NCBI GenBank assembly: GCA_937864265.1
Contig: CALMIR010000029.1
Location: forward strand, 1-42,244
Source of the DNA: an uncultured Saprospirales bacterium
GTDB lineage: Bacteria; Bacteroidota; Bacteroidia; Chitinophagales; Saprospiraceae
Length of the DNA stretch: 42,244 nt
Direction of reading: 5' to 3'
Shown here: positions 1 through 42,244 of the stretch, piece by piece
Layout: each line of letters starts with the position of its first letter
Numbering within the stretch: position 1 is the first letter of the stretch
Translations under genes and position numbers: made by a program
Notes under the pieces: model-generated
What the model saw: the letters and a program-made list of their open reading frames with translations, nothing else
The model's database searches: none
What the model was told of the DNA's origin: nothing

Positions 1-53
1 GTGGAATACTTTGTATCTCATATTACGAATTTAATTTTTTGTCGGGTCAAGTA

Positions 54-953
54 ATGAAATACAGTACCTTGTTTGCAGCAGCCCTGGCAGGGGTAATCAG
101 CGCTTGTAGTTATTCCGGTAACAGCAGTTCACCGGATATGGGCAATATGGCCAAAGAAGAAAGCATGGACTATGAGGGAGAGGCCTTTGCCGACCAATCC
201 CAGCAGCCGACTGCTACGCCGGAGGAACAGCCGAGTCCGGTTGCCAAAGACCCTGTCCAAATTCCTCGTCAGATCATCAAAACAGCGGATTACCGCATCC
301 AGGTCAAAGATGTCAATAAAAGCGCGCAGCAGGCGCAAGCATTGGCGACCCGCTACGGCGGCGTAGTGACCAACGCCGAACTGAACAATTCCAGCTACGA
401 AATTACCAACCGCCTGACCATTCGGGTGCCTGCGGGGCGCTTCGACTCCCTGCTGAACGACCTGGGCCAGGAAGCCATGTTTACCCAATACAAGCGGGTC
501 AGTTCGCAGGATGTGACGGAGGAGTACGTGGACATTTCCATCCGCCTGCAAACCAAAAAGGAAGTGCGCGACCGCTACGTGGACATTTTGCGCGACAAGG
601 CCAAAACGGTAGAAGAAGTGCTGAAAGCAGAAGAACAAATTCGGGTCATACAAGAAGAAATCGAAGCCCAGGAAGGCCGCCTGCGTTTTCTGCAAAATCA
701 GGTCGCCATGAGTACCATCAACCTGGAGCTTTTCCAGCAAATGGAATACCAACCCGAACCCAATGTCTATCACCGCTCGTTTGGTTCCAAATTGATGGAA
801 AGTCTGCAAGACGGCTGGAGCCTCCTCCAGGAACTGGTTTTGTTGCTCATCCGCATATGGCCTTTACTGCTAATCGGTGGCCTGATCTGGTGGCGGCGAC
901 GCTGGATATGGAAGCGCAGCGGGGAGTGGATGCAGCGCCGTAAAAAAGAGTGA
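54..953 (+). CDS. DUF4349-family lipoprotein with C-terminal transmembrane anchor
   Basis: ORF 39..953. The likely start is MKY at 54, followed by a lipoprotein signal (LFAAALAGVISAC). The central region has the DUF4349-like pattern IRVP..F..L...L, a coiled segment and a C-terminal hydrophobic helix. The region is GC-rich by eye. Confidence 0.55.
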   Translation: MKYSTLFAAALAGVISACSYSGNSSSPDMGNMAKEESMDYEGEAFADQSQQPTATPEEQPSPVAKDPVQIPRQIIKTADYRIQVKDVNKSAQQAQALATRYGGVVTNAELNNSSYEITNRLTIRVPAGRFDSLLNDLGQEAMFTQYKRVSSQDVTEEYVDISIRLQTKKEVRDRYVDILRDKAKTVEEVLKAEEQIRVIQEEIEAQEGRLRFLQNQVAMSTINLELFQQMEYQPEPNVYHRSFGSKLMESLQDGWSLLQELVLLLIRIWPLLLIGGLIWWRRRWIWKRSGEWMQRRKKE

Positions 954-1245
954 TTTAAAGGGTCTTAGTGCGCTTGGCCATTTCCTCAGGCCAAAGATCC
1001 CGGCAGATGCAACATTTTTGCTTTGCCGGGGTTATAGCGTTGGTAATTGGGTAAACGCTTGCGGCGGGGCGTTTTAGGATGATTGGAGCTATTTAATTGT
1101 ATTTCAATGGCTTACGGCAAGTAGTCAGCTTCCAACATAATGGATATACACGCTCCCGGTGTCCATCGGGGTGGTGGGGTAGTGTAAGGTGCAATGCGTG
1201 AGTAGGGTAGTTAGGCGAGATTTTATAAATCGGAAATATCAACCA

Positions 1246-3024
1246 ATGAATAAAATATTTATTATCCTAATGCTCCTATCGAGCAACTTTTGTGCGTTGG
1301 CCCAACAAAATACCTTTGTGAAATTCAGGGTTGATGCCTCATCTCTAAAAAACATCACCAATTTTGGCATTAGAGGAAATGTTAGCCCACTAAGTTGGGA
1401 AAAAACGGTACCGTTACAAGATGTCGATAAAGACGGAATTTATGAAGGAGAATTAAGTTTCCCAAACAACATTGAAATATTAGAATACAAGTATGTTTAT
1501 GGTGAAAAGGCCTTAATTTGGGAATTGGAGGCCCAAAATAGAATTTTGTTTATAGACAATGAGCAAATTCAAGCTAACGATATTTGGAATGTTCAAAGCC
1601 AATTTGATGTCAAGAAACTACCCAAGTTAAGTGCTGAAAAACTTACAGAAGATTTCAGTATTTTCAAAAAAGCACTCTTGGAAATACACCCGGGGCTTTA
1701 TAGATACAACACTAAAAACCAAATAGACTCAATTTTTAACCATTTCCAGAATGAATTTTCAAAGCCATTGACCTATCAAGAGGCTTTTTTAAATTTTACT
1801 AAAATAACTTCAGCTATAAAATGCGGACATACTTTCCCAAGTTTTTATAACCAAATCGGTTTTATCAAAGAGGTTGTGCTTCATCAAAAAGATAAATTAC
1901 CTTTCACTTTCCGGGTTTTAGGTGAGAAAATATTTATTACGGAAAGTGTAATTGAAAATTTCGACATACCGCGGGGTGCTGAAATAGTGGCTATCAACGG
2001 CATATCTACTCAAACTATATTAAAAGAAACCGCAAAATTGGTAAAGGCTGATGGCGCTAACGATGGTAAACGGTATGCAGACCTCAACACATTTGGTATT
2101 GGAGGCTATTTTGAAATGTTTGATTGCTATTTTCCTTTGTTGTATCCCCCTACCAATGGGCAATACACCGTCGAAATAAAAAGACCTGACAGTGAAAAAA
2201 CAGAAGAATTGACGGTGGGTACAGTAAGTAGTGCAGAAAGAACGAATACTTTAATCAAAAAGAACCCAAACCATATTACCAATGCAGACCAACTTTGGAA
2301 ATTGGAATTTTGGGATAACAATACGGCATATCTTCAATTAGGAACTTTTGATGTATTTCAACTGTCGTTTGATTGGAGCGAATTTTTGAAAAACGCATTC
2401 CAAGAAATCAAAAAACGCAAAATAAAGGACTTAGTCATTGATATTCGCTGGAACGAAGGCGGACAAGATGAAGTGTTGTTTTTTATAGGACAAAACATGA
2501 CCAAGCAACCCATTAAAATCCCTCAAAGGCAAGATTTAGTAAGATACAATAAAATATCAGCCGAATTAAAACCATATTTGTTCACTTGGGACAATTCTTT
2601 TTTTGACCTAAGTTCAAAGACTAAGCCTTTAAATAACGGATATTTTCTATTTACTGGGCAAAATATTACTGAAATACAGCCTTTAAAAAATGCTTTTGAC
2701 GGCAATGTCTATTTATTAGTGAATGCTTCAAATAGTTCTGCTACTTTTTATTTTGCCGAAATAGCTAAAGAAAACAAGTTGGCAACGCTTATTGGAGAAA
2801 CCACAGGTGGAAGCCAAAAAGGACTGAATGCAGGAACAATGTTTTTCCTGCGCTTACCTAACTCAAATATTGAGATAGATATTCCTATCATCGGATCTTT
2901 TTCAGAAGACAAACCCTCAGAAGGAATTGTACCAGATGTAATTGTGAAACCGACATTCGAAGACTTAATCAATGGTGAGGATAAAACCTTAACAACCACT
3001 AAAACGATTATCCTAAAAAAGTAA
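1246..3024 (+). CDS. S41-family (tail-specific protease-like) peptidase with N-terminal CBM20-like beta-sandwich domain
   Basis: ORF 1189..3024. The internal Met at 1246 gives a clean signal peptide (MNKIFIILMLLSSNFCALAQQ). The N-terminal ~100 aa follow the CBM20 starch-binding pattern (FVKFRV..GNVSPLSW..PL....W...L..P....EYKYV.....IWE...NR). The C-terminal part has S41 motifs (LVIDIRWNEGG, LVNASNSSATFYFAE). AT-rich. Confidence 0.6.
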   Translation: MNKIFIILMLLSSNFCALAQQNTFVKFRVDASSLKNITNFGIRGNVSPLSWEKTVPLQDVDKDGIYEGELSFPNNIEILEYKYVYGEKALIWELEAQNRILFIDNEQIQANDIWNVQSQFDVKKLPKLSAEKLTEDFSIFKKALLEIHPGLYRYNTKNQIDSIFNHFQNEFSKPLTYQEAFLNFTKITSAIKCGHTFPSFYNQIGFIKEVVLHQKDKLPFTFRVLGEKIFITESVIENFDIPRGAEIVAINGISTQTILKETAKLVKADGANDGKRYADLNTFGIGGYFEMFDCYFPLLYPPTNGQYTVEIKRPDSEKTEELTVGTVSSAERTNTLIKKNPNHITNADQLWKLEFWDNNTAYLQLGTFDVFQLSFDWSEFLKNAFQEIKKRKIKDLVIDIRWNEGGQDEVLFFIGQNMTKQPIKIPQRQDLVRYNKISAELKPYLFTWDNSFFDLSSKTKPLNNGYFLFTGQNITEIQPLKNAFDGNVYLLVNASNSSATFYFAEIAKENKLATLIGETTGGSQKGLNAGTMFFLRLPNSNIEIDIPIIGSFSEDKPSEGIVPDVIVKPTFEDLINGEDKTLTTTKTIILKK

Positions 3025-3140
3025 AAATGCGCCTAAAACTGGCTTCCTGTCCCTGCCACCGAACATAGGATCCGCATACTGATCACTATCGGGACAATGC
3101 AGGGGCAAGCTAAACCGTCCACCAATCAAAAGCACAACTC

Positions 3141-4043
3141 ATGAAACAGCTTCTTTTTTTATTTTTTATTGGTTTTTTAGGCATTACCTGCGATTCACCG
3201 GAACAGATAATCGTTAATACCCGGTTGGGCTATGATGAAAACTTTGTGGAAGTCGATGCTTTGATGGAGGCTATCTATAGTAGATTGGATCAATTTGGGT
3301 TTAGCGATCATAAGGTGTTAAAGGGGGGAAATGGAGAGATCATTGTTGCAGCCACGATTGTCAAAAGCAGGCTGAATTTTTATAATTCGTTGTTGCAGCC
3401 TAAGTCTTTGGAGCTATGGAATACTTTTAGGGTAACGGATGATGCGATTTTTGAAAAAACCAATGGCAAATTAAATATCGAAGGTCTAAAACCATATTAT
3501 GAATTTGAACAAGGAATGTACCCCAGAGAAGTTATTGGGGCATGCAGTAACGAGTCGGAATTAATGCGCATTCAAGCTGCGTTAGAAGATAGCTTAAGCA
3601 GTATAAAAGATCTGAAATTGGTTTGGTCGAAAGACCCCCAGGAACACAACGAAGATGAGTATTTACTGTACATGATAGACACCAAAGGAGCGGCATTGGC
3701 ACCGATTTCAGAAAAGGATGTAGCAAGCTCAACCCTTTCAAAAGGGATGTCCTCTGAAGAGTATGCTGTGAATTTTAAATTAAATGAAAGAGGGACAGCT
3801 ATCTGGAGCGAGATGACCCAAAGCGCTGCGATGGATGACAATCGGGCAATCGCAATAGTAGTAGGTGGAAGGGTGCTGAGTTGCCCTCGGGTGATGAGTC
3901 CAATTCTATCCGGAAGCTGCCAAATCACAGGAGGGTTTACGCGTGAAGAAGCAGAACATTTGGAAGAGGTCATGATGATCGAAAGGTATGCTCAAGAATT
4001 GAAAATCATTAGCCAGGAGGTGAAATCTTTGGAAGAAAATTGA
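3141..4043 (+). CDS. Lipoprotein with SecD/SecDF P1-head-like domain
   Basis: Lipobox LGITCDS. The C-terminal segment AIAIVVGGRVLSCPRVMSPILSGSCQITGGFTREEAEHL resembles the conserved SecD periplasmic head motif (LDGKVLSAPVI..ITGG.AQISGNFT.EEA.DLA). No SecD transmembrane region is present. Confidence 0.45.
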   Translation: MKQLLFLFFIGFLGITCDSPEQIIVNTRLGYDENFVEVDALMEAIYSRLDQFGFSDHKVLKGGNGEIIVAATIVKSRLNFYNSLLQPKSLELWNTFRVTDDAIFEKTNGKLNIEGLKPYYEFEQGMYPREVIGACSNESELMRIQAALEDSLSSIKDLKLVWSKDPQEHNEDEYLLYMIDTKGAALAPISEKDVASSTLSKGMSSEEYAVNFKLNERGTAIWSEMTQSAAMDDNRAIAIVVGGRVLSCPRVMSPILSGSCQITGGFTREEAEHLEEVMMIERYAQELKIISQEVKSLEEN

Positions 4044-4151
4044 AACCGACCATCTCAGTGTATATGACTTACCCCCAAAGAAAATAGCATGCTCCATCCA
4101 TCCGCTGCCTCCAATTGAGGCATGAACCAGCTACTTTTTTGCTTCGTATCG

Positions 4152-4385
4152 CAGAAAAATTAAGTTCCCGATTTGTCCTTACCCTAGCGGGCTAAACGGT
4201 TCATTTTAAGTGTGTCTGCTAGGGTAAGGACTTTGATAAATTGGGAAGTAATTTTTTGCACACTACTAATCAGAAAAATTAAGTTCCCGATTTTGTCCTT
4301 ACCCTAGCGGGCTAAACGGTTCATTTTAAGTGTGTTCGCTAGGGTAAGGACTTTGATAAATTGGGAAGTAATTTTTTGCACACTA
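4152..4385. repeat. Tandem direct repeat of 2 x ~115 bp at 119-bp period, each copy containing a 14-bp perfect inverted repeat
   Basis: Copy A is 4152..4265 and copy B is 4271..4385. They are near-identical, differing by a 1-nt indel and a CT/TC swap. Each copy has the stem gtccttaccctagc / gctagggtaaggac (e.g. 4175-4188 with 4218-4231) around a ~29-nt loop. The pair lies between a + gene end (4043) and a + gene start (4471). Confidence 0.8.
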
Positions 4386-4470
4386 TTTAGGGTCACCTAT
4401 TTTAGATATTTTTGGATTGTGATTCCGAAAATATCTGATATTTTTGGAGTACTAATCCAAAAAAAGCGAT

Positions 4471-5697
4471 ATGCTAAAAACCAGAAAGCTGTTAGACGCC
4501 GTGAGGGATCACCTCCCCGATAAGCGATACACTATTATCACAGGTGCTCGCCAAGTTGGAAAAACTTCTTTGCTGCGCCTCCTTTTTCAAGAACTGAAGC
4601 TGCAAAAAGTACCCGTTTTTTTGCTTTCCTTCGAAGACAGTCGTGTATTGGAAGCCATCAATGAGCATCCTGATCGCATCTTTCAATTTCTCCCAATGCT
4701 GCCCCTACCCATTCTTGATGGCATTGCCCCGGAAAGAATGTACTTAATGATTGATGAAATCCAATATGCTAAAGACCCGACCAACTGCTTGAAATTCCTT
4801 TTTGATAAATACGAAGATAACCTAAAAATAATAGCTACAGGTAGCAGCGCTTTTTATATCGACAGAAAGTTTAAAGATTCGCTGGCGGGAAGAAAACGGG
4901 TTTTCAACCTGCTTCCACTGTCATTTGACGAATTTATCGCATTCAAAGATGCCCAGCAAGTATTAGAAGAGCTGGTGTTATTGCGTTTGCGCAAGGATTA
5001 CCAATCAACGCAGCAGGTTTTTCTAAAAAATTTGTTCTACGAATACCTGAGCTATGGGGGCTATCCTGCCGTGGTATTGGAAAAAAACGATCAGGAAAAA
5101 AAATACCTGCTGGAAGAACTGAAAAATGCCTACGTCAAAAGGGATATCCTGGAATCGAGTGTGGCTATGGAACACAAATTTTACCTGCTGTTTCAAATTT
5201 TGGCCGATCAAATTGGCAACCTGGTAAATAAACACGAATTGGCCAAAATCATTCAAGTGGACGACAAAACAATCGATCATTATCTGTACGTCCTCGAAAA
5301 ATGCTATCACCTCCATTTGATCAAGCCTTTTTTTCGCAATGTGCAAAAGGAATTGACCAAAATGCCTAAAGTTTATTTCAATGATTTGGGATTGAGAAAC
5401 GCTTTATTAAACCGATATGGAGATGTAAATAATCGCTCAGACAAAGGTGCCCTTTTGGAAAATTACTACTTTTCTCAATTCAGGCATCAGTGCCATCTGG
5501 ATCAGATTCATTTCTGGCGCACGGCTGACGGGCAAGAAATTGATTTAATTTTGGAAGAAAGTTTTGAAACAGGAAATGCATATGAAGTAAAATGGAATAA
5601 AGAAAAATTCCATCCTGCCAAATACGACAAATTCCTTTCTGCCTACCAGGGCTTCACTTTAGCCTGCCTCGATGAGGAAGCATTTTGGAAGATATGA
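4471..5697 (+). CDS. AAA+ ATPase of the DUF4143 family (COG1373-like ATP-binding protein)
   Basis: Walker A TGARQVGKTSLL near the N-terminus and Walker B-like LMIDEIQY. Length (~400 aa) and C-terminal region are typical of DUF4143 ATPases. Confidence 0.75.
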   Translation: MLKTRKLLDAVRDHLPDKRYTIITGARQVGKTSLLRLLFQELKLQKVPVFLLSFEDSRVLEAINEHPDRIFQFLPMLPLPILDGIAPERMYLMIDEIQYAKDPTNCLKFLFDKYEDNLKIIATGSSAFYIDRKFKDSLAGRKRVFNLLPLSFDEFIAFKDAQQVLEELVLLRLRKDYQSTQQVFLKNLFYEYLSYGGYPAVVLEKNDQEKKYLLEELKNAYVKRDILESSVAMEHKFYLLFQILADQIGNLVNKHELAKIIQVDDKTIDHYLYVLEKCYHLHLIKPFFRNVQKELTKMPKVYFNDLGLRNALLNRYGDVNNRSDKGALLENYYFSQFRHQCHLDQIHFWRTADGQEIDLILEESFETGNAYEVKWNKEKFHPAKYDKFLSAYQGFTLACLDEEAFWKI

Positions 5698-6008
5698 AAT
5701 CCATACTAGTCGAACATTTCTATTTTTTTGCCGAATAAAATGGTAAATTTATCCGCAGCAACCGCATAATTGCAACATCACCCGAATGAAACAGTTACTT
5801 GAAAAGGACACAAAGAACAAATCGTTAAACCATTGATCCTTTGTAACCTACCTTCCGCACACTTAGTGAAAAGTAGTGTTGTTTTCTCGTAACATTTTCC
5901 AAATCAACGCGATTAATGATTGCCCCACACATTGTGTGGAAAATCAAAGCCGATTGTTACCGCTTGTTCATGCTGAGCAAGCAGGATCAAATGCAATATC
6001 ATCCTAAA

Positions 6009-6650
6009 ATGACTGAACTCCTTCAAGCCGCCCTCGAACCTGTTAACCTCTTCTACACGACCTTACTGGCTATGGTTTTGCTGTACTGGCTTTCTGTAAT
6101 GCTCGGTGCGCTGGACATCAGTGCACTGGATTTTGATCTGGACACAGCCGATGCCGACGTAGATGCCGACCTGCATGGAGGGGGAAGTTGGTTGGCTGGG
6201 GTGCTCCATTTCTTTAATTTTGGTCGCTTGCCCTTTATGGTCGTTATGAGCGTTGTCGTATTGGCCGCCTGGTGTCTGGCCATCTTAGGCAATTACTACA
6301 TCGGGCAACATACCTGGGGCTTCGCTTTGGCTACCTTTTTGCCCATCATTTTCGCAAGCTTGGTGTTGGCCAAGCTCATCACCGCGCCACTCGTCCCGCT
6401 GTTTGCCCACTTGGACGGCACGGTTCAGGAAGTGGACTATATCGGCCAAGTATGCCAAATCCGCCTACCCGCCAATGCGGAAAAATTCGGCCAGGCCGAA
6501 GTACAGATCGACGGCGACTGGTTGCTCATCCATGTAAAGACCGAAACCCAGGAAATGGCATTGCGCAGCGGCGAACAAGCCCTAGTCGTAGGCAAAACGC
6601 CTGATGGTCGGTACTACCTCGTGCGCCGATTGGAGGATGACAAGGACTGA
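6009..6650 (+). CDS. NfeD/YqiJ-like inner membrane protein (flotillin partner, OB-fold C-terminus)
   Basis: ORF 5916..6650. The Met at 6009 gives an N-terminus typical of YqiJ-type proteins (MTELLQAALEPVNLFYTTLLAMVLLYW, then the acidic DFDLDTADADVDAD stretch). Several TM helices follow, then a C-terminal beta-rich segment (AEVQIDGDWLLIHVKTE..ALVVGKTPDGRYYLV) resembling the NfeD OB-fold. Sits 71 bp upstream of a flotillin gene. GC-rich. Confidence 0.6.
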   Translation: MTELLQAALEPVNLFYTTLLAMVLLYWLSVMLGALDISALDFDLDTADADVDADLHGGGSWLAGVLHFFNFGRLPFMVVMSVVVLAAWCLAILGNYYIGQHTWGFALATFLPIIFASLVLAKLITAPLVPLFAHLDGTVQEVDYIGQVCQIRLPANAEKFGQAEVQIDGDWLLIHVKTETQEMALRSGEQALVVGKTPDGRYYLVRRLEDDKD

Positions 6651-6721
6651 TAAGCTGGGCAGCAGCCCCCCATCAGCCACTAATTTTTGCCAATAAAATT
6701 TTAACCCTAAATAGTACTTTC

Positions 6722-8809
6722 ATGAACTTTTTCCTAGTTATTGAACCCCTGTTTATCGCCGTAGCCATCGGTTTGATGGTCGTTGTATTGGGCATCTTTT
6801 TTGCCATAGCAAGTTGGTATAAAAAAGTGCCTCAGGGCAAGGCCATTATTGCCACCGGATTTCGGGGCACCCGCGTTGCCTTTGAAAATGGCTTGATGGT
6901 CATCCCCGTTTTCGAAATGCACGAGCAAATGGATTTGTCCGTAAAAACGGTCGAGATCAGCCGAATGAAAGAAGATGGTTTGATTTGCAAAGACAACATC
7001 CGCGCCGACATCAAAGTCGTTTTCTTTGTGCGCATCAACAAAGACGCCACCGACATCAAGAAAGTGGCCCAGTCCATCGGCTGTCAGCGCGCTTCCGATT
7101 ACGAAACCCTGCGCGAACTCTTTGAAGCCAAATTCTCCGAGGCCATCAAAACCGTGGGCAAACGCTTCGACTTTGTCGAGCTATACGACAACCGCGAAAA
7201 GTTCAACGCCGAAATCCAAAACACCATTGGCGAATACCTCAACGGCTACAAACTGGATGATGTGGCCATCGACTACCTGGAGCAAACCGACCTGAGTTAC
7301 CTAAAGGAAAACAACATCCTCGACGCGGAAGGTATCAAGAAAATCGCCGAACTGACCGCAGCCCAAAAGGTAAAAGCCAACTTCATCCGCCGGGAAGAAG
7401 AAAAAACCATCAAAGAACAAAACGTTGAGGCCCGCGAAGCCATCCTCGAATACGAACGCCAATTGGCCGAAAAGGAAGAGCGACAGCGCCGTGAAATAGC
7501 CAACGTCAAAGCCCGCGAAGAGGCTGAAATAGCCAAAATTCGCGAAGAGGAGCGCCTGCGTGCCGAAATGGTACGTATCCGCACCGAAGAAGAACTGGCC
7601 ATCGCCGAAGAAAACAAAATGCGCCAGGTGATCGTGGCCGCCAAAAATAAAGAACGCACCGAAGCCGTAGAAAACGAGCGCGTGGAAAAAGACCGCATGC
7701 TGGAGCAAACCGAGCGCGAAAAGATCGTTTCGCTGGCCGAAATCGAGAAACAACGCGCCATCGAACAGGAAAAGAAAACCATCCAAGATGTGATCCGCGA
7801 CCGCATCATGGTGGAGAAAAAAGTGGTCGAAGAAGAAGAAAAAATCAAAGACACCCGCGTGTTGGCAGAAGCAGAGCGCTCCAGACAAAAGACCGTCATC
7901 GAGTCCACCGCTTTGGGTGAAGCCGGTATTATTGAAAAACAAAAAGCCGCTGAAGGCCAAAAACTGGCTGCTGAAATCTACGCCCAAACTATGCTGGTAG
8001 AAGCTGAAGCCAAAAAGAATGCCTCCGAGAAAGAAGCCGAAGCCCGTAAAATCATAGCCGAAGCCCGCGCCAAAGAAGAAGCTACCATCGGTATGTCAGA
8101 AGCACAGGTAACAGAAGCCAAAGCCAAAGCCCGCGAACTGGAAGGCAACGTAGAGGCCAATGTGCTGGAGAAAAAATCGCTGGCCGAGGCCCGCAGCATC
8201 GAAGCCAAAACCGAAGCCCTGCGCAAACAAGGCCTGATGGAAGCCCAGGTATTGGAAGAAAAAGGCGGCAAAGAAGCCAAAGTATTGGAAGAAAAGCTGA
8301 TTGCCGAAGCCCGTGGTGTGGAACAAAAGGCCAAAGCCATGAAACAACTCGACGGCGTGGGCAAGGATCACGAAGAGTTCAAACTCCGACTGGAAAAAGA
8401 GAAAGCCATCGAAATGGCCTCCATCAACGTGCAGAAAGATGTTGCTCAAGCTCAGGCTACCGTGCTCGCCGAAGCCCTGAAAAATGCCAAAATTGACATC
8501 ATAGGCGGTGAAATGCAGTTTGTCAACTCCATCCTCAACGCTGTAAACCGGGGCAAAACCCTGGATCAACTGGTGGACAACAGCCGCCACTTGGGTGATG
8601 TCAAAACGGCGCTGTTGGGCAATGGTCAAAACCATGGCAATGATGGTTTCTTGTCCAGAATAACCCAACTGGCTACCAAAGCCGGCCTTTCTGCCGATGA
8701 CCTTAAAAATCTTTCCCTCGCCGCCCTGCTGACCCGCGTTAGCAAATTTGCCAGCAAGCAGGAACGCGCCCTTTTCCAACAATTATTGGGAACGGAAGGC
8801 GAGCAGTAA
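6722..8809 (+). CDS. Flotillin-family (SPFH/band-7) protein with long Glu/Ala/Lys-rich coiled-coil
   Basis: N-terminal TM helix followed by the SPFH start (YKKVPQGKAIIATGFRGTRVAFENGLMVIPVFE). About 350 aa of EA/EK-rich coiled-coil typical of bacterial flotillins (YqiK/FloT-like). GC-rich. Confidence 0.85.
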   Translation: MNFFLVIEPLFIAVAIGLMVVVLGIFFAIASWYKKVPQGKAIIATGFRGTRVAFENGLMVIPVFEMHEQMDLSVKTVEISRMKEDGLICKDNIRADIKVVFFVRINKDATDIKKVAQSIGCQRASDYETLRELFEAKFSEAIKTVGKRFDFVELYDNREKFNAEIQNTIGEYLNGYKLDDVAIDYLEQTDLSYLKENNILDAEGIKKIAELTAAQKVKANFIRREEEKTIKEQNVEAREAILEYERQLAEKEERQRREIANVKAREEAEIAKIREEERLRAEMVRIRTEEELAIAEENKMRQVIVAAKNKERTEAVENERVEKDRMLEQTEREKIVSLAEIEKQRAIEQEKKTIQDVIRDRIMVEKKVVEEEEKIKDTRVLAEAERSRQKTVIESTALGEAGIIEKQKAAEGQKLAAEIYAQTMLVEAEAKKNASEKEAEARKIIAEARAKEEATIGMSEAQVTEAKAKARELEGNVEANVLEKKSLAEARSIEAKTEALRKQGLMEAQVLEEKGGKEAKVLEEKLIAEARGVEQKAKAMKQLDGVGKDHEEFKLRLEKEKAIEMASINVQKDVAQAQATVLAEALKNAKIDIIGGEMQFVNSILNAVNRGKTLDQLVDNSRHLGDVKTALLGNGQNHGNDGFLSRITQLATKAGLSADDLKNLSLAALLTRVSKFASKQERALFQQLLGTEGEQ

Positions 8810-8816
8810 GGGTAAG

Positions 8817-8915
8817 TAGTTTCTGGTTTCAAGTTTCTGGTTTCTGGTTTCAAGTTTCAGGTTTCAGGTTTCTGGAACTAGAAACTTGAAACCAGAAACC
8901 TGAAACCAAAAAAAA
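8817..8915. repeat. Heptamer repeat array (GTTTCWR x8) followed by four inverted heptamers (hairpin-forming) and an A8 run
   Basis: Forward units: gtttctg gtttcaa gtttctg gtttctg gtttcaa gtttcag gtttcag gtttctg. Then aactagaaac ttgaaac cagaaac ctgaaac c, then aaaaaaaa. Occupies nearly the whole 111-bp gap between flotillin and the giant gene. Confidence 0.75.
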
Positions 8916-8920
8916 GTTCT

Positions 8921-11900
8921 ATGCAAAACCCCAGCCTTGACGGTGGTACCTACGAAATCATTCGCAATCGCCTGCACCAACAGGCCGCATCACTGAGCGA
9001 GCGCCTGACCCGACTCAACCAGGAGCGGAAGGCTGTTTTCGGTGCCATCGAAACCAAGCTCATCGCTGCCGATCGCATCAAAACGGGCAATTACTGTCTG
9101 GCTCGCGATATTGTGGCCATTGGCAACCGCTGCCTTTTTGGTTACAACGTTCACATCGGGCTGCGTTCTGGTATTCAGCTCAGCGACGTGTTCAGCATCT
9201 ATGAATTCCGGGAGCAGCGCTTTCAGGAAAGCACGCTGGATATGCTGTCGAATGAGCAATTCCAGATCGATTTTCAAAACCTGTACCGCTACTACAAAGA
9301 AGCCTACTTCGCCCGTTTTTCCATCCGCGATGCCTATTTGTACATGGTATTTCGCCTAAAACCCGGCGGCGAAGACATCAAAACCTTTAAATGGCTCATC
9401 GCCGATGCCGGCCTGCAATACATCGACAACCGCTCCGACCATGAAGTGCGCTTCCCCAACCAATACGAATTCCAGTGGCGGCGGGCTTCCCGCGACCACC
9501 ACCGGATGGGTAAACACCCCCACGTATCGGTACTGGATCGGGTGTTTGTGGAAACGGTAGGCGGCGACCTGACCATTAAGGTAGAAGACAATACCGATGA
9601 CGGACGCGGCATCTACCGAGAAAGTGTCGAGCACCGCGATCAAACCCTGGACGATGCCGAATACCAATACGCCGATTTGGGCAACCTCATCGCACTGAAG
9701 ATCAAACCCTATCAGGAGGCCGAGCGCTATTTTATTTTTAATGAAAAATTGCAGGAAGTCAGGCGGGTGGACAGCCTGGCCGATTCCGGCGTTTTGTTGC
9801 CCGACGGGCACGGACTTATTTTTGCCAATGGCTATTACCTCCAAACTGGCGAATACAAAATATTTGAAACCGATGTAAAAGGCAAGCGTTTCAAAAAGCG
9901 CATCAGTTCTCCGAATGGGGAGGATTACCTCTACGCTTTTTACGACGACAACGACGGCGTTTTTGTGCTGTTGCACTACAACCTCATTTCCCAAAGCGTA
10001 CAAACGCCTATCATTTGCAATGGCTTTACCCTTTTTCCGAAAGGGGAGCTTTGTTATTTCAAAAGGGAAGCGGAGCCGACCAAGCATCACGCCATGCAGA
10101 TATGGCAAACTCCTTTTCTGACGGGCGAATCCTTGCCCTCGGAGCATTCTGATTCCTATCTGTACAAGGTGGGAAACAAAGACATCGTCCGAGCGATGGC
10201 CGAATGCCAGGAGATCATTACCCTGGCCAATAAAGAAGACAATTACGCCAATTTGTACGACGATCTGGTGCGCCGCTGTACCGATGCCATTGATGGGTAT
10301 TATTGGATCGCCCAAGCGGAGGCTTTTCGATTGGATGAACCCCTGCGGCAGTTGCGCGAAACAGCCAATGCAGCCATAGATGAATTTGCCAAAAAACGGC
10401 GCATCGAACGCGAATCAAAAGCCGCACTGACCCAAACCCGGGAAAAGGCCGAAGCGCTATTTGACAAAATCAAACGTCAGTCTTTCGACAGCATCGACTT
10501 GTTGGTGCACGCCTTGGGCGATTTGCGCCTGCTGCGCGGCGAAATCATCGGCCTAAAAGCGCTTCAATATACCGATGAAAAGCTCATTGCCGAACTGGAA
10601 ACAAAAGCGGAGGAGTTTTCGAGCCGCTTGTCGGAAGATAGCGTGCGTTTTTTGCTGGAACCAGAAGCGCTGGCGCCCTACACCCAACGCATAGATGCCC
10701 TGGAAGCCCAATTGCCAGAAGCGCGGACAGTGGTACAGGGAAACGGACTGGAGCAGGCGCTGGATGAAACCGGCAAAGAATTGGAATTGCTGATTGAAGT
10801 GGTCAGCAACCTGAAAATAGAAGACGCCACCCAGACCACCGTCATCATTGACCGCATATCCGACTTGTATGGGCGACTCAACCAGGTTCGCACAGCCCTG
10901 CGCCGACAGATACAAGATTTGCGCCGGGTGGAATCGGCGGCAGAATTCAGCGCCCAACTCAAATTGCTGGATCAGAGCATCATCAACTTCCTGAGCTTGT
11001 CTGATACGCCTGCCCGCTGCGACGAATACCTGACCAAGCTGATGGTGCAACTGGAGGAATTGGAGGGGAAATTTGCCGAGGTCAATGAGTTCATTACGCA
11101 GGTAGCCGAAAAGCGGGAAGCCATTTTTACCGCCTTTGAAGCCCGCAAAAACGAACTGGTCGAAGCCCGGAACAACCGGACTACCGCCCTGCAACAGGCT
11201 GCCGACCGCATTCTGGAAGGCATGCAGCGCCGCGTGAGCAATTTCAAAGAGGTCAATGAAATCAATAGCTTTTTTGCTGCCGACCTGCTCATTGACAAGG
11301 TGCGCGACATCGTGCGCCGCTTGGAGGAGCTAGAGGATACCACCAAAGCCGGGCAGATACAAGCCCGCATGAAAGCTTTGCAGGAAGAGGCCATCCGCCA
11401 ATTGCGGGACAAAAAGGAACTGTTTGAAGCAGGCAGCAACTTGATTCGCCTGGGGCGCCACCGCTTTGCAGTAAACGTGCAAGCCCTGGAGCTGACCACC
11501 GTTCGCAAAGGCGACGAACTGCAGTTGCACCTGACGGGTACGCAGTTTTATCAAACCATTTCAGATACAGCCTTGCTGAGTGCGAAACCTTTTTGGGATC
11601 AGGTGTTGGTTTCGGAAAATGCGCAGGTTTATCGGGCAGAATATCTGGCTTACGATTTTTTTTACAATTCGGGTAAAGAGACCCTGCCAAGTGATCAAAA
11701 AGCCCTTCAGGAACTGGTAACCCGCCATGCCGTGACCCGCTATCGGGAAGGTTACACGAAGGGGGTTCACGATGAAGATGCTGCCCGCATCATCAGCGGT
11801 TTGCAAGAAATGGCCGCTGGTATTGGGATGTTGCATTTTGCCCCTCCAATACGGGCTATGGCGCGCCTGTGGTGGTCGGCATTTTGCGAAAGCGGACAAC

Positions 11901-13774
11901 GACAACTCCTCCAACAGCAATTGAGCAGTGCCGGCATTATGCTGCGTATTTTTCCTAAAACCACGGAGTTTGAGTATTTGGTCGATGAGTTGGCGCAAGG
12001 ACTTCGGGATTTTGCCGATTACTCAGGGCTTTTCCCCGCAGCTTGGGCCGCCAAATCCGCTGTTTATTTATTTCAGGAAATGAGCGCTGGATCGTTGTTT
12101 TCCATCAGTCAGGAAGCGGTACAGCTCAGCGCTTCTTTTGAAAAAAACCTGAAAGCCAAAAAGGCACAAACCCTTTTCAAAGATTCTGTGGCTGCGCTGG
12201 ACGATCAGCCCCTGGCCCGCTATCGCCTCATCAGGCGCTGGGTGCAAGCTTTCCTGGAGGAAATTGGCTTGGAAAAAGAAGCTTTCCTGGATGAAACAGC
12301 CTGCCGCATGGCACTCGACAAGCCAGCAGAAGAACAGGTGGTTTCTGCCATTACCCGGAAGACCATTGATGGGATGCGGGGTGAGCACCCTGTCATTAAA
12401 GACGGCATTTACGTGCTGGATTACCACCAGTTTAGCGATAAGCTGAGCCATTACCGGCAGCATATTCAACCGGGCTTTCTGGCCTATCAGGATGCCAAGC
12501 GCAGTCTGGCGGAGCAACACCGCAAAGCCCTGCACTTGGAAGAATTCCGGCCCAAGGTACTGACTTCTTTTGTGCGCAATCGCCTGATTGATCAGGTATA
12601 TCTGCCGCTTTTTGGCGACAACCTGGCTAAGCAAATTGGCACGGCAGGCGAAGCTACCCGGACGGATCGGATGGGCTTGTTGCTCTTGCTCTCTCCGCCG
12701 GGCTATGGCAAAACCACCCTGATGGAGTATGTGGCCAGCCAATTGGGCTTGGTATTTGTGAAAGTCAATGGCCCGGCTTTGGGGCATCGAACGCACTCGC
12801 TGGCGCCGGAAGATGCGCCCACCTTGGCGGCCCGCCGCGAGTTGGAACGCCTCAACCTGGCCTTGGAAATGGGCGATAATGTGATGCTGTACGTGGATGA
12901 CATTCAGCACTGCGATGCCGAGTTTTTGCAAAAATTCATCTCGCTTTGCGATGGACAGCGCAAGATTGAAGGCGTTTTCAATGGAGAGGCGCGCACCTAC
13001 GACCTGCGTGGCCGCCGCTTTTGTGTGGTGATGGCCGGCAACCCTTATACGGAGAGCGGCACCCGCTTCCAGATACCGGATATGTTGGCCAACCGAGCGG
13101 ATGTGTATAACCTAGGCGATATCATCGGCGGTCAGGCGGATGTATTCCAACTCAGCTATATCGAGAATGCCCTTACGGCAAATGGGGTATTGCGCCAATT
13201 GGCCAATCGCAGTATGAAGGATGTGTATGCCTTGCTGCGCGTGGTCGAGTCGGGCAATCGGGAGGGATTGAATTTGGAAGGGAACCACGCCCCGGAAGAT
13301 ATGGCGGCTTACCAATCGGTGCTGGCCAAGTTCTTGCGCGTACGCGATGTGATTCTAAAAGTGAATAAGGCCTATATCCAATCGGCGGCTATGGAAGATG
13401 ATTACCGCAGCGAACCGGCTTTCAAACTACAAGGCTCTTACCGCGATATGAACAAACTGGCCGAGCGCATCGAGCCGATCTTGAACGATTCGGAATTGGA
13501 AACCCTCCTGCTGGGGCATTACGAAAATGAAGCGCAAACGCTGACGGGACATGCGGAAGCCAATTTGCTCAAGCTGAAAGAACTGCTGGGAACGCTCTCC
13601 CATGAAGAAGCCACCCGCTGGGCCGACATCAAACGCACTTTCCAAAAGAATAAGATGCTGCGCGGCACAAATGGAGAAAATCCGGTGGCTCAGGTCGTCG
13701 CTCAACTGGATCAGTTCAATGAGGGCTTGTCGAAAATCCGGGAGGCGATTGAGGGCAGCAGGAAAGGAGGCTGA
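8921..13774 (+). CDS. Giant (1617 aa) multidomain protein with coiled-coil middle region and C-terminal Lon/HCLR-clade-like AAA+ ATPase module
   Basis: Uninterrupted 4.85-kb GC-rich ORF. Walker A LLLLSPPGYGKTTLMEY and Walker B MLYVDDIQH. The ATPase segment's overall spacing resembles the Lon AAA+ module. The N-terminal ~1200 aa were not recognised. Residues ~440-800 are heptad-rich and coiled-coil-like. Confidence 0.8.
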   Translation: MQNPSLDGGTYEIIRNRLHQQAASLSERLTRLNQERKAVFGAIETKLIAADRIKTGNYCLARDIVAIGNRCLFGYNVHIGLRSGIQLSDVFSIYEFREQRFQESTLDMLSNEQFQIDFQNLYRYYKEAYFARFSIRDAYLYMVFRLKPGGEDIKTFKWLIADAGLQYIDNRSDHEVRFPNQYEFQWRRASRDHHRMGKHPHVSVLDRVFVETVGGDLTIKVEDNTDDGRGIYRESVEHRDQTLDDAEYQYADLGNLIALKIKPYQEAERYFIFNEKLQEVRRVDSLADSGVLLPDGHGLIFANGYYLQTGEYKIFETDVKGKRFKKRISSPNGEDYLYAFYDDNDGVFVLLHYNLISQSVQTPIICNGFTLFPKGELCYFKREAEPTKHHAMQIWQTPFLTGESLPSEHSDSYLYKVGNKDIVRAMAECQEIITLANKEDNYANLYDDLVRRCTDAIDGYYWIAQAEAFRLDEPLRQLRETANAAIDEFAKKRRIERESKAALTQTREKAEALFDKIKRQSFDSIDLLVHALGDLRLLRGEIIGLKALQYTDEKLIAELETKAEEFSSRLSEDSVRFLLEPEALAPYTQRIDALEAQLPEARTVVQGNGLEQALDETGKELELLIEVVSNLKIEDATQTTVIIDRISDLYGRLNQVRTALRRQIQDLRRVESAAEFSAQLKLLDQSIINFLSLSDTPARCDEYLTKLMVQLEELEGKFAEVNEFITQVAEKREAIFTAFEARKNELVEARNNRTTALQQAADRILEGMQRRVSNFKEVNEINSFFAADLLIDKVRDIVRRLEELEDTTKAGQIQARMKALQEEAIRQLRDKKELFEAGSNLIRLGRHRFAVNVQALELTTVRKGDELQLHLTGTQFYQTISDTALLSAKPFWDQVLVSENAQVYRAEYLAYDFFYNSGKETLPSDQKALQELVTRHAVTRYREGYTKGVHDEDAARIISGLQEMAAGIGMLHFAPPIRAMARLWWSAFCESGQRQLLQQQLSSAGIMLRIFPKTTEFEYLVDELAQGLRDFADYSGLFPAAWAAKSAVYLFQEMSAGSLFSISQEAVQLSASFEKNLKAKKAQTLFKDSVAALDDQPLARYRLIRRWVQAFLEEIGLEKEAFLDETACRMALDKPAEEQVVSAITRKTIDGMRGEHPVIKDGIYVLDYHQFSDKLSHYRQHIQPGFLAYQDAKRSLAEQHRKALHLEEFRPKVLTSFVRNRLIDQVYLPLFGDNLAKQIGTAGEATRTDRMGLLLLLSPPGYGKTTLMEYVASQLGLVFVKVNGPALGHRTHSLAPEDAPTLAARRELERLNLALEMGDNVMLYVDDIQHCDAEFLQKFISLCDGQRKIEGVFNGEARTYDLRGRRFCVVMAGNPYTESGTRFQIPDMLANRADVYNLGDIIGGQADVFQLSYIENALTANGVLRQLANRSMKDVYALLRVVESGNREGLNLEGNHAPEDMAAYQSVLAKFLRVRDVILKVNKAYIQSAAMEDDYRSEPAFKLQGSYRDMNKLAERIEPILNDSELETLLLGHYENEAQTLTGHAEANLLKLKELLGTLSHEEATRWADIKRTFQKNKMLRGTNGENPVAQVVAQLDQFNEGLSKIREAIEGSRKGG

Positions 13775-13837
13775 GTAGTTTTTGCATTTTTTTGTAACGG
13801 AAGTGGCTGGATAGTTACACTTAAAACCCTTTTTGCG

Positions 13838-13866
13838 TTGAAAGTATTATTTTTTTGCAAAAAAGT
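13838..13866. promoter_or_regulatory. Near-perfect AT-rich palindrome (tattatttttttgc / gcaaaaaagtaata) immediately upstream of the 13890 gene; candidate operator
   Basis: Inverted repeat seen directly, with one mismatch. A TAnnTTTG-type box (tacctttg, ~13877-13884) lies between it and the ATG. Confidence 0.3.
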
Positions 13867-13889
13867 AATAAAATTGATACCTTTGTGTC

Positions 13890-14258
13890 ATGAAATGGTA
13901 TGAAAATCTACCGCTTGATTGCCCACCCCAAGAAGCAAGTACCCCAAATGGTGCTTACTTTCGTTTAGGAAGTATTCCGCCCGATGAAAGCGACTTTTGG
14001 TCGCACAGACGGCGGTTTCCACATAAAAAATTTCACGTCGACGAATGCATCGCACGATCATTATCCATTTTTGATGCTCAAGATTCGGCTGAACGACTGA
14101 AACAGTTGTTGCCTGCTATGCGATCAAAGCCTGTTTTTCAGTTAGATTTGTTTGAAAAAGACGGTTTAGTCCAACGGACAGGTAACGATTTGCATCATTT
14201 TTCATGGTGGCGAAGTACAGATTTTGACTTAGCAACCATTAAAATTTTAGAACTATGA
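13890..14258 (+). CDS. Hypothetical 122-aa protein (first gene of inserted two-gene cassette; possible toxin-like partner)
   Basis: ORF with intermediate GC. Its stop overlaps the next start by 4 bp (ATGA). Contains an Rx5H string (RTGNDLHH) reminiscent of, but not diagnostic for, a HEPN motif. No recognisable family. Confidence 0.5.
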   Translation: MKWYENLPLDCPPQEASTPNGAYFRLGSIPPDESDFWSHRRRFPHKKFHVDECIARSLSIFDAQDSAERLKQLLPAMRSKPVFQLDLFEKDGLVQRTGNDLHHFSWWRSTDFDLATIKILEL

Positions 14259-14773
14259 ATTTCTCGCTTAGCATTCAGGAAACCCTAATTTGGCACGATT
14301 ACCCGCAGTTGTTCGTGGCAAAAGACAAAATCGGAGGTCTCCAATTGTGTCTTGCCATTGACGATACACCTCAATACCTGTCAGTGGCTATATCAAGTAC
14401 CCGATTGCAAGATTTGAAATTGGGTAAAATTGACCTCCATAGCGTTTTTGCCACACCCGAACTCGGAGTATGGTTTCGGGTAAAACTAACCGACACCGAT
14501 GAAATTATAGCCGAAATCATACCTTCTACAGAATCTATTCCCCCTGAATGGTTGCCTGTACCCAATGTATTTTTGCCCTACACCCCGCTTTTGCGCCCCG
14601 AAACCTTTGAAGTGGTAAAAGTCGGAGCAGTCGCCAAAGAGGCGGGGATGAACCCAACCTTGTTGCGCCAATATTTATCAGGCGTTAAACAACCTTCGCG
14701 CGAGCAGGCTTTGCGCGTACAAGATGCCCTGCACCGTGTAGCGAAAAGGTTGTTGGAGGTGCAGTTTGTTTGA
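14255..14773 (+). CDS. Hypothetical 172-aa protein with C-terminal XRE-like helix-turn-helix
   Basis: The C-terminal VAKEAGMNPTLLRQYLSGVKQPSREQALRVQDALHRVAKRL fits the XRE-family HTH pattern. Translationally coupled to the upstream gene. Confidence 0.55.
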   Translation: MNFSLSIQETLIWHDYPQLFVAKDKIGGLQLCLAIDDTPQYLSVAISSTRLQDLKLGKIDLHSVFATPELGVWFRVKLTDTDEIIAEIIPSTESIPPEWLPVPNVFLPYTPLLRPETFEVVKVGAVAKEAGMNPTLLRQYLSGVKQPSREQALRVQDALHRVAKRLLEVQFV

Positions 14774-14846
14774 TTTTCTCTTCCCACTGGATTTCGGCTT
14801 CGACGGGCGATAGCATCTGCAGGCAGGTGGATGTATTCCAACTCAG

Positions 14847-15047
14847 TTGTATGAACTATTGGGAAGGCTCTCCCATGAAGAAGCCGCCCGCTGGGCCGAC
14901 ATCAAACGCACCTTCCAAAAGAATGAGATGCTGCGCGGCACAAATGGAGAAAATCCGGTGGCTCAGGTCGTCGCTCAACTGGATCAGTTCAATGAGGGCT
15001 TGTCGAAAATCCGGGAGGCGATTGAGGGCAGCAGGAAAGGAGGCTGA
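14847..15047 (+). pseudogene. Decayed duplicate of the 3' end of the giant AAA+ gene (encodes its last ~62 aa nearly verbatim; TTG start only)
   Basis: The translation ELLGRLSHEEAARWADIKRTFQKNEMLRGTNGENPVAQVVAQLDQFNEGLSKIREAIEGSRKGG differs at three positions from the C-terminus of 8921..13774. An 18-mer 14829-14846 (ggatgtattccaactcag) matches 13140-13157 of the giant gene, so ~430 bp appear deleted in between. There is no ATG start. Confidence 0.65.
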
Positions 15048-15091
15048 GTAGTTTTTGCATTTTTTTGTAACGGAAGTGGCTGGATAGTTAC
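14864..15091. repeat. Direct repeat copy 2 of giant-gene 3' end plus 44 bp of downstream sequence (copy 1 about 13598..13818)
   Basis: ~225 bp near-identical to 13598..13818. The shared downstream sequence tgagtagtttttgcatttttttgtaacggaagtggctggatagttac follows both stop codons. The copies diverge immediately after gatagttac. Confidence 0.8.
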
Positions 15092-15159
15092 TAACGGGTT
15101 AAGTCTTTATGATGTTCCCCCAAAAAAAAGGTAATATGGATTCCTTGAATATAAAGGTG

Positions 15160-15936
15160 TCAAGCAAGTAAATCGGCTACTTGTTGGAGTTTAGCCTTTA
15201 ATGCCTCACTTTTAACTTTATCAATTTGCTCGATTAAAAAAGGTTGGAAAGACTGCCAATCCTTTTGTAATTGATGATAAGATGTAATCCTAAATAACCA
15301 ATGGGAAGATGTTGGAAAAATCGTATTACTTATTGCTTCGAATGCTGTTTTTTCAATAATTAGCAAATGCGCTACTAATTCTTCTACCTGGGCTTCTTGA
15401 TAATCCCCACTTTTCAATAAGGTTAAAACAAGTCCGAAAATAAAAAATGGAACTTCTTCTAAGTCTGTGCCATTTTCCGTTATTCTCCAAGCTAATAACT
15501 TACTTACGTGGTGTAACATTTTGGGGAGAATGTATTGCAAAGATTCACTTGACTGAATCAGCCGAATGATAGTACTATTCTCTCCCACACGATTTTGATA
15601 CCATTCATAAGGCACCATAAGCAAGATGGCACAAGAAAACGCAATAGCCAAATTATCCTGTTGCGCTTTTGTAAGCCATTTGTCGGTAGTTTGTTCAGGT
15701 TTTTGCCATCTAGTCAGTTCCACGACCTCTGAAAGTGCCCCGTCAAAATTCATGCTATGAATTTCTGAATGCTGCTTAATACGCCTTAATTCTTTCAAAT
15801 AAGCATCGGCATAAACGCCATAATCTGCCTGCGAGATCTTTTCAAGTATTTGGCCATTGACGTGTTTACAAAGATATTCGAGCAATTCTTGGGGCTGATT
15901 TTGAAAAGGTGCTAAGATCAAATGTAGGTCTTTCAT
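15160..15936 (-). CDS. Hypothetical protein (AT-rich orphan gene)
   Basis: 258-aa ORF on the minus strand with no recognisable motifs. Its low GC contrasts with the flanking GC-rich genes. Confidence 0.45.
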   Translation of the reverse strand: MKDLHLILAPFQNQPQELLEYLCKHVNGQILEKISQADYGVYADAYLKELRRIKQHSEIHSMNFDGALSEVVELTRWQKPEQTTDKWLTKAQQDNLAIAFSCAILLMVPYEWYQNRVGENSTIIRLIQSSESLQYILPKMLHHVSKLLAWRITENGTDLEEVPFFIFGLVLTLLKSGDYQEAQVEELVAHLLIIEKTAFEAISNTIFPTSSHWLFRITSYHQLQKDWQSFQPFLIEQIDKVKSEALKAKLQQVADLLA

Positions 15937-16162
15937 GTTGACAGTTTAGTGGTGAAATTACGAAATCAAGAGATAATGAGGTAGCAGCCTTTATTTTCTC
16001 ATGGTACTTGTCTGTGCAATTTGATATACACCCAAATCAAGTCCCGTAGGGATGCTGCGTGTTATACAATTTCCTCCAAAAATCTTACACCGCCCATTAT
16101 TTTTGATTACCTTTTGCCCCGAAAAACGCCCCTTGGCGTCGATTCTGTAAAAGCAACGTATT

Positions 16163-17869
16163 ATGCAGCTAAAAGAACCCGGGCAGGTATATGATGCCGT
16201 CATAGTAGGCTCCGGCGCAGGTGGAGGTATGACCGCCAAAATCCTGGCCGACAAAGGCTGGCGCATAGCCGTCATTGAAGCAGGCCCCTATTTTGATCCA
16301 GCCGACCCGGCTACCAAAACACAGATGCGCTGGCCCTGGGAAAGCCCCCGCCGCGGCGCTGGAACGGTGCGCCCTTTTGGCGATTTTGACATGGCCTACG
16401 GTGGCTGGGACATTGAGGGAGAACCCTACACCAATGCGGAAGGCTCCGATTTTCGCTGGTTCCGTTCCCGCATGCTCGGCGGGCGTACCAACCACTGGGG
16501 GCGCATATCGCTGCGTTTTGGTCCCAATGATTTCCATCGCAAAGACATAGACGGCCTAGGTGCCAATTGGCCCATCAGCTACGAGGACGTCAAGCCGTAT
16601 TACGACAAGGTGGACAAACTCATCGGCGTTTTCGGCACCAATGAAGGGCTACCCAATGACCCCGACGGTTTCTTCCTGCCGCCACCAAAACCGAGACTAC
16701 ACGAGTGGTATTACATCAAAGGTGCCAAAAAAAGCGGTGTTACGGTGATCCCCAGCCGCTTGTCCATCCTCACCAAAAAGCTGCATCCCGACCGCGGGGT
16801 TTGCTTCTATTGCCGCCAATGTGCCCGTTCTTGTATGGCATATGCCGACTTTAGTTCCGGCAGTTGCCTCATTTTTCCTGCACAAAAATCTGGCGGCCAA
16901 ATTGACCTTTTCGTGGAATGCATGGCCCGCGAAGTAGTCACGGACAGCAGCGGCAAGGCTACGGCGGTGAGCTATGTCAATAAAAAAGACCGCCGCGAAT
17001 ACCAGCTCAAAGGCAAAGTCATCATACTGGCAGCCTCTGCCTGCGAAACTTCCCGCATCCTGCTCAATTCCAAGAGCAGCATCCACCCCAACGGATTGGG
17101 CAATGGCAGCGGCGTAGTGGGGCACTACCTGCACGATAGCACGGGCAGCAGCATGAGCGGTTTTATTCCTGCCCTCATGGATCGCGACATCTATAATGAA
17201 GACGGTGTGGGCGGCCTGCATGTGTATTCGCCGTGGTGGGGAAACAACAAAAAACTCGATTTTCCACGGGGCTACCACATCGAAGTATGGGGCGGCATGG
17301 ATATGCCGGGTTATGGTTTCGGATGGGATCATGCTGTCGTTCAGCGCGCTATGGGCATGCGGCCCGGAGGCTATGGCAGTAGCCTAAAAGACGAGGTCAA
17401 GCGCTTCTATGGCGCATACGTAGGCATGTCAGGCAGGGGTGAAGCGGTGGCTCGCTACGAAAACTATTGCGAGATTGATCCTTTGAAAGTGGACGAATGG
17501 GGCATCCCTGTGCTGCGTTTCAACTACAAATGGTCGGATTATGAGAAGAGGCAGGCCCGCCACATGCAGCATACATTCGAGGAAATCCTCACCAACATGG
17601 GAGCCACCATCCTCAGCGAAAAAGGCACGGCTGCCAATGATTACGGCCTCAACAAGCCCGGTGAAATCATTCACGAGGTAGGTACAGCCCGCATGGGTAG
17701 CGACCCCCGCGACTCGGCTACCAATGCCTTCGGCAAGCTCCACGAGGTGCCCAACGTCTATATCACCGATGCGGCCACCTTCCCCAGCCAAGCCGACAAA
17801 AACCCCACCTGGACCATCATGGCGCTGGCCTGGCGAACGGCCGATCACCTTATTGCGGAATACAAATAA
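16163..17869 (+). CDS. GMC-family FAD-dependent oxidoreductase (gluconate 2-dehydrogenase flavoprotein-like)
   Basis: N-terminal Rossmann motif VIVGSGAGGGMTAKILADKGWRIAVIEAG and C-terminal GMC signatures (GTARMG, DAATFPS). GC-rich. Confidence 0.85.
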   Translation: MQLKEPGQVYDAVIVGSGAGGGMTAKILADKGWRIAVIEAGPYFDPADPATKTQMRWPWESPRRGAGTVRPFGDFDMAYGGWDIEGEPYTNAEGSDFRWFRSRMLGGRTNHWGRISLRFGPNDFHRKDIDGLGANWPISYEDVKPYYDKVDKLIGVFGTNEGLPNDPDGFFLPPPKPRLHEWYYIKGAKKSGVTVIPSRLSILTKKLHPDRGVCFYCRQCARSCMAYADFSSGSCLIFPAQKSGGQIDLFVECMAREVVTDSSGKATAVSYVNKKDRREYQLKGKVIILAASACETSRILLNSKSSIHPNGLGNGSGVVGHYLHDSTGSSMSGFIPALMDRDIYNEDGVGGLHVYSPWWGNNKKLDFPRGYHIEVWGGMDMPGYGFGWDHAVVQRAMGMRPGGYGSSLKDEVKRFYGAYVGMSGRGEAVARYENYCEIDPLKVDEWGIPVLRFNYKWSDYEKRQARHMQHTFEEILTNMGATILSEKGTAANDYGLNKPGEIIHEVGTARMGSDPRDSATNAFGKLHEVPNVYITDAATFPSQADKNPTWTIMALAWRTADHLIAEYK

Positions 17870-17880
17870 AGCAAGTACCC

Positions 17881-18606
17881 ATGGATAGACGCGAATCGTT
17901 AAAAAACCTCTTGGCAGGTGCTGCAATAACCAGCGCCCTGTTTACCCAATTGTCTTGTGAGCGTGCTCCCGACCATGAAGAAAGTGCCGCTGCTTCGCCG
18001 TCCGATTTCCCCTTCGAGGGTACGCGCACGCAAGAAGAGCAAAGGCGCGATGCCCGCATGCATGCCACCGATTTTTTTCTGGAATCGGAAAAACAAACCC
18101 TCACCACCTTATCTGACTTGATTTTGCCGGAAGATGGCAAAGGTCCGGCGGCCTCAAAAACGGGTGTGGTGGATTTCATAGAATTCATGGCGCTGGACTT
18201 TCCCGACTTCCAAGTGCCGCTGCGTGCGGGGCTGGCTTGGCTCAGTGCCGAATCGTTGGAGCGTTTTGAAAACAATGATTTTTCTGCCCTCCAGCCTGCC
18301 CAACAAAAACAACTGCTGGACGAGATTGCGTACCTGCCCGATGACCCTATGGAGGAGCTCACGGCGCCGGTTGCGTTTTTTGATCTGGTACGCGGGTTGG
18401 TACTCACCGGCTATTTTACCAGTAAGGAAGGTGTCGCTGATTTGGGCTACAAAGGCAATATGGCCAATATCTGGGACGGCGTTCCTCAGGAAGTCCTCGC
18501 CAAGCACGACATCGAGTACGACCCTGCCTGGGAAGCCAAGTGCATCAACCAAGACACCCGTGAAACCTTGGCGGAGTGGGACGAAAATGGAAAACTGCTG
18601 AATTGA
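17881..18606 (+). CDS. Gluconate 2-dehydrogenase subunit 3-family protein (Tat-signal small subunit partner of the GMC oxidoreductase)
   Basis: Twin-arginine-like N-terminus (MDRRESLKNLLAGAAITSAL). Lies 12 bp after the GMC gene. Size and position are typical of the small subunit in these pairs. Confidence 0.6.
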   Translation: MDRRESLKNLLAGAAITSALFTQLSCERAPDHEESAAASPSDFPFEGTRTQEEQRRDARMHATDFFLESEKQTLTTLSDLILPEDGKGPAASKTGVVDFIEFMALDFPDFQVPLRAGLAWLSAESLERFENNDFSALQPAQQKQLLDEIAYLPDDPMEELTAPVAFFDLVRGLVLTGYFTSKEGVADLGYKGNMANIWDGVPQEVLAKHDIEYDPAWEAKCINQDTRETLAEWDENGKLLN

Positions 18607-18961
18607 CGAGGCTTAGCTTATCCTTAAACACGTCAGGTAAGGGTGTTTACACGAAAAAATTTTCAATCTCAATTTTTGGGTCTTTGGAGGCTCCAAAATT
18701 GACATCATTCATTTTGTGGTAAACGCGGGTTTGTTTTTCAAATTAAAAAAGCTGTTTTAGTTGCCCTGTGGAATGGGGGAATACTTCACTGAATTAAAAT
18801 TTGAGATAAAACCTCAATACCCCCCAGCACCCGCTTGTTCCATTTGGGTTGATGCTCAACCGAGTACATGGGCTACGTGCCGCCGAGTGTTATCCCGAAA
18901 GTTATCGGGATGCGGGCTGGGCTTTCGCCGCCATGAGCGACCATGCATTGGTAGCGGCTTT

Positions 18962-20071
18962 TTATTTTACCCAAGGTTCTTTTTCAATGGCATTCATGAA
19001 TTGCCCACCATCATAAATGCATATTCCTTGCCAAGTGCCAAACCAAAGTTGTCCTTTGTTATCTTCAAAGATACTAAGAACAAGATTTGAAGTTAATCCG
19101 TTTTCAGTAGTGTATAATGTGAAATTTGTCCCATCATATTTATAAACGCCAACATTTTCTGCCGTAAACCAAATGTTTCCTTTACTATCTTCATAAAGCC
19201 CACCAGTTTCTTCACCTTTAACAATTCCATCTTTTGTAAAATTGGTGTACGTTTTACCATCGAATTTACTTATACCTCCATAAAAAGTTCCAATCCAAAT
19301 ATTCCCATGCTTGTCCGCCAAGATATCCGCCGCATTATTGTCCGTCAGTCCGTTCTTGTTGCTTAAATGAGTAAATGCTCCTTTACTGTATTTAAAAATA
19401 CCATTTCCATCAGTAGCCAGCCAAATGGTGCCACTTTTGTCTTCTACAATTTTGAAAACCAATTGATCAGATAGCATGTGCTGCGGATTTTCGACCATGG
19501 AATCTGGCAAGGGAAGCGATATAAACTGCTCCCCGTCAAAATGACTAAGGCCTCCAGTCGCCCCAACCCAGATTAGTCCGCTTTTGTCAATTGTTAAACC
19601 CCAAATTTCCTCTTCCTCGCCTTGTAATCCTTCTTTTTTTGAAAAGGTTGTAAACTTTTCGCCATCGTATTTTAGGAGTCCATCGGAAGTGCCAAACCAT
19701 ACATTACCTGCTTTGTCTTCTACAATTTCCATCACCCTCATATATGGATTGGTTCCTTCGATTGTAATGGTTTCAAGCGTTTGCCCATCGTAACGGATAA
19801 TCCCATTTCCATTTGTTCCAAACCAATAGTTCCCTTTTGTATCTTGATACATCGCCCTGACAAATTCCCTTACCATTCCATTTAAATTGGAGTGAATTTG
19901 CGGAAATATTGTATGTTGCTTCAGGGCAGGTACCTGGTTCTCTTGGGTGTTTTCCACCTTTCCTTCATTTACATTGACTTGTCCATAGCAAGAAGAAAGA
20001 TGAAGTGCGATAAACACAAAAATTAGCATTCTTGCCGGAAAGGGGGTTTTGCTTTTTATTGCTATCATGTT
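18962..20071 (-). CDS. Two-component-regulator propeller-repeat (Reg_prop/Y_Y_Y-like) secreted lipoprotein
   Basis: ORF 18962..20155. The internal Met at 20071 gives a lipoprotein signal (MIAIKSKTPFPARMLIFVFIALHLSSC). Repeated GNIWFGT / GLIWVGAT / GTIWLATDGNG motifs are characteristic of beta-propeller sensor repeats. Confidence 0.65.
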   Translation of the reverse strand, partial: NMIAIKSKTPFPARMLIFVFIALHLSSCYGQVNVNEGKVENTQENQVPALKQHTIFPQIHSNLNGMVREFVRAMYQDTKGNYWFGTNGNGIIRYDGQTLETITIEGTNPYMRVMEIVEDKAGNVWFGTSDGLLKYDGEKFTTFSKKEGLQGEEEEIWGLTIDKSGLIWVGATGGLSHFDGEQFISLPLPDSMVENPQHMLSDQLVFKIVEDKSGTIWLATDGNGIFKYSKGAFTHLSNKNGLTDNNAADILADKHGNIWIGTFYGGISKFDGKTYTNFTKDGIVKGEETGGLYEDSKGNIWFTAENVGVYKYDGTNFTLYTTENGLTSNLVLSIFEDNKGQLWFGTWQGICIYDGGQFMNAIEKEPWVK

Positions 20072-20335
20072 TTTATTTTTCAACCATCCGTTTTTTCTGT
20101 CCAAAGCATTTGCTGTGTTTTCTAAAGTTTTCAAGTCTGAAAATTTCACCCCCATAGTTGTCGGCTTACTTCGGGCTATTTCTGTCGTGTGGAACCTATT
20201 TTTAGGTTCTATTGTCCATTACAAATTTACAATTTTTTCCTTATGATTCCTCGGATTGCTGTCGTTGTAGAGTGGGGTAGGGCGGGTGCGCTAACGCAGC
20301 CGGCCTTAGTCGGTTGACGGTGGTGCGGTGTATAT

Positions 20336-20602
20336 GCCTCGAATGAGCATCGAAGATGCTCCCTTCGAGCTGTATTTAAGCTGACGCGCTTAAAGATAGC
20401 AAGTCAACGTCTTTCCAAAGGGAAAGTGCTCTGGGGAGGTGAAAGGCCTCCTCACCGTCACCGAAGCGCGGTTGCGCAAGCGGGGTTTTTGGAATACTAC
20501 CTCCCCGTTAAGTCCCGCGACGCACAGCCACCACCCATGCCAGCACGTTCACCAAGAAACGATAAGTTGTTCTTTGAACCGCGAAGTACGTGATCCGTAC
20601 GC
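20336..20602. repeat. 267-bp direct repeat, copy 1 (perfectly identical to 38902..39168); GC-rich, hairpin-dense, non-coding
   Basis: Identity was read directly, from cctcgaatgagcatcgaagatgctcc through gtgatccgtacgct. Nested hairpins: ctcgaa-[gagcatc gaa gatgctc]-ttcgag; tatttaagc/gcttaaagata; ctttcc aaa ggaaag; ggagg tgaaagg cctcc; and a 14-bp bulged stem cgaagtacg..cgtacGCttcg at the 3' end. The flanks are similar but diverged. Confidence 0.85.
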
Positions 20603-20672
20603 TTCGTGGTGGGAGCGGGATAAGAGCAGCTGACTGGCTGGTTTTAGGCTACTTGCTTAGCGGTTTTTCTAC

Positions 20673-21404
20673 TCAAATGCTATCTAATAGTTCAATTTCA
20701 GGCATTTCGTCCCATGTCTTGCCTTCCAATAATCGCCCTGTTTTCTTTTTATTTGTCCCACCCCATTGTTTGAAAAAGAAGGCTACGTTAGCATCTAAAC
20801 ATTGATTTTTTATATCTGTTACCCATTCTTCTTTCATAGGCCTAGGTTTTCGTCCACTTTCTCCACCAACTATTACCCAATCAATTCCTTTTAAGTTCAT
20901 ATTCGGTATCGCTCCAATCAACGGCTCACAAGAAAGGAACTTAACCCTTGCTCCGGTCTCACGAAGCAGGTCAATTCTCTTAGTTACTTTATTATTTTCG
21001 ACTGAAACCCCCATCCAAATATTGTGTGCCCACTCTAACCAACCTTCGCTGTCATAAAATCTTAATACGTCTGCCCTTTTGGTCAGAACCTGAAAAACGT
21101 GTTGTGGATTGTCCTTCATTACTTTAAATACTTTTCTTATAAAGTCGATAGGCACGTCTTTATGAAACAAGTCACTCATTGAGTTTACAAAAACAACCTT
21201 CGGTTTTTTCCATGAATAAGGTGTTCTTAACTCGTCTTCGTGGATGGTAATGTCAAAGTTGTTTTTATATTTTTCAACTCCCATTGCTTGCAAACGCTTT
21301 GACATAATCTCGGCATAGCAGAATTTACAACCAGCCGATATTTTATCGCAACCCGTAGTTGGATTCCAAGTCATTTCTGTCCATTCTATGCTTGAATGTG
21401 CCAT
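20673..21404 (-). CDS. Phage Gp37/Gp68-family protein (DUF5131; three-Cys, radical-SAM-like)
   Basis: The N-terminal [32 protein letters not shown] Cys cluster and the overall ~240-aa layout match the Gp37/Gp68 family. Sits 11 bp downstream of its partner gene. Confidence 0.7.
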
Positions 21405-21415
21405 ATTTTGTTCAT

Positions 21416-22531
21416 TTATTTGAAAGTGATAATGATGTCATCCCCCAAAGTTCCCTTTTTAGGCGGTTTACCTTTAGGAGAAATTGCGTCAATTGAATTT
21501 TCCTCATATAATTCCTTTAACACGTCTTTGTAATTTTTCTTAATGTAAGGGGTATCAACATTATGAAGTCTATAAATATCTTTCATTCTCACTGTTTCCC
21601 CGCGATAACGATGTATTAAATTTTCTTTTAAATCATCAAGTGGCCTAGAAAGTTGAAATAACAGTGTTTGCTTTGGAAGTGAATCTGCGGGGTTATACTC
21701 AAAAGAGGGTACTCCTTGCTCGTTACTACTACTTTCCTTTGCCATAATATCCTTCATTATTTCATAACCAAGGAAGTTTTTACTTACAAAGATTAGATGA
21801 TGGCTCGTTCTTTCACCGCTGTCATTTTTAAACCTAAATGGAAGAACGAAATTGGCTCCCAATTCTTTCAATGCTTGGCATAGTTCCTCAATAATTAACA
21901 TTTCTCTTTGCATAGGGTTCGCGTTCGACAACTTTAACCTTAACCGATAACATCTCTCCTTTCCAAACAATGAATTCATGTGAGAAGTGACCATTTTATT
22001 ATTTAACCCCATATTTATTCGATTGTAGTTGAAGAAAAAAATCGCATCACATCTCCAGTCCTTCAAAACTGAATTTACAAGCCTCAAAGATAAACCCTTA
22101 TAACCCCAAGGGTCAACAAAAAATAGAGTGGGAATCAAGTTCATCTGCTCAAATTGTGTGACTATATTTTCCCCTACTTCTTCATTCCATACATCGGGAT
22201 AATATACCAATTCGTTGATATTGGGTATTTCTGATATGGCTCCAGACAATGATTTCGAGTTTTCGGTATCCTTATCATTAAAAATAGTTACAAGCCTTTC
22301 TTTTAAGTCTGGATTGGAGAGGGCATAGTTAAGGATTTTTAAGGGGGTAGATTGGGCACCATCTCGGTATCTACCTGGCCCAGCGAAAAGATCAATATAG
22401 GCTATTTTTTGCGCATATTGAGGGTGTTTTTTTTGCGTATTTATTATTACATTAGCCCAAACGCTAAAATATTTGGCCACAATAGTGGATTTAACCAATG
22501 ACTGCTCCCTTTGTTCGTTAAAAAATGACAT
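21416..22531 (-). CDS. tcmP: Three-Cys-motif partner protein TcmP-like (partner of DUF5131)
   Basis: The N-terminal region ([17 protein letters not shown]...[11 protein letters not shown]) matches the conserved TcmP start. Its adjacency and co-orientation with a DUF5131 gene is the defining context of this family. Confidence 0.6.
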
Positions 22532-22859
22532 ATATTAAGATGCTTTTGTGATTTTTTAATCACCGCTAACATCTACTCATCCGAACTAAAGTTCGCCTTT
22601 TGAAACCCATCAAATGATCCAAAGTCCTTTGTACCCTCTGGATGGTGCTGTCGCTTACACGCGTGTAGCGTTCCGTCGTTCTTATAAAAAAGGGGAAAAA
22701 TTTGGAGATGCATATACTGGCATTTTGGGTCACTTGACAAAAATAATCCCATTGTACCAAAATAGCAAACAATAAAGCAAGAAAAAAATGTTTGCCATGA
22801 TAAAAGCGCTTGCAGGCCGAAGCATGCCAAATATTATAGCTTCGCCCCTGTTTGCTTGT

Positions 22860-22900
22860 ATCCCGCGTCCAATGCGGCATTCTAGCATTGGACGCGGGAT
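22860..22900. other. 16-bp perfect GC-rich inverted repeat (atcccgcgtccaatgc / gcattggacgcgggat) with 9-nt loop
   Basis: Seen directly. Lies ~50 bp past the stop of the minus-strand aquaporin gene. No clean U-tract on either strand. Confidence 0.4.
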
Positions 22901-22948
22901 GCCTGGCGTTTAGGGTTAAGCCCTTAGTGTTGCAGGCAGGCTTCTTTT

Positions 22949-23590
22949 TTATTCTTTTTCTTTCATTAAATTCCATGTCAAACTTGCCAATATCGCCCCG
23001 ATTATCGGAGCGATTATGTAAATCCATAATTCGGAAATATTCCCCGAAACTATCGCAGGAGAAATTGACCTTGCAGGGTTCATTGAAGCTCCTGTAATCG
23101 GTCCCGCAAACATGGCTTCCAACATAACAATAGCCCCGACCGCAAACCCCGTAAATTGATTGACGGACTTGTTTTGGCTGACGAACAGAATGACAACCAT
23201 CAATAAATAGGTCAGAATAATCTCTAAAATGAATGATTGTTGCCAATTCCCACTTGGATGTGTCGCCCCCAAATTTTCATGTTCTGAAAAAAGGAATTTT
23301 AATAGCCCCGATGCTAAAAATGCACCCAATAATTGTGCAATGATATATCCCAATAAATTCTTTTTCTCAAATCTGCCCGTAACAGAAAAAGCTATCGAAA
23401 CGGCAGGATTGATATGTGCCCCCGAAATATTCCCAAATGTATAAATCATCACAGTTACTATCAATCCAAAAGTTATAGCAATGCCAACGTGGCTCAGCGT
23501 TCCGTTGGTGATATCGTTAATCACAATTGCACCCGTACCACAAAATACAAGGGCAAATGTTCCAATCAACTCAGCGATATACTTCTTCAT
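22949..23590 (-). CDS. MIP-family channel (aquaporin/aquaglyceroporin)
   Basis: Two NPA boxes (NPAVSIAF and NPARS), six-helix layout, ~213 aa. Confidence 0.8.
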   Translation of the reverse strand: MKKYIAELIGTFALVFCGTGAIVINDITNGTLSHVGIAITFGLIVTVMIYTFGNISGAHINPAVSIAFSVTGRFEKKNLLGYIIAQLLGAFLASGLLKFLFSEHENLGATHPSGNWQQSFILEIILTYLLMVVILFVSQNKSVNQFTGFAVGAIVMLEAMFAGPITGASMNPARSISPAIVSGNISELWIYIIAPIIGAILASLTWNLMKEKE

Positions 23591-24270
23591 ACGATTACCC
23601 GACTAATAACAAACAACATTTCCCTTCCAATCTGTCTTATCCTTTCATCATATTTTGCGGTTTCGAGTTCCGTTCCGTCAAATTCCTTTGGGTCGTCAAA
23701 TGGCAAGGATAATCTAAAATCACAACCAAGCACAAAGGGGCATCCTTCATCTGCCTCCGAACAGACCATAACGGCAGCAAATTTTTCTTTTGGGTTGGGT
23801 TCGTCTTCGTATTTTTTGGAAAATGCTTGGTAAGGTTTCATTCCATCTTTCCAACTTATTTGATAAATCGGGTTTTCTGATTCTTCTTCTCTTGCCGAAA
23901 TATTAAAGCCAATTCTTTGGAATGCTTTTACTGCTCTGATATTAAATGCAGTAGTTTCCGTTCCTCCCGAAAAGGTCTGTATTTCAGGTATTTGATAATA
24001 TTCAGCTCCAACTGCCAACCAAATCTGTCCGATATGACTTCTTCTCGAATTGTGGGTACAAATCACCACTATTTTCGGTGTTTGCCCTTCTTTGATTTTA
24101 TTGGAAATGTAGTTGCTGAGTAGGGAAAGTTTGTCCTTCCTTTCCTTTGGGATTATTCCAAATTCCCCTTCAAGTTCTTTGCAAAACCTTTCGATTTCCC
24201 CATTCAGGGTCACTTCATCTATCTTCATGCTATCTTTTATTGAGTCAAAAAATCGAACCCGCAATTTCAA
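23587..24270 (-). CDS. Arsenate reductase-like LMW phosphatase (thioredoxin-type ArsC/LMW-PTP fold) with ~60-aa N-terminal extension
   Basis: P-loop CTHNSRRS (CX5R-S) and a downstream Cys pair (VCSEADEGC) like thioredoxin-coupled ArsC. Its stop overlaps the aquaporin start (ATGA), which suggests an ars-like operon. Confidence 0.6.
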   Translation of the reverse strand: MKLRVRFFDSIKDSMKIDEVTLNGEIERFCKELEGEFGIIPKERKDKLSLLSNYISNKIKEGQTPKIVVICTHNSRRSHIGQIWLAVGAEYYQIPEIQTFSGGTETTAFNIRAVKAFQRIGFNISAREEESENPIYQISWKDGMKPYQAFSKKYEDEPNPKEKFAAVMVCSEADEGCPFVLGCDFRLSLPFDDPKEFDGTELETAKYDERIRQIGREMLFVISRVIV

Positions 24271-24432
24271 GATATTTCCATAACTCGTTTATTTATTCGT
24301 ATTAAGTTTGATTTAATTTTTCTTCTTAAGTGCTGCTGTTTACTGAGTTTGCCCTTGTGATTGTGATTTAACCATCATAGGTAGAGCTGGGGCTGATGAA
24401 GAGCGCCCCATATTATTTAAAATCGCAAAATC

Positions 24433-24467
24433 GATGTTCAATTCACCTGCCAATATGTTCAATTGAC
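24433..24467 (+). promoter_or_regulatory. Candidate LytTR-type operator: direct repeats ATGTTCAATTCAC / ATGTTCAATTGAC phased 21 bp apart (copy 1 of a 35-bp element)
   Basis: The 35-mer gatgttcaattcacctgccaatatgttcaattgac is identical to 26674..26708. It lies in the divergent region between the arsC-like gene (minus) and the M43 protease gene (plus), ~77 bp upstream of the latter. Confidence 0.35.
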
Positions 24468-24544
24468 TTTGATCGTCGCTTCTATAGTCTTTTAACCCAA
24501 TTACATTTGCGCTGAAAAGAATTTGGTATCTAAATGTACTCAAC

Positions 24545-25444
24545 ATGAAATTAAATTATTTCCCCTTACTAATACTTGCCTTGGCATTTTTTGTTGTGAG
24601 CTGTAGTAAGGAAGATGATGAACCAACCGAGCCCTTTATTTATCGAATTCCTGTGGTTGTACACGTGGTACATAATGGTGAACCAGTAGGCACAGGCCCC
24701 AACATTTCGCAAGCGCAAATACAATCACAAATTGAAGTGCTTAATGAAGACTTCAGAAGAATCTCAGGTACCAATGGATTTAATTCCAATGGTGTAGACA
24801 CTCAGATTGAATTTTACCTGGCCACCACAGATCCTGATGGAAATACACTTCCAGAACCTGGTATTCATCGTTACGATGGTGGTATTCCAATATGGCCAAC
24901 TGGGTTTTTCACTTCAGTAGATTCTCAACTAAAACCAGCTACCTTTTGGGATCCAAATCGATATTTTAATATCTGGACGGTGAATTTTGGAGGATTTGTA
25001 GGTAGAAATTTATTGGGCTACGCACAGTTTCCTTCCAACTCAGGCTTACTTGGATTAGATGCGAATGGAGGGGATGCAGAAACCGATGGGGTTGTGATTG
25101 GCTACAAATATTTTGGCAGTGCCGAGAAAGGCAATTTCCCCGATTTACACAACACCTATAATTTAGGAAGAACCACCACACATGAGGTTGGGCACTGGTT
25201 AGGCTTACGCCATATTTGGGGCGATGGTGATTGCACGGTAGACGATTTTTGTAATGATACACCAACCTCCGACGAACCCAATTACTCCTGCGAAATGCAC
25301 ATCTCCTGCGGCTCTCAGGATATGATTGAGAACTATATGGATTACACCGAAGATCAGTGCATGAGTTTATTTACTCAAGACCAAAAAGAACGGATGTTTC
25401 AAGTATTGGAAAATAGCGTACGCAGAAACACATTGTACAACTAA
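24545..25444 (+). CDS. M43 (pappalysin/cytophagalysin-type) zinc metalloprotease lipoprotein
   Basis: Lipobox (LAFFVVSCSK). Extended zinc motif HEVGHWLGLRHIW (HEXXHXXGXXH). The size fits the M43B family. Confidence 0.75.
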   Translation: MKLNYFPLLILALAFFVVSCSKEDDEPTEPFIYRIPVVVHVVHNGEPVGTGPNISQAQIQSQIEVLNEDFRRISGTNGFNSNGVDTQIEFYLATTDPDGNTLPEPGIHRYDGGIPIWPTGFFTSVDSQLKPATFWDPNRYFNIWTVNFGGFVGRNLLGYAQFPSNSGLLGLDANGGDAETDGVVIGYKYFGSAEKGNFPDLHNTYNLGRTTTHEVGHWLGLRHIWGDGDCTVDDFCNDTPTSDEPNYSCEMHISCGSQDMIENYMDYTEDQCMSLFTQDQKERMFQVLENSVRRNTLYN

Positions 25445-25462
25445 CTTTAAAAAAACGAAAAA

Positions 25463-26197
25463 ATGAAAAATTTTAATCTTCAACTACTTCTGGCATTAGC
25501 GTTATTAGCATTTTTTCCCAGCTGTTCAAAGGATGATGATACCGATGATAACGTAGTAATTACTGTTAACGATGCTGCGGAATTAGTGGCAGCATCTATG
25601 GCAATCGCAACCTATGGCGCCGTAAGTAACATGAACTACGTTTCTGACCAGATAGTGGACATACTCGATTGTAATGAATCTGAAAGTGAAACCAGATCGG
25701 ATACAGAAACATCCATTAACGGAGAAGTGATGGTATCTTTCACCATTTCTGAAAGCTATTCATTAGCTTGTTCAGGTGGGGAAGAAGAAATCAACTATAT
25801 TTTTACAGCCGACCAAACGACAACCTCCAACCCCTTAGATACAGACCATAGCATAAGTGGAAACTGGATAATTTCAGGAGCAGAGTCAACATCTTCTGTT
25901 TTAACCTATAACGGAAGCTATTCCAGAGGCGGTGAATGGATATACAACAATGCAGATGACCATACAGACAATACCACAACTTCTTTTGTTTATAAAGATG
26001 TAAAAGCGAACAAAGACGACGGGGTGATTTTTGAAGGCACTTCAACTTTTGCGCTCAATGGCACCAGTACCGTATATGACCCATACTCTTATGAAGGGGA
26101 TATTGTTTTTCAAGCGGGCAATATTTGCGTTGCAACTTTTGCAACAGGTGAGCAATATAAAATTGATTTAAACACAGGTGATGTAACCCCACTATAA
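25463..26197 (+). CDS. Hypothetical Ser/Thr/Asp-rich lipoprotein
   Basis: Lipobox FFPSCSK. No recognisable domain. Confidence 0.45.
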   Translation: MKNFNLQLLLALALLAFFPSCSKDDDTDDNVVITVNDAAELVAASMAIATYGAVSNMNYVSDQIVDILDCNESESETRSDTETSINGEVMVSFTISESYSLACSGGEEEINYIFTADQTTTSNPLDTDHSISGNWIISGAESTSSVLTYNGSYSRGGEWIYNNADDHTDNTTTSFVYKDVKANKDDGVIFEGTSTFALNGTSTVYDPYSYEGDIVFQAGNICVATFATGEQYKIDLNTGDVTPL

Positions 26198-26218
26198 AAA
26201 AATTAAAATCGGTGAAAA

Positions 26219-26599
26219 ATGAAAAATGTAACAACTTTATTGCTATCCACTTTCTTGGTGTTTGGAATGATGTGTACCGTTTCAGCACAAGAAATATTTT
26301 CAGCCGAGGAAAAAGTGCAGGTTATTCAAAACGTTGATGAGTATATTTATAACCTAAACTTATCCGAACGTGACAAACCCGAATTTAGGTTCATCATCGA
26401 AGATTTCTTTATCGGTCTTTCGGCATTGAGGGAAACAGAATTTTCAATGGATGCTAAGAAGAAAATTGTAAGGACTTTAGCAAAGGATAGAGATAAAAGG
26501 GTCAAAGAAGTCCTAAGCTCCGATCAATACAAAGTATATAAGGCTCGTATAAAAGAGCAGAGAGGTAAACTCGTAGAGTTTATGAAAAAGCAATCATAA
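26219..26599 (+). CDS. Hypothetical small secreted protein
   Basis: Signal peptide (TLLLSTFLVFGMMCTVSAQE) and a Lys-rich C-terminal half. No known motif. Confidence 0.4.
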   Translation: MKNVTTLLLSTFLVFGMMCTVSAQEIFSAEEKVQVIQNVDEYIYNLNLSERDKPEFRFIIEDFFIGLSALRETEFSMDAKKKIVRTLAKDRDKRVKEVLSSDQYKVYKARIKEQRGKLVEFMKKQS

Positions 26600-26621
26600 C
26601 TTGCTTTAACCAACGGCTAAT

Positions 26622-26652
26622 AACGGGGGAATCTGGTAAAGATTCCCCCGTT
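26622..26652 (+). terminator. Putative intrinsic terminator: 12-bp stem aacgggggaatc / gattcccccgtt with 7-nt loop
   Basis: A perfect hairpin seen directly, 23 bp after the stop of 26219..26599. The 3' tail is only moderately T-rich (gcatttcaaaatt). Confidence 0.4.
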
Positions 26653-26673
26653 GCATTTCAAAATTGCAGAACG

Positions 26674-26708
26674 GATGTTCAATTCACCTGCCAATATGTT
26701 CAATTGAC
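26674..26708 (+). promoter_or_regulatory. Candidate LytTR-type operator, copy 2 of the 35-bp phased direct-repeat element
   Basis: Identical 35-mer to 24433..24467, ~73 bp upstream of the DUF2147 gene start (26781), in the same orientation. Confidence 0.35.
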
Positions 26709-26780
26709 CAAAATTTAGAGGGGATTATTCTATTCACCTTAATAGTTTTGGGCTGTTTATTCACAATTAATTAAAGAAAT

Positions 26781-27131
26781 ATGAAAATTTTAATGTTAAC
26801 CATGTTGAGCCTAATGATGTACTCATTATCTTATTCCCAAACCATAGCGGGCGTTTGGAGTACAGGAAAAGAAAATACGACCATTCAAGTCCTTCAGGAG
26901 GGGGGTGAATGGGTAGGTAAGATAAAATCGTCCGATAATGATCAGGCTACTATTGGCAAAGTGATCCTGAAAGATTTGGAAAAACAAGGAAATATCTGGA
27001 CAGGTAAATTGTATGTCATTAAAAAACAAAAATGGGTTGATGTGAAGATTAGTCCGTTTGAATCCAAACTAGAGTTGCTCGTATCGGCAGGTTCTTCCAA
27101 AAAGAAAGTCGAATGGAAAAAAGTTAAGTAG
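26781..27131 (+). CDS. DUF2147-family small secreted protein
   Basis: Signal peptide, then GVWSTGKENTTIQV...GEWVGKI, typical of DUF2147 (G.W...... then W.GKI). Confidence 0.5.
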   Translation: MKILMLTMLSLMMYSLSYSQTIAGVWSTGKENTTIQVLQEGGEWVGKIKSSDNDQATIGKVILKDLEKQGNIWTGKLYVIKKQKWVDVKISPFESKLELLVSAGSSKKKVEWKKVK

Positions 27132-27154
27132 TTTATTTTTTTAAACACATCGCA

Positions 27155-27997
27155 GTGAAACTCAAAAAAGTAATAATCACCATTCTTGGCATTCTTCTTT
27201 TGATAGTTGCCTTGGGTGTCATCTTTCTGCCTCAGATCTTAAAGGGGCTTGGTTATCATCCAGATTACGAAAAAGTGCCTTACCATTTCAAGGACAAAAA
27301 AGCGCTGATTATCACGACAAGTCACGATGTGTTAGGCGAGACAGGGAAAGCCACTGGGGTGTATCCTTCTGAAATGACCATTCCGTATTATGAATTCTTA
27401 GATGCAGGGCTTGATGTGGACATTGCGAGCATTAAAGGAGGAGAAATACCTCTAGATCCTATTGGGTTAAACTATTACATGAAATCACATGCCGACAAAC
27501 GCTATCTAAAAGATGAGGTGGCATTAGACAAAACTAAAAATTCTCTGAGCGTAGCGGATGTAGATTTTTTGGATTACGACATCATTTTTATGGCCGGGGG
27601 CTGGGGGGCTTCTTATGATTTAGGAAGTAGCGAAATTCTTGGCCAGAAAATAACAGACGCTAATACGGAAGGTATTTTGCTTGGCTCCGTTTGTCATGGT
27701 TCTTTGGGCTTCCTTATGGCAAAAGATACTACCGGATTGCCTCTGGTACAGGGGAAAAAGATGACAGGTGTAACCGATAAACAAGTTAAAGAATTAAACA
27801 TAAGTATTACTCCAATGCACCCGGAAACGGAGTTGAAAAAACATGGAGCAATCTTCCAAGCCAATACCGGTATTAGAGATTTTCTACAGACGCTTACCGT
27901 TGTAGATGGAAATATCGTCACAGGACAAAATCAAAACTCATCAGGAGAAGCGGCTCAAACATTACTAGCGCGGCTAAATGAAAGAAGCCGTGAATAG
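27155..27997 (+). CDS. DJ-1/PfpI-family (type 1 glutamine amidotransferase-like) protein with N-terminal membrane anchor
   Basis: GTG start. Nucleophile elbow LLGSVCHGSLGFL (Cys-His). The N-terminal helix is hydrophobic. Confidence 0.65.
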   Translation: MKLKKVIITILGILLLIVALGVIFLPQILKGLGYHPDYEKVPYHFKDKKALIITTSHDVLGETGKATGVYPSEMTIPYYEFLDAGLDVDIASIKGGEIPLDPIGLNYYMKSHADKRYLKDEVALDKTKNSLSVADVDFLDYDIIFMAGGWGASYDLGSSEILGQKITDANTEGILLGSVCHGSLGFLMAKDTTGLPLVQGKKMTGVTDKQVKELNISITPMHPETELKKHGAIFQANTGIRDFLQTLTVVDGNIVTGQNQNSSGEAAQTLLARLNERSRE

Positions 27998-29090
27998 TAT
28001 TTGGGTCAAAAACAAACGCTTGTGGGTCATATTGTCCATTTACCTGATGCTATGCGGGGCACTGGCCATTTTTCTGCGCAATCCGCCTGATGCCGTAATC
28101 GATTATTTAATACAATCGACGGTGTCATGGAATCAGAATCGGAAATTCTTCGAAGAAGATGGATTGTATGTTATTACCACTGGTACAGGTGCACCCATGC
28201 CAGACAAAAATAGGGCTGGCTCGCAAACTGTTGTCGTGGCAGGCGAGCAAGTATTGGTATTCGATGCGGGGCCGGGAAGTACGCTTAAATTAGAACTTTC
28301 GCCAGTTGATGTAGGTAATCTGGATGCTTTGTTTATTACCCATTTTCATTCCGACCATATTGGAGGAATGGGGGAATTGATGCTGAAAAGATGGGCAAAT
28401 GGAAGCCCGCAGCAGCCACTAGCCATTTATGGTCCTCCGGGCGTAGAAGAAATCTTGCAGGGTTTTGAAACGGCTTACCAAATGGACAAGATGCACCGCA
28501 TAGATCATCATGGTGAAGAGGTCATGCCATCTACGGGCTTTGGCGGAGCCGCTCATCCTTTTGATTTAGGTAAGGATTTGATGTCCAGTAAGGTGGTTTA
28601 CCGAAAGGGTGATGTGGAAGTGATAGCCTTCAATGTAGATCATAGCCCGGTATTCCCGGCGGTTGGTTACCGAGTACAGTACAAAAATCGAAGTGTAGTG
28701 ATAACAGGCGACACAAAATATAAAGAAAGCCTGATTGCCCATTCAAAAAACGCAGATGTTCTGCTGAGTGAAGCGCTCAATAAGAAGTTTTCAACTATGT
28801 TGGCAAATGCCGGACAAAACACGGCTACTAATATCACTGCCATTGCAACCGATATTCAAGATTATCACATTAGTCCCAAAGAGGCCGCCGATGTAGCCCG
28901 GGAAGCAGGTGTTCAACAGTTGGTCTTGACTCATATTTTGCCGCCTGTTCCCCATGAATTACTGGTTCGTCCTTTCTTAAAAGAAGCAAGACAAGCATTT
29001 GAAGGCAACATTTATATGGCAAACGACGGCACCATGATTTTTTTGCCTTTAGGATCAAAAAAAGTAAACATCACAGAATTACTCAAATGA
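27978..29090 (+). CDS. MBL-fold metallo-hydrolase (membrane-anchored)
   Basis: HxHxDH motif (THFHSDHIGG), later conserved His/Asp positions, and an N-terminal TM helix. Overlaps the upstream gene by 20 bp. Confidence 0.75.
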   Translation: MKEAVNSIWVKNKRLWVILSIYLMLCGALAIFLRNPPDAVIDYLIQSTVSWNQNRKFFEEDGLYVITTGTGAPMPDKNRAGSQTVVVAGEQVLVFDAGPGSTLKLELSPVDVGNLDALFITHFHSDHIGGMGELMLKRWANGSPQQPLAIYGPPGVEEILQGFETAYQMDKMHRIDHHGEEVMPSTGFGGAAHPFDLGKDLMSSKVVYRKGDVEVIAFNVDHSPVFPAVGYRVQYKNRSVVITGDTKYKESLIAHSKNADVLLSEALNKKFSTMLANAGQNTATNITAIATDIQDYHISPKEAADVAREAGVQQLVLTHILPPVPHELLVRPFLKEARQAFEGNIYMANDGTMIFLPLGSKKVNITELLK

Positions 29091-29257
29091 ACAACAAGGC
29101 AACCTATATAAAGTCCGTCCTCTTTGTATTTGGATTGCTGATGCTGAGCCGGATTCCGGCATTGGTGTCGGGAAGCTTAGACGCAGTGACCATAGTTTCC
29201 ACGATCGTAGAGTTTTTCTTTTTGGTATGGGGCGTGCTGTTGTTGGTTAAAAAGTAG
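29087..29257 (+). CDS. Unannotated 56-aa two-helix membrane peptide (below the ORF-track size cutoff)
   Basis: ATGA overlap with the MBL gene stop (ATG 29087-29089). It translates to MNNKATYIKSVLFVFGLLMLSRIPALVSGSLDAVTIVSTIVEFFFLVWGVLLLVKK, i.e. two hydrophobic helices. Ends 7 bp before the K+ channel gene. Confidence 0.3.
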   Translation: MNNKATYIKSVLFVFGLLMLSRIPALVSGSLDAVTIVSTIVEFFFLVWGVLLLVKK

Positions 29258-29263
29258 TTTTTC

Positions 29264-29584
29264 ATGGCAAACGAGTACATAAGGCAAAATTCAGAATTGT
29301 ACGTGGCATTGGTAACGCTATGCGGATGGATAGCATTGGGAACATTTGTATTCCAGCGTTTGGAAGATTGGACACGAATAGAAGCCTTTTATTTCGCTGT
29401 TGTTACCATTACGACGGTTGGTTATGGCGATCTTTCTCCGACAACAGACATCAGTCGATTATTTACTACTCTTTATATTTTGGTCGGTGTAAGCATAGGC
29501 TTGGTCACATTAAGTATCGTAGGCTCCAGGATAATAGCGTACCGATTGAGAGGATATTATAAACGCAAGAAAAATAATTCCTAA
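29264..29584 (+). CDS. Minimal two-TM potassium channel (KcsA-like pore-only subunit)
   Basis: Canonical selectivity filter TTVGYGD between two hydrophobic helices. Only 106 aa, with no RCK or other regulatory domain. Confidence 0.75.
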   Translation: MANEYIRQNSELYVALVTLCGWIALGTFVFQRLEDWTRIEAFYFAVVTITTVGYGDLSPTTDISRLFTTLYILVGVSIGLVTLSIVGSRIIAYRLRGYYKRKKNNS

Positions 29585-29614
29585 AACATTTAAACAAAAA
29601 AACAATTCAATTAT

Positions 29615-30340
29615 ATGTCTATGAGAGGCTTAAATCTAATCTTGATATTTGTAGCAGTAAGCTATCAACTAAAAGGCCAGGAGCAGTATGAGATTCCCAA
29701 GTTTTATGTAGGTGTAGCCTTTGGAACGAGTTTCCCAATTGGAGATTTTGGCAGTACTGACATTAGCAATCCTGATGCTGGCTTCGCCAAAAACGGTCGG
29801 CGATTTGATGTTTACGGGGGGCATTTTTTAAATAATAGAGAAAGAACGACTTTGACCGGGGTATTTCGATACCAGACTTTTGAGACGGAAATCGAAGACC
29901 TTATCGCAGACCTCAAGGTCGATGACCCCAATTTGGAATTGATTGGTAGCACAGAAGATTGGCAGGTATATTCGCTTTTAGTGGGTCTTGCATACAAAGT
30001 AGATATAGGGTCGAAGTTTGCATTTTTCCCTAGATTTGGCATGGGGCCACTTTGGACTACGACCCCGGGCATTACCATAAATGCTCCAAATGCAGTAATT
30101 ACCCAGAAATTTGATCATAGCTCAGAAACGGGTTTGGGATTGGGGTATGAATTGGGCATTGGGCTAAATAGAAAACTGGGCAAGCACTTTGCCTTGATGC
30201 CTACCTTCACCTTTAGTGGTGGATTTGTTACGGTTAATGATGTGGTTACCACAACAGATAACATTACCGCAATCGGAAATTACCAGCCAACTATTCAGTC
30301 TTTTAACATCGGGTTATCTTTGGCCTACAAAATATTTTAG
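29615..30340 (+). CDS. Outer-membrane beta-barrel protein (porin/OmpA-like barrel family)
   Basis: Signal peptide, alternating hydrophobic beta-strand pattern, and a C-terminal aromatic terminus (AYKIF). Confidence 0.5.
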   Translation: MSMRGLNLILIFVAVSYQLKGQEQYEIPKFYVGVAFGTSFPIGDFGSTDISNPDAGFAKNGRRFDVYGGHFLNNRERTTLTGVFRYQTFETEIEDLIADLKVDDPNLELIGSTEDWQVYSLLVGLAYKVDIGSKFAFFPRFGMGPLWTTTPGITINAPNAVITQKFDHSSETGLGLGYELGIGLNRKLGKHFALMPTFTFSGGFVTVNDVVTTTDNITAIGNYQPTIQSFNIGLSLAYKIF

Positions 30341-30351
30341 CGACACTAAAA

Positions 30352-32691
30352 ATGGGATACATGAACTTAAATAGCATCTTGGTATGTGTTTTTATACTTT
30401 TTTTGAATATCGTCCAAGCACAGCGGTCGTTGCAAGTAGCTATTATCTCCGATGCCAATGACGACGACAATCATTTTTTTGAGGAAACGATAAAGTCAGA
30501 AATCAATACCTTGTTGGGATCGCGCTTTGAGGCGAATTACGTGGAAATATATACAGGGGGTAATATTGAAAAATTAAAGCAAGCTGTAGAAACCATTTAC
30601 CGCGAGCGAAAGGTTGACGTTGTCATAGGCTCCAGGATTGTGACCAGCAAATGGCTCAAAGACCTAGGGCAATATCCTATTCCTACCATAGCTTCCATCC
30701 AATTAACCGATGAGTTACTCGAAGCTGAAGCCAGCGCAAATAGAACCAGCGATATAAATAATTTTACGTACATCAATTCTCCGTTCAACATTATTGATGG
30801 AATTGAAAAATTAACACAAATCTGCCATTGCCAAGAAATTGCTGTTTTAACGCCTCCAGCTTTTTTAGAAATGGGTCTTAATGCCCGTTATCTTGAGCCG
30901 GGTAATTCCATCCAACTCAACTGGATAGAGCTGGATGCCGATCTAATAAATTCGGTCTCTAGAATCCCTGATGAGGTTGGCGCGGTGTACCTATTATCTC
31001 CCATGGCTGACTACAAAATGGAAGATTTACAATTGTTTTTTAAAAAATTACAGCAGCAAAACCTGCCAAGCTTCACACTTTTGGATGCTCCCCTTCTCCA
31101 ATTAGGTGCTTATGCGGCTTACGCTTCAAGTGAAAATTTAATGAAAATACCTAGGCGAATAGCCTTGAATGTTGAGAGGATCATGGAAGGGCAAAATGCT
31201 AAAGACCTTCCAGTGAATATGGAAACTTTTTCACAGCAGCTTCACATCAACATGGAAGCGGTAAAAAAAACCAACCTTTACCCCGATTGGAATCTGTTGG
31301 ATGAAGCCATTTTAATCTATATCAATCGACCCTACACCACGCGGGTGATCAATTTAAAATCAGCTATTGCTGAAGGTATGGAAAACAATTTGGGCTATCA
31401 AATTGCTGAAAAGGAGGCTGAAATTAGTAGTAAAGGAATAGGTTTGGCGAGAAGCAATTACTTGCCTCAATTGAATGTGGAATCCACTGGTTATTTTTTG
31501 GACTCTAACAGTGTTAATAACTCTTTCGGTACACAAGGAGAATTCAATTGGACGGCGGGCGCATCCTTTTCACAATTGATTCTGTCAGAGCCTGCAATGG
31601 CGAATATCGCTATCCAAAAATTACTTTACGAAAGTGACCTAAAAGCCAAAGACCAATCCGAATTAGATGTAATACTGGAAACAGCGCAACGGTTTTTTAA
31701 TATTTTGCAAATAAAAGCGGTTGCCGATTTGCAAAATGACAATATACAAGCCATCAACCAAAATTTAACCATAGCCACCGACAAGCAAAAAGTGGGTTAC
31801 AGCGGATTAAGCGATGTGCATCGATGGAAGACCGAGTTGAATTTAGCAAAGACGGATTTAAATGCAACAAATGCGCAGCTTCAAGCAGCATCTTATGCAT
31901 TAAATGAGAGTTTGAATCGTCCGATAGGCGAAAGTTTTGCTATTTCAGACGATGAAAGTATCAATAGTTTAATTGAAGAATTGGATGATATTTTCTCCGA
32001 ATTGATTCCAAACGAGGCAGTACTCAATCTTTTTGCCGATTTTATGGTTCGGGAAGCATTTGAGAACCTTCCCGAAGTAAAACAAATCGATCTGGCCATA
32101 GCTGCGCAGGAGCGTTTGCTAAAGTCTAATAAACGTGCGTTTTATATACCTACTATTGGAGTTGGCGCCCAATACAACTACCCAATAGAAACGGTAAATC
32201 CAGGGGAGCCGCCGCCCATACCGGGCTTTGAGACGGAAATTAATCCCAATTGGAATGTTGGAGTCAATGTCTCCTATCCCATTTTTAATGGATTGGCAAG
32301 AAAGCAGCAGAAAGAACAAACCAAAATAGGTTTGCTACAACTGCAAGACAATAAAAAGGAGGTCAACAACCTGCTCGAGTTGCAAGTGAGGGCAAATGTT
32401 CAAACGGTAAGTGCCTCATTCAATAACATTCGACTAACTGAAAACGCAGCAACAGAAGCAAATAAAAACGTGGCCATTGTGCGAGACTTTTACAAATCCG
32501 GGCAAGTAGATATCATTACCCTGGTAGATGCTCAGAACACCTTATTGGGCGCCCAAATAAATGCTGCGAATGCTAAATACCAATTTATGATTGACTATTT
32601 CGCCTTACAGCGTTCTGTGGGCTACTATTTGTTTTTAGACACAGAAGATAACAAACAAGCGTTTCTCCAGAGATTCGTGAATTTTAAATAA
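30352..32691 (+). CDS. TolC-like outer membrane efflux factor fused to an N-terminal PF04392-like (ABC_sub_bind) periplasmic binding domain
   Basis: The C-terminal ~430 aa show duplicated outer-membrane-efflux-protein repeats. The N-terminal ~320 aa follow the ABC_sub_bind pattern (IPTIAS..., GAVYLLSP, LPSFTL, LGAYAAYASSENLMKIPRRIALNVERIMEGQNAKDLPVNMETF..LHINMEAVKK). Confidence 0.7.
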   Translation: MGYMNLNSILVCVFILFLNIVQAQRSLQVAIISDANDDDNHFFEETIKSEINTLLGSRFEANYVEIYTGGNIEKLKQAVETIYRERKVDVVIGSRIVTSKWLKDLGQYPIPTIASIQLTDELLEAEASANRTSDINNFTYINSPFNIIDGIEKLTQICHCQEIAVLTPPAFLEMGLNARYLEPGNSIQLNWIELDADLINSVSRIPDEVGAVYLLSPMADYKMEDLQLFFKKLQQQNLPSFTLLDAPLLQLGAYAAYASSENLMKIPRRIALNVERIMEGQNAKDLPVNMETFSQQLHINMEAVKKTNLYPDWNLLDEAILIYINRPYTTRVINLKSAIAEGMENNLGYQIAEKEAEISSKGIGLARSNYLPQLNVESTGYFLDSNSVNNSFGTQGEFNWTAGASFSQLILSEPAMANIAIQKLLYESDLKAKDQSELDVILETAQRFFNILQIKAVADLQNDNIQAINQNLTIATDKQKVGYSGLSDVHRWKTELNLAKTDLNATNAQLQAASYALNESLNRPIGESFAISDDESINSLIEELDDIFSELIPNEAVLNLFADFMVREAFENLPEVKQIDLAIAAQERLLKSNKRAFYIPTIGVGAQYNYPIETVNPGEPPPIPGFETEINPNWNVGVNVSYPIFNGLARKQQKEQTKIGLLQLQDNKKEVNNLLELQVRANVQTVSASFNNIRLTENAATEANKNVAIVRDFYKSGQVDIITLVDAQNTLLGAQINAANAKYQFMIDYFALQRSVGYYLFLDTEDNKQAFLQRFVNFK

Positions 32692-32698
32692 ACAAAAT

Positions 32699-33868
32699 AT
32701 GAGACCATACTTAGTTTTCCTGTCTATGATTATGCTTGTTTCTTGTGGCAATGAACAACAAGAACAGGGGGAGAGCGTCCGACCTGTGAAATACGCCAAA
32801 GTGTTAAAACAAACAGGCCAAATAACCCACTCCTTCTCAGGTGAGGTCAAAGCTAAGGACGAAGTGGAGCTCAGCTTTAAGGTATCAGGCACTTTGAGTA
32901 CATTGAATGTAAAGTTCGGAGAAAGGGTCAGCAAAGGTCAGTTGATTGCCTCCATAGACCCTACGGACTATTCCATACAATCCAATCAAGCCGTATCGCA
33001 AAAGGAAGGTTCTTTAGCCAATAAGCAAAGTGCCGAAGCCAATACCAAAGCAGCCGAGGCGCAATTGATAAATGCACGAGAAACCTATCAGAGGGTTGCC
33101 AAATTGTATGAAAACAATAGTGTGGCTTTAAGCGAATACCAACAGGCAAAAGCAGCCTTAGATGCAGCACAAGCACAATACGATGCGGCCGTTTCTCAAG
33201 TGAAGGCAGCCGGCACGCAGATTACTTCCGCCGATCAGCAAGTACAAGCGGCCAACAACCAAGTGGGCTATACGCGCTTGTATGCGCCTATAAATGGAGT
33301 AATTACGGATGTGAAGGTAGATGAAAACGAAGTGGTAAATGCAGGCGCTGGCATTGCCATCTTGAGTTCCACAAACCAACTGCTAGTGGAAGTCGGGATA
33401 CCAGAAAGCATCATTAATAAATTGTACGTCGGCCAGCAGGCTGCGGTTACATTACCCTCTGTATCCGACGAACCCCTTGAAGCTGTGATTGATGAATTGG
33501 CCTATGCCTCAGGACGCGCTACTACCTATCCTGTCAGACTCAAATTGATAAATACATTAGATGACATTCGTCCGGGTATGGTGGCAGAAGTGGAATTTGT
33601 CATTGAAAACAAAACAGTTACACCTGCAAAGAACTTGTTAATCACCCCCATTAAAGCCATAGCCAGTGGTACAGAAGGAAACTATGTCTATCGATTGATT
33701 CCCGAAAACAAAGATGGATTATACAAAGCCGAAAAGGTGCGTGTGAAGCTTGGTAGTATAATCAATCAGGGATATGTCATAGAAGAGGGGCTAGAGGAAG
33801 GTGATCTTGTCGCAGTAGCCGGGCTCAATTTCCTATATGATGGCAAAGTTGTGAAACTCTTAAAATAG
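32699..33868 (+). CDS. RND efflux periplasmic adaptor subunit (HlyD/MFP family) lipoprotein
   Basis: Lipobox LVSCGN, a long alpha-hairpin (Q/A-rich) region, and beta-barrel/MP domains. Adjacent to the RND permease. Confidence 0.8.
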   Translation: MRPYLVFLSMIMLVSCGNEQQEQGESVRPVKYAKVLKQTGQITHSFSGEVKAKDEVELSFKVSGTLSTLNVKFGERVSKGQLIASIDPTDYSIQSNQAVSQKEGSLANKQSAEANTKAAEAQLINARETYQRVAKLYENNSVALSEYQQAKAALDAAQAQYDAAVSQVKAAGTQITSADQQVQAANNQVGYTRLYAPINGVITDVKVDENEVVNAGAGIAILSSTNQLLVEVGIPESIINKLYVGQQAAVTLPSVSDEPLEAVIDELAYASGRATTYPVRLKLINTLDDIRPGMVAEVEFVIENKTVTPAKNLLITPIKAIASGTEGNYVYRLIPENKDGLYKAEKVRVKLGSIINQGYVIEEGLEEGDLVAVAGLNFLYDGKVVKLLK

Positions 33869-33873
33869 GCTTT

Positions 33874-36800
33874 ATGAATATTACCAAACTGGCATTACAA
33901 TACAACAGAGTTACCCTTCTTGCCTTGCTTGTCATCATCGCATTAGGCTTGATGCAGTATAAAAATTTGTCGAGAGATAGTATGCCTCCTTTCGTAGTGC
34001 GGACAGCCACGATAATAACTCAATTCCCAGGCGCAAGTCCAGAAAGAGTGGAATCGCTAATTTCTGACAAAATAGAGAAAGTTTTACAAGAAATACCCGA
34101 AGTAAAAACAATTCAAAGCACCAGTAGAACAGGCGTTTCAATAATAAAAATTTCGGTTGACGACAATATTTCTGCAAGCGAGCTGCAAGTTGTTTGGGAT
34201 TTGGCAAGAAGAAAAATTGAAAACATAAGAAATGATTTACCCGATGGTATTTTTGGCCCTAACTTAGATGACGAAGATGTAGGTGTGGTTTATGGTATTG
34301 TCGTTGGATTGGAGGCGGATGGTTTTGAGTATAGCGAGCTAAAAGATTATGCCGACGATTTAAGAAATGAACTCATAGCGCTGGACGATGCGGCGAAAGT
34401 AGTGATTGGGGGAGCCGTAGAAGAGCGTATTTATGTAGCGTACAACGATGCAAAACTCGCCCAACTTGGCCTCACGGCAACTCAGGTGCAAAACATCATT
34501 TCTTACAGTAATATTATCATCCCTTCAGGCCAGGTAAACTTAGGCGAAGAGCGTATTATTTTAGAATCATCAGGAAATTTCGAATCGGTAGAGGCTATAC
34601 AAAACTTGGTTATCCCTTTAAATAGACAAGGTGAAACCATCCGATTGGGGGAGATTGCCAACGTAGGCCGAGGCTATGTTCAGCCGTATGAGTCTATTGT
34701 TCGCGTAAATGGTAACCCTGCCCTTTCCTTGTCGATTTCGCTAAAAGAAGGAGCGAACTTGATCGACTTAGGCAAAGATGTGGACCAATTGATACAAGAT
34801 TACAACGAGAATAATTTGCCACTCGGTATCGAAGCAGTTCGGATTGCCTCTCAGGATTTAGAAGTACAAAAAAAACTCGATGTTTTTGTTGGTAACTTAT
34901 TCCAAAGTATTGTCATTGTTTTGTTGGTGATATTACTCATACTGGGCTGGAGAGCCGGTGTGATCATTGCCAGTTTAATTCCTGGCACCATTATCCTGAC
35001 CTTCCTGCTAATGGGTATTTTTGGAGTAGGTCTTAATCAGGTGACCCTTGCGTCTCTGATTATGGCATTAGGGCTTTTGGTGGACAATGGGATTGTAATG
35101 GTGGAAGCCCTGATTGAAAAGCTGCAAAAAGGACAAAGTCGATTTCAAGCGGCAGTCAATTCAGCCAGTGAATTTTTCATTCCTTTGCTCATATCGTCTT
35201 TGACTACATGTGCGGCTTTCCTTGCTTTCTATTTGGCGGATGGCGCCTTGGGCGAGATGATGGGGAATATCTTTTTGGTCATTACGATGGCGCTACTTTC
35301 ATCGCTGCTATTTGCGTTTACCATCGTACCACTTTTCGCCAATTATTTTCTAAAAGTAAAGCAGGGCGAACACGAACATCAAACCATATTTGACCGATTC
35401 AGAGGCAAGTACAATGACTTTTTGAATTGGGCATTGAATCGTCCCGTGATTACTTTGATAACCATTGTCCTATTGTTCGTTGTGGCATTGGTTGGCTTTG
35501 GATATGTGCCCAGTATCTTTATGCCTCCGAGCGATAGAAATTTGGTCGTCGTCGATATTAATTTTCCTTTGGGTACGAAAATAGAAACGACAGATGGGCA
35601 AGTCGCATTAATGGATCGGTATATACGAGATAGTCTTGAGGTGGACAATGCTAGCCAAGAAGGTATAGTCAATTGGTCATCCTATATCGGTAGAGGGCCG
35701 GAAGCCTACGACCTGGGTTACTTCCCGGGAGAACCAAATTCGTCCTATGCCCATATGTTGCTGAATACTACTTCCAATGAAGCCAATGATATAGTCATTG
35801 AGCGATTGCAAAAATTTGTGGGGCAAAACATTTTTGATGCGGAAGTGAAAATCAGTCGCCTGGTGGGATCAGGCGGAGCCGAAGCACCCATTGAAATCCG
35901 GGTATCCGGCGAGAATCCGGATGAACTCTTCAAAATTGCAGAAAGTATCAAAACCCGCTTGTATCAAACGGCAGGTGTAATGAATATTAGCGATGATTGG
36001 GGGCCGCGGAGCAAGAAACTTTATATAGATATTGATGACGATAAACTCGCCAAAGCGGGACTTACCAACCAAGATGTTGCCCTTTCGTTGCTAACTTCCC
36101 TCAATGGTTTCGAGGTGGGTGAATATAGGGATGAGGATAATACCATCCCAATCACCATGAAGCAAGAAAGTAGTGAGGAAATAGACTACAACGATATACA
36201 AAATCTGAATGTTTATTCTCAAATGTCGGGTACAAGCAGCCCTTTGTCACAGGTTGCCGAAATCAGAATACCCTGGCAATATTCCAAAATTTTAAGACGA
36301 AATCTCAAACGCAACCTCACCATACAGGCAAGCGTTCAAGAAGGCTATCTTGCGAGTGATATTATGGAAAACGATATTCGCCCGATGATTGAAGAAGAAG
36401 CAAGTACATGGGAAAAGGGATACGATTATGAATTTGGAGGAGATGCCGAAGGAAGCAATGATGCAATAGGAGCCGTAATGTTGAACTTACCGTTGTCTTT
36501 TTTCATCATTATCCTTTTGCTCACCATTCAGTTCAATTCCATGCGAAAGACGGGTATCATTTTTATGACGATTCCTTTGGCGGTCATAGGGGTAACGGCA
36601 GGACTATTATTAGCGGGGTCATTTTTTAGTTTCACGGCTTTTCTAGGTATTATTTCCTTAGCCGGAATCATCATCAATGATGCCATTGTTCTGGTAGATA
36701 AAATTGGTACAGAGCTTAACGAAGGCAATGGGCTATTAGAGAGTATAAAATCGGCCGCCAATCATCGGTTTAGCCCCATACTACTTACCACGCTGACCAC

Positions 36801-36969
36801 TTCTTGCGGTATGGTGCCCCTCTGGACAGGTGGCGGCGAACTGTGGTCTCCCATGGCAATAACGATGATTTTTGGTTTGCTTTTCGCTACTTTAATATTG
36901 TTAATCTTTGTGCCCGTTGTTTACTCATTGCTATTTAAAATAAAAAAAACAACAAATAATGCAGATTAA
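33874..36969 (+). CDS. RND efflux transporter permease (AcrB/HAE1-like)
   Basis: 1031 aa with the 12-TM / two-large-periplasmic-loop architecture. Conserved AcrB-like TM motifs (e.g. LASLIMALGLLVDNGIV, SLAGIIINDAIVLVD). Confidence 0.9.
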   Translation: MNITKLALQYNRVTLLALLVIIALGLMQYKNLSRDSMPPFVVRTATIITQFPGASPERVESLISDKIEKVLQEIPEVKTIQSTSRTGVSIIKISVDDNISASELQVVWDLARRKIENIRNDLPDGIFGPNLDDEDVGVVYGIVVGLEADGFEYSELKDYADDLRNELIALDDAAKVVIGGAVEERIYVAYNDAKLAQLGLTATQVQNIISYSNIIIPSGQVNLGEERIILESSGNFESVEAIQNLVIPLNRQGETIRLGEIANVGRGYVQPYESIVRVNGNPALSLSISLKEGANLIDLGKDVDQLIQDYNENNLPLGIEAVRIASQDLEVQKKLDVFVGNLFQSIVIVLLVILLILGWRAGVIIASLIPGTIILTFLLMGIFGVGLNQVTLASLIMALGLLVDNGIVMVEALIEKLQKGQSRFQAAVNSASEFFIPLLISSLTTCAAFLAFYLADGALGEMMGNIFLVITMALLSSLLFAFTIVPLFANYFLKVKQGEHEHQTIFDRFRGKYNDFLNWALNRPVITLITIVLLFVVALVGFGYVPSIFMPPSDRNLVVVDINFPLGTKIETTDGQVALMDRYIRDSLEVDNASQEGIVNWSSYIGRGPEAYDLGYFPGEPNSSYAHMLLNTTSNEANDIVIERLQKFVGQNIFDAEVKISRLVGSGGAEAPIEIRVSGENPDELFKIAESIKTRLYQTAGVMNISDDWGPRSKKLYIDIDDDKLAKAGLTNQDVALSLLTSLNGFEVGEYRDEDNTIPITMKQESSEEIDYNDIQNLNVYSQMSGTSSPLSQVAEIRIPWQYSKILRRNLKRNLTIQASVQEGYLASDIMENDIRPMIEEEASTWEKGYDYEFGGDAEGSNDAIGAVMLNLPLSFFIIILLLTIQFNSMRKTGIIFMTIPLAVIGVTAGLLLAGSFFSFTAFLGIISLAGIIINDAIVLVDKIGTELNEGNGLLESIKSAANHRFSPILLTTLTTSCGMVPLWTGGGELWSPMAITMIFGLLFATLILLIFVPVVYSLLFKIKKTTNNAD

Positions 36970-36989
36970 ATACTAAAACAAAAATTTCA

Positions 36990-37973
36990 ATGAGTAGCTT
37001 GTTTCAACGATACAATATAGTAGTACCCTTAATACTAGCCGTATTTCTGCCGTTGCTGGGGCTGTTTACTGATGGTTTATCGCCACCCCACAAGGTTTTT
37101 TTTCAAAAATGGACAGTATCATTTCTTATGATATTCTTGATGTGGTATAGTTTCTTATCGATAAACACCCATAGTAAAAGCGTTTGGAGCTTCAAGAATA
37201 TAGCAACTATTGCATTATTAGTACTGGTTATTACAATAGTTTTCAACCTATATGGGATCAGTGAAGAACAACAGTTTAACCGGGTTTTACCAGTTCGAAT
37301 ATTATTTACTGCCATAATCATTTTTATGGTTCAAAAAGGTTTGCTAACCCAGGAAAGACTGGCCGATCTGAGGGTAGATAAAGAGCGACTCCAAACGGAA
37401 AACCTCAGAATCCAGTTAAAAGAATTGCGGAACCAGATGGATCCTCATTTTTTCTTTAATTCCCTTAGTACACTTCGAGCGATGGTAAGGCAAAACCATG
37501 TGAATTCCGAGCAATTCATCATTGGATTATCAGCCTTTTACCGACAAATGCTAAAGATACAAGAAGAGGGTACCCTGCCACTTTCAAAAGAGATAGAAAT
37601 AATAAAATCCTATATTTTCATCATGAGTAACAGAAATGAAAATGCCTTATTGATAGACTTTGAAGCAATAGATGAAGCTTATTACAACCATCAAATTCCA
37701 ACATTAGCCTTACAAAGCGTTGTCGAAAACTGCATAAAGCACAACGCTATTTCCGAAAAAATGCCCTTAGAAATTGGCATTCGTACTACAAATGATGCTT
37801 ACATAGAGGTAAAAAACAGGATTCAACCCAAACTTTCAACACCGGAATCATCGGGAATGGGACTTGAATTACTAAAAAAGAGATACAAGCTAATGGGTAT
37901 TACCGATGGTGTTATGGTTTCAATTTCCGAGAAAGAATTTATAGTGAAATTAAAACTCATCTCGCCCCAATGA
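36990..37973 (+). CDS. LytS/YehU-type sensor histidine kinase (membrane, no extracytoplasmic sensor domain)
   Basis: ~5 TM helices, then the His_kinase (PF06580) motif QMDPHFFFNSLSTLRAMV, an N-box ENCIKHN and a G-box GMGLELL. Confidence 0.8.
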   Translation: MSSLFQRYNIVVPLILAVFLPLLGLFTDGLSPPHKVFFQKWTVSFLMIFLMWYSFLSINTHSKSVWSFKNIATIALLVLVITIVFNLYGISEEQQFNRVLPVRILFTAIIIFMVQKGLLTQERLADLRVDKERLQTENLRIQLKELRNQMDPHFFFNSLSTLRAMVRQNHVNSEQFIIGLSAFYRQMLKIQEEGTLPLSKEIEIIKSYIFIMSNRNENALLIDFEAIDEAYYNHQIPTLALQSVVENCIKHNAISEKMPLEIGIRTTNDAYIEVKNRIQPKLSTPESSGMGLELLKKRYKLMGITDGVMVSISEKEFIVKLKLISPQ

Positions 37974-38713
37974 ATGTACTTATCGTAGAAGACGAATTAC
38001 ACACCGCAAAATTACTTCAGGAGATTATTGAAGAATCAAGTGATTTCAAAGTATTGGAAATAATAGGTGCTGTGGTGGATACGGTGCAGTATCTTATGAA
38101 GCACCAATCGAACTTAGACTTAATGTTCTTTGACATTCAATTAACGGATGGGTTAAGTTTTGAAATTTTTAATCATATCGATATTGTAACACCTATTATA
38201 TTTTGCACCGCATATGATGACTACGCATTGAATGCCATCAAAAACAATGGAATAGACTATGTGCTAAAACCGTTTAAAGATGAAGAAATTCACAGTGCTT
38301 TAAAAAAGTATCAGCGCTTAAAAAAGCAACTTCAGGAATCGAATAGACCTACTCGCTTTCAAACGAATACACAGATACAAAGAAATTTCCTAGCCCAATA
38401 TCGAGAAAAGACAATCATCATAAAATCAGCCGAAGTTGCTTTGTTTTTCACCAGCCATGATGTAGTTTATCTTATGACCTATAAAGGAGAAAAGTATCCC
38501 TTATTCAAATCGTTGGACTACATAGAATCTGTTTGTGACACCGAGAATTTCTATCGTATAAACCGACAGATGATTATCCATCGTGATGCCATCGTATCTT
38601 TTCAAGACTATTTCAATCGAAAGCTTATATTAGATTTATACGTAAGTACCGAAGAGCAAGCCATCGTCAGTAGATTAAAAGTGTCAGCATTTAAGAACTG
38701 GTTAAAGAAATAG
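37970..38713 (+). CDS. LytTR-family response regulator (receiver + LytTR DNA-binding domain)
   Basis: Receiver domain (MNVLIVEDE, FFDIQLTDG, a Lys near DYVLKPF) and a C-terminal LytTR-like segment. 4-bp overlap with the kinase gene. Confidence 0.8.
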   Translation: MNVLIVEDELHTAKLLQEIIEESSDFKVLEIIGAVVDTVQYLMKHQSNLDLMFFDIQLTDGLSFEIFNHIDIVTPIIFCTAYDDYALNAIKNNGIDYVLKPFKDEEIHSALKKYQRLKKQLQESNRPTRFQTNTQIQRNFLAQYREKTIIIKSAEVALFFTSHDVVYLMTYKGEKYPLFKSLDYIESVCDTENFYRINRQMIIHRDAIVSFQDYFNRKLILDLYVSTEEQAIVSRLKVSAFKNWLKK

Positions 38714-38901
38714 GAATGATTTGAGCAATCTAGCTATAAATAGAACTATTAACCATATCGAGCTAATTAAATTTTGACAAAAAGCTTTATGGGTGTAGCA
38801 TTTATATTGATCGCCCTTGCACCCGCAGGGTTTCAGCCGACGTGTTGGCTACACGCAGGTGGCGCGTTTAGTGACACTTGCCGTTGTAGCCGTTGTGTGT
38901 A

Positions 38902-39168
38902 CCTCGAATGAGCATCGAAGATGCTCCCTTCGAGCTGTATTTAAGCTGACGCGCTTAAAGATAGCAAGTCAACGTCTTTCCAAAGGGAAAGTGCTCTGGG
39001 GAGGTGAAAGGCCTCCTCACCGTCACCGAAGCGCGGTTGCGCAAGCGGGGTTTTTGGAATACTACCTCCCCGTTAAGTCCCGCGACGCACAGCCACCACC
39101 CATGCCAGCACGTTCACCAAGAAACGATAAGTTGTTCTTTGAACCGCGAAGTACGTGATCCGTACGCT
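38902..39168. repeat. 267-bp direct repeat, copy 2 (identical to 20336..20602)
   Basis: Perfect identity over 267 bp by direct comparison. Flanks are diverged but weakly similar (e.g. cgttgtag on the 5' side, gtggtg.gag.ggg on the 3' side). Sits in a convergent intergenic region. Confidence 0.85.
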
Positions 39169-39237
39169 GGGTGGTGTGAGAGGGCTGCGGTGGGGCATCT
39201 TGGCTCACCGTTCCCTACTCGATTGGCAGCAGTCTTT

Positions 39238-40425
39238 TTATTCAAATTCTTTTAATTTCTTTTCAATTAATTGGATTACATCAGTCTTTTTGAGTTGTAA
39301 TATACTTCCAGTAAGGCTAATTATTTCACTATAAGTTTTGGTATTACCTCTAATTAATTGGTTAATCCCTTTATCTCCACTCGTTTCATGGATAACTTCA
39401 CAAATCAACGCCCCTCCTGGATAAGCACTTTGATACCCATTCCATTGAGTAGTATTATTGAGAATATTTTCTAATGAATAGGATTCTCCATTTTTATAAT
39501 CGTTCGCTAATTTTCGCATCATAGTCAAATATTCATTTGAATCTTCCTTTGTTCCAAGAAAAGTTGCTAATCCTTCTTCTATTACATGCCCTCTATCCTC
39601 ATTGACAGGCAGTAATTTGTGAATAAATTCATGCGGGTAAAATTCATCGCCTTTACTTGACAAAATCATACCCTCTCTTGCCTTTCCTGTTGTTACACCT
39701 GAAAAAATGTAGTCGAAGTTTTCGAGTTCGCCCATATCATCAATACCATTAGCTAAATAGAACCTGAATGGTTCATTAAATTCGGGATTAAACCGACTAA
39801 CCATCTCTTTGCAAAATATTACTGCTTTATTTGCTCTTTCAGTATTGAATTGATATTCACGGGGAAATATATATTCAACAAAGCCTACTTGCTTTTTCAT
39901 CCAGTTCCTTGTTTTATCAGCTAAAAGATTTTCAAGTCTCCAAGTCCCTTTCTCTCTTATGGCATTAAGTTTATGAATACACCACACTTTTGAACCCACA
40001 TAAGGTGGTTCTGTTGCTGAATTTGAGTACAGTACCCTTATTTGATATTTTTCATTTATTGGTTCAATTGAAAGAACAAACGGAGTATAAATTCTAAAAA
40101 GTTGACTGCTATTTATCCCGTTGTAGATACTAATTCGGGAAAAGTCAAAATCTTTAAAACGTGCTTTCTCTTCGCTGTTCCAATATGGATTATCATAAAT
40201 CGAATCTGGTTGCGAATTGATGTATTTTTCATATAAACCCAGCACTTCTTTTACATTGCTATTTGTCGTGTCAACCCTTGAACTTAATTGTAAGTTGATA
40301 TTATTTTCTATTTCTTGAAATATTTCATTATTCACATTTTCTTCCTTGCTATTCTCTCTTTTACAACTGAAAAGAACAAGGATTAACAGTAGTCTTATCA
40401 TTTTATTTTTTTTGATTGCTGCCAT
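39238..40425 (-). CDS. Lipoprotein with HEXXH...E zincin-like motif (putative metallopeptidase)
   Basis: Lipobox (LVLFSCKRE). HEFIHKL followed ~19 aa later by EEG suggests a gluzincin arrangement. Otherwise unrecognised. Confidence 0.4.
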   Translation of the reverse strand: MAAIKKNKMIRLLLILVLFSCKRENSKEENVNNEIFQEIENNINLQLSSRVDTTNSNVKEVLGLYEKYINSQPDSIYDNPYWNSEEKARFKDFDFSRISIYNGINSSQLFRIYTPFVLSIEPINEKYQIRVLYSNSATEPPYVGSKVWCIHKLNAIREKGTWRLENLLADKTRNWMKKQVGFVEYIFPREYQFNTERANKAVIFCKEMVSRFNPEFNEPFRFYLANGIDDMGELENFDYIFSGVTTGKAREGMILSSKGDEFYPHEFIHKLLPVNEDRGHVIEEGLATFLGTKEDSNEYLTMMRKLANDYKNGESYSLENILNNTTQWNGYQSAYPGGALICEVIHETSGDKGINQLIRGNTKTYSEIISLTGSILQLKKTDVIQLIEKKLKEFE

Positions 40426-40619
40426 CGTTTGGGTATTGGCGAAGGTAGGGCATTTGAAAAACGTCTGCTCAAATTTAGCACAAAAGTTTCATAGAAACAC
40501 AAAAGCCGAAGTTTGCACTTCAGCCCTGCTTTTGCCAATACCTTGTTACCTGCAGCGTCTTTTTCTCAACTTTTTATCAGATAGTTAAAAAGCTGTCTAA
40601 TGTATTTCGTAATTGGTTT

Positions 40620-41543
40620 TTACCAACGGCTTAAAATTTTTGTCTCTGTCCGAGGATTTTTATCATTATTTGGGTCAATTGCAATACCTTCATTTACTTG
40701 AATAAGGATTGGAACTCCTGATTCTTTTATACAAAGGTCAATGTTGTTTTCATTATCACCTAAGTCTGCTAATTTAAAGGGTTTTACCTTAATTGTGTCG
40801 GTACCGTTTACTAACGTAACAATAAAATCATTTAATTCATTATCACCAAGTTCTTTTCCATTTATGGCTCTTACGCCTCCTGCCCAAACAACTTTTACAA
40901 CTGTTTTGGTTTCATTTTTCGGACAGTCACAACCTTTGCCTTTTTCAATAAAAGGATATTTTTCATCAAAAGTAAAATATTCAGCATAACTTAAAATTGG
41001 TCCTTCTTCTAATGGAATCACTTTAATACTTTGTCCTTTAAAATTTTGTCCTGTTCTTGCCATCAAATCTCCAACTACTTCAACAGAAACAGGAGGATTA
41101 TCCGTATGATTTCCATATTCACCGATTAAAAGGACAGTTCTAAGTTCAAATTCTTCATTGGCAGGAAGAAAACTTGCTGCTTCTACAATGTGTACAGTTC
41201 CGTTTTTGGTAGTTACAGCAAAGTCTGCACCTTGTAGCGTTTTTGGGTCAATTTCGTGAGAAAAAACAAGGGGCATCCCATCCTTTCCTTTTGCTTTTCT
41301 ATAAATGGCTCTGGCTTTAAATGTCAAACCATTGTCGAGTCCAAAAAAAGCAGTTAAAATTTTTGGTTCTCTTGTTTTATCTATTTCAGGTACTGAATCA
41401 GATAAGTAAAGTTTTCTTGGGCTACGTTTTTTGCTTTTGACAGCTGCAACAGTTGCAACAGTTGCAGCCACGCAACCACTTAAAAGCCCTGTAATTAACA
41501 CTGACAAGAGCATTAACTTGATATTTGAGTTAAATTTTTTCAT
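40620..41543 (-). CDS. Hypothetical lipoprotein
   Basis: Lipobox LLSGCVA. No recognisable domain. Confidence 0.4.
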   Translation of the reverse strand: MKKFNSNIKLMLLSVLITGLLSGCVAATVATVAAVKSKKRSPRKLYLSDSVPEIDKTREPKILTAFFGLDNGLTFKARAIYRKAKGKDGMPLVFSHEIDPKTLQGADFAVTTKNGTVHIVEAASFLPANEEFELRTVLLIGEYGNHTDNPPVSVEVVGDLMARTGQNFKGQSIKVIPLEEGPILSYAEYFTFDEKYPFIEKGKGCDCPKNETKTVVKVVWAGGVRAINGKELGDNELNDFIVTLVNGTDTIKVKPFKLADLGDNENNIDLCIKESGVPILIQVNEGIAIDPNNDKNPRTETKILSRW

Positions 41544-41638
41544 TCTTTTTTAGTTTTGTTTCGTGATTCCAACTTATTGCAAAGGTAGGACGGGTGCGAA
41601 TTGAAATCACTCAACAAATGTTGAAAAATTTGAGATGC

Positions 41639-42178
41639 TTAGGATTTTTTGCTTCTTATCCTGCTCAATTGTGTCGGTGTTACACCAATCATAGAGGCAA
41701 TAAATTTGAGTGGAAATTTTTTAAATAAGGATGGGTTTGTTGCAAATAAATATTCATATCGTTGCTTAGCTGTACCATTTAAGAACAAAAGGTGATATTT
41801 GACAAATTGCATAGCTCTATCCCCCATATATTCTCTTAATAATATATTGAAAGTTACATTGAGATTTAGCAATTCCAGCACTTTATCCATTGGGGCAACG
41901 AGAACATTGGAATCTTCCAATATTTCTATGATAATTGGAGATTTTTCTTTTGTCCTGATACTAATTATATCAGATAAAAAATTGTTAGATTGAAGTATTT
42001 CATCGGTTATTTCGTCAAAGTTTGCATTAATAAAGTATGAACGGGCACTACCACTTACCAAAAATCCAAGATTTTGAATAACTGTATCTTGATTTTTAAA
42101 AAGAGTACCTTTCTCAAGCAGCTGTTCATTGAAAATAGATAAGATTTCCTTTACCTCATCTTCGTTAGCAGTTTTCAC
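41639..42178 (-). CDS. Crp/Fnr-family transcriptional regulator
   Basis: cNMP-binding-like N-terminal domain and a C-terminal HTH (RYEYL....P.KFIASMIGVTPTQLSRIRSKK) typical of Bacteroidota Crp/Fnr regulators. Confidence 0.6.
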   Translation of the reverse strand: MKTANEDEVKEILSIFNEQLLEKGTLFKNQDTVIQNLGFLVSGSARSYFINANFDEITDEILQSNNFLSDIISIRTKEKSPIIIEILEDSNVLVAPMDKVLELLNLNVTFNILLREYMGDRAMQFVKYHLLFLNGTAKQRYEYLFATNPSLFKKFPLKFIASMIGVTPTQLSRIRSKKS

Positions 42179-42244
42179 TCTATTATAAATAAATTGAGTG
42201 TGCTACAAATTAGTGGTAAATCAATATATCAAGCAGCTTTTTGC

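Follow-up and report, generated by a model that had tools for sequence, protein, structure and literature searches.

A two-gene cassette between repeats of a giant gene's 3' end in a Saprospirales bacterium: a probable gain/loss polymorphism by homologous recombination

The giant gene and its repeated 3' end

The window, by which we mean the whole 42,244-nt stretch of DNA that was analysed, comes from an uncultured Saprospirales bacterium and contains a conserved operon in which a 244-aa ORF (5916-6650) and an SPFH/flotillin gene (6722-8809) are followed by a giant gene as its last member. The features at and beyond the end of this operon are as follows.

8921-13774, plus strand: giant gene, 1617 aa, intact, with DUF3686, DUF7902 and a C-terminal AAA ATPase domain (Pfam)
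13115-13161, plus strand: segment A of the giant gene, source of the 47-nt relic A'
13580-13818, plus strand: direct repeat copy 1 (R1), the terminal 195 nt of the giant ORF with its stop codon and 44 nt downstream
13819-13841, plus strand: left filler J1, 23 nt, belonging to neither the gene nor the conserved cassette
13842-14778, plus strand: conserved unit of the cassette, 937 nt, its sharp ends recurring in unrelated contexts
13890-14258, plus strand: casA, 122 aa, predicted ADP-ribosyltransferase (ART)/RES-like fold, weak PD-T4-10_A homologue
14255-14773, plus strand: casB, 172 aa, N-terminal DUF6575 beta domain and C-terminal Xre-type helix-turn-helix
14779-14805, plus strand: right filler J2, 27 nt, between the cassette unit and A'
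14806-14852, plus strand: relic A', decayed, matching 13115-13161 at 40/47 positions
14853-15091, plus strand: copy 2 of the direct repeat (R2/B'), non-functional, in a different frame from A' and homogenised in part with copy 1
15092-15936, minus strand: post-repeat sequence, directly 3' of the giant gene in the empty-site allele, including a 258-aa accessory ORF

A repeat search of the window returned a direct repeat of 247 nt (13572-13818 and 14845-15091, 96% identical, spacing 1273), hereafter R, whose ungapped core of 239 nt (13580-13818 and 14853-15091) includes the stop codon at 13772-13774. The six mismatches of the core all fall within its 5'-most 73 nt, and the 166 nt at its 3' end are free of mismatches in this window; a 25-nt probe for the repeat end finds two matches against a chance expectation of 0.00. 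The duplication of some 190 bp of the gene end plus 44 bp, as described in the initial annotation, is therefore borne out. Just ahead of the second copy, the 47 nt of A' match segment A at 85% (GDIIGGQADVFQLSY vs GDSICRQVDVFQLSC), and relative to the gene 418 nt (13162-13579) are missing between A' and B', a trace that had likewise been noticed, with a somewhat larger gap of ~430 bp. The edges of this deletion show imperfect microhomology (CTCAGCT / CTCAAGCT). The deletion shifts the reading frame, (14853-14806) mod 3 being 2 in the relic vs 0 in the gene, and A' has substitutions at family-conserved residues (I1401S, G1403C and Y1413C), the relic's substitutions being never or almost never present among 80 relatives; the differences between the copies comprise 10 nonsynonymous and 7 synonymous changes. 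An ORF with a TTG start is present at 14770-15051 and reads the B' part out of frame, so that the term pseudogene given to this copy is correct and the TTG start is incidental. The frameshift, the 418-nt deletion and the changes at conserved residues mark the downstream copy as a relic in decay.

The 987 nt that separate the copies (13819-14805) hold the two coupled small genes reported there previously, casA and casB, which overlap by 4 nt (ATGA, the start of casB lying in the stop of casA). Cassette homology in other genomes begins at 13830-13842, which sets the boundary of J1, and the J1 sequence has no second match within the window. The repeated unit thus measures 1273 bp and is made of J1, the promoter-casA-casB segment, J2, the 47-nt A' and one 239-nt repeat copy.

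The cassette and its occurrence in other genomes

The casA product matches the PADLOC model PD-T4-10_A weakly (E = 4.5e-6); casB gave no match to PD-T4-10_B, and no RES match was found for casA at the sequence level in Pfam. PD-T4-10 of E. coli provides abortive infection through a pair of genes, A for the antitoxin and B for the toxin, and DUF6575 is listed among the new defence domains of the same study (Vassallo et al. 2022, PMC9519451). Like PD-T4-10, the cassette consists of two small overlapping ORFs, of which casA matches PD-T4-10_A and casB contains DUF6575; unlike PD-T4-10, the match is weak and concerns one protein only, the host belongs to Bacteroidota and the helix-turn-helix is on casB. 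A second comparison is offered by the Xre-RES toxin-antitoxin systems, whose toxins are RES-domain NAD+-utilising enzymes such as MbcT, ParT and VPA0770. The cassette departs from them by its reversed gene order, with the ART-like gene first, by the extra DUF6575 domain of casB and by the absence of a Pfam RES match, the ART-like assignment being a predicted fold. We infer that the cassette belongs to the toxin-antitoxin type, with PD-T4-10 as a relative and a likeness to Xre-RES systems. A putative Bacteroidetes-type promoter, recognised from the published consensus, can be read ahead of casA (TTTG at 13854-13857, a spacing of 20 nt and TACCTTTG at 13878-13885), and its region includes a palindrome (13845-13870) that may be an operator; casB likely binds this palindrome in its own promoter, which would make the module autoregulated. 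The cassette may defend its carrier by abortive infection, secure its own maintenance by addiction, or do both.

The 937-nt unit was recovered with the same sharp ends in at least nine unrelated genomic contexts, namely Runella defluvii and at least eight others, whose flanks are unrelated; nucleotide identity over 13842-14778 is 76-83% in the closer loci and 68-83% over all loci compared. The cassette is a discrete two-gene module shared with the same ends by many unrelated genomes. In none of its other contexts does it stand beside a DUF3686 gene, and at least 10 of them lack flanking direct repeats, which indicates that the duplication seen here is not the general signature of its insertion. 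As for base composition, the GC content of the cassette does differ locally, as first remarked (0.436 vs 0.53), but the window background is 0.39-0.44; the outlier is the giant-gene operon, the cassette matches the background, and GC is therefore a weak argument.

Relatives, empty site and variation between the copies

The C-terminal 450 residues of the giant gene product align end to end with all of 80 family-level relatives at 57-68% identity, with conserved columns throughout, so that this region is not polymorphic; the operon partners are retained in 54-65 of the 80. Neither the cassette nor a downstream duplicate or fragment of the gene occurs at any of these 80 DUF3686 loci, and the short C-terminal homologues found elsewhere are contig-edge partials or one frameshifted gene. 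These results bear on the resemblance to C-terminal cassette exchange suggested at the outset, according to which alternative 3' ends would be stored downstream and swapped in by recombination. It is true that a silent 3'-end copy lies downstream of an expressed gene, that two small genes stand between and that the copies exchange sequence, a layout superficially like that of the orphan CT/immunity modules downstream of cdiA and rhs. However, the stored copy is a broken near-copy, almost identical in its coding part, frameshifted and internally deleted; the tail is a conserved, non-toxic AAA ATPase with neither toxin domain nor demarcation motif; and the intervening genes, far from being an immunity-like partner, form an autonomous mobile toxin-antitoxin-like module with its own putative promoter, which occurs elsewhere without the giant gene. 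Together with the conserved tails and the lack of downstream fragments in the 80 relatives, this already contradicts an exchange locus, which we regard as very improbable.

A conspecific MAG contig (GCA_035327225.1, DAOLDU010000146.1; L148/L151) fuses 13818 directly to 15092, the junction reading ...GATAGTTAC followed by TAACGGGTTAAG, and contains a single repeat copy, so that the giant gene runs into the sequence found after copy 2 in the window. This single repeat has the copy-1 alleles GCCATAGTGA, and one further difference from the window was counted in 11.2 kb (13754 G>A). This precise empty site in a near-identical genome is the decisive result, in that it shows the 1273-bp unit to behave like an insertion; the empty allele may have come first or may have arisen by secondary deletion. 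The initial annotation had proposed an inserted element and advised a comparison of orthologous loci, with an ancient fixed duplication as the opposing outcome; the empty site, the unrelated contexts of the cassette and its absence, with that of the duplicate, from 80/80 relatives speak for insertion, and the opposing outcome, with the same arrangement at every orthologous locus, is not what is seen.

The occupied arrangement recurs in ENA assemblies ERZ794931 (SPAdes-style contig name) and ERZ27240677 (MEGAHIT-style k141 contig name) and in a Logan contig of 1141 bp that spans 13789-14929, and is not an assembly artefact. We accordingly give little credence to the view that the occupied form reflects a wrong traversal of an assembly loop, or the empty-site contig a skipped one, with no real polymorphism behind them. 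The length of R does exceed common k values, several contigs of ~1 kb hold the cassette alone, and the alleles at 13754/15027 are G/G and A/A in two SPAdes-style contigs but A/G in the one named k141, a pattern that a collapsed repeat node could produce; in principle, the empty-site contig could be a loop skip by the assembler, since a shared node of 64-166 nt at k=55 permits this without read support. Against this, three independent assemblies, and the k=31 Logan contig as well, contain the unique junctions R1-J1, J2-A' and A'-B', and the copy-2-specific G14925 lies only 5 nt from variable site 14930, so that a hybrid haplotype requires real k-mers. The empty-site contig, recorded in two samples with one further similar place, starts near a 111-nt duplication at ~4331 (by coordinates) and halts within the 294-nt repeat of the window, with which it overlaps by 55 nt (k=55), yet it crosses R without a break, an argument for a single copy of R in that sample. 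The start of its sister contig L149 lies precisely 55 nt ahead of the R terminus, as expected of the graph branch where the unit is present.

At sites 13657, 13690, 13732 and 13754, in this order and as copy 1 / copy 2, the alleles are GTGG / GTGG in the window, GTGA / GTGA in ERZ794931 and GTGA / ACAG in ERZ27240677. The copies of the latter differ at 10 sites and are unbroken in identity only over their final 64 nt, the 166-nt perfect identity at the 3' end being specific to some assemblies; of its five SNPs relative to the window in 11.6 kb, four fall within the repeats. The assemblies thus vary in the extent to which the copies are homogenised, which indicates gene conversion between them. 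In the SPAdes-style contigs, assembly or consensus building could have had a part in the mosaic alleles. The Logan contig stops at 14929, and the next base, 14930, is a variable site; such an end would be expected of a run containing both haplotypes. The description of the copies as nearly identical is not supported as it stands, since part of that identity is a product of homogenisation, the relic being ~6-15% diverged where unconverted.

Proposed gain and loss of the unit

The reading that we favour, with a probability of about 60%, is that the locus is an insertion-duplication polymorphism whose unit comes and goes through single-crossover (Campbell-type) homologous recombination, an event already suggested by the initial annotation and which fits the geometry exactly. 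The chromosomal repeat would cross over with its counterpart on a copy of the unit that had been excised or imported, and loop-out deletion between the repeats would reverse the integration. The general recombination machinery of the host would probably be used, since no integrase, transposase or recombinase was found in any Pfam-scanned ORF of the 42-kb window. Non-reciprocal exchange would keep the 3' parts of the copies identical and leave the unconverted 5' part of the relic to decay. As in Campbell-type integration and insertion-duplication mutagenesis with loop-out, the insert has a direct copy of the target fragment on either side, its length together with that of one repeat makes up the unit, the empty allele shows a lone repeat and hybrid alleles of the repeat exist. 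In contrast to the laboratory procedure, the event is natural, no vector and no circular or excised form was observed, and homology is supplied by a fragment of the host gene that has decayed and suffered an internal deletion. Homologous recombination accounts for the cycling of the unit and not for the first duplicated structure, nor does it explain the precise-ended arrival of the cassette at unrelated sites elsewhere. The founding event would be an illegitimate join after which the cassette had a copy of the gene tail, at least 704 nt long, on each side. Imported DNA could have entered by one-ended homologous plus illegitimate recombination, or a tandem duplication could have captured DNA at its joint.

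The first of these joins might also have sufficed by itself, although we consider this unlikely. In such a 3'-end replacement (homology-facilitated illegitimate recombination of related-strain DNA), a donor tail with the cassette already downstream would have entered by a homologous crossover in the gene, with its far end joined illegitimately at 13115 of the resident gene; the resident tail, pushed downstream, would decay, the unit would not cycle and the empty allele would be the un-recombined ancestor. This would account for the origin of a duplicated stretch of 704 nt or more, for filler J2 where A' is joined, for the seven synonymous copy differences, expected if divergence is partly allelic, for the empty allele in an otherwise identical background and for a cassette without recombinase. 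It predicts roughly uniform divergence, however, whereas the 3' 64-166 nt, 44 of them non-coding, are identical to an assembly-dependent extent, so that gene conversion is needed as well; the donor tail should also differ upstream of 13580, yet the occupied and empty forms are identical over 5.9 kb except at 13754, and no donor with the cassette adjoining a DUF3686 gene was found.

Some integrative elements insert at the 3' ends of genes and bring a replacement end with them; among these are the recombinase-less cis-mobilisable elements (CIMEs) of streptococci. If the present unit were of this kind, R1 and R2 would be attL and attR, an integrase would be encoded elsewhere and integration would restore the gene with the 3' end supplied by the element. 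The likeness lies in the intact target, the displaced gene end at the far side, the bounding direct repeats and the lack of an internal recombinase; the cassette ends are sharp across many contexts, and in Runella and at a second locus, L100, related direct repeats of short length (23-70 nt) flank the cassette, and L100 has an array of small modules with a 36-nt repeat separating them. The unit nevertheless differs from CIMEs in its long repeats, with copy identity graded over 64-239 nt in place of a short core, and in mosaic alleles that resemble homologous exchange. Moreover, the 42-kb window holds no integrase, transposase or attC-like inverted repeat, the repeat does not resemble those of Runella or L100 on inspection and at least 10 contexts are without flanking repeats, all of which makes a site-specific element quite doubtful. 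As it looks, the locus is an ordinary gain/loss polymorphism via homologous recombination rather than a C-terminal exchange system. In the sequence beyond the repeat, the 258-aa accessory ORF (15160-15936, minus strand, GC 0.37) has 270 homologues, some with a Cys_rich_CPCC fusion.

Duplication of the giant gene end and the broken copy

The 3' end of the giant gene recurs downstream of itself in direct orientation (13572-13818 and 14845-15091; 247 nt, 96% identical, spacing 1273), and a further 47 nt of the gene (13115-13161) recur at 14806-14852 with an 85% match, both pairs being returned by the repeat search and in agreement by a scan of the whole window. A 25-nt probe taken from the repeat end gave two exact matches against 0.00 expected. 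On these two grounds, the duplication claimed in the initial annotation is real and lies far beyond chance. The parts of the locus are as follows.

8921-13774 (+): giant gene, 1617 aa
13580-13818: copy 1 of R, the ungapped core of the direct repeat
13842-14778: cassette of 937 nt, consisting of a promoter-like leader, casA and casB
13890-14258: casA, predicted ART/RES-like protein
14255-14773: casB, DUF6575 with an Xre-type HTH
14806-14852: A', 47-nt relic of the giant gene
14853-15091: B', copy 2 of R
15160-15936 (-): 258-aa ORF

The core R (239 nt, 97% identical) is made up of the last 195 nt of the giant ORF plus 44 nt downstream, and the six mismatches of the window are confined to its first 73 nt. 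The downstream copy, 90-97% identical to the giant-gene end, lacks 418 nt (13162-13579), and at the joint of this deletion, where an imperfect microhomology is visible (CTCAGCT / CTCAAGCT), the frame is shifted; the deletion and the frameshift bear out the view that this copy is a pseudogene. It follows from the frameshift that the 93-aa ORF with a TTG start present at 14770-15051 is a read-through artefact, which annotators should not call as a gene. Fillers of 22-27 nt, J1 and J2, adjoin the cassette on each side, and a founding illegitimate event would first have placed cassette and fillers between two copies of the gene that were each at least 704 nt long. Neither these fillers nor the downstream sequence had significant matches in the window, and they were therefore rejected as further gene relics or as a repeated element, while a 9-11-nt inverted match between J1 (ACTTAAAACCC) and 15096-15104 (GGGTTAAGT) was judged too short to count. 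Scanning for terminators and promoters around the repeats returned nothing beyond shuffle expectation. The same arrangement is found in an ENA contig of ERZ794931 with a SPAdes-style name (99.985% identical), in an ENA contig of ERZ27240677 with a MEGAHIT-style k141 name and in a 1141-bp Logan contig equivalent to window 13789-14929; it is not the artefact of one assembly.

Relatives of the locus and the empty allele

The giant gene is the last of an operon (244-aa ORF, SPFH/flotillin, giant gene) that is conserved in the majority of 80 relatives (Bacteroidota, Planctomycetota and Verrucomicrobiota). Its product carries DUF3686 (Pfam, E = 3.8e-183), DUF7902 and a C-terminal AAA ATPase, and had no PADLOC match and no informative NCBIfam match. 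The closest relatives (Saprospiraceae: Phaeodactylibacter, Lewinella) share at most 68% protein identity, and no closer allele of the gene tail exceeded 68% among the matches listed from 5.8 billion proteins. The sequence 3' of the operon differs in every one of the 80, none of which has casA, casB, the 258-aa ORF, the GMC oxidoreductase or a duplicated gene 3' end there. Made with one genome per species and a best identity of at most 68%, this comparison establishes the operon and the absence of cassette and duplication, and cannot date the event.

The likeness to C-terminal cassette exchange that had been suggested for this locus is not supported: the tail is a conserved ATPase region, its last 450 aa showing 57-68% identity across the 80 relatives and conserved columns over their whole length, what is stored downstream is a near-duplicate that is broken, and no relative has downstream fragments. 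Exchange of the CdiA/Rhs type was rejected because no hypervariable toxin C-terminus follows a demarcation motif and the giant tail is an AAA ATPase; orphan tips of that type were likewise rejected, the downstream copy being broken at 90-97% identity and downstream fragments occurring in 0 of 80 relatives. Short homologues on long contigs that cover the C-terminus only, considered as orphan tails, proved to be partial genes at contig edges and a frameshifted gene in Hymenobacter cellulosilyticus. In that genome (CP095046.1; positions 4432-9461 of the fetched contig) the orthologue is split into ORFs of 1202 and 486 aa overlapping by 40 nt, by frameshift or sequencing error, and a PspA/IM30 gene upstream of the operon hints at a membrane-stress context for the family. 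In the window, the 111-nt gap between flotillin and giant genes holds a 41-nt inverted repeat (8820-8912, 85% complementary, GTTTCTG/GTTTCAA units) that could be an operon-regulating hairpin.

Base composition, which had been taken as a clue to foreign origin, gives no such indication, the cassette having a GC content of 0.434 against a window mean of 0.431 (background 0.39-0.44). The outliers are the flotillin-giant operon (0.51-0.53) and the GMC genes (0.55-0.56), and 6001-13800 and 16100-18600 lie well above the background of 0.39-0.44, in which secDF is included; it may be that the operon and the GMC oxidoreductase/gluconate-dehydrogenase blocks, rather than the cassette, were horizontally acquired. 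The 258-aa ORF, in a stretch of GC 0.37 adjoining the insertion point, had no Pfam, PADLOC or PHROG match; it is an uncharacterised accessory family with ~270 homologues, several with an N-terminal Cys_rich_CPCC.

Contigs of the same species were found by exact-protein look-up with the 258-aa ORF and the GMC oxidoreductase. One of them, the NCBI MAG contig DAOLDU010000146.1 (GCA_035327225.1), recorded in two samples and at one further similar place, aligns to 7887-13818 and then directly to 15092-20391, with the junction ...GATAGTTAC|TAACGGGTTAAG and R in single copy. Thus the empty orthologous locus predicted from the initial annotation exists, as far as an assembly can tell, with 13818 joined to 15092; it lacks a unit of 1273 bp, and the sole other difference from the window in 11.2 kb of this assembly-based comparison is 13754 G>A. 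This G/A site (also 15027) sets residue 1612 of the giant protein to Gly or Ser and changes in parallel in both copies in ERZ794931.

R is a repeat able to break or mis-join short-read assemblies, and there is a residual risk that the empty-site contig reflects an assembler skipping the loop of the unit, which we consider unlikely. This contig stops in the 294-nt repeat of the window (20391), with an overlap of 55 nt, and its coordinates place its start close to the 111-nt duplication at ~4331, yet it passes R unbroken. The sister MAG contig DAOLEJ010000255.1 starts within R, exactly 55 nt short of its end, as expected of a two-exit de Bruijn graph when the unit is present. Concerning these two other repeats, the 111-nt near-tandem duplication (4155-4265 and 4275-4385, 91% identical) lies upstream of an AAA_14/DUF4143 ATPase gene (4471-5697), and other assemblies differ or break there. 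The 294-nt repeat (20326-20619 and 38891-39184) is GC-rich, direct, intergenic and 97% identical, its copies lying 18.5 kb apart, and three short-read comparison contigs (L082 besides the empty-site and sister contigs) end inside it. It has no Rfam match at E <= 1 and no tRNA, and its predicted fold is stabler than shuffles on both strands (z ~-2.9). An ncRNA not yet recognised, a dispersed repeat and the edge of a DUF5131/GMT-wHTH/efflux/two-component gene island are candidate explanations.

Probable exchange between the copies and proposed movement of the unit

Ten sites distinguish the two copies of R, and their alleles in the three occupied assemblies and in the empty one are listed below.

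Alleles at 13585, 13586, 13593, 13613, 13639, 13652, 13657, 13690, 13732 and 13754, in this order
ERZ27240677: copy 1 GCCATAGTGA; copy 2 ATGGCGACAG
ERZ794931: copy 1 GCCATAGTGA; copy 2 ATGGCGGTGA
Window: copy 1 GCCATAGTGG; copy 2 ATGGCGGTGG
Empty allele: single copy GCCATAGTGA; no copy 2

In two assemblies copy-1 alleles occupy the 3' part of copy 2, the three occupied haplotypes are differing mosaics at 13657-13754, with exchange points that vary in R and no fixed core, and 13754/15027 shows concerted change in both copies (A/A or G/G). ERZ27240677 is separated from the window by five SNPs in 11.6 kb, and the repeats account for four of them. At k=31 the Logan contig ends at 14929, just one base short of variable site 14930, while G14925, a base specific to copy 2, lies 4 nt further back; such an end would be expected if both copy-2 haplotypes were present in that run. 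Judging from these alleles, the mosaic pattern appears to be one of non-reciprocal homologous exchange (gene conversion), unless it stems from post-assembly consensus steps. Since conversion between the copies would keep them alike, the "nearly identical" repeat of the window would overstate the youth of the duplication. The unconverted relic differs at 7 of 47 sites in A' and at 10 of 175 sites in B', with 10 nonsynonymous and 7 synonymous changes, and its substitutions I1401S, G1403C and Y1413C are absent or nearly absent in the 80 relatives; this divergence, the rare substitutions and the 10:7 ratio indicate that it evolved largely without constraint.

How may the unit have entered or left? 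The insert is bounded by direct copies of its target (R and A'), as in a Campbell-type event. Pfam-scanned ORFs and tRNA/RNA searches over the 42 kb returned no recombinase, transposase, tRNA or known RNA. A site-specific element, an integron cassette or a CIME finds no tyrosine or serine recombinase in the scanned ORFs of the 42-kb window, a test that covers enzymes in cis, and the cassette ends share no short core or attC-like inverted repeat across contexts. Transposons, IS elements and MITEs were rejected for want of a transposase, terminal inverted repeats or a short target-site duplication, as was a structured RNA or tRNA as integration target, none being in the window. The unit would leave by loop-out recombination of one repeat with the other and could return through the opposite reaction, in which the chromosomal R and the R of an excised or imported unit undergo a single crossover. 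The Logan contig 13789-14929 agrees with either form of such a unit. For the copies of ERZ27240677 to arise from the empty allele, this crossover would be possible only in the last 64 nt; in the other assemblies one has to assume, in addition, a tract of heteroduplex or conversion that extends to 13657.

The notion of an inserted cassette bringing a duplicated homologous fragment is thus supported by the empty allele and stands without the exchange analogy and the GC argument once attached to it. One may go further and propose, tentatively and at odds of roughly three in ten, that the unit is a recombinase-free, homology-guided mobile cassette, a toxin-antitoxin/defence module that would have captured a fragment of the 3' end of a host gene, now decayed, as homing arm, would pop out as a circle and re-enter naive conspecific chromosomes by a single crossover leaving the target intact, with conversion refreshing the 3' part of the arm and toxin-antitoxin addiction opposing loss. 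If true, defence cassettes would have here a minimal route for spreading in a population, one that needs no dedicated mobility gene. The finding is in any case a new and well-documented instance of known processes: it combines insertion-duplication and loop-out deletion with gene conversion and a mobile module of toxin-antitoxin/defence type, and reveals no new class of system. Its value is that of a clean, base-resolved natural example of a small defence/toxin-antitoxin cassette gained or lost at strain level without a mobility gene, with occupied and empty alleles both in public assemblies and concerted evolution visible between the flanking repeats.

The casA-casB cassette and its other contexts

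Between the copies of R, casA and casB overlap by an ATGA at 14255-14258. Conserved residues of casA include R25, E52, S57/S59 and H103. The 937-nt cassette is 76-83% identical in nucleotide sequence to Runella defluvii and several metagenomic genomes, where the flanks are unrelated; identity across all loci compared is 68-83%, and unrelated flanks occur in at least nine contexts. On the left it invariably starts with AAAGTATT..., ~48 nt ahead of the ATG of casA, and on the right it extends ~4 nt beyond the stop codon of casB; in the compared contexts the ends are a promoter and a stop codon with 4 nt, with no terminal inverted repeats. The leader (TTTG, a 20-nt spacer and TACCTTTG) is promoter-like, conserved in all contexts and includes a palindrome at 13845-13870; we take it to fit the Bacteroidetes promoter consensus. 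The two ORFs are small, co-oriented and overlapping under their own putative promoter, a trait of type II toxin-antitoxin systems, and one partner has a DNA-binding HTH domain. We read the cassette, from these features, as a probable autoregulated module of toxin-antitoxin or defence type.

PD-T4-10, a toxin-antitoxin of two overlapping ORFs, protects E. coli from T-even phages by abortive infection (PMC9519451), and DUF6575 is among the new defence domains of the same paper. The casAB pair appears to be a distant relative of PD-T4-10, combining a predicted ART/RES-like protein with a DUF6575-HTH protein, and it is common and well preserved across Bacteroidota metagenomes. Neutralisation of toxicity by the partner and phage defence were shown for PD-T4-10 of E. 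coli only; the uncharacterised casAB is worth testing for phage defence. Carriage by phage or plasmid was rejected: viral contigs contained no relative, plasmids gave only distant DUF6575 matches (on two plasmids) and PHROG no match.

Only two groups have flanking direct repeats, that of Runella (27-40 nt) and that of the ENA contig ERZ27314334 k141_416899 (23-70 nt, part of the array repeat); at least ten other contexts have none, so that a long flanking duplication was rejected as the general insertion signature of the cassette. In Runella defluvii (JACIBY010000003.1; L087:5528-5567 and 6522-6561) a 40-nt direct repeat, 27 nt of it perfect, flanks casAB and takes in the neighbouring minus-strand gene's start codon and upstream region, which mirrors the duplication of the window on a smaller scale. 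The ERZ27314334 contig (L100:7513-13174) has seven copies of a 36-nt repeat (AAAAATAGAGAAAATACTGAGGGG...), often after a second repeat of 37 nt, at the borders of small modules, several of them toxin-antitoxin-like; these comprise casAB, a toxin-antitoxin pair of PemK type, a gene resembling SnoaL and a pair with an aspartic-protease-like gene, an array-like set of accessory cassettes with no visible integrase. In some contexts (L091, L092, L095, L096 and L097) casA is internally deleted and casB is kept together with the 42-nt promoter/palindrome (90% identical), which indicates that loss of casA is tolerated and casB retained.

Follow-up and report, generated by a model that had tools for sequence, protein, structure and literature searches.

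Two 267-nt direct repeats in a Saprospiraceae contig are probably the cores of ORF-less group IIC intron relics

The window analysed here, a 42,244-nt stretch of DNA from an uncultured Saprospirales bacterium, contains a pair of direct repeats of 267 nt at an offset of 18565 nt. The earlier note on this DNA had described the copies as identical base for base, which they are, and had placed the second one correctly at 38902-39168. Its first copy (20336-20602) was set one base too far left: G20336 is mismatched with A38901, and T20603 corresponds to T39168. A repeat search of the window extended the pair to 294 nt at 97% identity (20326-20619 and 38891-39184). Weaker similarity between the copies over about 315-350 nt was detected with nhmmer, which found no third copy within the window. 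An exact 267-mer cannot have recurred by chance in 42 kb. The DNA between the exact repeats (20604-38901; 18,298 bp) carries the genes previously listed for it, including DUF5131 with its GMT-wHTH partner, MIP, M43, DJ-1, MBL, a K+ channel, OEP/RND and LytS/LytTR. As also stated before, the block lacks an integrase, recombinase or transposase, at least among the proteins covered by scans or by precomputed Pfam matches. Its description as an AT-rich block is not distinctive, with a GC content (36-46%) that matches the DNA on its right (32-39%).

The repeat is independent of one assembler, and two other contigs break at it. One of them, the 18,580-nt MEGAHIT contig k141_43879, comes from a different sample and consists exactly of the inter-repeat block plus 141 nt of the repeat at each end. 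The other, an NCBI MAG contig, ends 55 nt into copy 1. These contig ends are breaks at a real repeat. Near-identical repeats can be collapsed by assemblers, and the true identity could be slightly below 100%.

We found that each repeat copy sits within a non-coding plus-strand element of about 326 nt (Table 1). Compared with the boundary consensus 5'-GUGYG ... AY-3', copy 2 (GUGUA ... AU) agrees at four of five 5' positions and ends in AY, and copy 1 (AUAUG ... CU) has neither GUGYG nor AY. No ORF conserved between the two copies and no tRNA or Rfam family was found in the elements, and no further homologue turned up in any collection searched. Scans and precomputed Pfam matches revealed no reverse transcriptase domain in the window proteins that they covered. 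The element structure proposed below is drawn from the two sequences plus one reference, the intron Kl.pn.I3.

Table 1 Features of the two repeat-containing elements and their surroundings.
Feature	Coordinates	Strand	Description
5' exon, copy 1	20279..20331	+	Stem-loop 20279-20306; diverged member of the hairpin family of copy 2
Intron-like element, copy 1	20332..20657	+	326 nt; 5' AUAUG ... GCUACUUGCU 3'; no ORF; boundaries by analogy with copy 2 and Kl.pn.I3
Exact 267-nt repeat, copy 1	20337..20603	+	Homogenised core; begins at element nt 6 and ends two bases into the 3' basal strand of domain V
Short hairpin, copy 1	20554..20574	+	AAGAA-A-CGA UAAG UUG-UUCUU; at the domain IV position by comparison with Kl.pn.I3
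Domain V, copy 1	20579..20609	+	Basal helix CCGCGAAG/CUUCGUGG, 8/8 pairs, CGC triad with G.U
Domain VI, copy 1	20621..20655	+	UAAG-A-GC ... GC-UA-CUUG; bulged A at 20651, 7 nt from the 3' end
DNA separating the elements	20658..38896		18.2 kb; ordinary chromosomal or accessory genes; no mobility genes; no att borders
DUF5131 gene	20673..21404	-	Stop codon and 3' end of copy 1 are 15 nt apart; element antisense
5' exon, copy 2	38835..38896	+	attC-like imperfect inverted repeat, bottom strand; nhmmer hairpin-family match (E = 2e-11) and fold
Intron-like element, copy 2	38897..39223	+	327 nt; 5' GUGUA ... CCCUACUCGAU 3'; no ORF; deletion gives colinearity with empty sites
Exact 267-nt repeat, copy 2	38902..39168	+	
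Short hairpin, copy 2	39119..39139	+	As copy 1
Domain V, copy 2	39144..39174	+	5' strand as copy 1; 3' basal strand CUGGGUGG; two mismatches, chimeric helix
Domain VI, copy 2	39177..39221	+	UGAG-A-GG ... CC-UA-CUCG; bulged A at 39217, 7 nt from the 3' end; element ends AU
Cassette-like gene	39238..40401	-	387 aa, no Pfam family; stop codon and 3' end of copy 2 are 14 nt apart

The insertion site of copy 2 can be read from related contigs. The 387-aa gene beside it has orthologues in four Saprospiraceae contigs (L011, L009, L014 and L015; 86-93% amino acid identity), and in all four the gene is followed by an empty site, ...TAGCC-nTTGT|TGGCAGCAGTC..., without the element. Deleting 38897-39223 from the window restores colinearity with L011 (86% identity) and L009 (83%); L014 and L015 are also empty. 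The restored junction, TTGT/T, lies 5 nt past the end of an attC-like stem-loop, the same spacing as in Kl.pn.I3. The stem spans 38847-38891, IBS1 (TTGT) occupies 38893-38896, and T39224 is the first base of the 3' exon (IBS3). The element is antisense to the 387-aa gene and lies between this gene and the gene's own attC-like site. Group IIC-attC introns are known to insert at TTGT/T junctions on the bottom strand, antisense to the gene (PMC7923331, PMC3001079). Copy 2 shows the same target, a TTGT/T after a stem-loop on the bottom strand of an attC-like site and opposite to the gene, with four empty sites for comparison. On the top strand, the attC-like hairpins read ..AACAAT-GGCTA...TAGCC-nAACC-GTTRRRY, and seven of them follow successive ORFs in L011. 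Boxes and palindromes with the pattern R''(RYYYAAC)-L''...L'-R'(GTTRRRY) were seen by eye at ten sites of L009-L011 and at copy 2. The neighbourhood of the 387-aa gene differs in every relative.

The site of copy 1 shows this target in part. Its IBS1 is GUGU instead of UUGU and its junction GTGT/T. The GTGT (20328-20331) lies 21 nt after the stem-loop, and T20658 is the first base of the 3' exon. The geometry is less canonical than that of copy 2, with the end of the stem-loop 25 nt before the junction versus 3-11 nt. With no empty site for comparison, the 5' boundary of this element is uncertain by about 4 nt.

We then considered the structure of the elements. The 3' 80 nt can be folded into a domain V of class C type, with a CGC triad, a bulged ACG and a distal stem of 3 bp, followed by a domain VI. 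The hallmarks of a class C domain V are a CGC triad in place of AGC and a shortened distal stem (PMC1702495). As class C we counted a CGC triad with a G.U pair, a 3'-strand bulge of 2-3 nt and a distal stem that falls 2 bp short of that in IIA/IIB introns. All three are present in copy 1, where a 3-bp distal helix (ACG/CGU) closes the loop UGAUC and ACG is unpaired. Copy 2 has the same 5' strand with two mismatches; its 3' strand CUGGGUGG would form a helix free of mismatches with CCGCCCAG, the type found in Kl.pn.I3. Both the UG linker and the unpaired ACG agree with the consensus of the domain V/VI model RF00029, and the manual register fits its consensus structure. In domain VI of both copies, 4 + 2 pairs surround a UA bulge, and the bulged adenosine is at -7, within the expected 7-8 nt from the 3' splice site. 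Compensatory changes distinguish the domain VI helices of the two copies: UAAG/CUUG and GC/GC in copy 1, UGAG/CUCG and GG/CC in copy 2. The short hairpin ahead of domain V occupies the place of the reverse transcriptase ORF in full-length introns, where Kl.pn.I3 has the layout AUUUAGAA-ORF-UUCUAAAU.

Similarity to Kl.pn.I3 was concentrated in the 3' part. Smith-Waterman alignment of the 3' 90 nt to the 3' 85 nt of Kl.pn.I3 scored 55 for copy 2 and 36 for copy 1. Dinucleotide shuffles scored 19 +/- 3.6, and none of 500 reached the observed scores. The 5' 245 nt showed a marginal similarity that 24 of 500 shuffles equalled; apart from this marginal alignment, the upstream part has only a 15-nt match, GAGGUGAAAGnCCUC. 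The models RF02001 and RF01998, for domains I-IV with their EBS1 loop, AGGAA bulge and domain III motif, had no match at E <= 10 in either copy, short stretches included. The covariance model RF00029 likewise had no match at E <= 10 in 131-141-nt searches of both copies. Kl.pn.I3, used as a positive control, scored 134 bits with RF02001, 65 bits with RF01998 and 47 bits with RF00029 (gathering score 40). It speaks against an intron origin that the models which match Kl.pn.I3 miss both copies, so that domains I-III of the elements are not recognisably canonical. The stretch ahead of domain V, roughly 245 nt, is also about 110 nt shorter than in the smallest known IIC ribozymes.

The two elements differ at their ends and are identical inside. 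They disagree over the first 5 nt, and over roughly the last 55 nt their identity drops to about 50%, with the compensatory changes in domain VI. The identity tract runs from element nt 6 to the middle of the 3' strand of domain V, whose helix is intact in copy 1 and mismatched in copy 2. Given these limits of the tract, with its start 5 nt into the element and its end within a domain V that is mismatched in copy 2, gene conversion has probably homogenised two copies that were older and already diverged. A recent conversion, most likely from copy 1 to copy 2, would have made the interiors identical. The earlier note had seen here paralogous elements with a recently homogenised core, and this idea gains support from the homologous, about 50% diverged flanks within the elements and from the end of the identity tract inside the helix disrupted in copy 2. 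Gene conversion requires homology that is no longer visible, and an exaggerated identity or a chimeric domain V could also arise if an assembler collapsed near-identical repeats. Judged from their sequences, both copies are probably inactive, because copy 1 has the non-consensus ends AUAUG and CU and copy 2 has a broken domain V.

Taken together, the empty sites in four relatives, the junction at TTGT/T, the orientation, the domains V and VI of class C type and the significant similarity to Kl.pn.I3 make it likely that both repeat copies are cores of relics, some 326 nt in length and without an ORF, of a class C (IIC, attC-targeting) group II intron on the plus strand. A degenerate, ORF-less variant of a known retroelement is the best description. 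Going by the biology of this class, intron RNA would have reverse-spliced into single-stranded DNA just past the stem-loop of an attC-like site, entering the bottom strand at TTGT/T. As the element encodes no reverse transcriptase, one acting in trans would then have made the DNA copy. Such insertion would place the element antisense to the neighbouring gene, between its stop codon and the hairpin, and would have taken place beside two unrelated genes that lie 18.5 kb from each other. On this reading, the 18.3-kb block is no more than the DNA separating the two insertions. Any direct repeat of 267 bp is a potential substrate for RecA, and RecA-dependent deletion or duplication could proceed via these repeats.

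It is improbable that the copies are instead two paralogues of a free-standing structured small-RNA family, non-intron in nature and kept similar by selection and concerted evolution. The elements are hairpin-rich and GC-rich (54-63% in a window of 43% GC) with folding z-scores of -2.8 to -5.2, promoter-like hexamers lie upstream of copy 2, and T-runs lie downstream. However, the z-scores are alike on both strands, the GC-rich upstream flank is a separate attC-like element that is found without the core in relatives, and the T-run belongs to the conserved 3' region of the neighbouring gene. A small RNA would also leave the insertion junction and the domain V/VI match unexplained.

MITE-like non-autonomous DNA transposons, for example IS110/IS1111- or IS200/IS605-derived ones targeting REP or attC hairpins, would account for ORF-less insertions beside hairpins relative to empty sites. 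IS1111-attC elements and REP-targeting IS110 elements are precedents. Neither terminal inverted repeats nor a target-site duplication was found at the element junctions, as such transposons would allow. We regard this origin as quite improbable: the two ends lack similar subterminal hairpins, and no element-flank complementarity common to both copies, which a bridge or seek RNA would need, was found. The exact TTGT/T junction, the domain V/VI architecture and the significant match to Kl.pn.I3 are features specific to introns of group IIC.

The earlier note had suggested that the repeats could be attL/attR-like boundaries. On this view, site-specific integration of an 18.3-kb island would have duplicated an attachment region of 267 bp. 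In its favour, accessory-type genes lie between direct repeats, and the gene neighbourhood on the right varies in every relative. This reading is largely refuted and we give it very little weight. It predicts one repeat copy at the empty site in relatives, and the site of copy 2 has none in four relatives. The block, whose GC content equals that of the right flank, contains neither an integrase or recombinase nor a tRNA or tmRNA target. Copy 2 of the element is not part of the variable region but sits between a gene and its hairpin, both of them conserved. The copies are separate insertions, each some 326 nt long, with their own diverged termini, intron-type 3' structure and the insertion point and orientation of IIC-attC introns. 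The repeat is essentially a dispersed mobile element unrelated to island boundaries, the outcome that the note itself had set against its proposal. An assembly artefact, either a chimeric contig joined via a collapsed repeat or a false duplication, is just as remote: this is a metagenome or MAG contig and short-read assemblers broke exactly at the repeat, but each copy has distinct, self-consistent flanks, the order is the same in at least two assemblies spanning both copies, the breaks fit a genuine repeat with at least two contexts, and GC content and gene orientation are continuous over the junctions.

Among known systems, the elements most resemble group IIC-attC introns such as Kl.pn.I3 (Klebsiella plasmid pIMP-1495) and S.ma.I2 (Serratia). 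They share, at copy 2, the TTGT/T junction 5 nt past the bottom-strand stem-loop of an attC or attC-like site and an antisense position that parts the cassette gene from this site. Also shared are a domain V with a CGC triad, an 8-bp basal helix and an unpaired A(C/U)G, a domain VI with a bulged A at -7, and the 3' end ...CUACYCGAU|U. Unlike Kl.pn.I3 (1,947 nt), the elements are 326-327 nt long, have no RT/maturase ORF and have a domain IV of a 21-nt hairpin, and their domains I-III are missed by Rfam models that score 65-134 bits on Kl.pn.I3. They further differ from IIC-attC introns in the pentaloop of domain V, a longer domain VI and a host from the Saprospiraceae (Bacteroidota) rather than the Proteobacteria. 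The hairpins recall integron attC sites and CALINs, with R''-like (..AACAAT) and R'-like (GTTRRRY) boxes flanking an imperfect palindrome and, in L011, a position after successive co-oriented ORFs. Their likeness to attC was judged by eye, and unlike in integrons no integron integrase was seen; the window has one clear and one diverged hairpin site rather than a CALIN array. As in ORF-less bacterial group II introns, which are reported to be rare (PMC4424553), no intron-encoded protein is present, and the protein of a related intron presumably served in trans. Described ORF-less introns retain all six RNA domains and are detected by domain V searches, whereas the present elements are missed by RF00029 and have no recognisable domain I. 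Truncated group II fragments such as H.ha.F1/F2 (PMC7923331) similarly keep domains V and VI with upstream parts lost or degenerate. Those fragments are 5'-truncated, whereas in the present element both junctions are precise relative to the empty site and copy 2 starts with the near-consensus GUGUA.

A repeat search of the window returned a single long direct repeat (294 nt, 97% identity), with no third copy in the window. Both stretches were read and tested for string identity, which confirmed the exact 267-nt repeat described in the earlier note; only the position of copy 1 had been set one base too far to the left. The exact tracts are separated by a spacer of 18,298 bp, and similarity between the copies persists patchily beyond this perfect core. 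The GC content of the whole repeat stretch is 54-63%, versus 43% for the window, and this GC-rich stretch is rich in hairpins on both strands. Both copies are spanned in the same order in two assemblies. A MEGAHIT contig from another sample consists of the spacer plus exactly 141 nt of the repeat on either side, and an NCBI MAG contig stops 55 nt inside copy 1. These findings indicate that the repeat is not one assembler's product. The MEGAHIT branch points, exactly 141 nt inside each end, speak for true sharing of no less than the outermost 141 nt of the core on either side.

Positions of the repeat elements, their flanks and other features (window coordinates unless a related contig is named)
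Feature	Position	Strand	Description
Long direct repeat	20326-20619 / 38891-39184		294 nt, 97%
Exact tract	20337-20603 / 38902-39168		267 nt
Element, copy 1	20332-20657	+
Element, copy 2	38897-39223	+	327 nt
Stem-loop, 5' flank of copy 1	20279-20306		diverged member of the hairpin family
Conserved hairpin, 5' flank of copy 2	38847-38891
Right-flank gene	39238-40401	-	387 aa
attC-like hairpins, related contigs	L011:2596-8780; L010:2054-6469; L009:5886-5956
Direct repeat, 247 nt	13572-13818 / 14845-15091		96%; 3' end of 1617-aa DUF3686/AAA ATPase gene copied 1.3 kb downstream; two small ORFs between copies (122 aa; 172 aa with DUF6575); NCBI MAG contig breaks within it
Intergenic palindrome, ~90 nt	8820-8912		85-89% complementary, GTTTCTG/GTTTCAA-type units; flanked by SPFH/Band-7 gene (6722-8809) and DUF3686 ATPase gene (8921-13774)
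Direct repeat, 52 nt	24416-24467 / 26657-26708		90%; upstream of M43 peptidase gene (24545) and ORF at 26781; probably a promoter or operator common to both
Tandem duplication, ~111-120 nt	4155-4265 / 4275-4385		91%; just upstream of AAA_14/DUF4143 ATPase gene (4471-5697)
SPFH and DUF3686 ATPase genes	6001-14000		50-55% GC versus 33-45% background
GMC oxidoreductase and gluconate-2-dehydrogenase subunit 3	16001-18500		50-55% GC versus 33-45% background
Metallo-beta-lactamase-fold protein	27978-29090	+	weak, sub-threshold Apyc1 (anti-Pycsar) match, 21 bits versus cutoff 50

The repeat contains no conserved ORF and no tRNA or tmRNA. No Rfam family was found on it at the gathering threshold or at E <= 10 in searches of the whole window and of short stretches, where the sole matches (sX5, PVT1_3, DUF805b) were due to chance. 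No relatives of the core were detected by blastn against plasmids and phages, by exact 22-29-mers in IMG/VR, GTDB species genomes and JGI metagenomes, or by back-translation as a pseudo-protein with six 8-aa patterns in IMG/VR, GTDB and JGI metagenomes. Several other readings were discarded. An open frame of 85 codons runs across the core, but a stop lies upstream of it, copy 1 offers no in-frame start ahead of the core, and no homologue of it occurred among predicted proteins. Resemblances to 16S rRNA (GTTAAGTCCCGC) and to RNase P RNA had no Rfam support. A closing helix pairing the 5' flank with the 3' flank was dropped because both flanks are G/T-rich. For a bridge RNA or guide RNA, no element-to-flank complementarity was common to both copies; for IS200/IS605-like ends, the two subterminal hairpins were unrelated to each other; and for 3' T-runs as sRNA terminators, the T-run of copy 2 was kept beside the gene in relatives without the element.

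The decisive evidence came from empty sites at copy 2. Orthologues of the right-flank gene, which belongs to no Pfam family, were found on five related contigs (L009, L010, L011, L014 and L015) with 86-93% identity, and the neighbours of the gene differed on both sides in all five. An imperfect palindrome was located 12-20 nt past the stop codon in every case. The sequence between the gene and this hairpin, ...TTGGCAGCAGTC..., was conserved with the window in L009, L011, L014 and L015; L010, with a different hairpin and a diverged spacer, was left out of the empty-site count. In the window, the conserved hairpin and the gene-proximal sequence are set 327 nt apart. Filled and empty sites were compared by alignment with the element removed, and the site then became colinear with L011 (86%) and L009 (83%), with the restored junction GCC(G/A)TTGT|TGGCAGCAG. 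Copy 2 is therefore an insertion, not the border of an 18-kb block; on its two sides lie a conserved gene and the conserved hairpin that belongs to this gene. On the other side of the block, orthologues of the left-flank Reg_prop gene in two further contigs (L005 and L006) showed 81% identity, shared no common neighbours and carried no element. Since the Reg_prop gene of L011 is only a 28% paralogue, the idea of a variable hotspot enclosed by one and the same pair of flank genes was rejected.

To characterize the hairpins, we searched with a profile of these palindromes; L011 (9.9 kb) has seven of them, L010 three and the window one. Each of the seven in L011 directly follows a small ORF in a co-oriented series (PIN toxin, Fic, Mrr-like, Uma2 and hypotheticals). 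The hairpins have the gene-sense sequence ..(Y)AACAAT-GGCTA...TAGCC-nAACC-GTTGGGC/GTTGTGC.., with an R''-like AAC box, the imperfect palindrome and an R'-like GTTRRRY box. Judged by sequence, this layout is attC-like, matching that of integron attC sites, and the L011 array, with no integrase visible on the contig, resembles a CALIN or integron-cassette array in Saprospiraceae. The 387-aa gene, whose neighbours change from genome to genome while an attC-like hairpin always stands behind it, resembles a mobile gene cassette in its behaviour. A more diverged member of the same hairpin family lies in the 5' flank of copy 1.

This geometry is exactly that described for group IIC-attC introns (PMC7923331, PMC3001079). 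As a bona fide reference we used Kl.pn.I3, a 1,947-nt intron that lies behind blaIMP-4 on pIMP-1495 and is antisense to the gene. The end of its stem-loop is 5 nt ahead of ...TTTGT|GTACG, and its 3' end, ...GGCTACCCGAT|T, is 7 nt from the stop codon of the gene. Copy 2 starts at TTGT|GTGTA and ends at ...CCCTACTCGAT|T, 14 nt from the stop codon of a minus-strand gene; copy 1 ends at ...GGCTACTTGCT|T, 15 nt from the stop codon of a minus-strand gene.

The final ~80 nt of both copies fit the RF00029 (group II intron) consensus structure as displayed on Kl.pn.I3. The domain V basal helix has 8 bp and begins with CCGC (a CGC triad with G.U); after it come a single unpaired U, a distal stem of 3 bp, an unpaired ACG as in the consensus, and a UG linker. 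A CGC triad instead of AGC and a distal stem shorter by 2 bp are hallmarks of class C (PMC1702495). In domain VI, a UA bulge is enclosed by 4 + 2 pairs, and its A stands 7 nt before the 3' end. Differences between the domain VI helices of copies 1 and 2 are compensatory, and the register of this domain is unequal between the copies in the MAFFT alignment. Scored by Smith-Waterman against Kl.pn.I3, the 3' parts reached 55 and 36; shuffles scored 19 +/- 3.6, and 0 of 500 reached the observed values. A 21-nt hairpin occupies the position of the reverse transcriptase (RT) ORF of full-length introns, so the element is ORF-less.

Other properties do not fit a canonical intron. Kl.pn.I3 scored 134 bits with RF02001, 65 bits with RF01998 and 47 bits with RF00029, and none of these group II intron models matched either window element at E <= 10. 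What the 245 nt ahead of domain V have in common with Kl.pn.I3 is limited to the motif GAGGUGAAAGnCCUC and an alignment of marginal significance. Domains I-III are thus not recognisably canonical. To our knowledge, the element is also shorter than any known class C ribozyme. Copy 1 has further oddities: its ends are AUAUG...CU, its IBS1 is GUGU, and 25 nt separate its stem-loop from the junction. Because of these misfits, we describe the elements as intron-derived and not as demonstrated ribozymes.

We then considered why 267 nt are identical. The identity begins at element nt 6 and ends two bases into the domain V 3' basal strand; outside it, the first five bases are AUAUG in copy 1 and GUGUA in copy 2, and identity over the last ~55 nt is about 50%. 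Recent retrotransposition of one RNA is unlikely, since it would have given an identical 3' end too, where cDNA synthesis starts. Domain V of copy 1 is paired perfectly. In copy 2, the common 5' strand CCGCGAAG stands opposite CUGGGUGG with two mismatches, and for CUGGGUGG the Kl.pn.I3-type strand CCGCCCAG would be a perfect partner. The simplest reading of these sequences is gene conversion, in which copy 1 would have overwritten the inside of copy 2, which was older and had diverged. The homology that supported such conversion is not visible today, and the identity may be overstated if assemblers collapsed near-identical repeats. The earlier note had described paralogous elements with a recently homogenised core, and the strong divergence outside the core and the chimeric domain V of copy 2 bear this out. 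We infer that the unusual 5' architecture was already shared by both copies before they were homogenised; this points to spread of the short form itself.

Such spread counts in favour of a working miniature group II intron instead of a dead relic. In it, a compact, non-canonical 5' scaffold of ~245 nt would replace domains I-IV, class C domains V and VI would be retained, reverse splicing would still take place at stem-loop/TTGT sites, and an RT encoded elsewhere in the genome would mobilise the element in trans. We consider this improbable. If it did work, it would be the smallest mobile group II element, unseen by genome-survey pipelines based on RF00029 and RT, and would bring down the minimum size of mobile group II ribozymes. 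A weaker corollary concerns recombination between the copies, one at an attC-like site and one at TcmP-DUF5131: it would be the opening step in the Leon-Roy model, where IIC-attC introns reportedly join genes to attC sites and so form new cassettes.

The block itself has the gene content noted earlier (a TcmP/DUF5131 pair, an arsC-like and aquaporin operon, an M43 protease, a K+ channel, an RND/TolC efflux operon and a LytS/LytTR system). It was also correctly reported to encode no integrase, recombinase or transposase, and no reverse transcriptase was found there. Its GC content (36-46%) does not differ from that of the DNA on its right, and the genes adjoining copy 1 are unrelated to those adjoining copy 2. 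The proposal that the repeats are attL/attR-like or island boundaries is unsupported: no integrase is present, the repeat is missing from the empty sites where an att model expects a single copy, copy 2 lies outside the variable region, and a well-documented retroelement explains position, orientation and structure. Homologous recombination between the two 267-bp tracts could delete the 18.3 kb. Elsewhere in the window, the mosaic GC content of the two GC-rich gene regions suggests foreign origin.

These results remove a false lead, that of an island bounded by att sites, and document group IIC-attC-type retroelements together with attC-like cassette sites in Saprospiraceae (Bacteroidota). The chimeric domain V offers a clean natural case of recombination between dispersed intron copies, a step assumed in the model of new integron cassette formation. 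An ORF-less form of ~326 nt with unrecognisable domains I-III would be missed by surveys using the RT ORF or RF00029 (PMC8919778; PMC4424553). Group IIC-attC introns, ORF-less introns and intron fragments are already known. What is unusual here is the combination of ~326 nt, two precise junctions and class C domains V/VI with no recognisable domains I-III, in two copies with a recombination scar and in a Bacteroidota host with attC-like arrays.

Follow-up and report, generated by a model that had tools for sequence, protein, structure and literature searches.

What is the perfect repeat that occurs twice, 18.5 kb apart, in the window (the whole 42,244-nucleotide stretch analysed here, from an uncultured Saprospirales bacterium)? 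The initial annotation had described a 267-bp, densely structured, non-coding element, which it proposed to be a novel ncRNA or a structured mobile RNA or DNA element. The repeat is real: 267 nt are identical (100%) between positions 20337–20603 (copy A, which had been placed one base too low, at 20336–20602) and 38902–39168 (copy B). The gapless match between the copies widens to 294 nt at 97% identity (20326–20619 and 38891–39184), all 8 mismatches being confined to the outermost 11 + 16 nt. ENA contig ERZ794931 NODE_520 is the counterpart of the window, and a megahit assembly of another sample (ERZ27240677) was used for comparison. Contigs of this assembly (L002 and L003) break off at both copies, in each case exactly 141 nt (= k) into the core, and one of its contigs covers exactly the inter-repeat segment. 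Because the core breaks the contigs of an independent assembly at both copies, the repeat is not an artefact of a single assembly.

Each copy is surrounded by a GC-rich island of ~400 nt, in DNA of ~39% GC. Both had been noted to lie within ~70 bp of the 3′ ends of minus-strand genes, which is accurate: the distance from the end of the core to the stop codon is exactly 70 nt in both cases. The gene beside copy A (20673–21404, minus strand) encodes a DUF5131 protein, and that beside copy B (39238–40425, minus strand) encodes an uncharacterised protein of 395 aa. Neighbouring proteins match Portibacter lacus (Saprospiraceae) at 72% and Bacteroidota metagenome-assembled genomes at 71–77%. The DUF5131 (phage Gp37/Gp68-like) gene is followed by a gene for a 371-aa GMT-like wHTH protein, and the two form a conserved-looking pair (20673–22531) whose function has no assignment.

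The repeat was not recognized by general searches. Rfam returned no match across the whole window at gathering thresholds, nor in copies A and B at E ≤ 10, and a tRNA/tmRNA scan of the window found none. By blastn, no plasmid or phage matched the repeat; a 24-mer from the middle of the core was absent from 185,579 species genomes, three patterns from the element were absent from viral contigs, and a search of JGI metagenomes with a 25-mer of the 5′ hairpin was likewise blank. The longest open frame across the repeat has no homologue among 5.8 billion proteins, and 49 loci around homologues of the RND pump (71–77% amino acid identity) contained no copy of the element. No transposase, integrase or reverse transcriptase (RT) gene was found within the 42-kb window (tblastn for RT). 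Folding of the whole element is modestly better than that of shuffled sequences, with z = −2.2 on the plus strand and −2.0 on the minus strand.

The 3′ hairpin links the element to group II introns. A 23-mer from this hairpin, CGCGAAGTACGTGATCCGTACGC, matches nine metagenome contigs (L059–L067). All nine share a common block that consists of ...GTGAAC, the 23-mer hairpin, a second hairpin and ...CCTACTCGATT, beyond which the sequences diverge; because the 3′ flanks are all different, the nine contigs represent nine separate insertion sites. In L062, the block is found directly downstream of a 435-aa open reading frame (ORF) that carries RVT_1 (1e-36) and GIIM (4e-17) domains and is itself preceded by a match to RF02001, group-II-D1D4-3, of 99 bits. 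The 435-aa protein contains RVT_1 and GIIM only and has no endonuclease domain, which is a IIC trait, seen here in the relative and not in the window. The same intron occurs in L065 with a truncated ORF, the protein of which also carries RVT_1 and GIIM. The RF02001 region of the JGI introns holds an 11-nt bulge, CGAACAGGAAC, that contains the AGGAA ε′ motif (GAACAGGAA, at nt 190 in L062 and L066), and AGGAA within an 11-nt ε′ bulge is specific to IIC introns (Toor et al. 2006, PMC1702495). Both AGGAA and GAACAGGAA are absent from the two window copies. Given that the JGI relatives have the ε′ AGGAA and the window copies do not, the lineage is IIC and this part has been lost in the window. Consistent with this loss, RF02001 gives no match at E ≤ 10 in copy A or B; the JGI relatives score 98–101 bits.

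The JGI lineage has also produced a shortened form. L066 contains, at 855–1273, a 419-nt ORF-less version of the L062-type intron, which is 1959 nt long in L062 and ~330 nt in the window copies. Its deletion junction (GGACGGATTCA|CTTAAAAG) recurs in L063 at another genomic site, the L063 contig ending 51 nt upstream of the 23-mer. These two contigs thus represent a second, independent internal-deletion derivative, in the JGI intron lineage. As a separate observation, JGI contigs bear second, unrelated group II introns near the IIC copies, at L065:158–2645 (plus strand) and at L066:1–93 and 2431–2542 (minus strand); these match RF02012 (D1D4-7) and RF00029 and have a 575-aa ORF, and the regions are intron-dense.

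The 3′ hairpin had been likened to domain V of a group II intron, and this proposal is borne out, since the same 23-mer stands directly after the RT/maturase ORF in L062. Domain V of group II introns is a hairpin of ~32–34 nt with a catalytic triad, the central G of which forms a G·U wobble, and with a 2-nt bulge on the 3′ strand. In copy A, domain V (20578–20610, plus strand) is intact, with 13/13 pairs: its basal stem of 10 bp holds the CGC triad and the G·U wobble, and beyond an AC bulge a distal stem of 3 bp carries the loop UGAUC. The CGC at 20581–20583 and the 3-bp distal stem are those of a IIC domain V, in which CGC replaces AGC and the distal stem is 2 bp shorter (PMC1702495; PMC4424553). 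The helix had previously been drawn with 14 bp and a GC bulge, which is an alternative pairing of the same bases; the IIC register places the bulge at AC and reveals the CGC triad and the G·U wobble. The last base of the helix had, in addition, been given as T instead of G, and the helix runs past the end of the annotated repeat to 20610. All 13 pairs are also kept in the JGI copies. In copy B (39143–39175, plus strand), a UC→GG change in the 3′ strand breaks two basal pairs beside the triad (column pairs 14–36 and 15–35, unpaired in one sequence of the alignment).

Domain VI follows in both copies. In copy A (20613–20654, plus strand) it is an extended hairpin, the register of whose distal stem was set by hand, and A20651, which faces C across a 1×1 loop, stays unpaired 7 nt before the intron's 3′ terminus. 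A bulged branch-point A at 7–8 nt from the 3′ splice site is typical of group II introns. In copy B (39178–39220, plus strand) it is a 43-nt hairpin with a bulged A39217 seven nt from the 3′ end; the bulged A is followed by CUCGAU, and the intron ends in AU, as expected for a terminal AY. This hairpin is as long as the JGI domain VI, and its distal stem differs from the latter by compensatory changes. Window and JGI introns have 42 of 44 nt in common over domain V and the 5′ strand of domain VI. An alignment of domains V and VI with five distinct sequences has 89.9% of its cells paired, compared with at most 47.7% in controls with slid partners. Seven of the 17 domain VI pairs are changed on both sides, that is, in a compensatory manner. 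The first exon nucleotide after the intron is U in 11/11 copies.

That Rfam is silent about these domains carries no information. RF00029 (Intron_gpII, threshold 40 bits) gives no match at E ≤ 10 in window positions 20570–20660 or 39135–39225, but at the same E value it also misses domains V and VI of the RT-encoding L062 (L062:1940–2100). Because the model fails on a bona fide intron, its negative results are uninformative for domains V and VI of the window. The Rfam comparison that had been recommended for both copies returned no match, and a confident Rfam hit is not a workable criterion for this lineage.

Extending the copies to their termini gives a functional unit of ~330 nt, of which the 267 bp previously taken as the whole element are a part. 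Copy B spans 38895–39223 (plus strand, 329 nt), starts with GUGUGUA... and ends with ...CCCUACUCGAU, as delimited by comparison of filled and empty sites. Its 5′ end, GUGUG at 38895–38899, conforms to GUGYG and is in register with the GUGUGUG of L062, L065 and L066. Copy A, an ORF-less and internally deleted IIC intron on the plus strand, spans 20330–20657 (~328 nt, with ends placed to ±1–2 nt by in-register comparison with copy B and the JGI introns). Its termini are off consensus: the 5′ end reads GUAUAUG, or GUGUAUAUG if the start is set at 20328 (GUAUA in register, GUGUA two nt upstream), and the 3′ end reads ...GGCUACUUGCU, ending in CU. Over the first 25 nt, the window copies match the JGI introns at 18–19/25 positions; for copy B, 19/25 nt are identical between GUGUGUACCUCGAAUGAGCAUCGAA and the JGI 5′ end GUGUGUGCCCAGAAUGGGCACCUAA. 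The identical core (20337–20603 in copy A, the same 267 nt at 38902–39168 in copy B, both plus strand) extends from intron nt 8 to the third nt of the 3′ basal strand of domain V, and the first 7 nt of the intron differ between the copies.

The 5′ portion of the element is a remnant of domain I. In copy A it occupies 20330–20450 (plus strand) and, besides the conserved 25 nt of the 5′ end, contains three hairpins as well as the motif CUCUGGGGAGGUGAAAGGCCUCC. The short hairpins that had been listed upstream of the 3′ helix are present in the sequence, although the outer arms of the first are bulged (U; CC), and they belong to this 5′ part of domain I. The remnant can be locally aligned with the JGI introns in a collinear manner, and both have a GGGAGRUGAAAG..CUCC hairpin, in which one pair is compensatory. 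Beyond the first 25 nt and a single motif, homology in domain I is weak, the local alignment scoring 46 where the 95th percentile of the null is 44. The JGI relatives, in turn, presumably have a domain I that strongly resembles the O.i.I1 sequence.

Between the domain I remnant and domain V lies a trace of protein-coding sequence. Positions 20433–20518 of copy A (plus strand; GEVKGLLTVTEARLRKRG / FLEYYLPVKSR) and the same sequence at 38998–39083 of copy B (plus strand) encode a frameshifted RT/maturase C terminus. This remnant aligns to residues 400–431 of the 435-aa L062 protein with a score of 71, whereas shuffled sequences score 26 ± 4, with a maximum of 45 in 2000. It consists of two core frames joined across one frameshift and marks the 3′ side of an internal deletion. 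An earlier alignment of core nt ~150–200 to JGI domain I was replaced by this better-supported match to the maturase C terminus. Used as a protein query after correction of the frameshift, the remnant had no match. The ORFs across the repeat (55/64 aa in copy A and 83/113 aa in copy B) do exist, as had been reported, but they are not featureless, given that two frames hold this remnant. All that remains of an intron-encoded RT/maturase is therefore ~30 frameshifted C-terminal residues. Likewise, only ~243 nt precede domain V, ~85 nt of which are coding remnant, and a complete domain I, domains II and III and J2/3 are absent. The core is thus composed of ~120 nt of 5′ domain I, the last ~30 maturase codons with the sequence that follows them, and domain V.

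The positions of the copies are also those of IIC introns, for which insertion a few nt after a stem-loop is a defining behaviour (PMC1702495, PMC4424553). A hairpin at 20251–20328 (plus strand) ends 1 nt before the intron of copy A; RNAfold of 20250–20329 gives −35.5 kcal/mol and z = −2.5, with a 1-nt 3′ tail. The hairpin upstream of copy B (38847–38891, plus strand; −27.4 kcal/mol) has a 3-nt tail, and in relatives it stands uninterrupted beside GGCAGCAGTC. All 5/5 known 5′ junctions lie 1–8 nt after a long hairpin (1–3 nt for copies A and B), with z from −1.7 to −2.5 in four of them, and the exons upstream of the introns end in (N)TT. Insertion after a terminator-like stem-loop, which in IIC introns goes with an IBS1 of 3–4 bp and no IBS2, is thus retained as a trait, and the EBS1/EBS3 region has been deleted from the window copies. 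Empty sites, in which hairpin-TT-GGCAGCAGTC carries no insert, were found in L054, L055/L056 and L070, and in L057 and L058 as far as these extend. In these relatives the neighbouring gene for the 395-aa protein is 83–88% identical and the hairpin has the form GGCTA...TAGCC. When the window exons are joined across copy B, they reproduce the hairpin-TT-GGCAGCAGTC arrangement of the relatives.

Long, variable GGCTA...TAGCC hairpins form a family of their own, located right after stop codons in this Saprospiraceae-like lineage (L053:6397–6460, L054:5887–5954, L055:3861–3927 and 5602–5689, L070:1761–1860, window 38847–38891). They are REP- or terminator-like and serve as the intron target, and short-read contigs often end within them (L057, L058).

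It is highly likely that both copies are protein-less, internally deleted class C (IIC) group II introns, probably dead relics. By sequence comparison, they are intron-derived, lack a complete ribozyme and belong to a known class of retroelement, not to a new class of RNA. The initial annotation was right to call the repeat non-coding, structured and derived from a mobile RNA element; its designation as a novel ncRNA is not supported, and the repeat is a deletion derivative of a known retroelement class.

We compared the copies with three sets of known introns. With IIC introns, such as B.h.I1 (Bacillus halodurans) and O.i.I1 (Oceanobacillus iheyensis), they share the 5′ GUGUG (copy B); a domain V with CGC, a G·U wobble, a 2-nt bulge and a short distal stem (PMC1702495, PMC4424553); an unpaired A in domain VI 7 nt from the 3′ end; and insertion a few nt behind a stem-loop, where a very short (N)UU resembles IBS1. 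The protein of their RT-encoding relatives likewise lacks an endonuclease domain. However, IIC introns comprise a ribozyme of ~420 nt and an ORF of ~1.3 kb, whereas the window copies measure ~330 nt, have no ORF and are without the ε′ AGGAA bulge, distal domain I and domains II–III; they also have a 5-nt domain V loop (UGAUC), and domains V and VI of their lineage are missed by RF00029. Known ORF-less copies provide a second comparison. The three B.c.I7 copies on pE33L466 (Bacillus cereus E33L) are likewise near-identical, RT-less and present at several sites (PMC2504315), and in such copies, including cyanobacterial ones that are acted on in trans (PMC4424553), likewise only a few ORF bases remain. 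RT-encoding introns occur alongside them, as they do for the window lineage at least in the JGI community. In the B.c.I7 and cyanobacterial copies, by contrast, the deletion is within the domain IV loop and the ribozyme is intact, whereas the window copies have also lost most of domain I and all of domains II–III. The third set is formed by relics, such as RmInt1 fragments in Sinorhizobium, organellar introns and Euglena group III introns, which likewise degenerate and persist (PMC4496777, PMC4424553). Relics and degenerate introns retain domain VI and a reduced domain I, as the window copies do. Bacterial intron fragments, however, usually lose the 3′ terminus (PMC4496777), whereas the window copies keep both termini and lose the middle; a further difference from known fragments is that an identical core is common to two loci.

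A plausible history begins with a full-length ancestor, with ribozyme and RT/maturase, that would have inserted by reverse splicing and reverse transcription, as is established for IIC introns. It would have landed a few nt after a DNA stem-loop, in this case the hairpin located past the stop codon of a convergent gene on the minus strand. Entry on the plus strand between stop codon and hairpin would explain why the copies lie ~70 bp from minus-strand 3′ ends, and they now lie antisense, separating two genes from their terminator hairpins. No full-length parent intron was found in the 42-kb window, to which the search was confined. An internal deletion of ~1.6 kb extends from ~nt 120 of domain I to the last ~30 maturase codons, and has removed distal domain I, domains II–III, nearly all of domain IV, the ε′ bulge and the protein. 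Exon-binding sites of IIC introns reside in distal domain I. Most likely, neither copy can splice or move by itself. Because the exon-binding region, the ε′ bulge, domains II–III and the protein are gone, and because the ends of copy A and domain V of copy B are damaged, the copies are likely to be dead relics.

One feature is in tension with this reading, in that decay alone does not explain a 100% identical core beside strongly diverged ends. The core seems to be sequence that was recently copied between the two loci. Identity begins at intron nt 8 and stops inside the 3′ strand of domain V, and the divergence of the whole of domain VI between copies A and B is comparable to that which separates the window from the JGI lineage, its fold being kept. 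Clean retrohoming copies the whole intron, and ordinary gene conversion requires flanking homology. Given the differences in the termini and in domain VI, clean retrohoming is the less likely route, and our best guess is copying anchored on the conserved 5′ end and domain V, whether by recombination, by gene conversion or by RT copy-choice.

The identical core also invites the reading that the copies belong to a living non-autonomous retroelement, a group II “SINE/MITE”, which would be transcribed, served in trans by the RT/maturase of a full-length intron and copied to hairpin sites. In its favour, two sites separated by 18.5 kb have a core of 100% identity, the JGI deletion derivative (L066/L063) occurs with one junction at two sites, near-identical ORF-less group II copies have been read as trans-mobilised (B.c.I7, PMC2504315; PMC4424553) and the fold of domain VI is maintained by compensatory changes. 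Two independent deletion derivatives, each at two or more sites, could mean that mini-forms are still mobile. However, reverse splicing requires the exon-binding sites, the ε′ AGGAA bulge, domains II–III and J2/3 (PMC1702495), all of which are deleted, and the usual maturase binding site in domain IV is lost. Moreover, the first 7 nt, the 3′ strand of domain V and domain VI differ between the copies, though retrohoming would copy the whole intron, and the splice sites of copy A are off consensus and domain V of copy B is broken. We consider such a living element quite improbable.

Far less credible is a new class of structured ncRNA, encoded by a free-standing gene that has two paralogous copies and its own promoter and terminator. 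The GC-rich islands within AT-rich spacers, σ70-like hexamers upstream of both copies with a T-run downstream, and the silence of Rfam would fit such a gene. Against this, both ends, domains V and VI and the coding remnant are homologous to RT-encoding group II introns, relatives have a precise empty site, the folding z is only about −2 and the promoter-like matches are at chance level. The least tenable explanation, which we regard as next to impossible, is an intron-unrelated DNA repeat (a MITE, an IS200/IS605-type palindromic element, att sites of an 18.5-kb island or an assembly artefact): the sharp boundaries, the terminal hairpins and the direct repeats flanking 18.5 kb suit it, but neither terminal inverted repeats nor target-site duplications are present, the hairpins at the two ends are dissimilar, the window has no integrase or transposase, a second assembly supports the repeat and intron homology accounts for both ends.

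Several more specific candidates had been considered and dropped. An IS200/IS605-type element or a TnpB/IscB guide RNA was set aside because the end hairpins are dissimilar and there is neither a fixed target tetranucleotide nor a nuclease gene; a TIR-type MITE, because inverted repeats and a target-site duplication are absent and the flanks differ; and attL/attR sites of an 18.5-kb island, because an integrase is lacking and the genes in between are ordinary. An integron attC or a REP cluster with an inserted core fell away once the “variable hairpins” had been recognised as the target stem-loop and, on the opposite side, domain VI. A helix that would pair the flanks and close the element reached significance in copy A only, and similarity between the flanks was significant only for the 16 nt right of the core, which are the 3′ strand of domain V and the 5′ strand of domain VI.

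The window contains further repeats apart from the intron copies. A 247-nt direct repeat of 96% identity (13572–13818 and 14845–15091) is a duplicated 3′ end of the gene for a 1617-aa DUF3686/AAA ATPase, located downstream of two small ORFs; these ORFs encode 122 aa and 172 aa (DUF6575). Two tandem units of ~120 nt with 91% identity lie at 4155–4385, upstream of an AAA_14/DUF4143 ATPase gene, and each holds an inverted repeat, GTCCTTACCCTAGC...GCTAGGGTAAGGAC. At 8820–8912, between the genes for a 695-aa Band_7 protein and the 1617-aa ATPase, there is a 41-nt inverted repeat of TTTCTGG/TTTCAAG units. A 52-nt repeat of 90% identity with two ATGTTCAATT motifs (24416–24467 and 26657–26708) precedes two plus-strand genes, for an M43 peptidase and a 116-aa ORF, and may be a shared operator or promoter element. 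Positions 5900–14800 and 16100–18600 have ~50–55% GC within DNA of ~36–42% GC, a compositional mosaic that suggests horizontally acquired blocks.

Reading the copies as decayed group IIC introns explains a puzzling, GC-rich, perfect repeat in a contig of Saprospiraceae-like Bacteroidota. It also exposes a blind spot in annotation: the Rfam model of domains V and VI does not see this IIC lineage, RT-encoding members included, and its ORF-less members are therefore invisible to Rfam-based annotation. That ORF-less introns with an unusual domain V could be overlooked has been pointed out (Zimmerly and Semper, PMC4424553). For the genome itself, the intron copies break short-read assemblies, and the 267-bp direct repeats could loop out 18.5 kb. 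The core from domain I to domain V is identical in the two window copies, and the domain VI modules joined to it are lineage-specific and structurally intact; this mosaic pattern raises the question of recombination among intron copies. We think it unlikely, albeit worth stating, that gutted mini-introns, without most of domain I and all of domains II–IV, still spread or exchange modules. If they do, group II-derived elements would propagate without a ribozyme in cis, for example through RT copy-choice or through recombination of cDNA, with the invariant domain V as the anchor.
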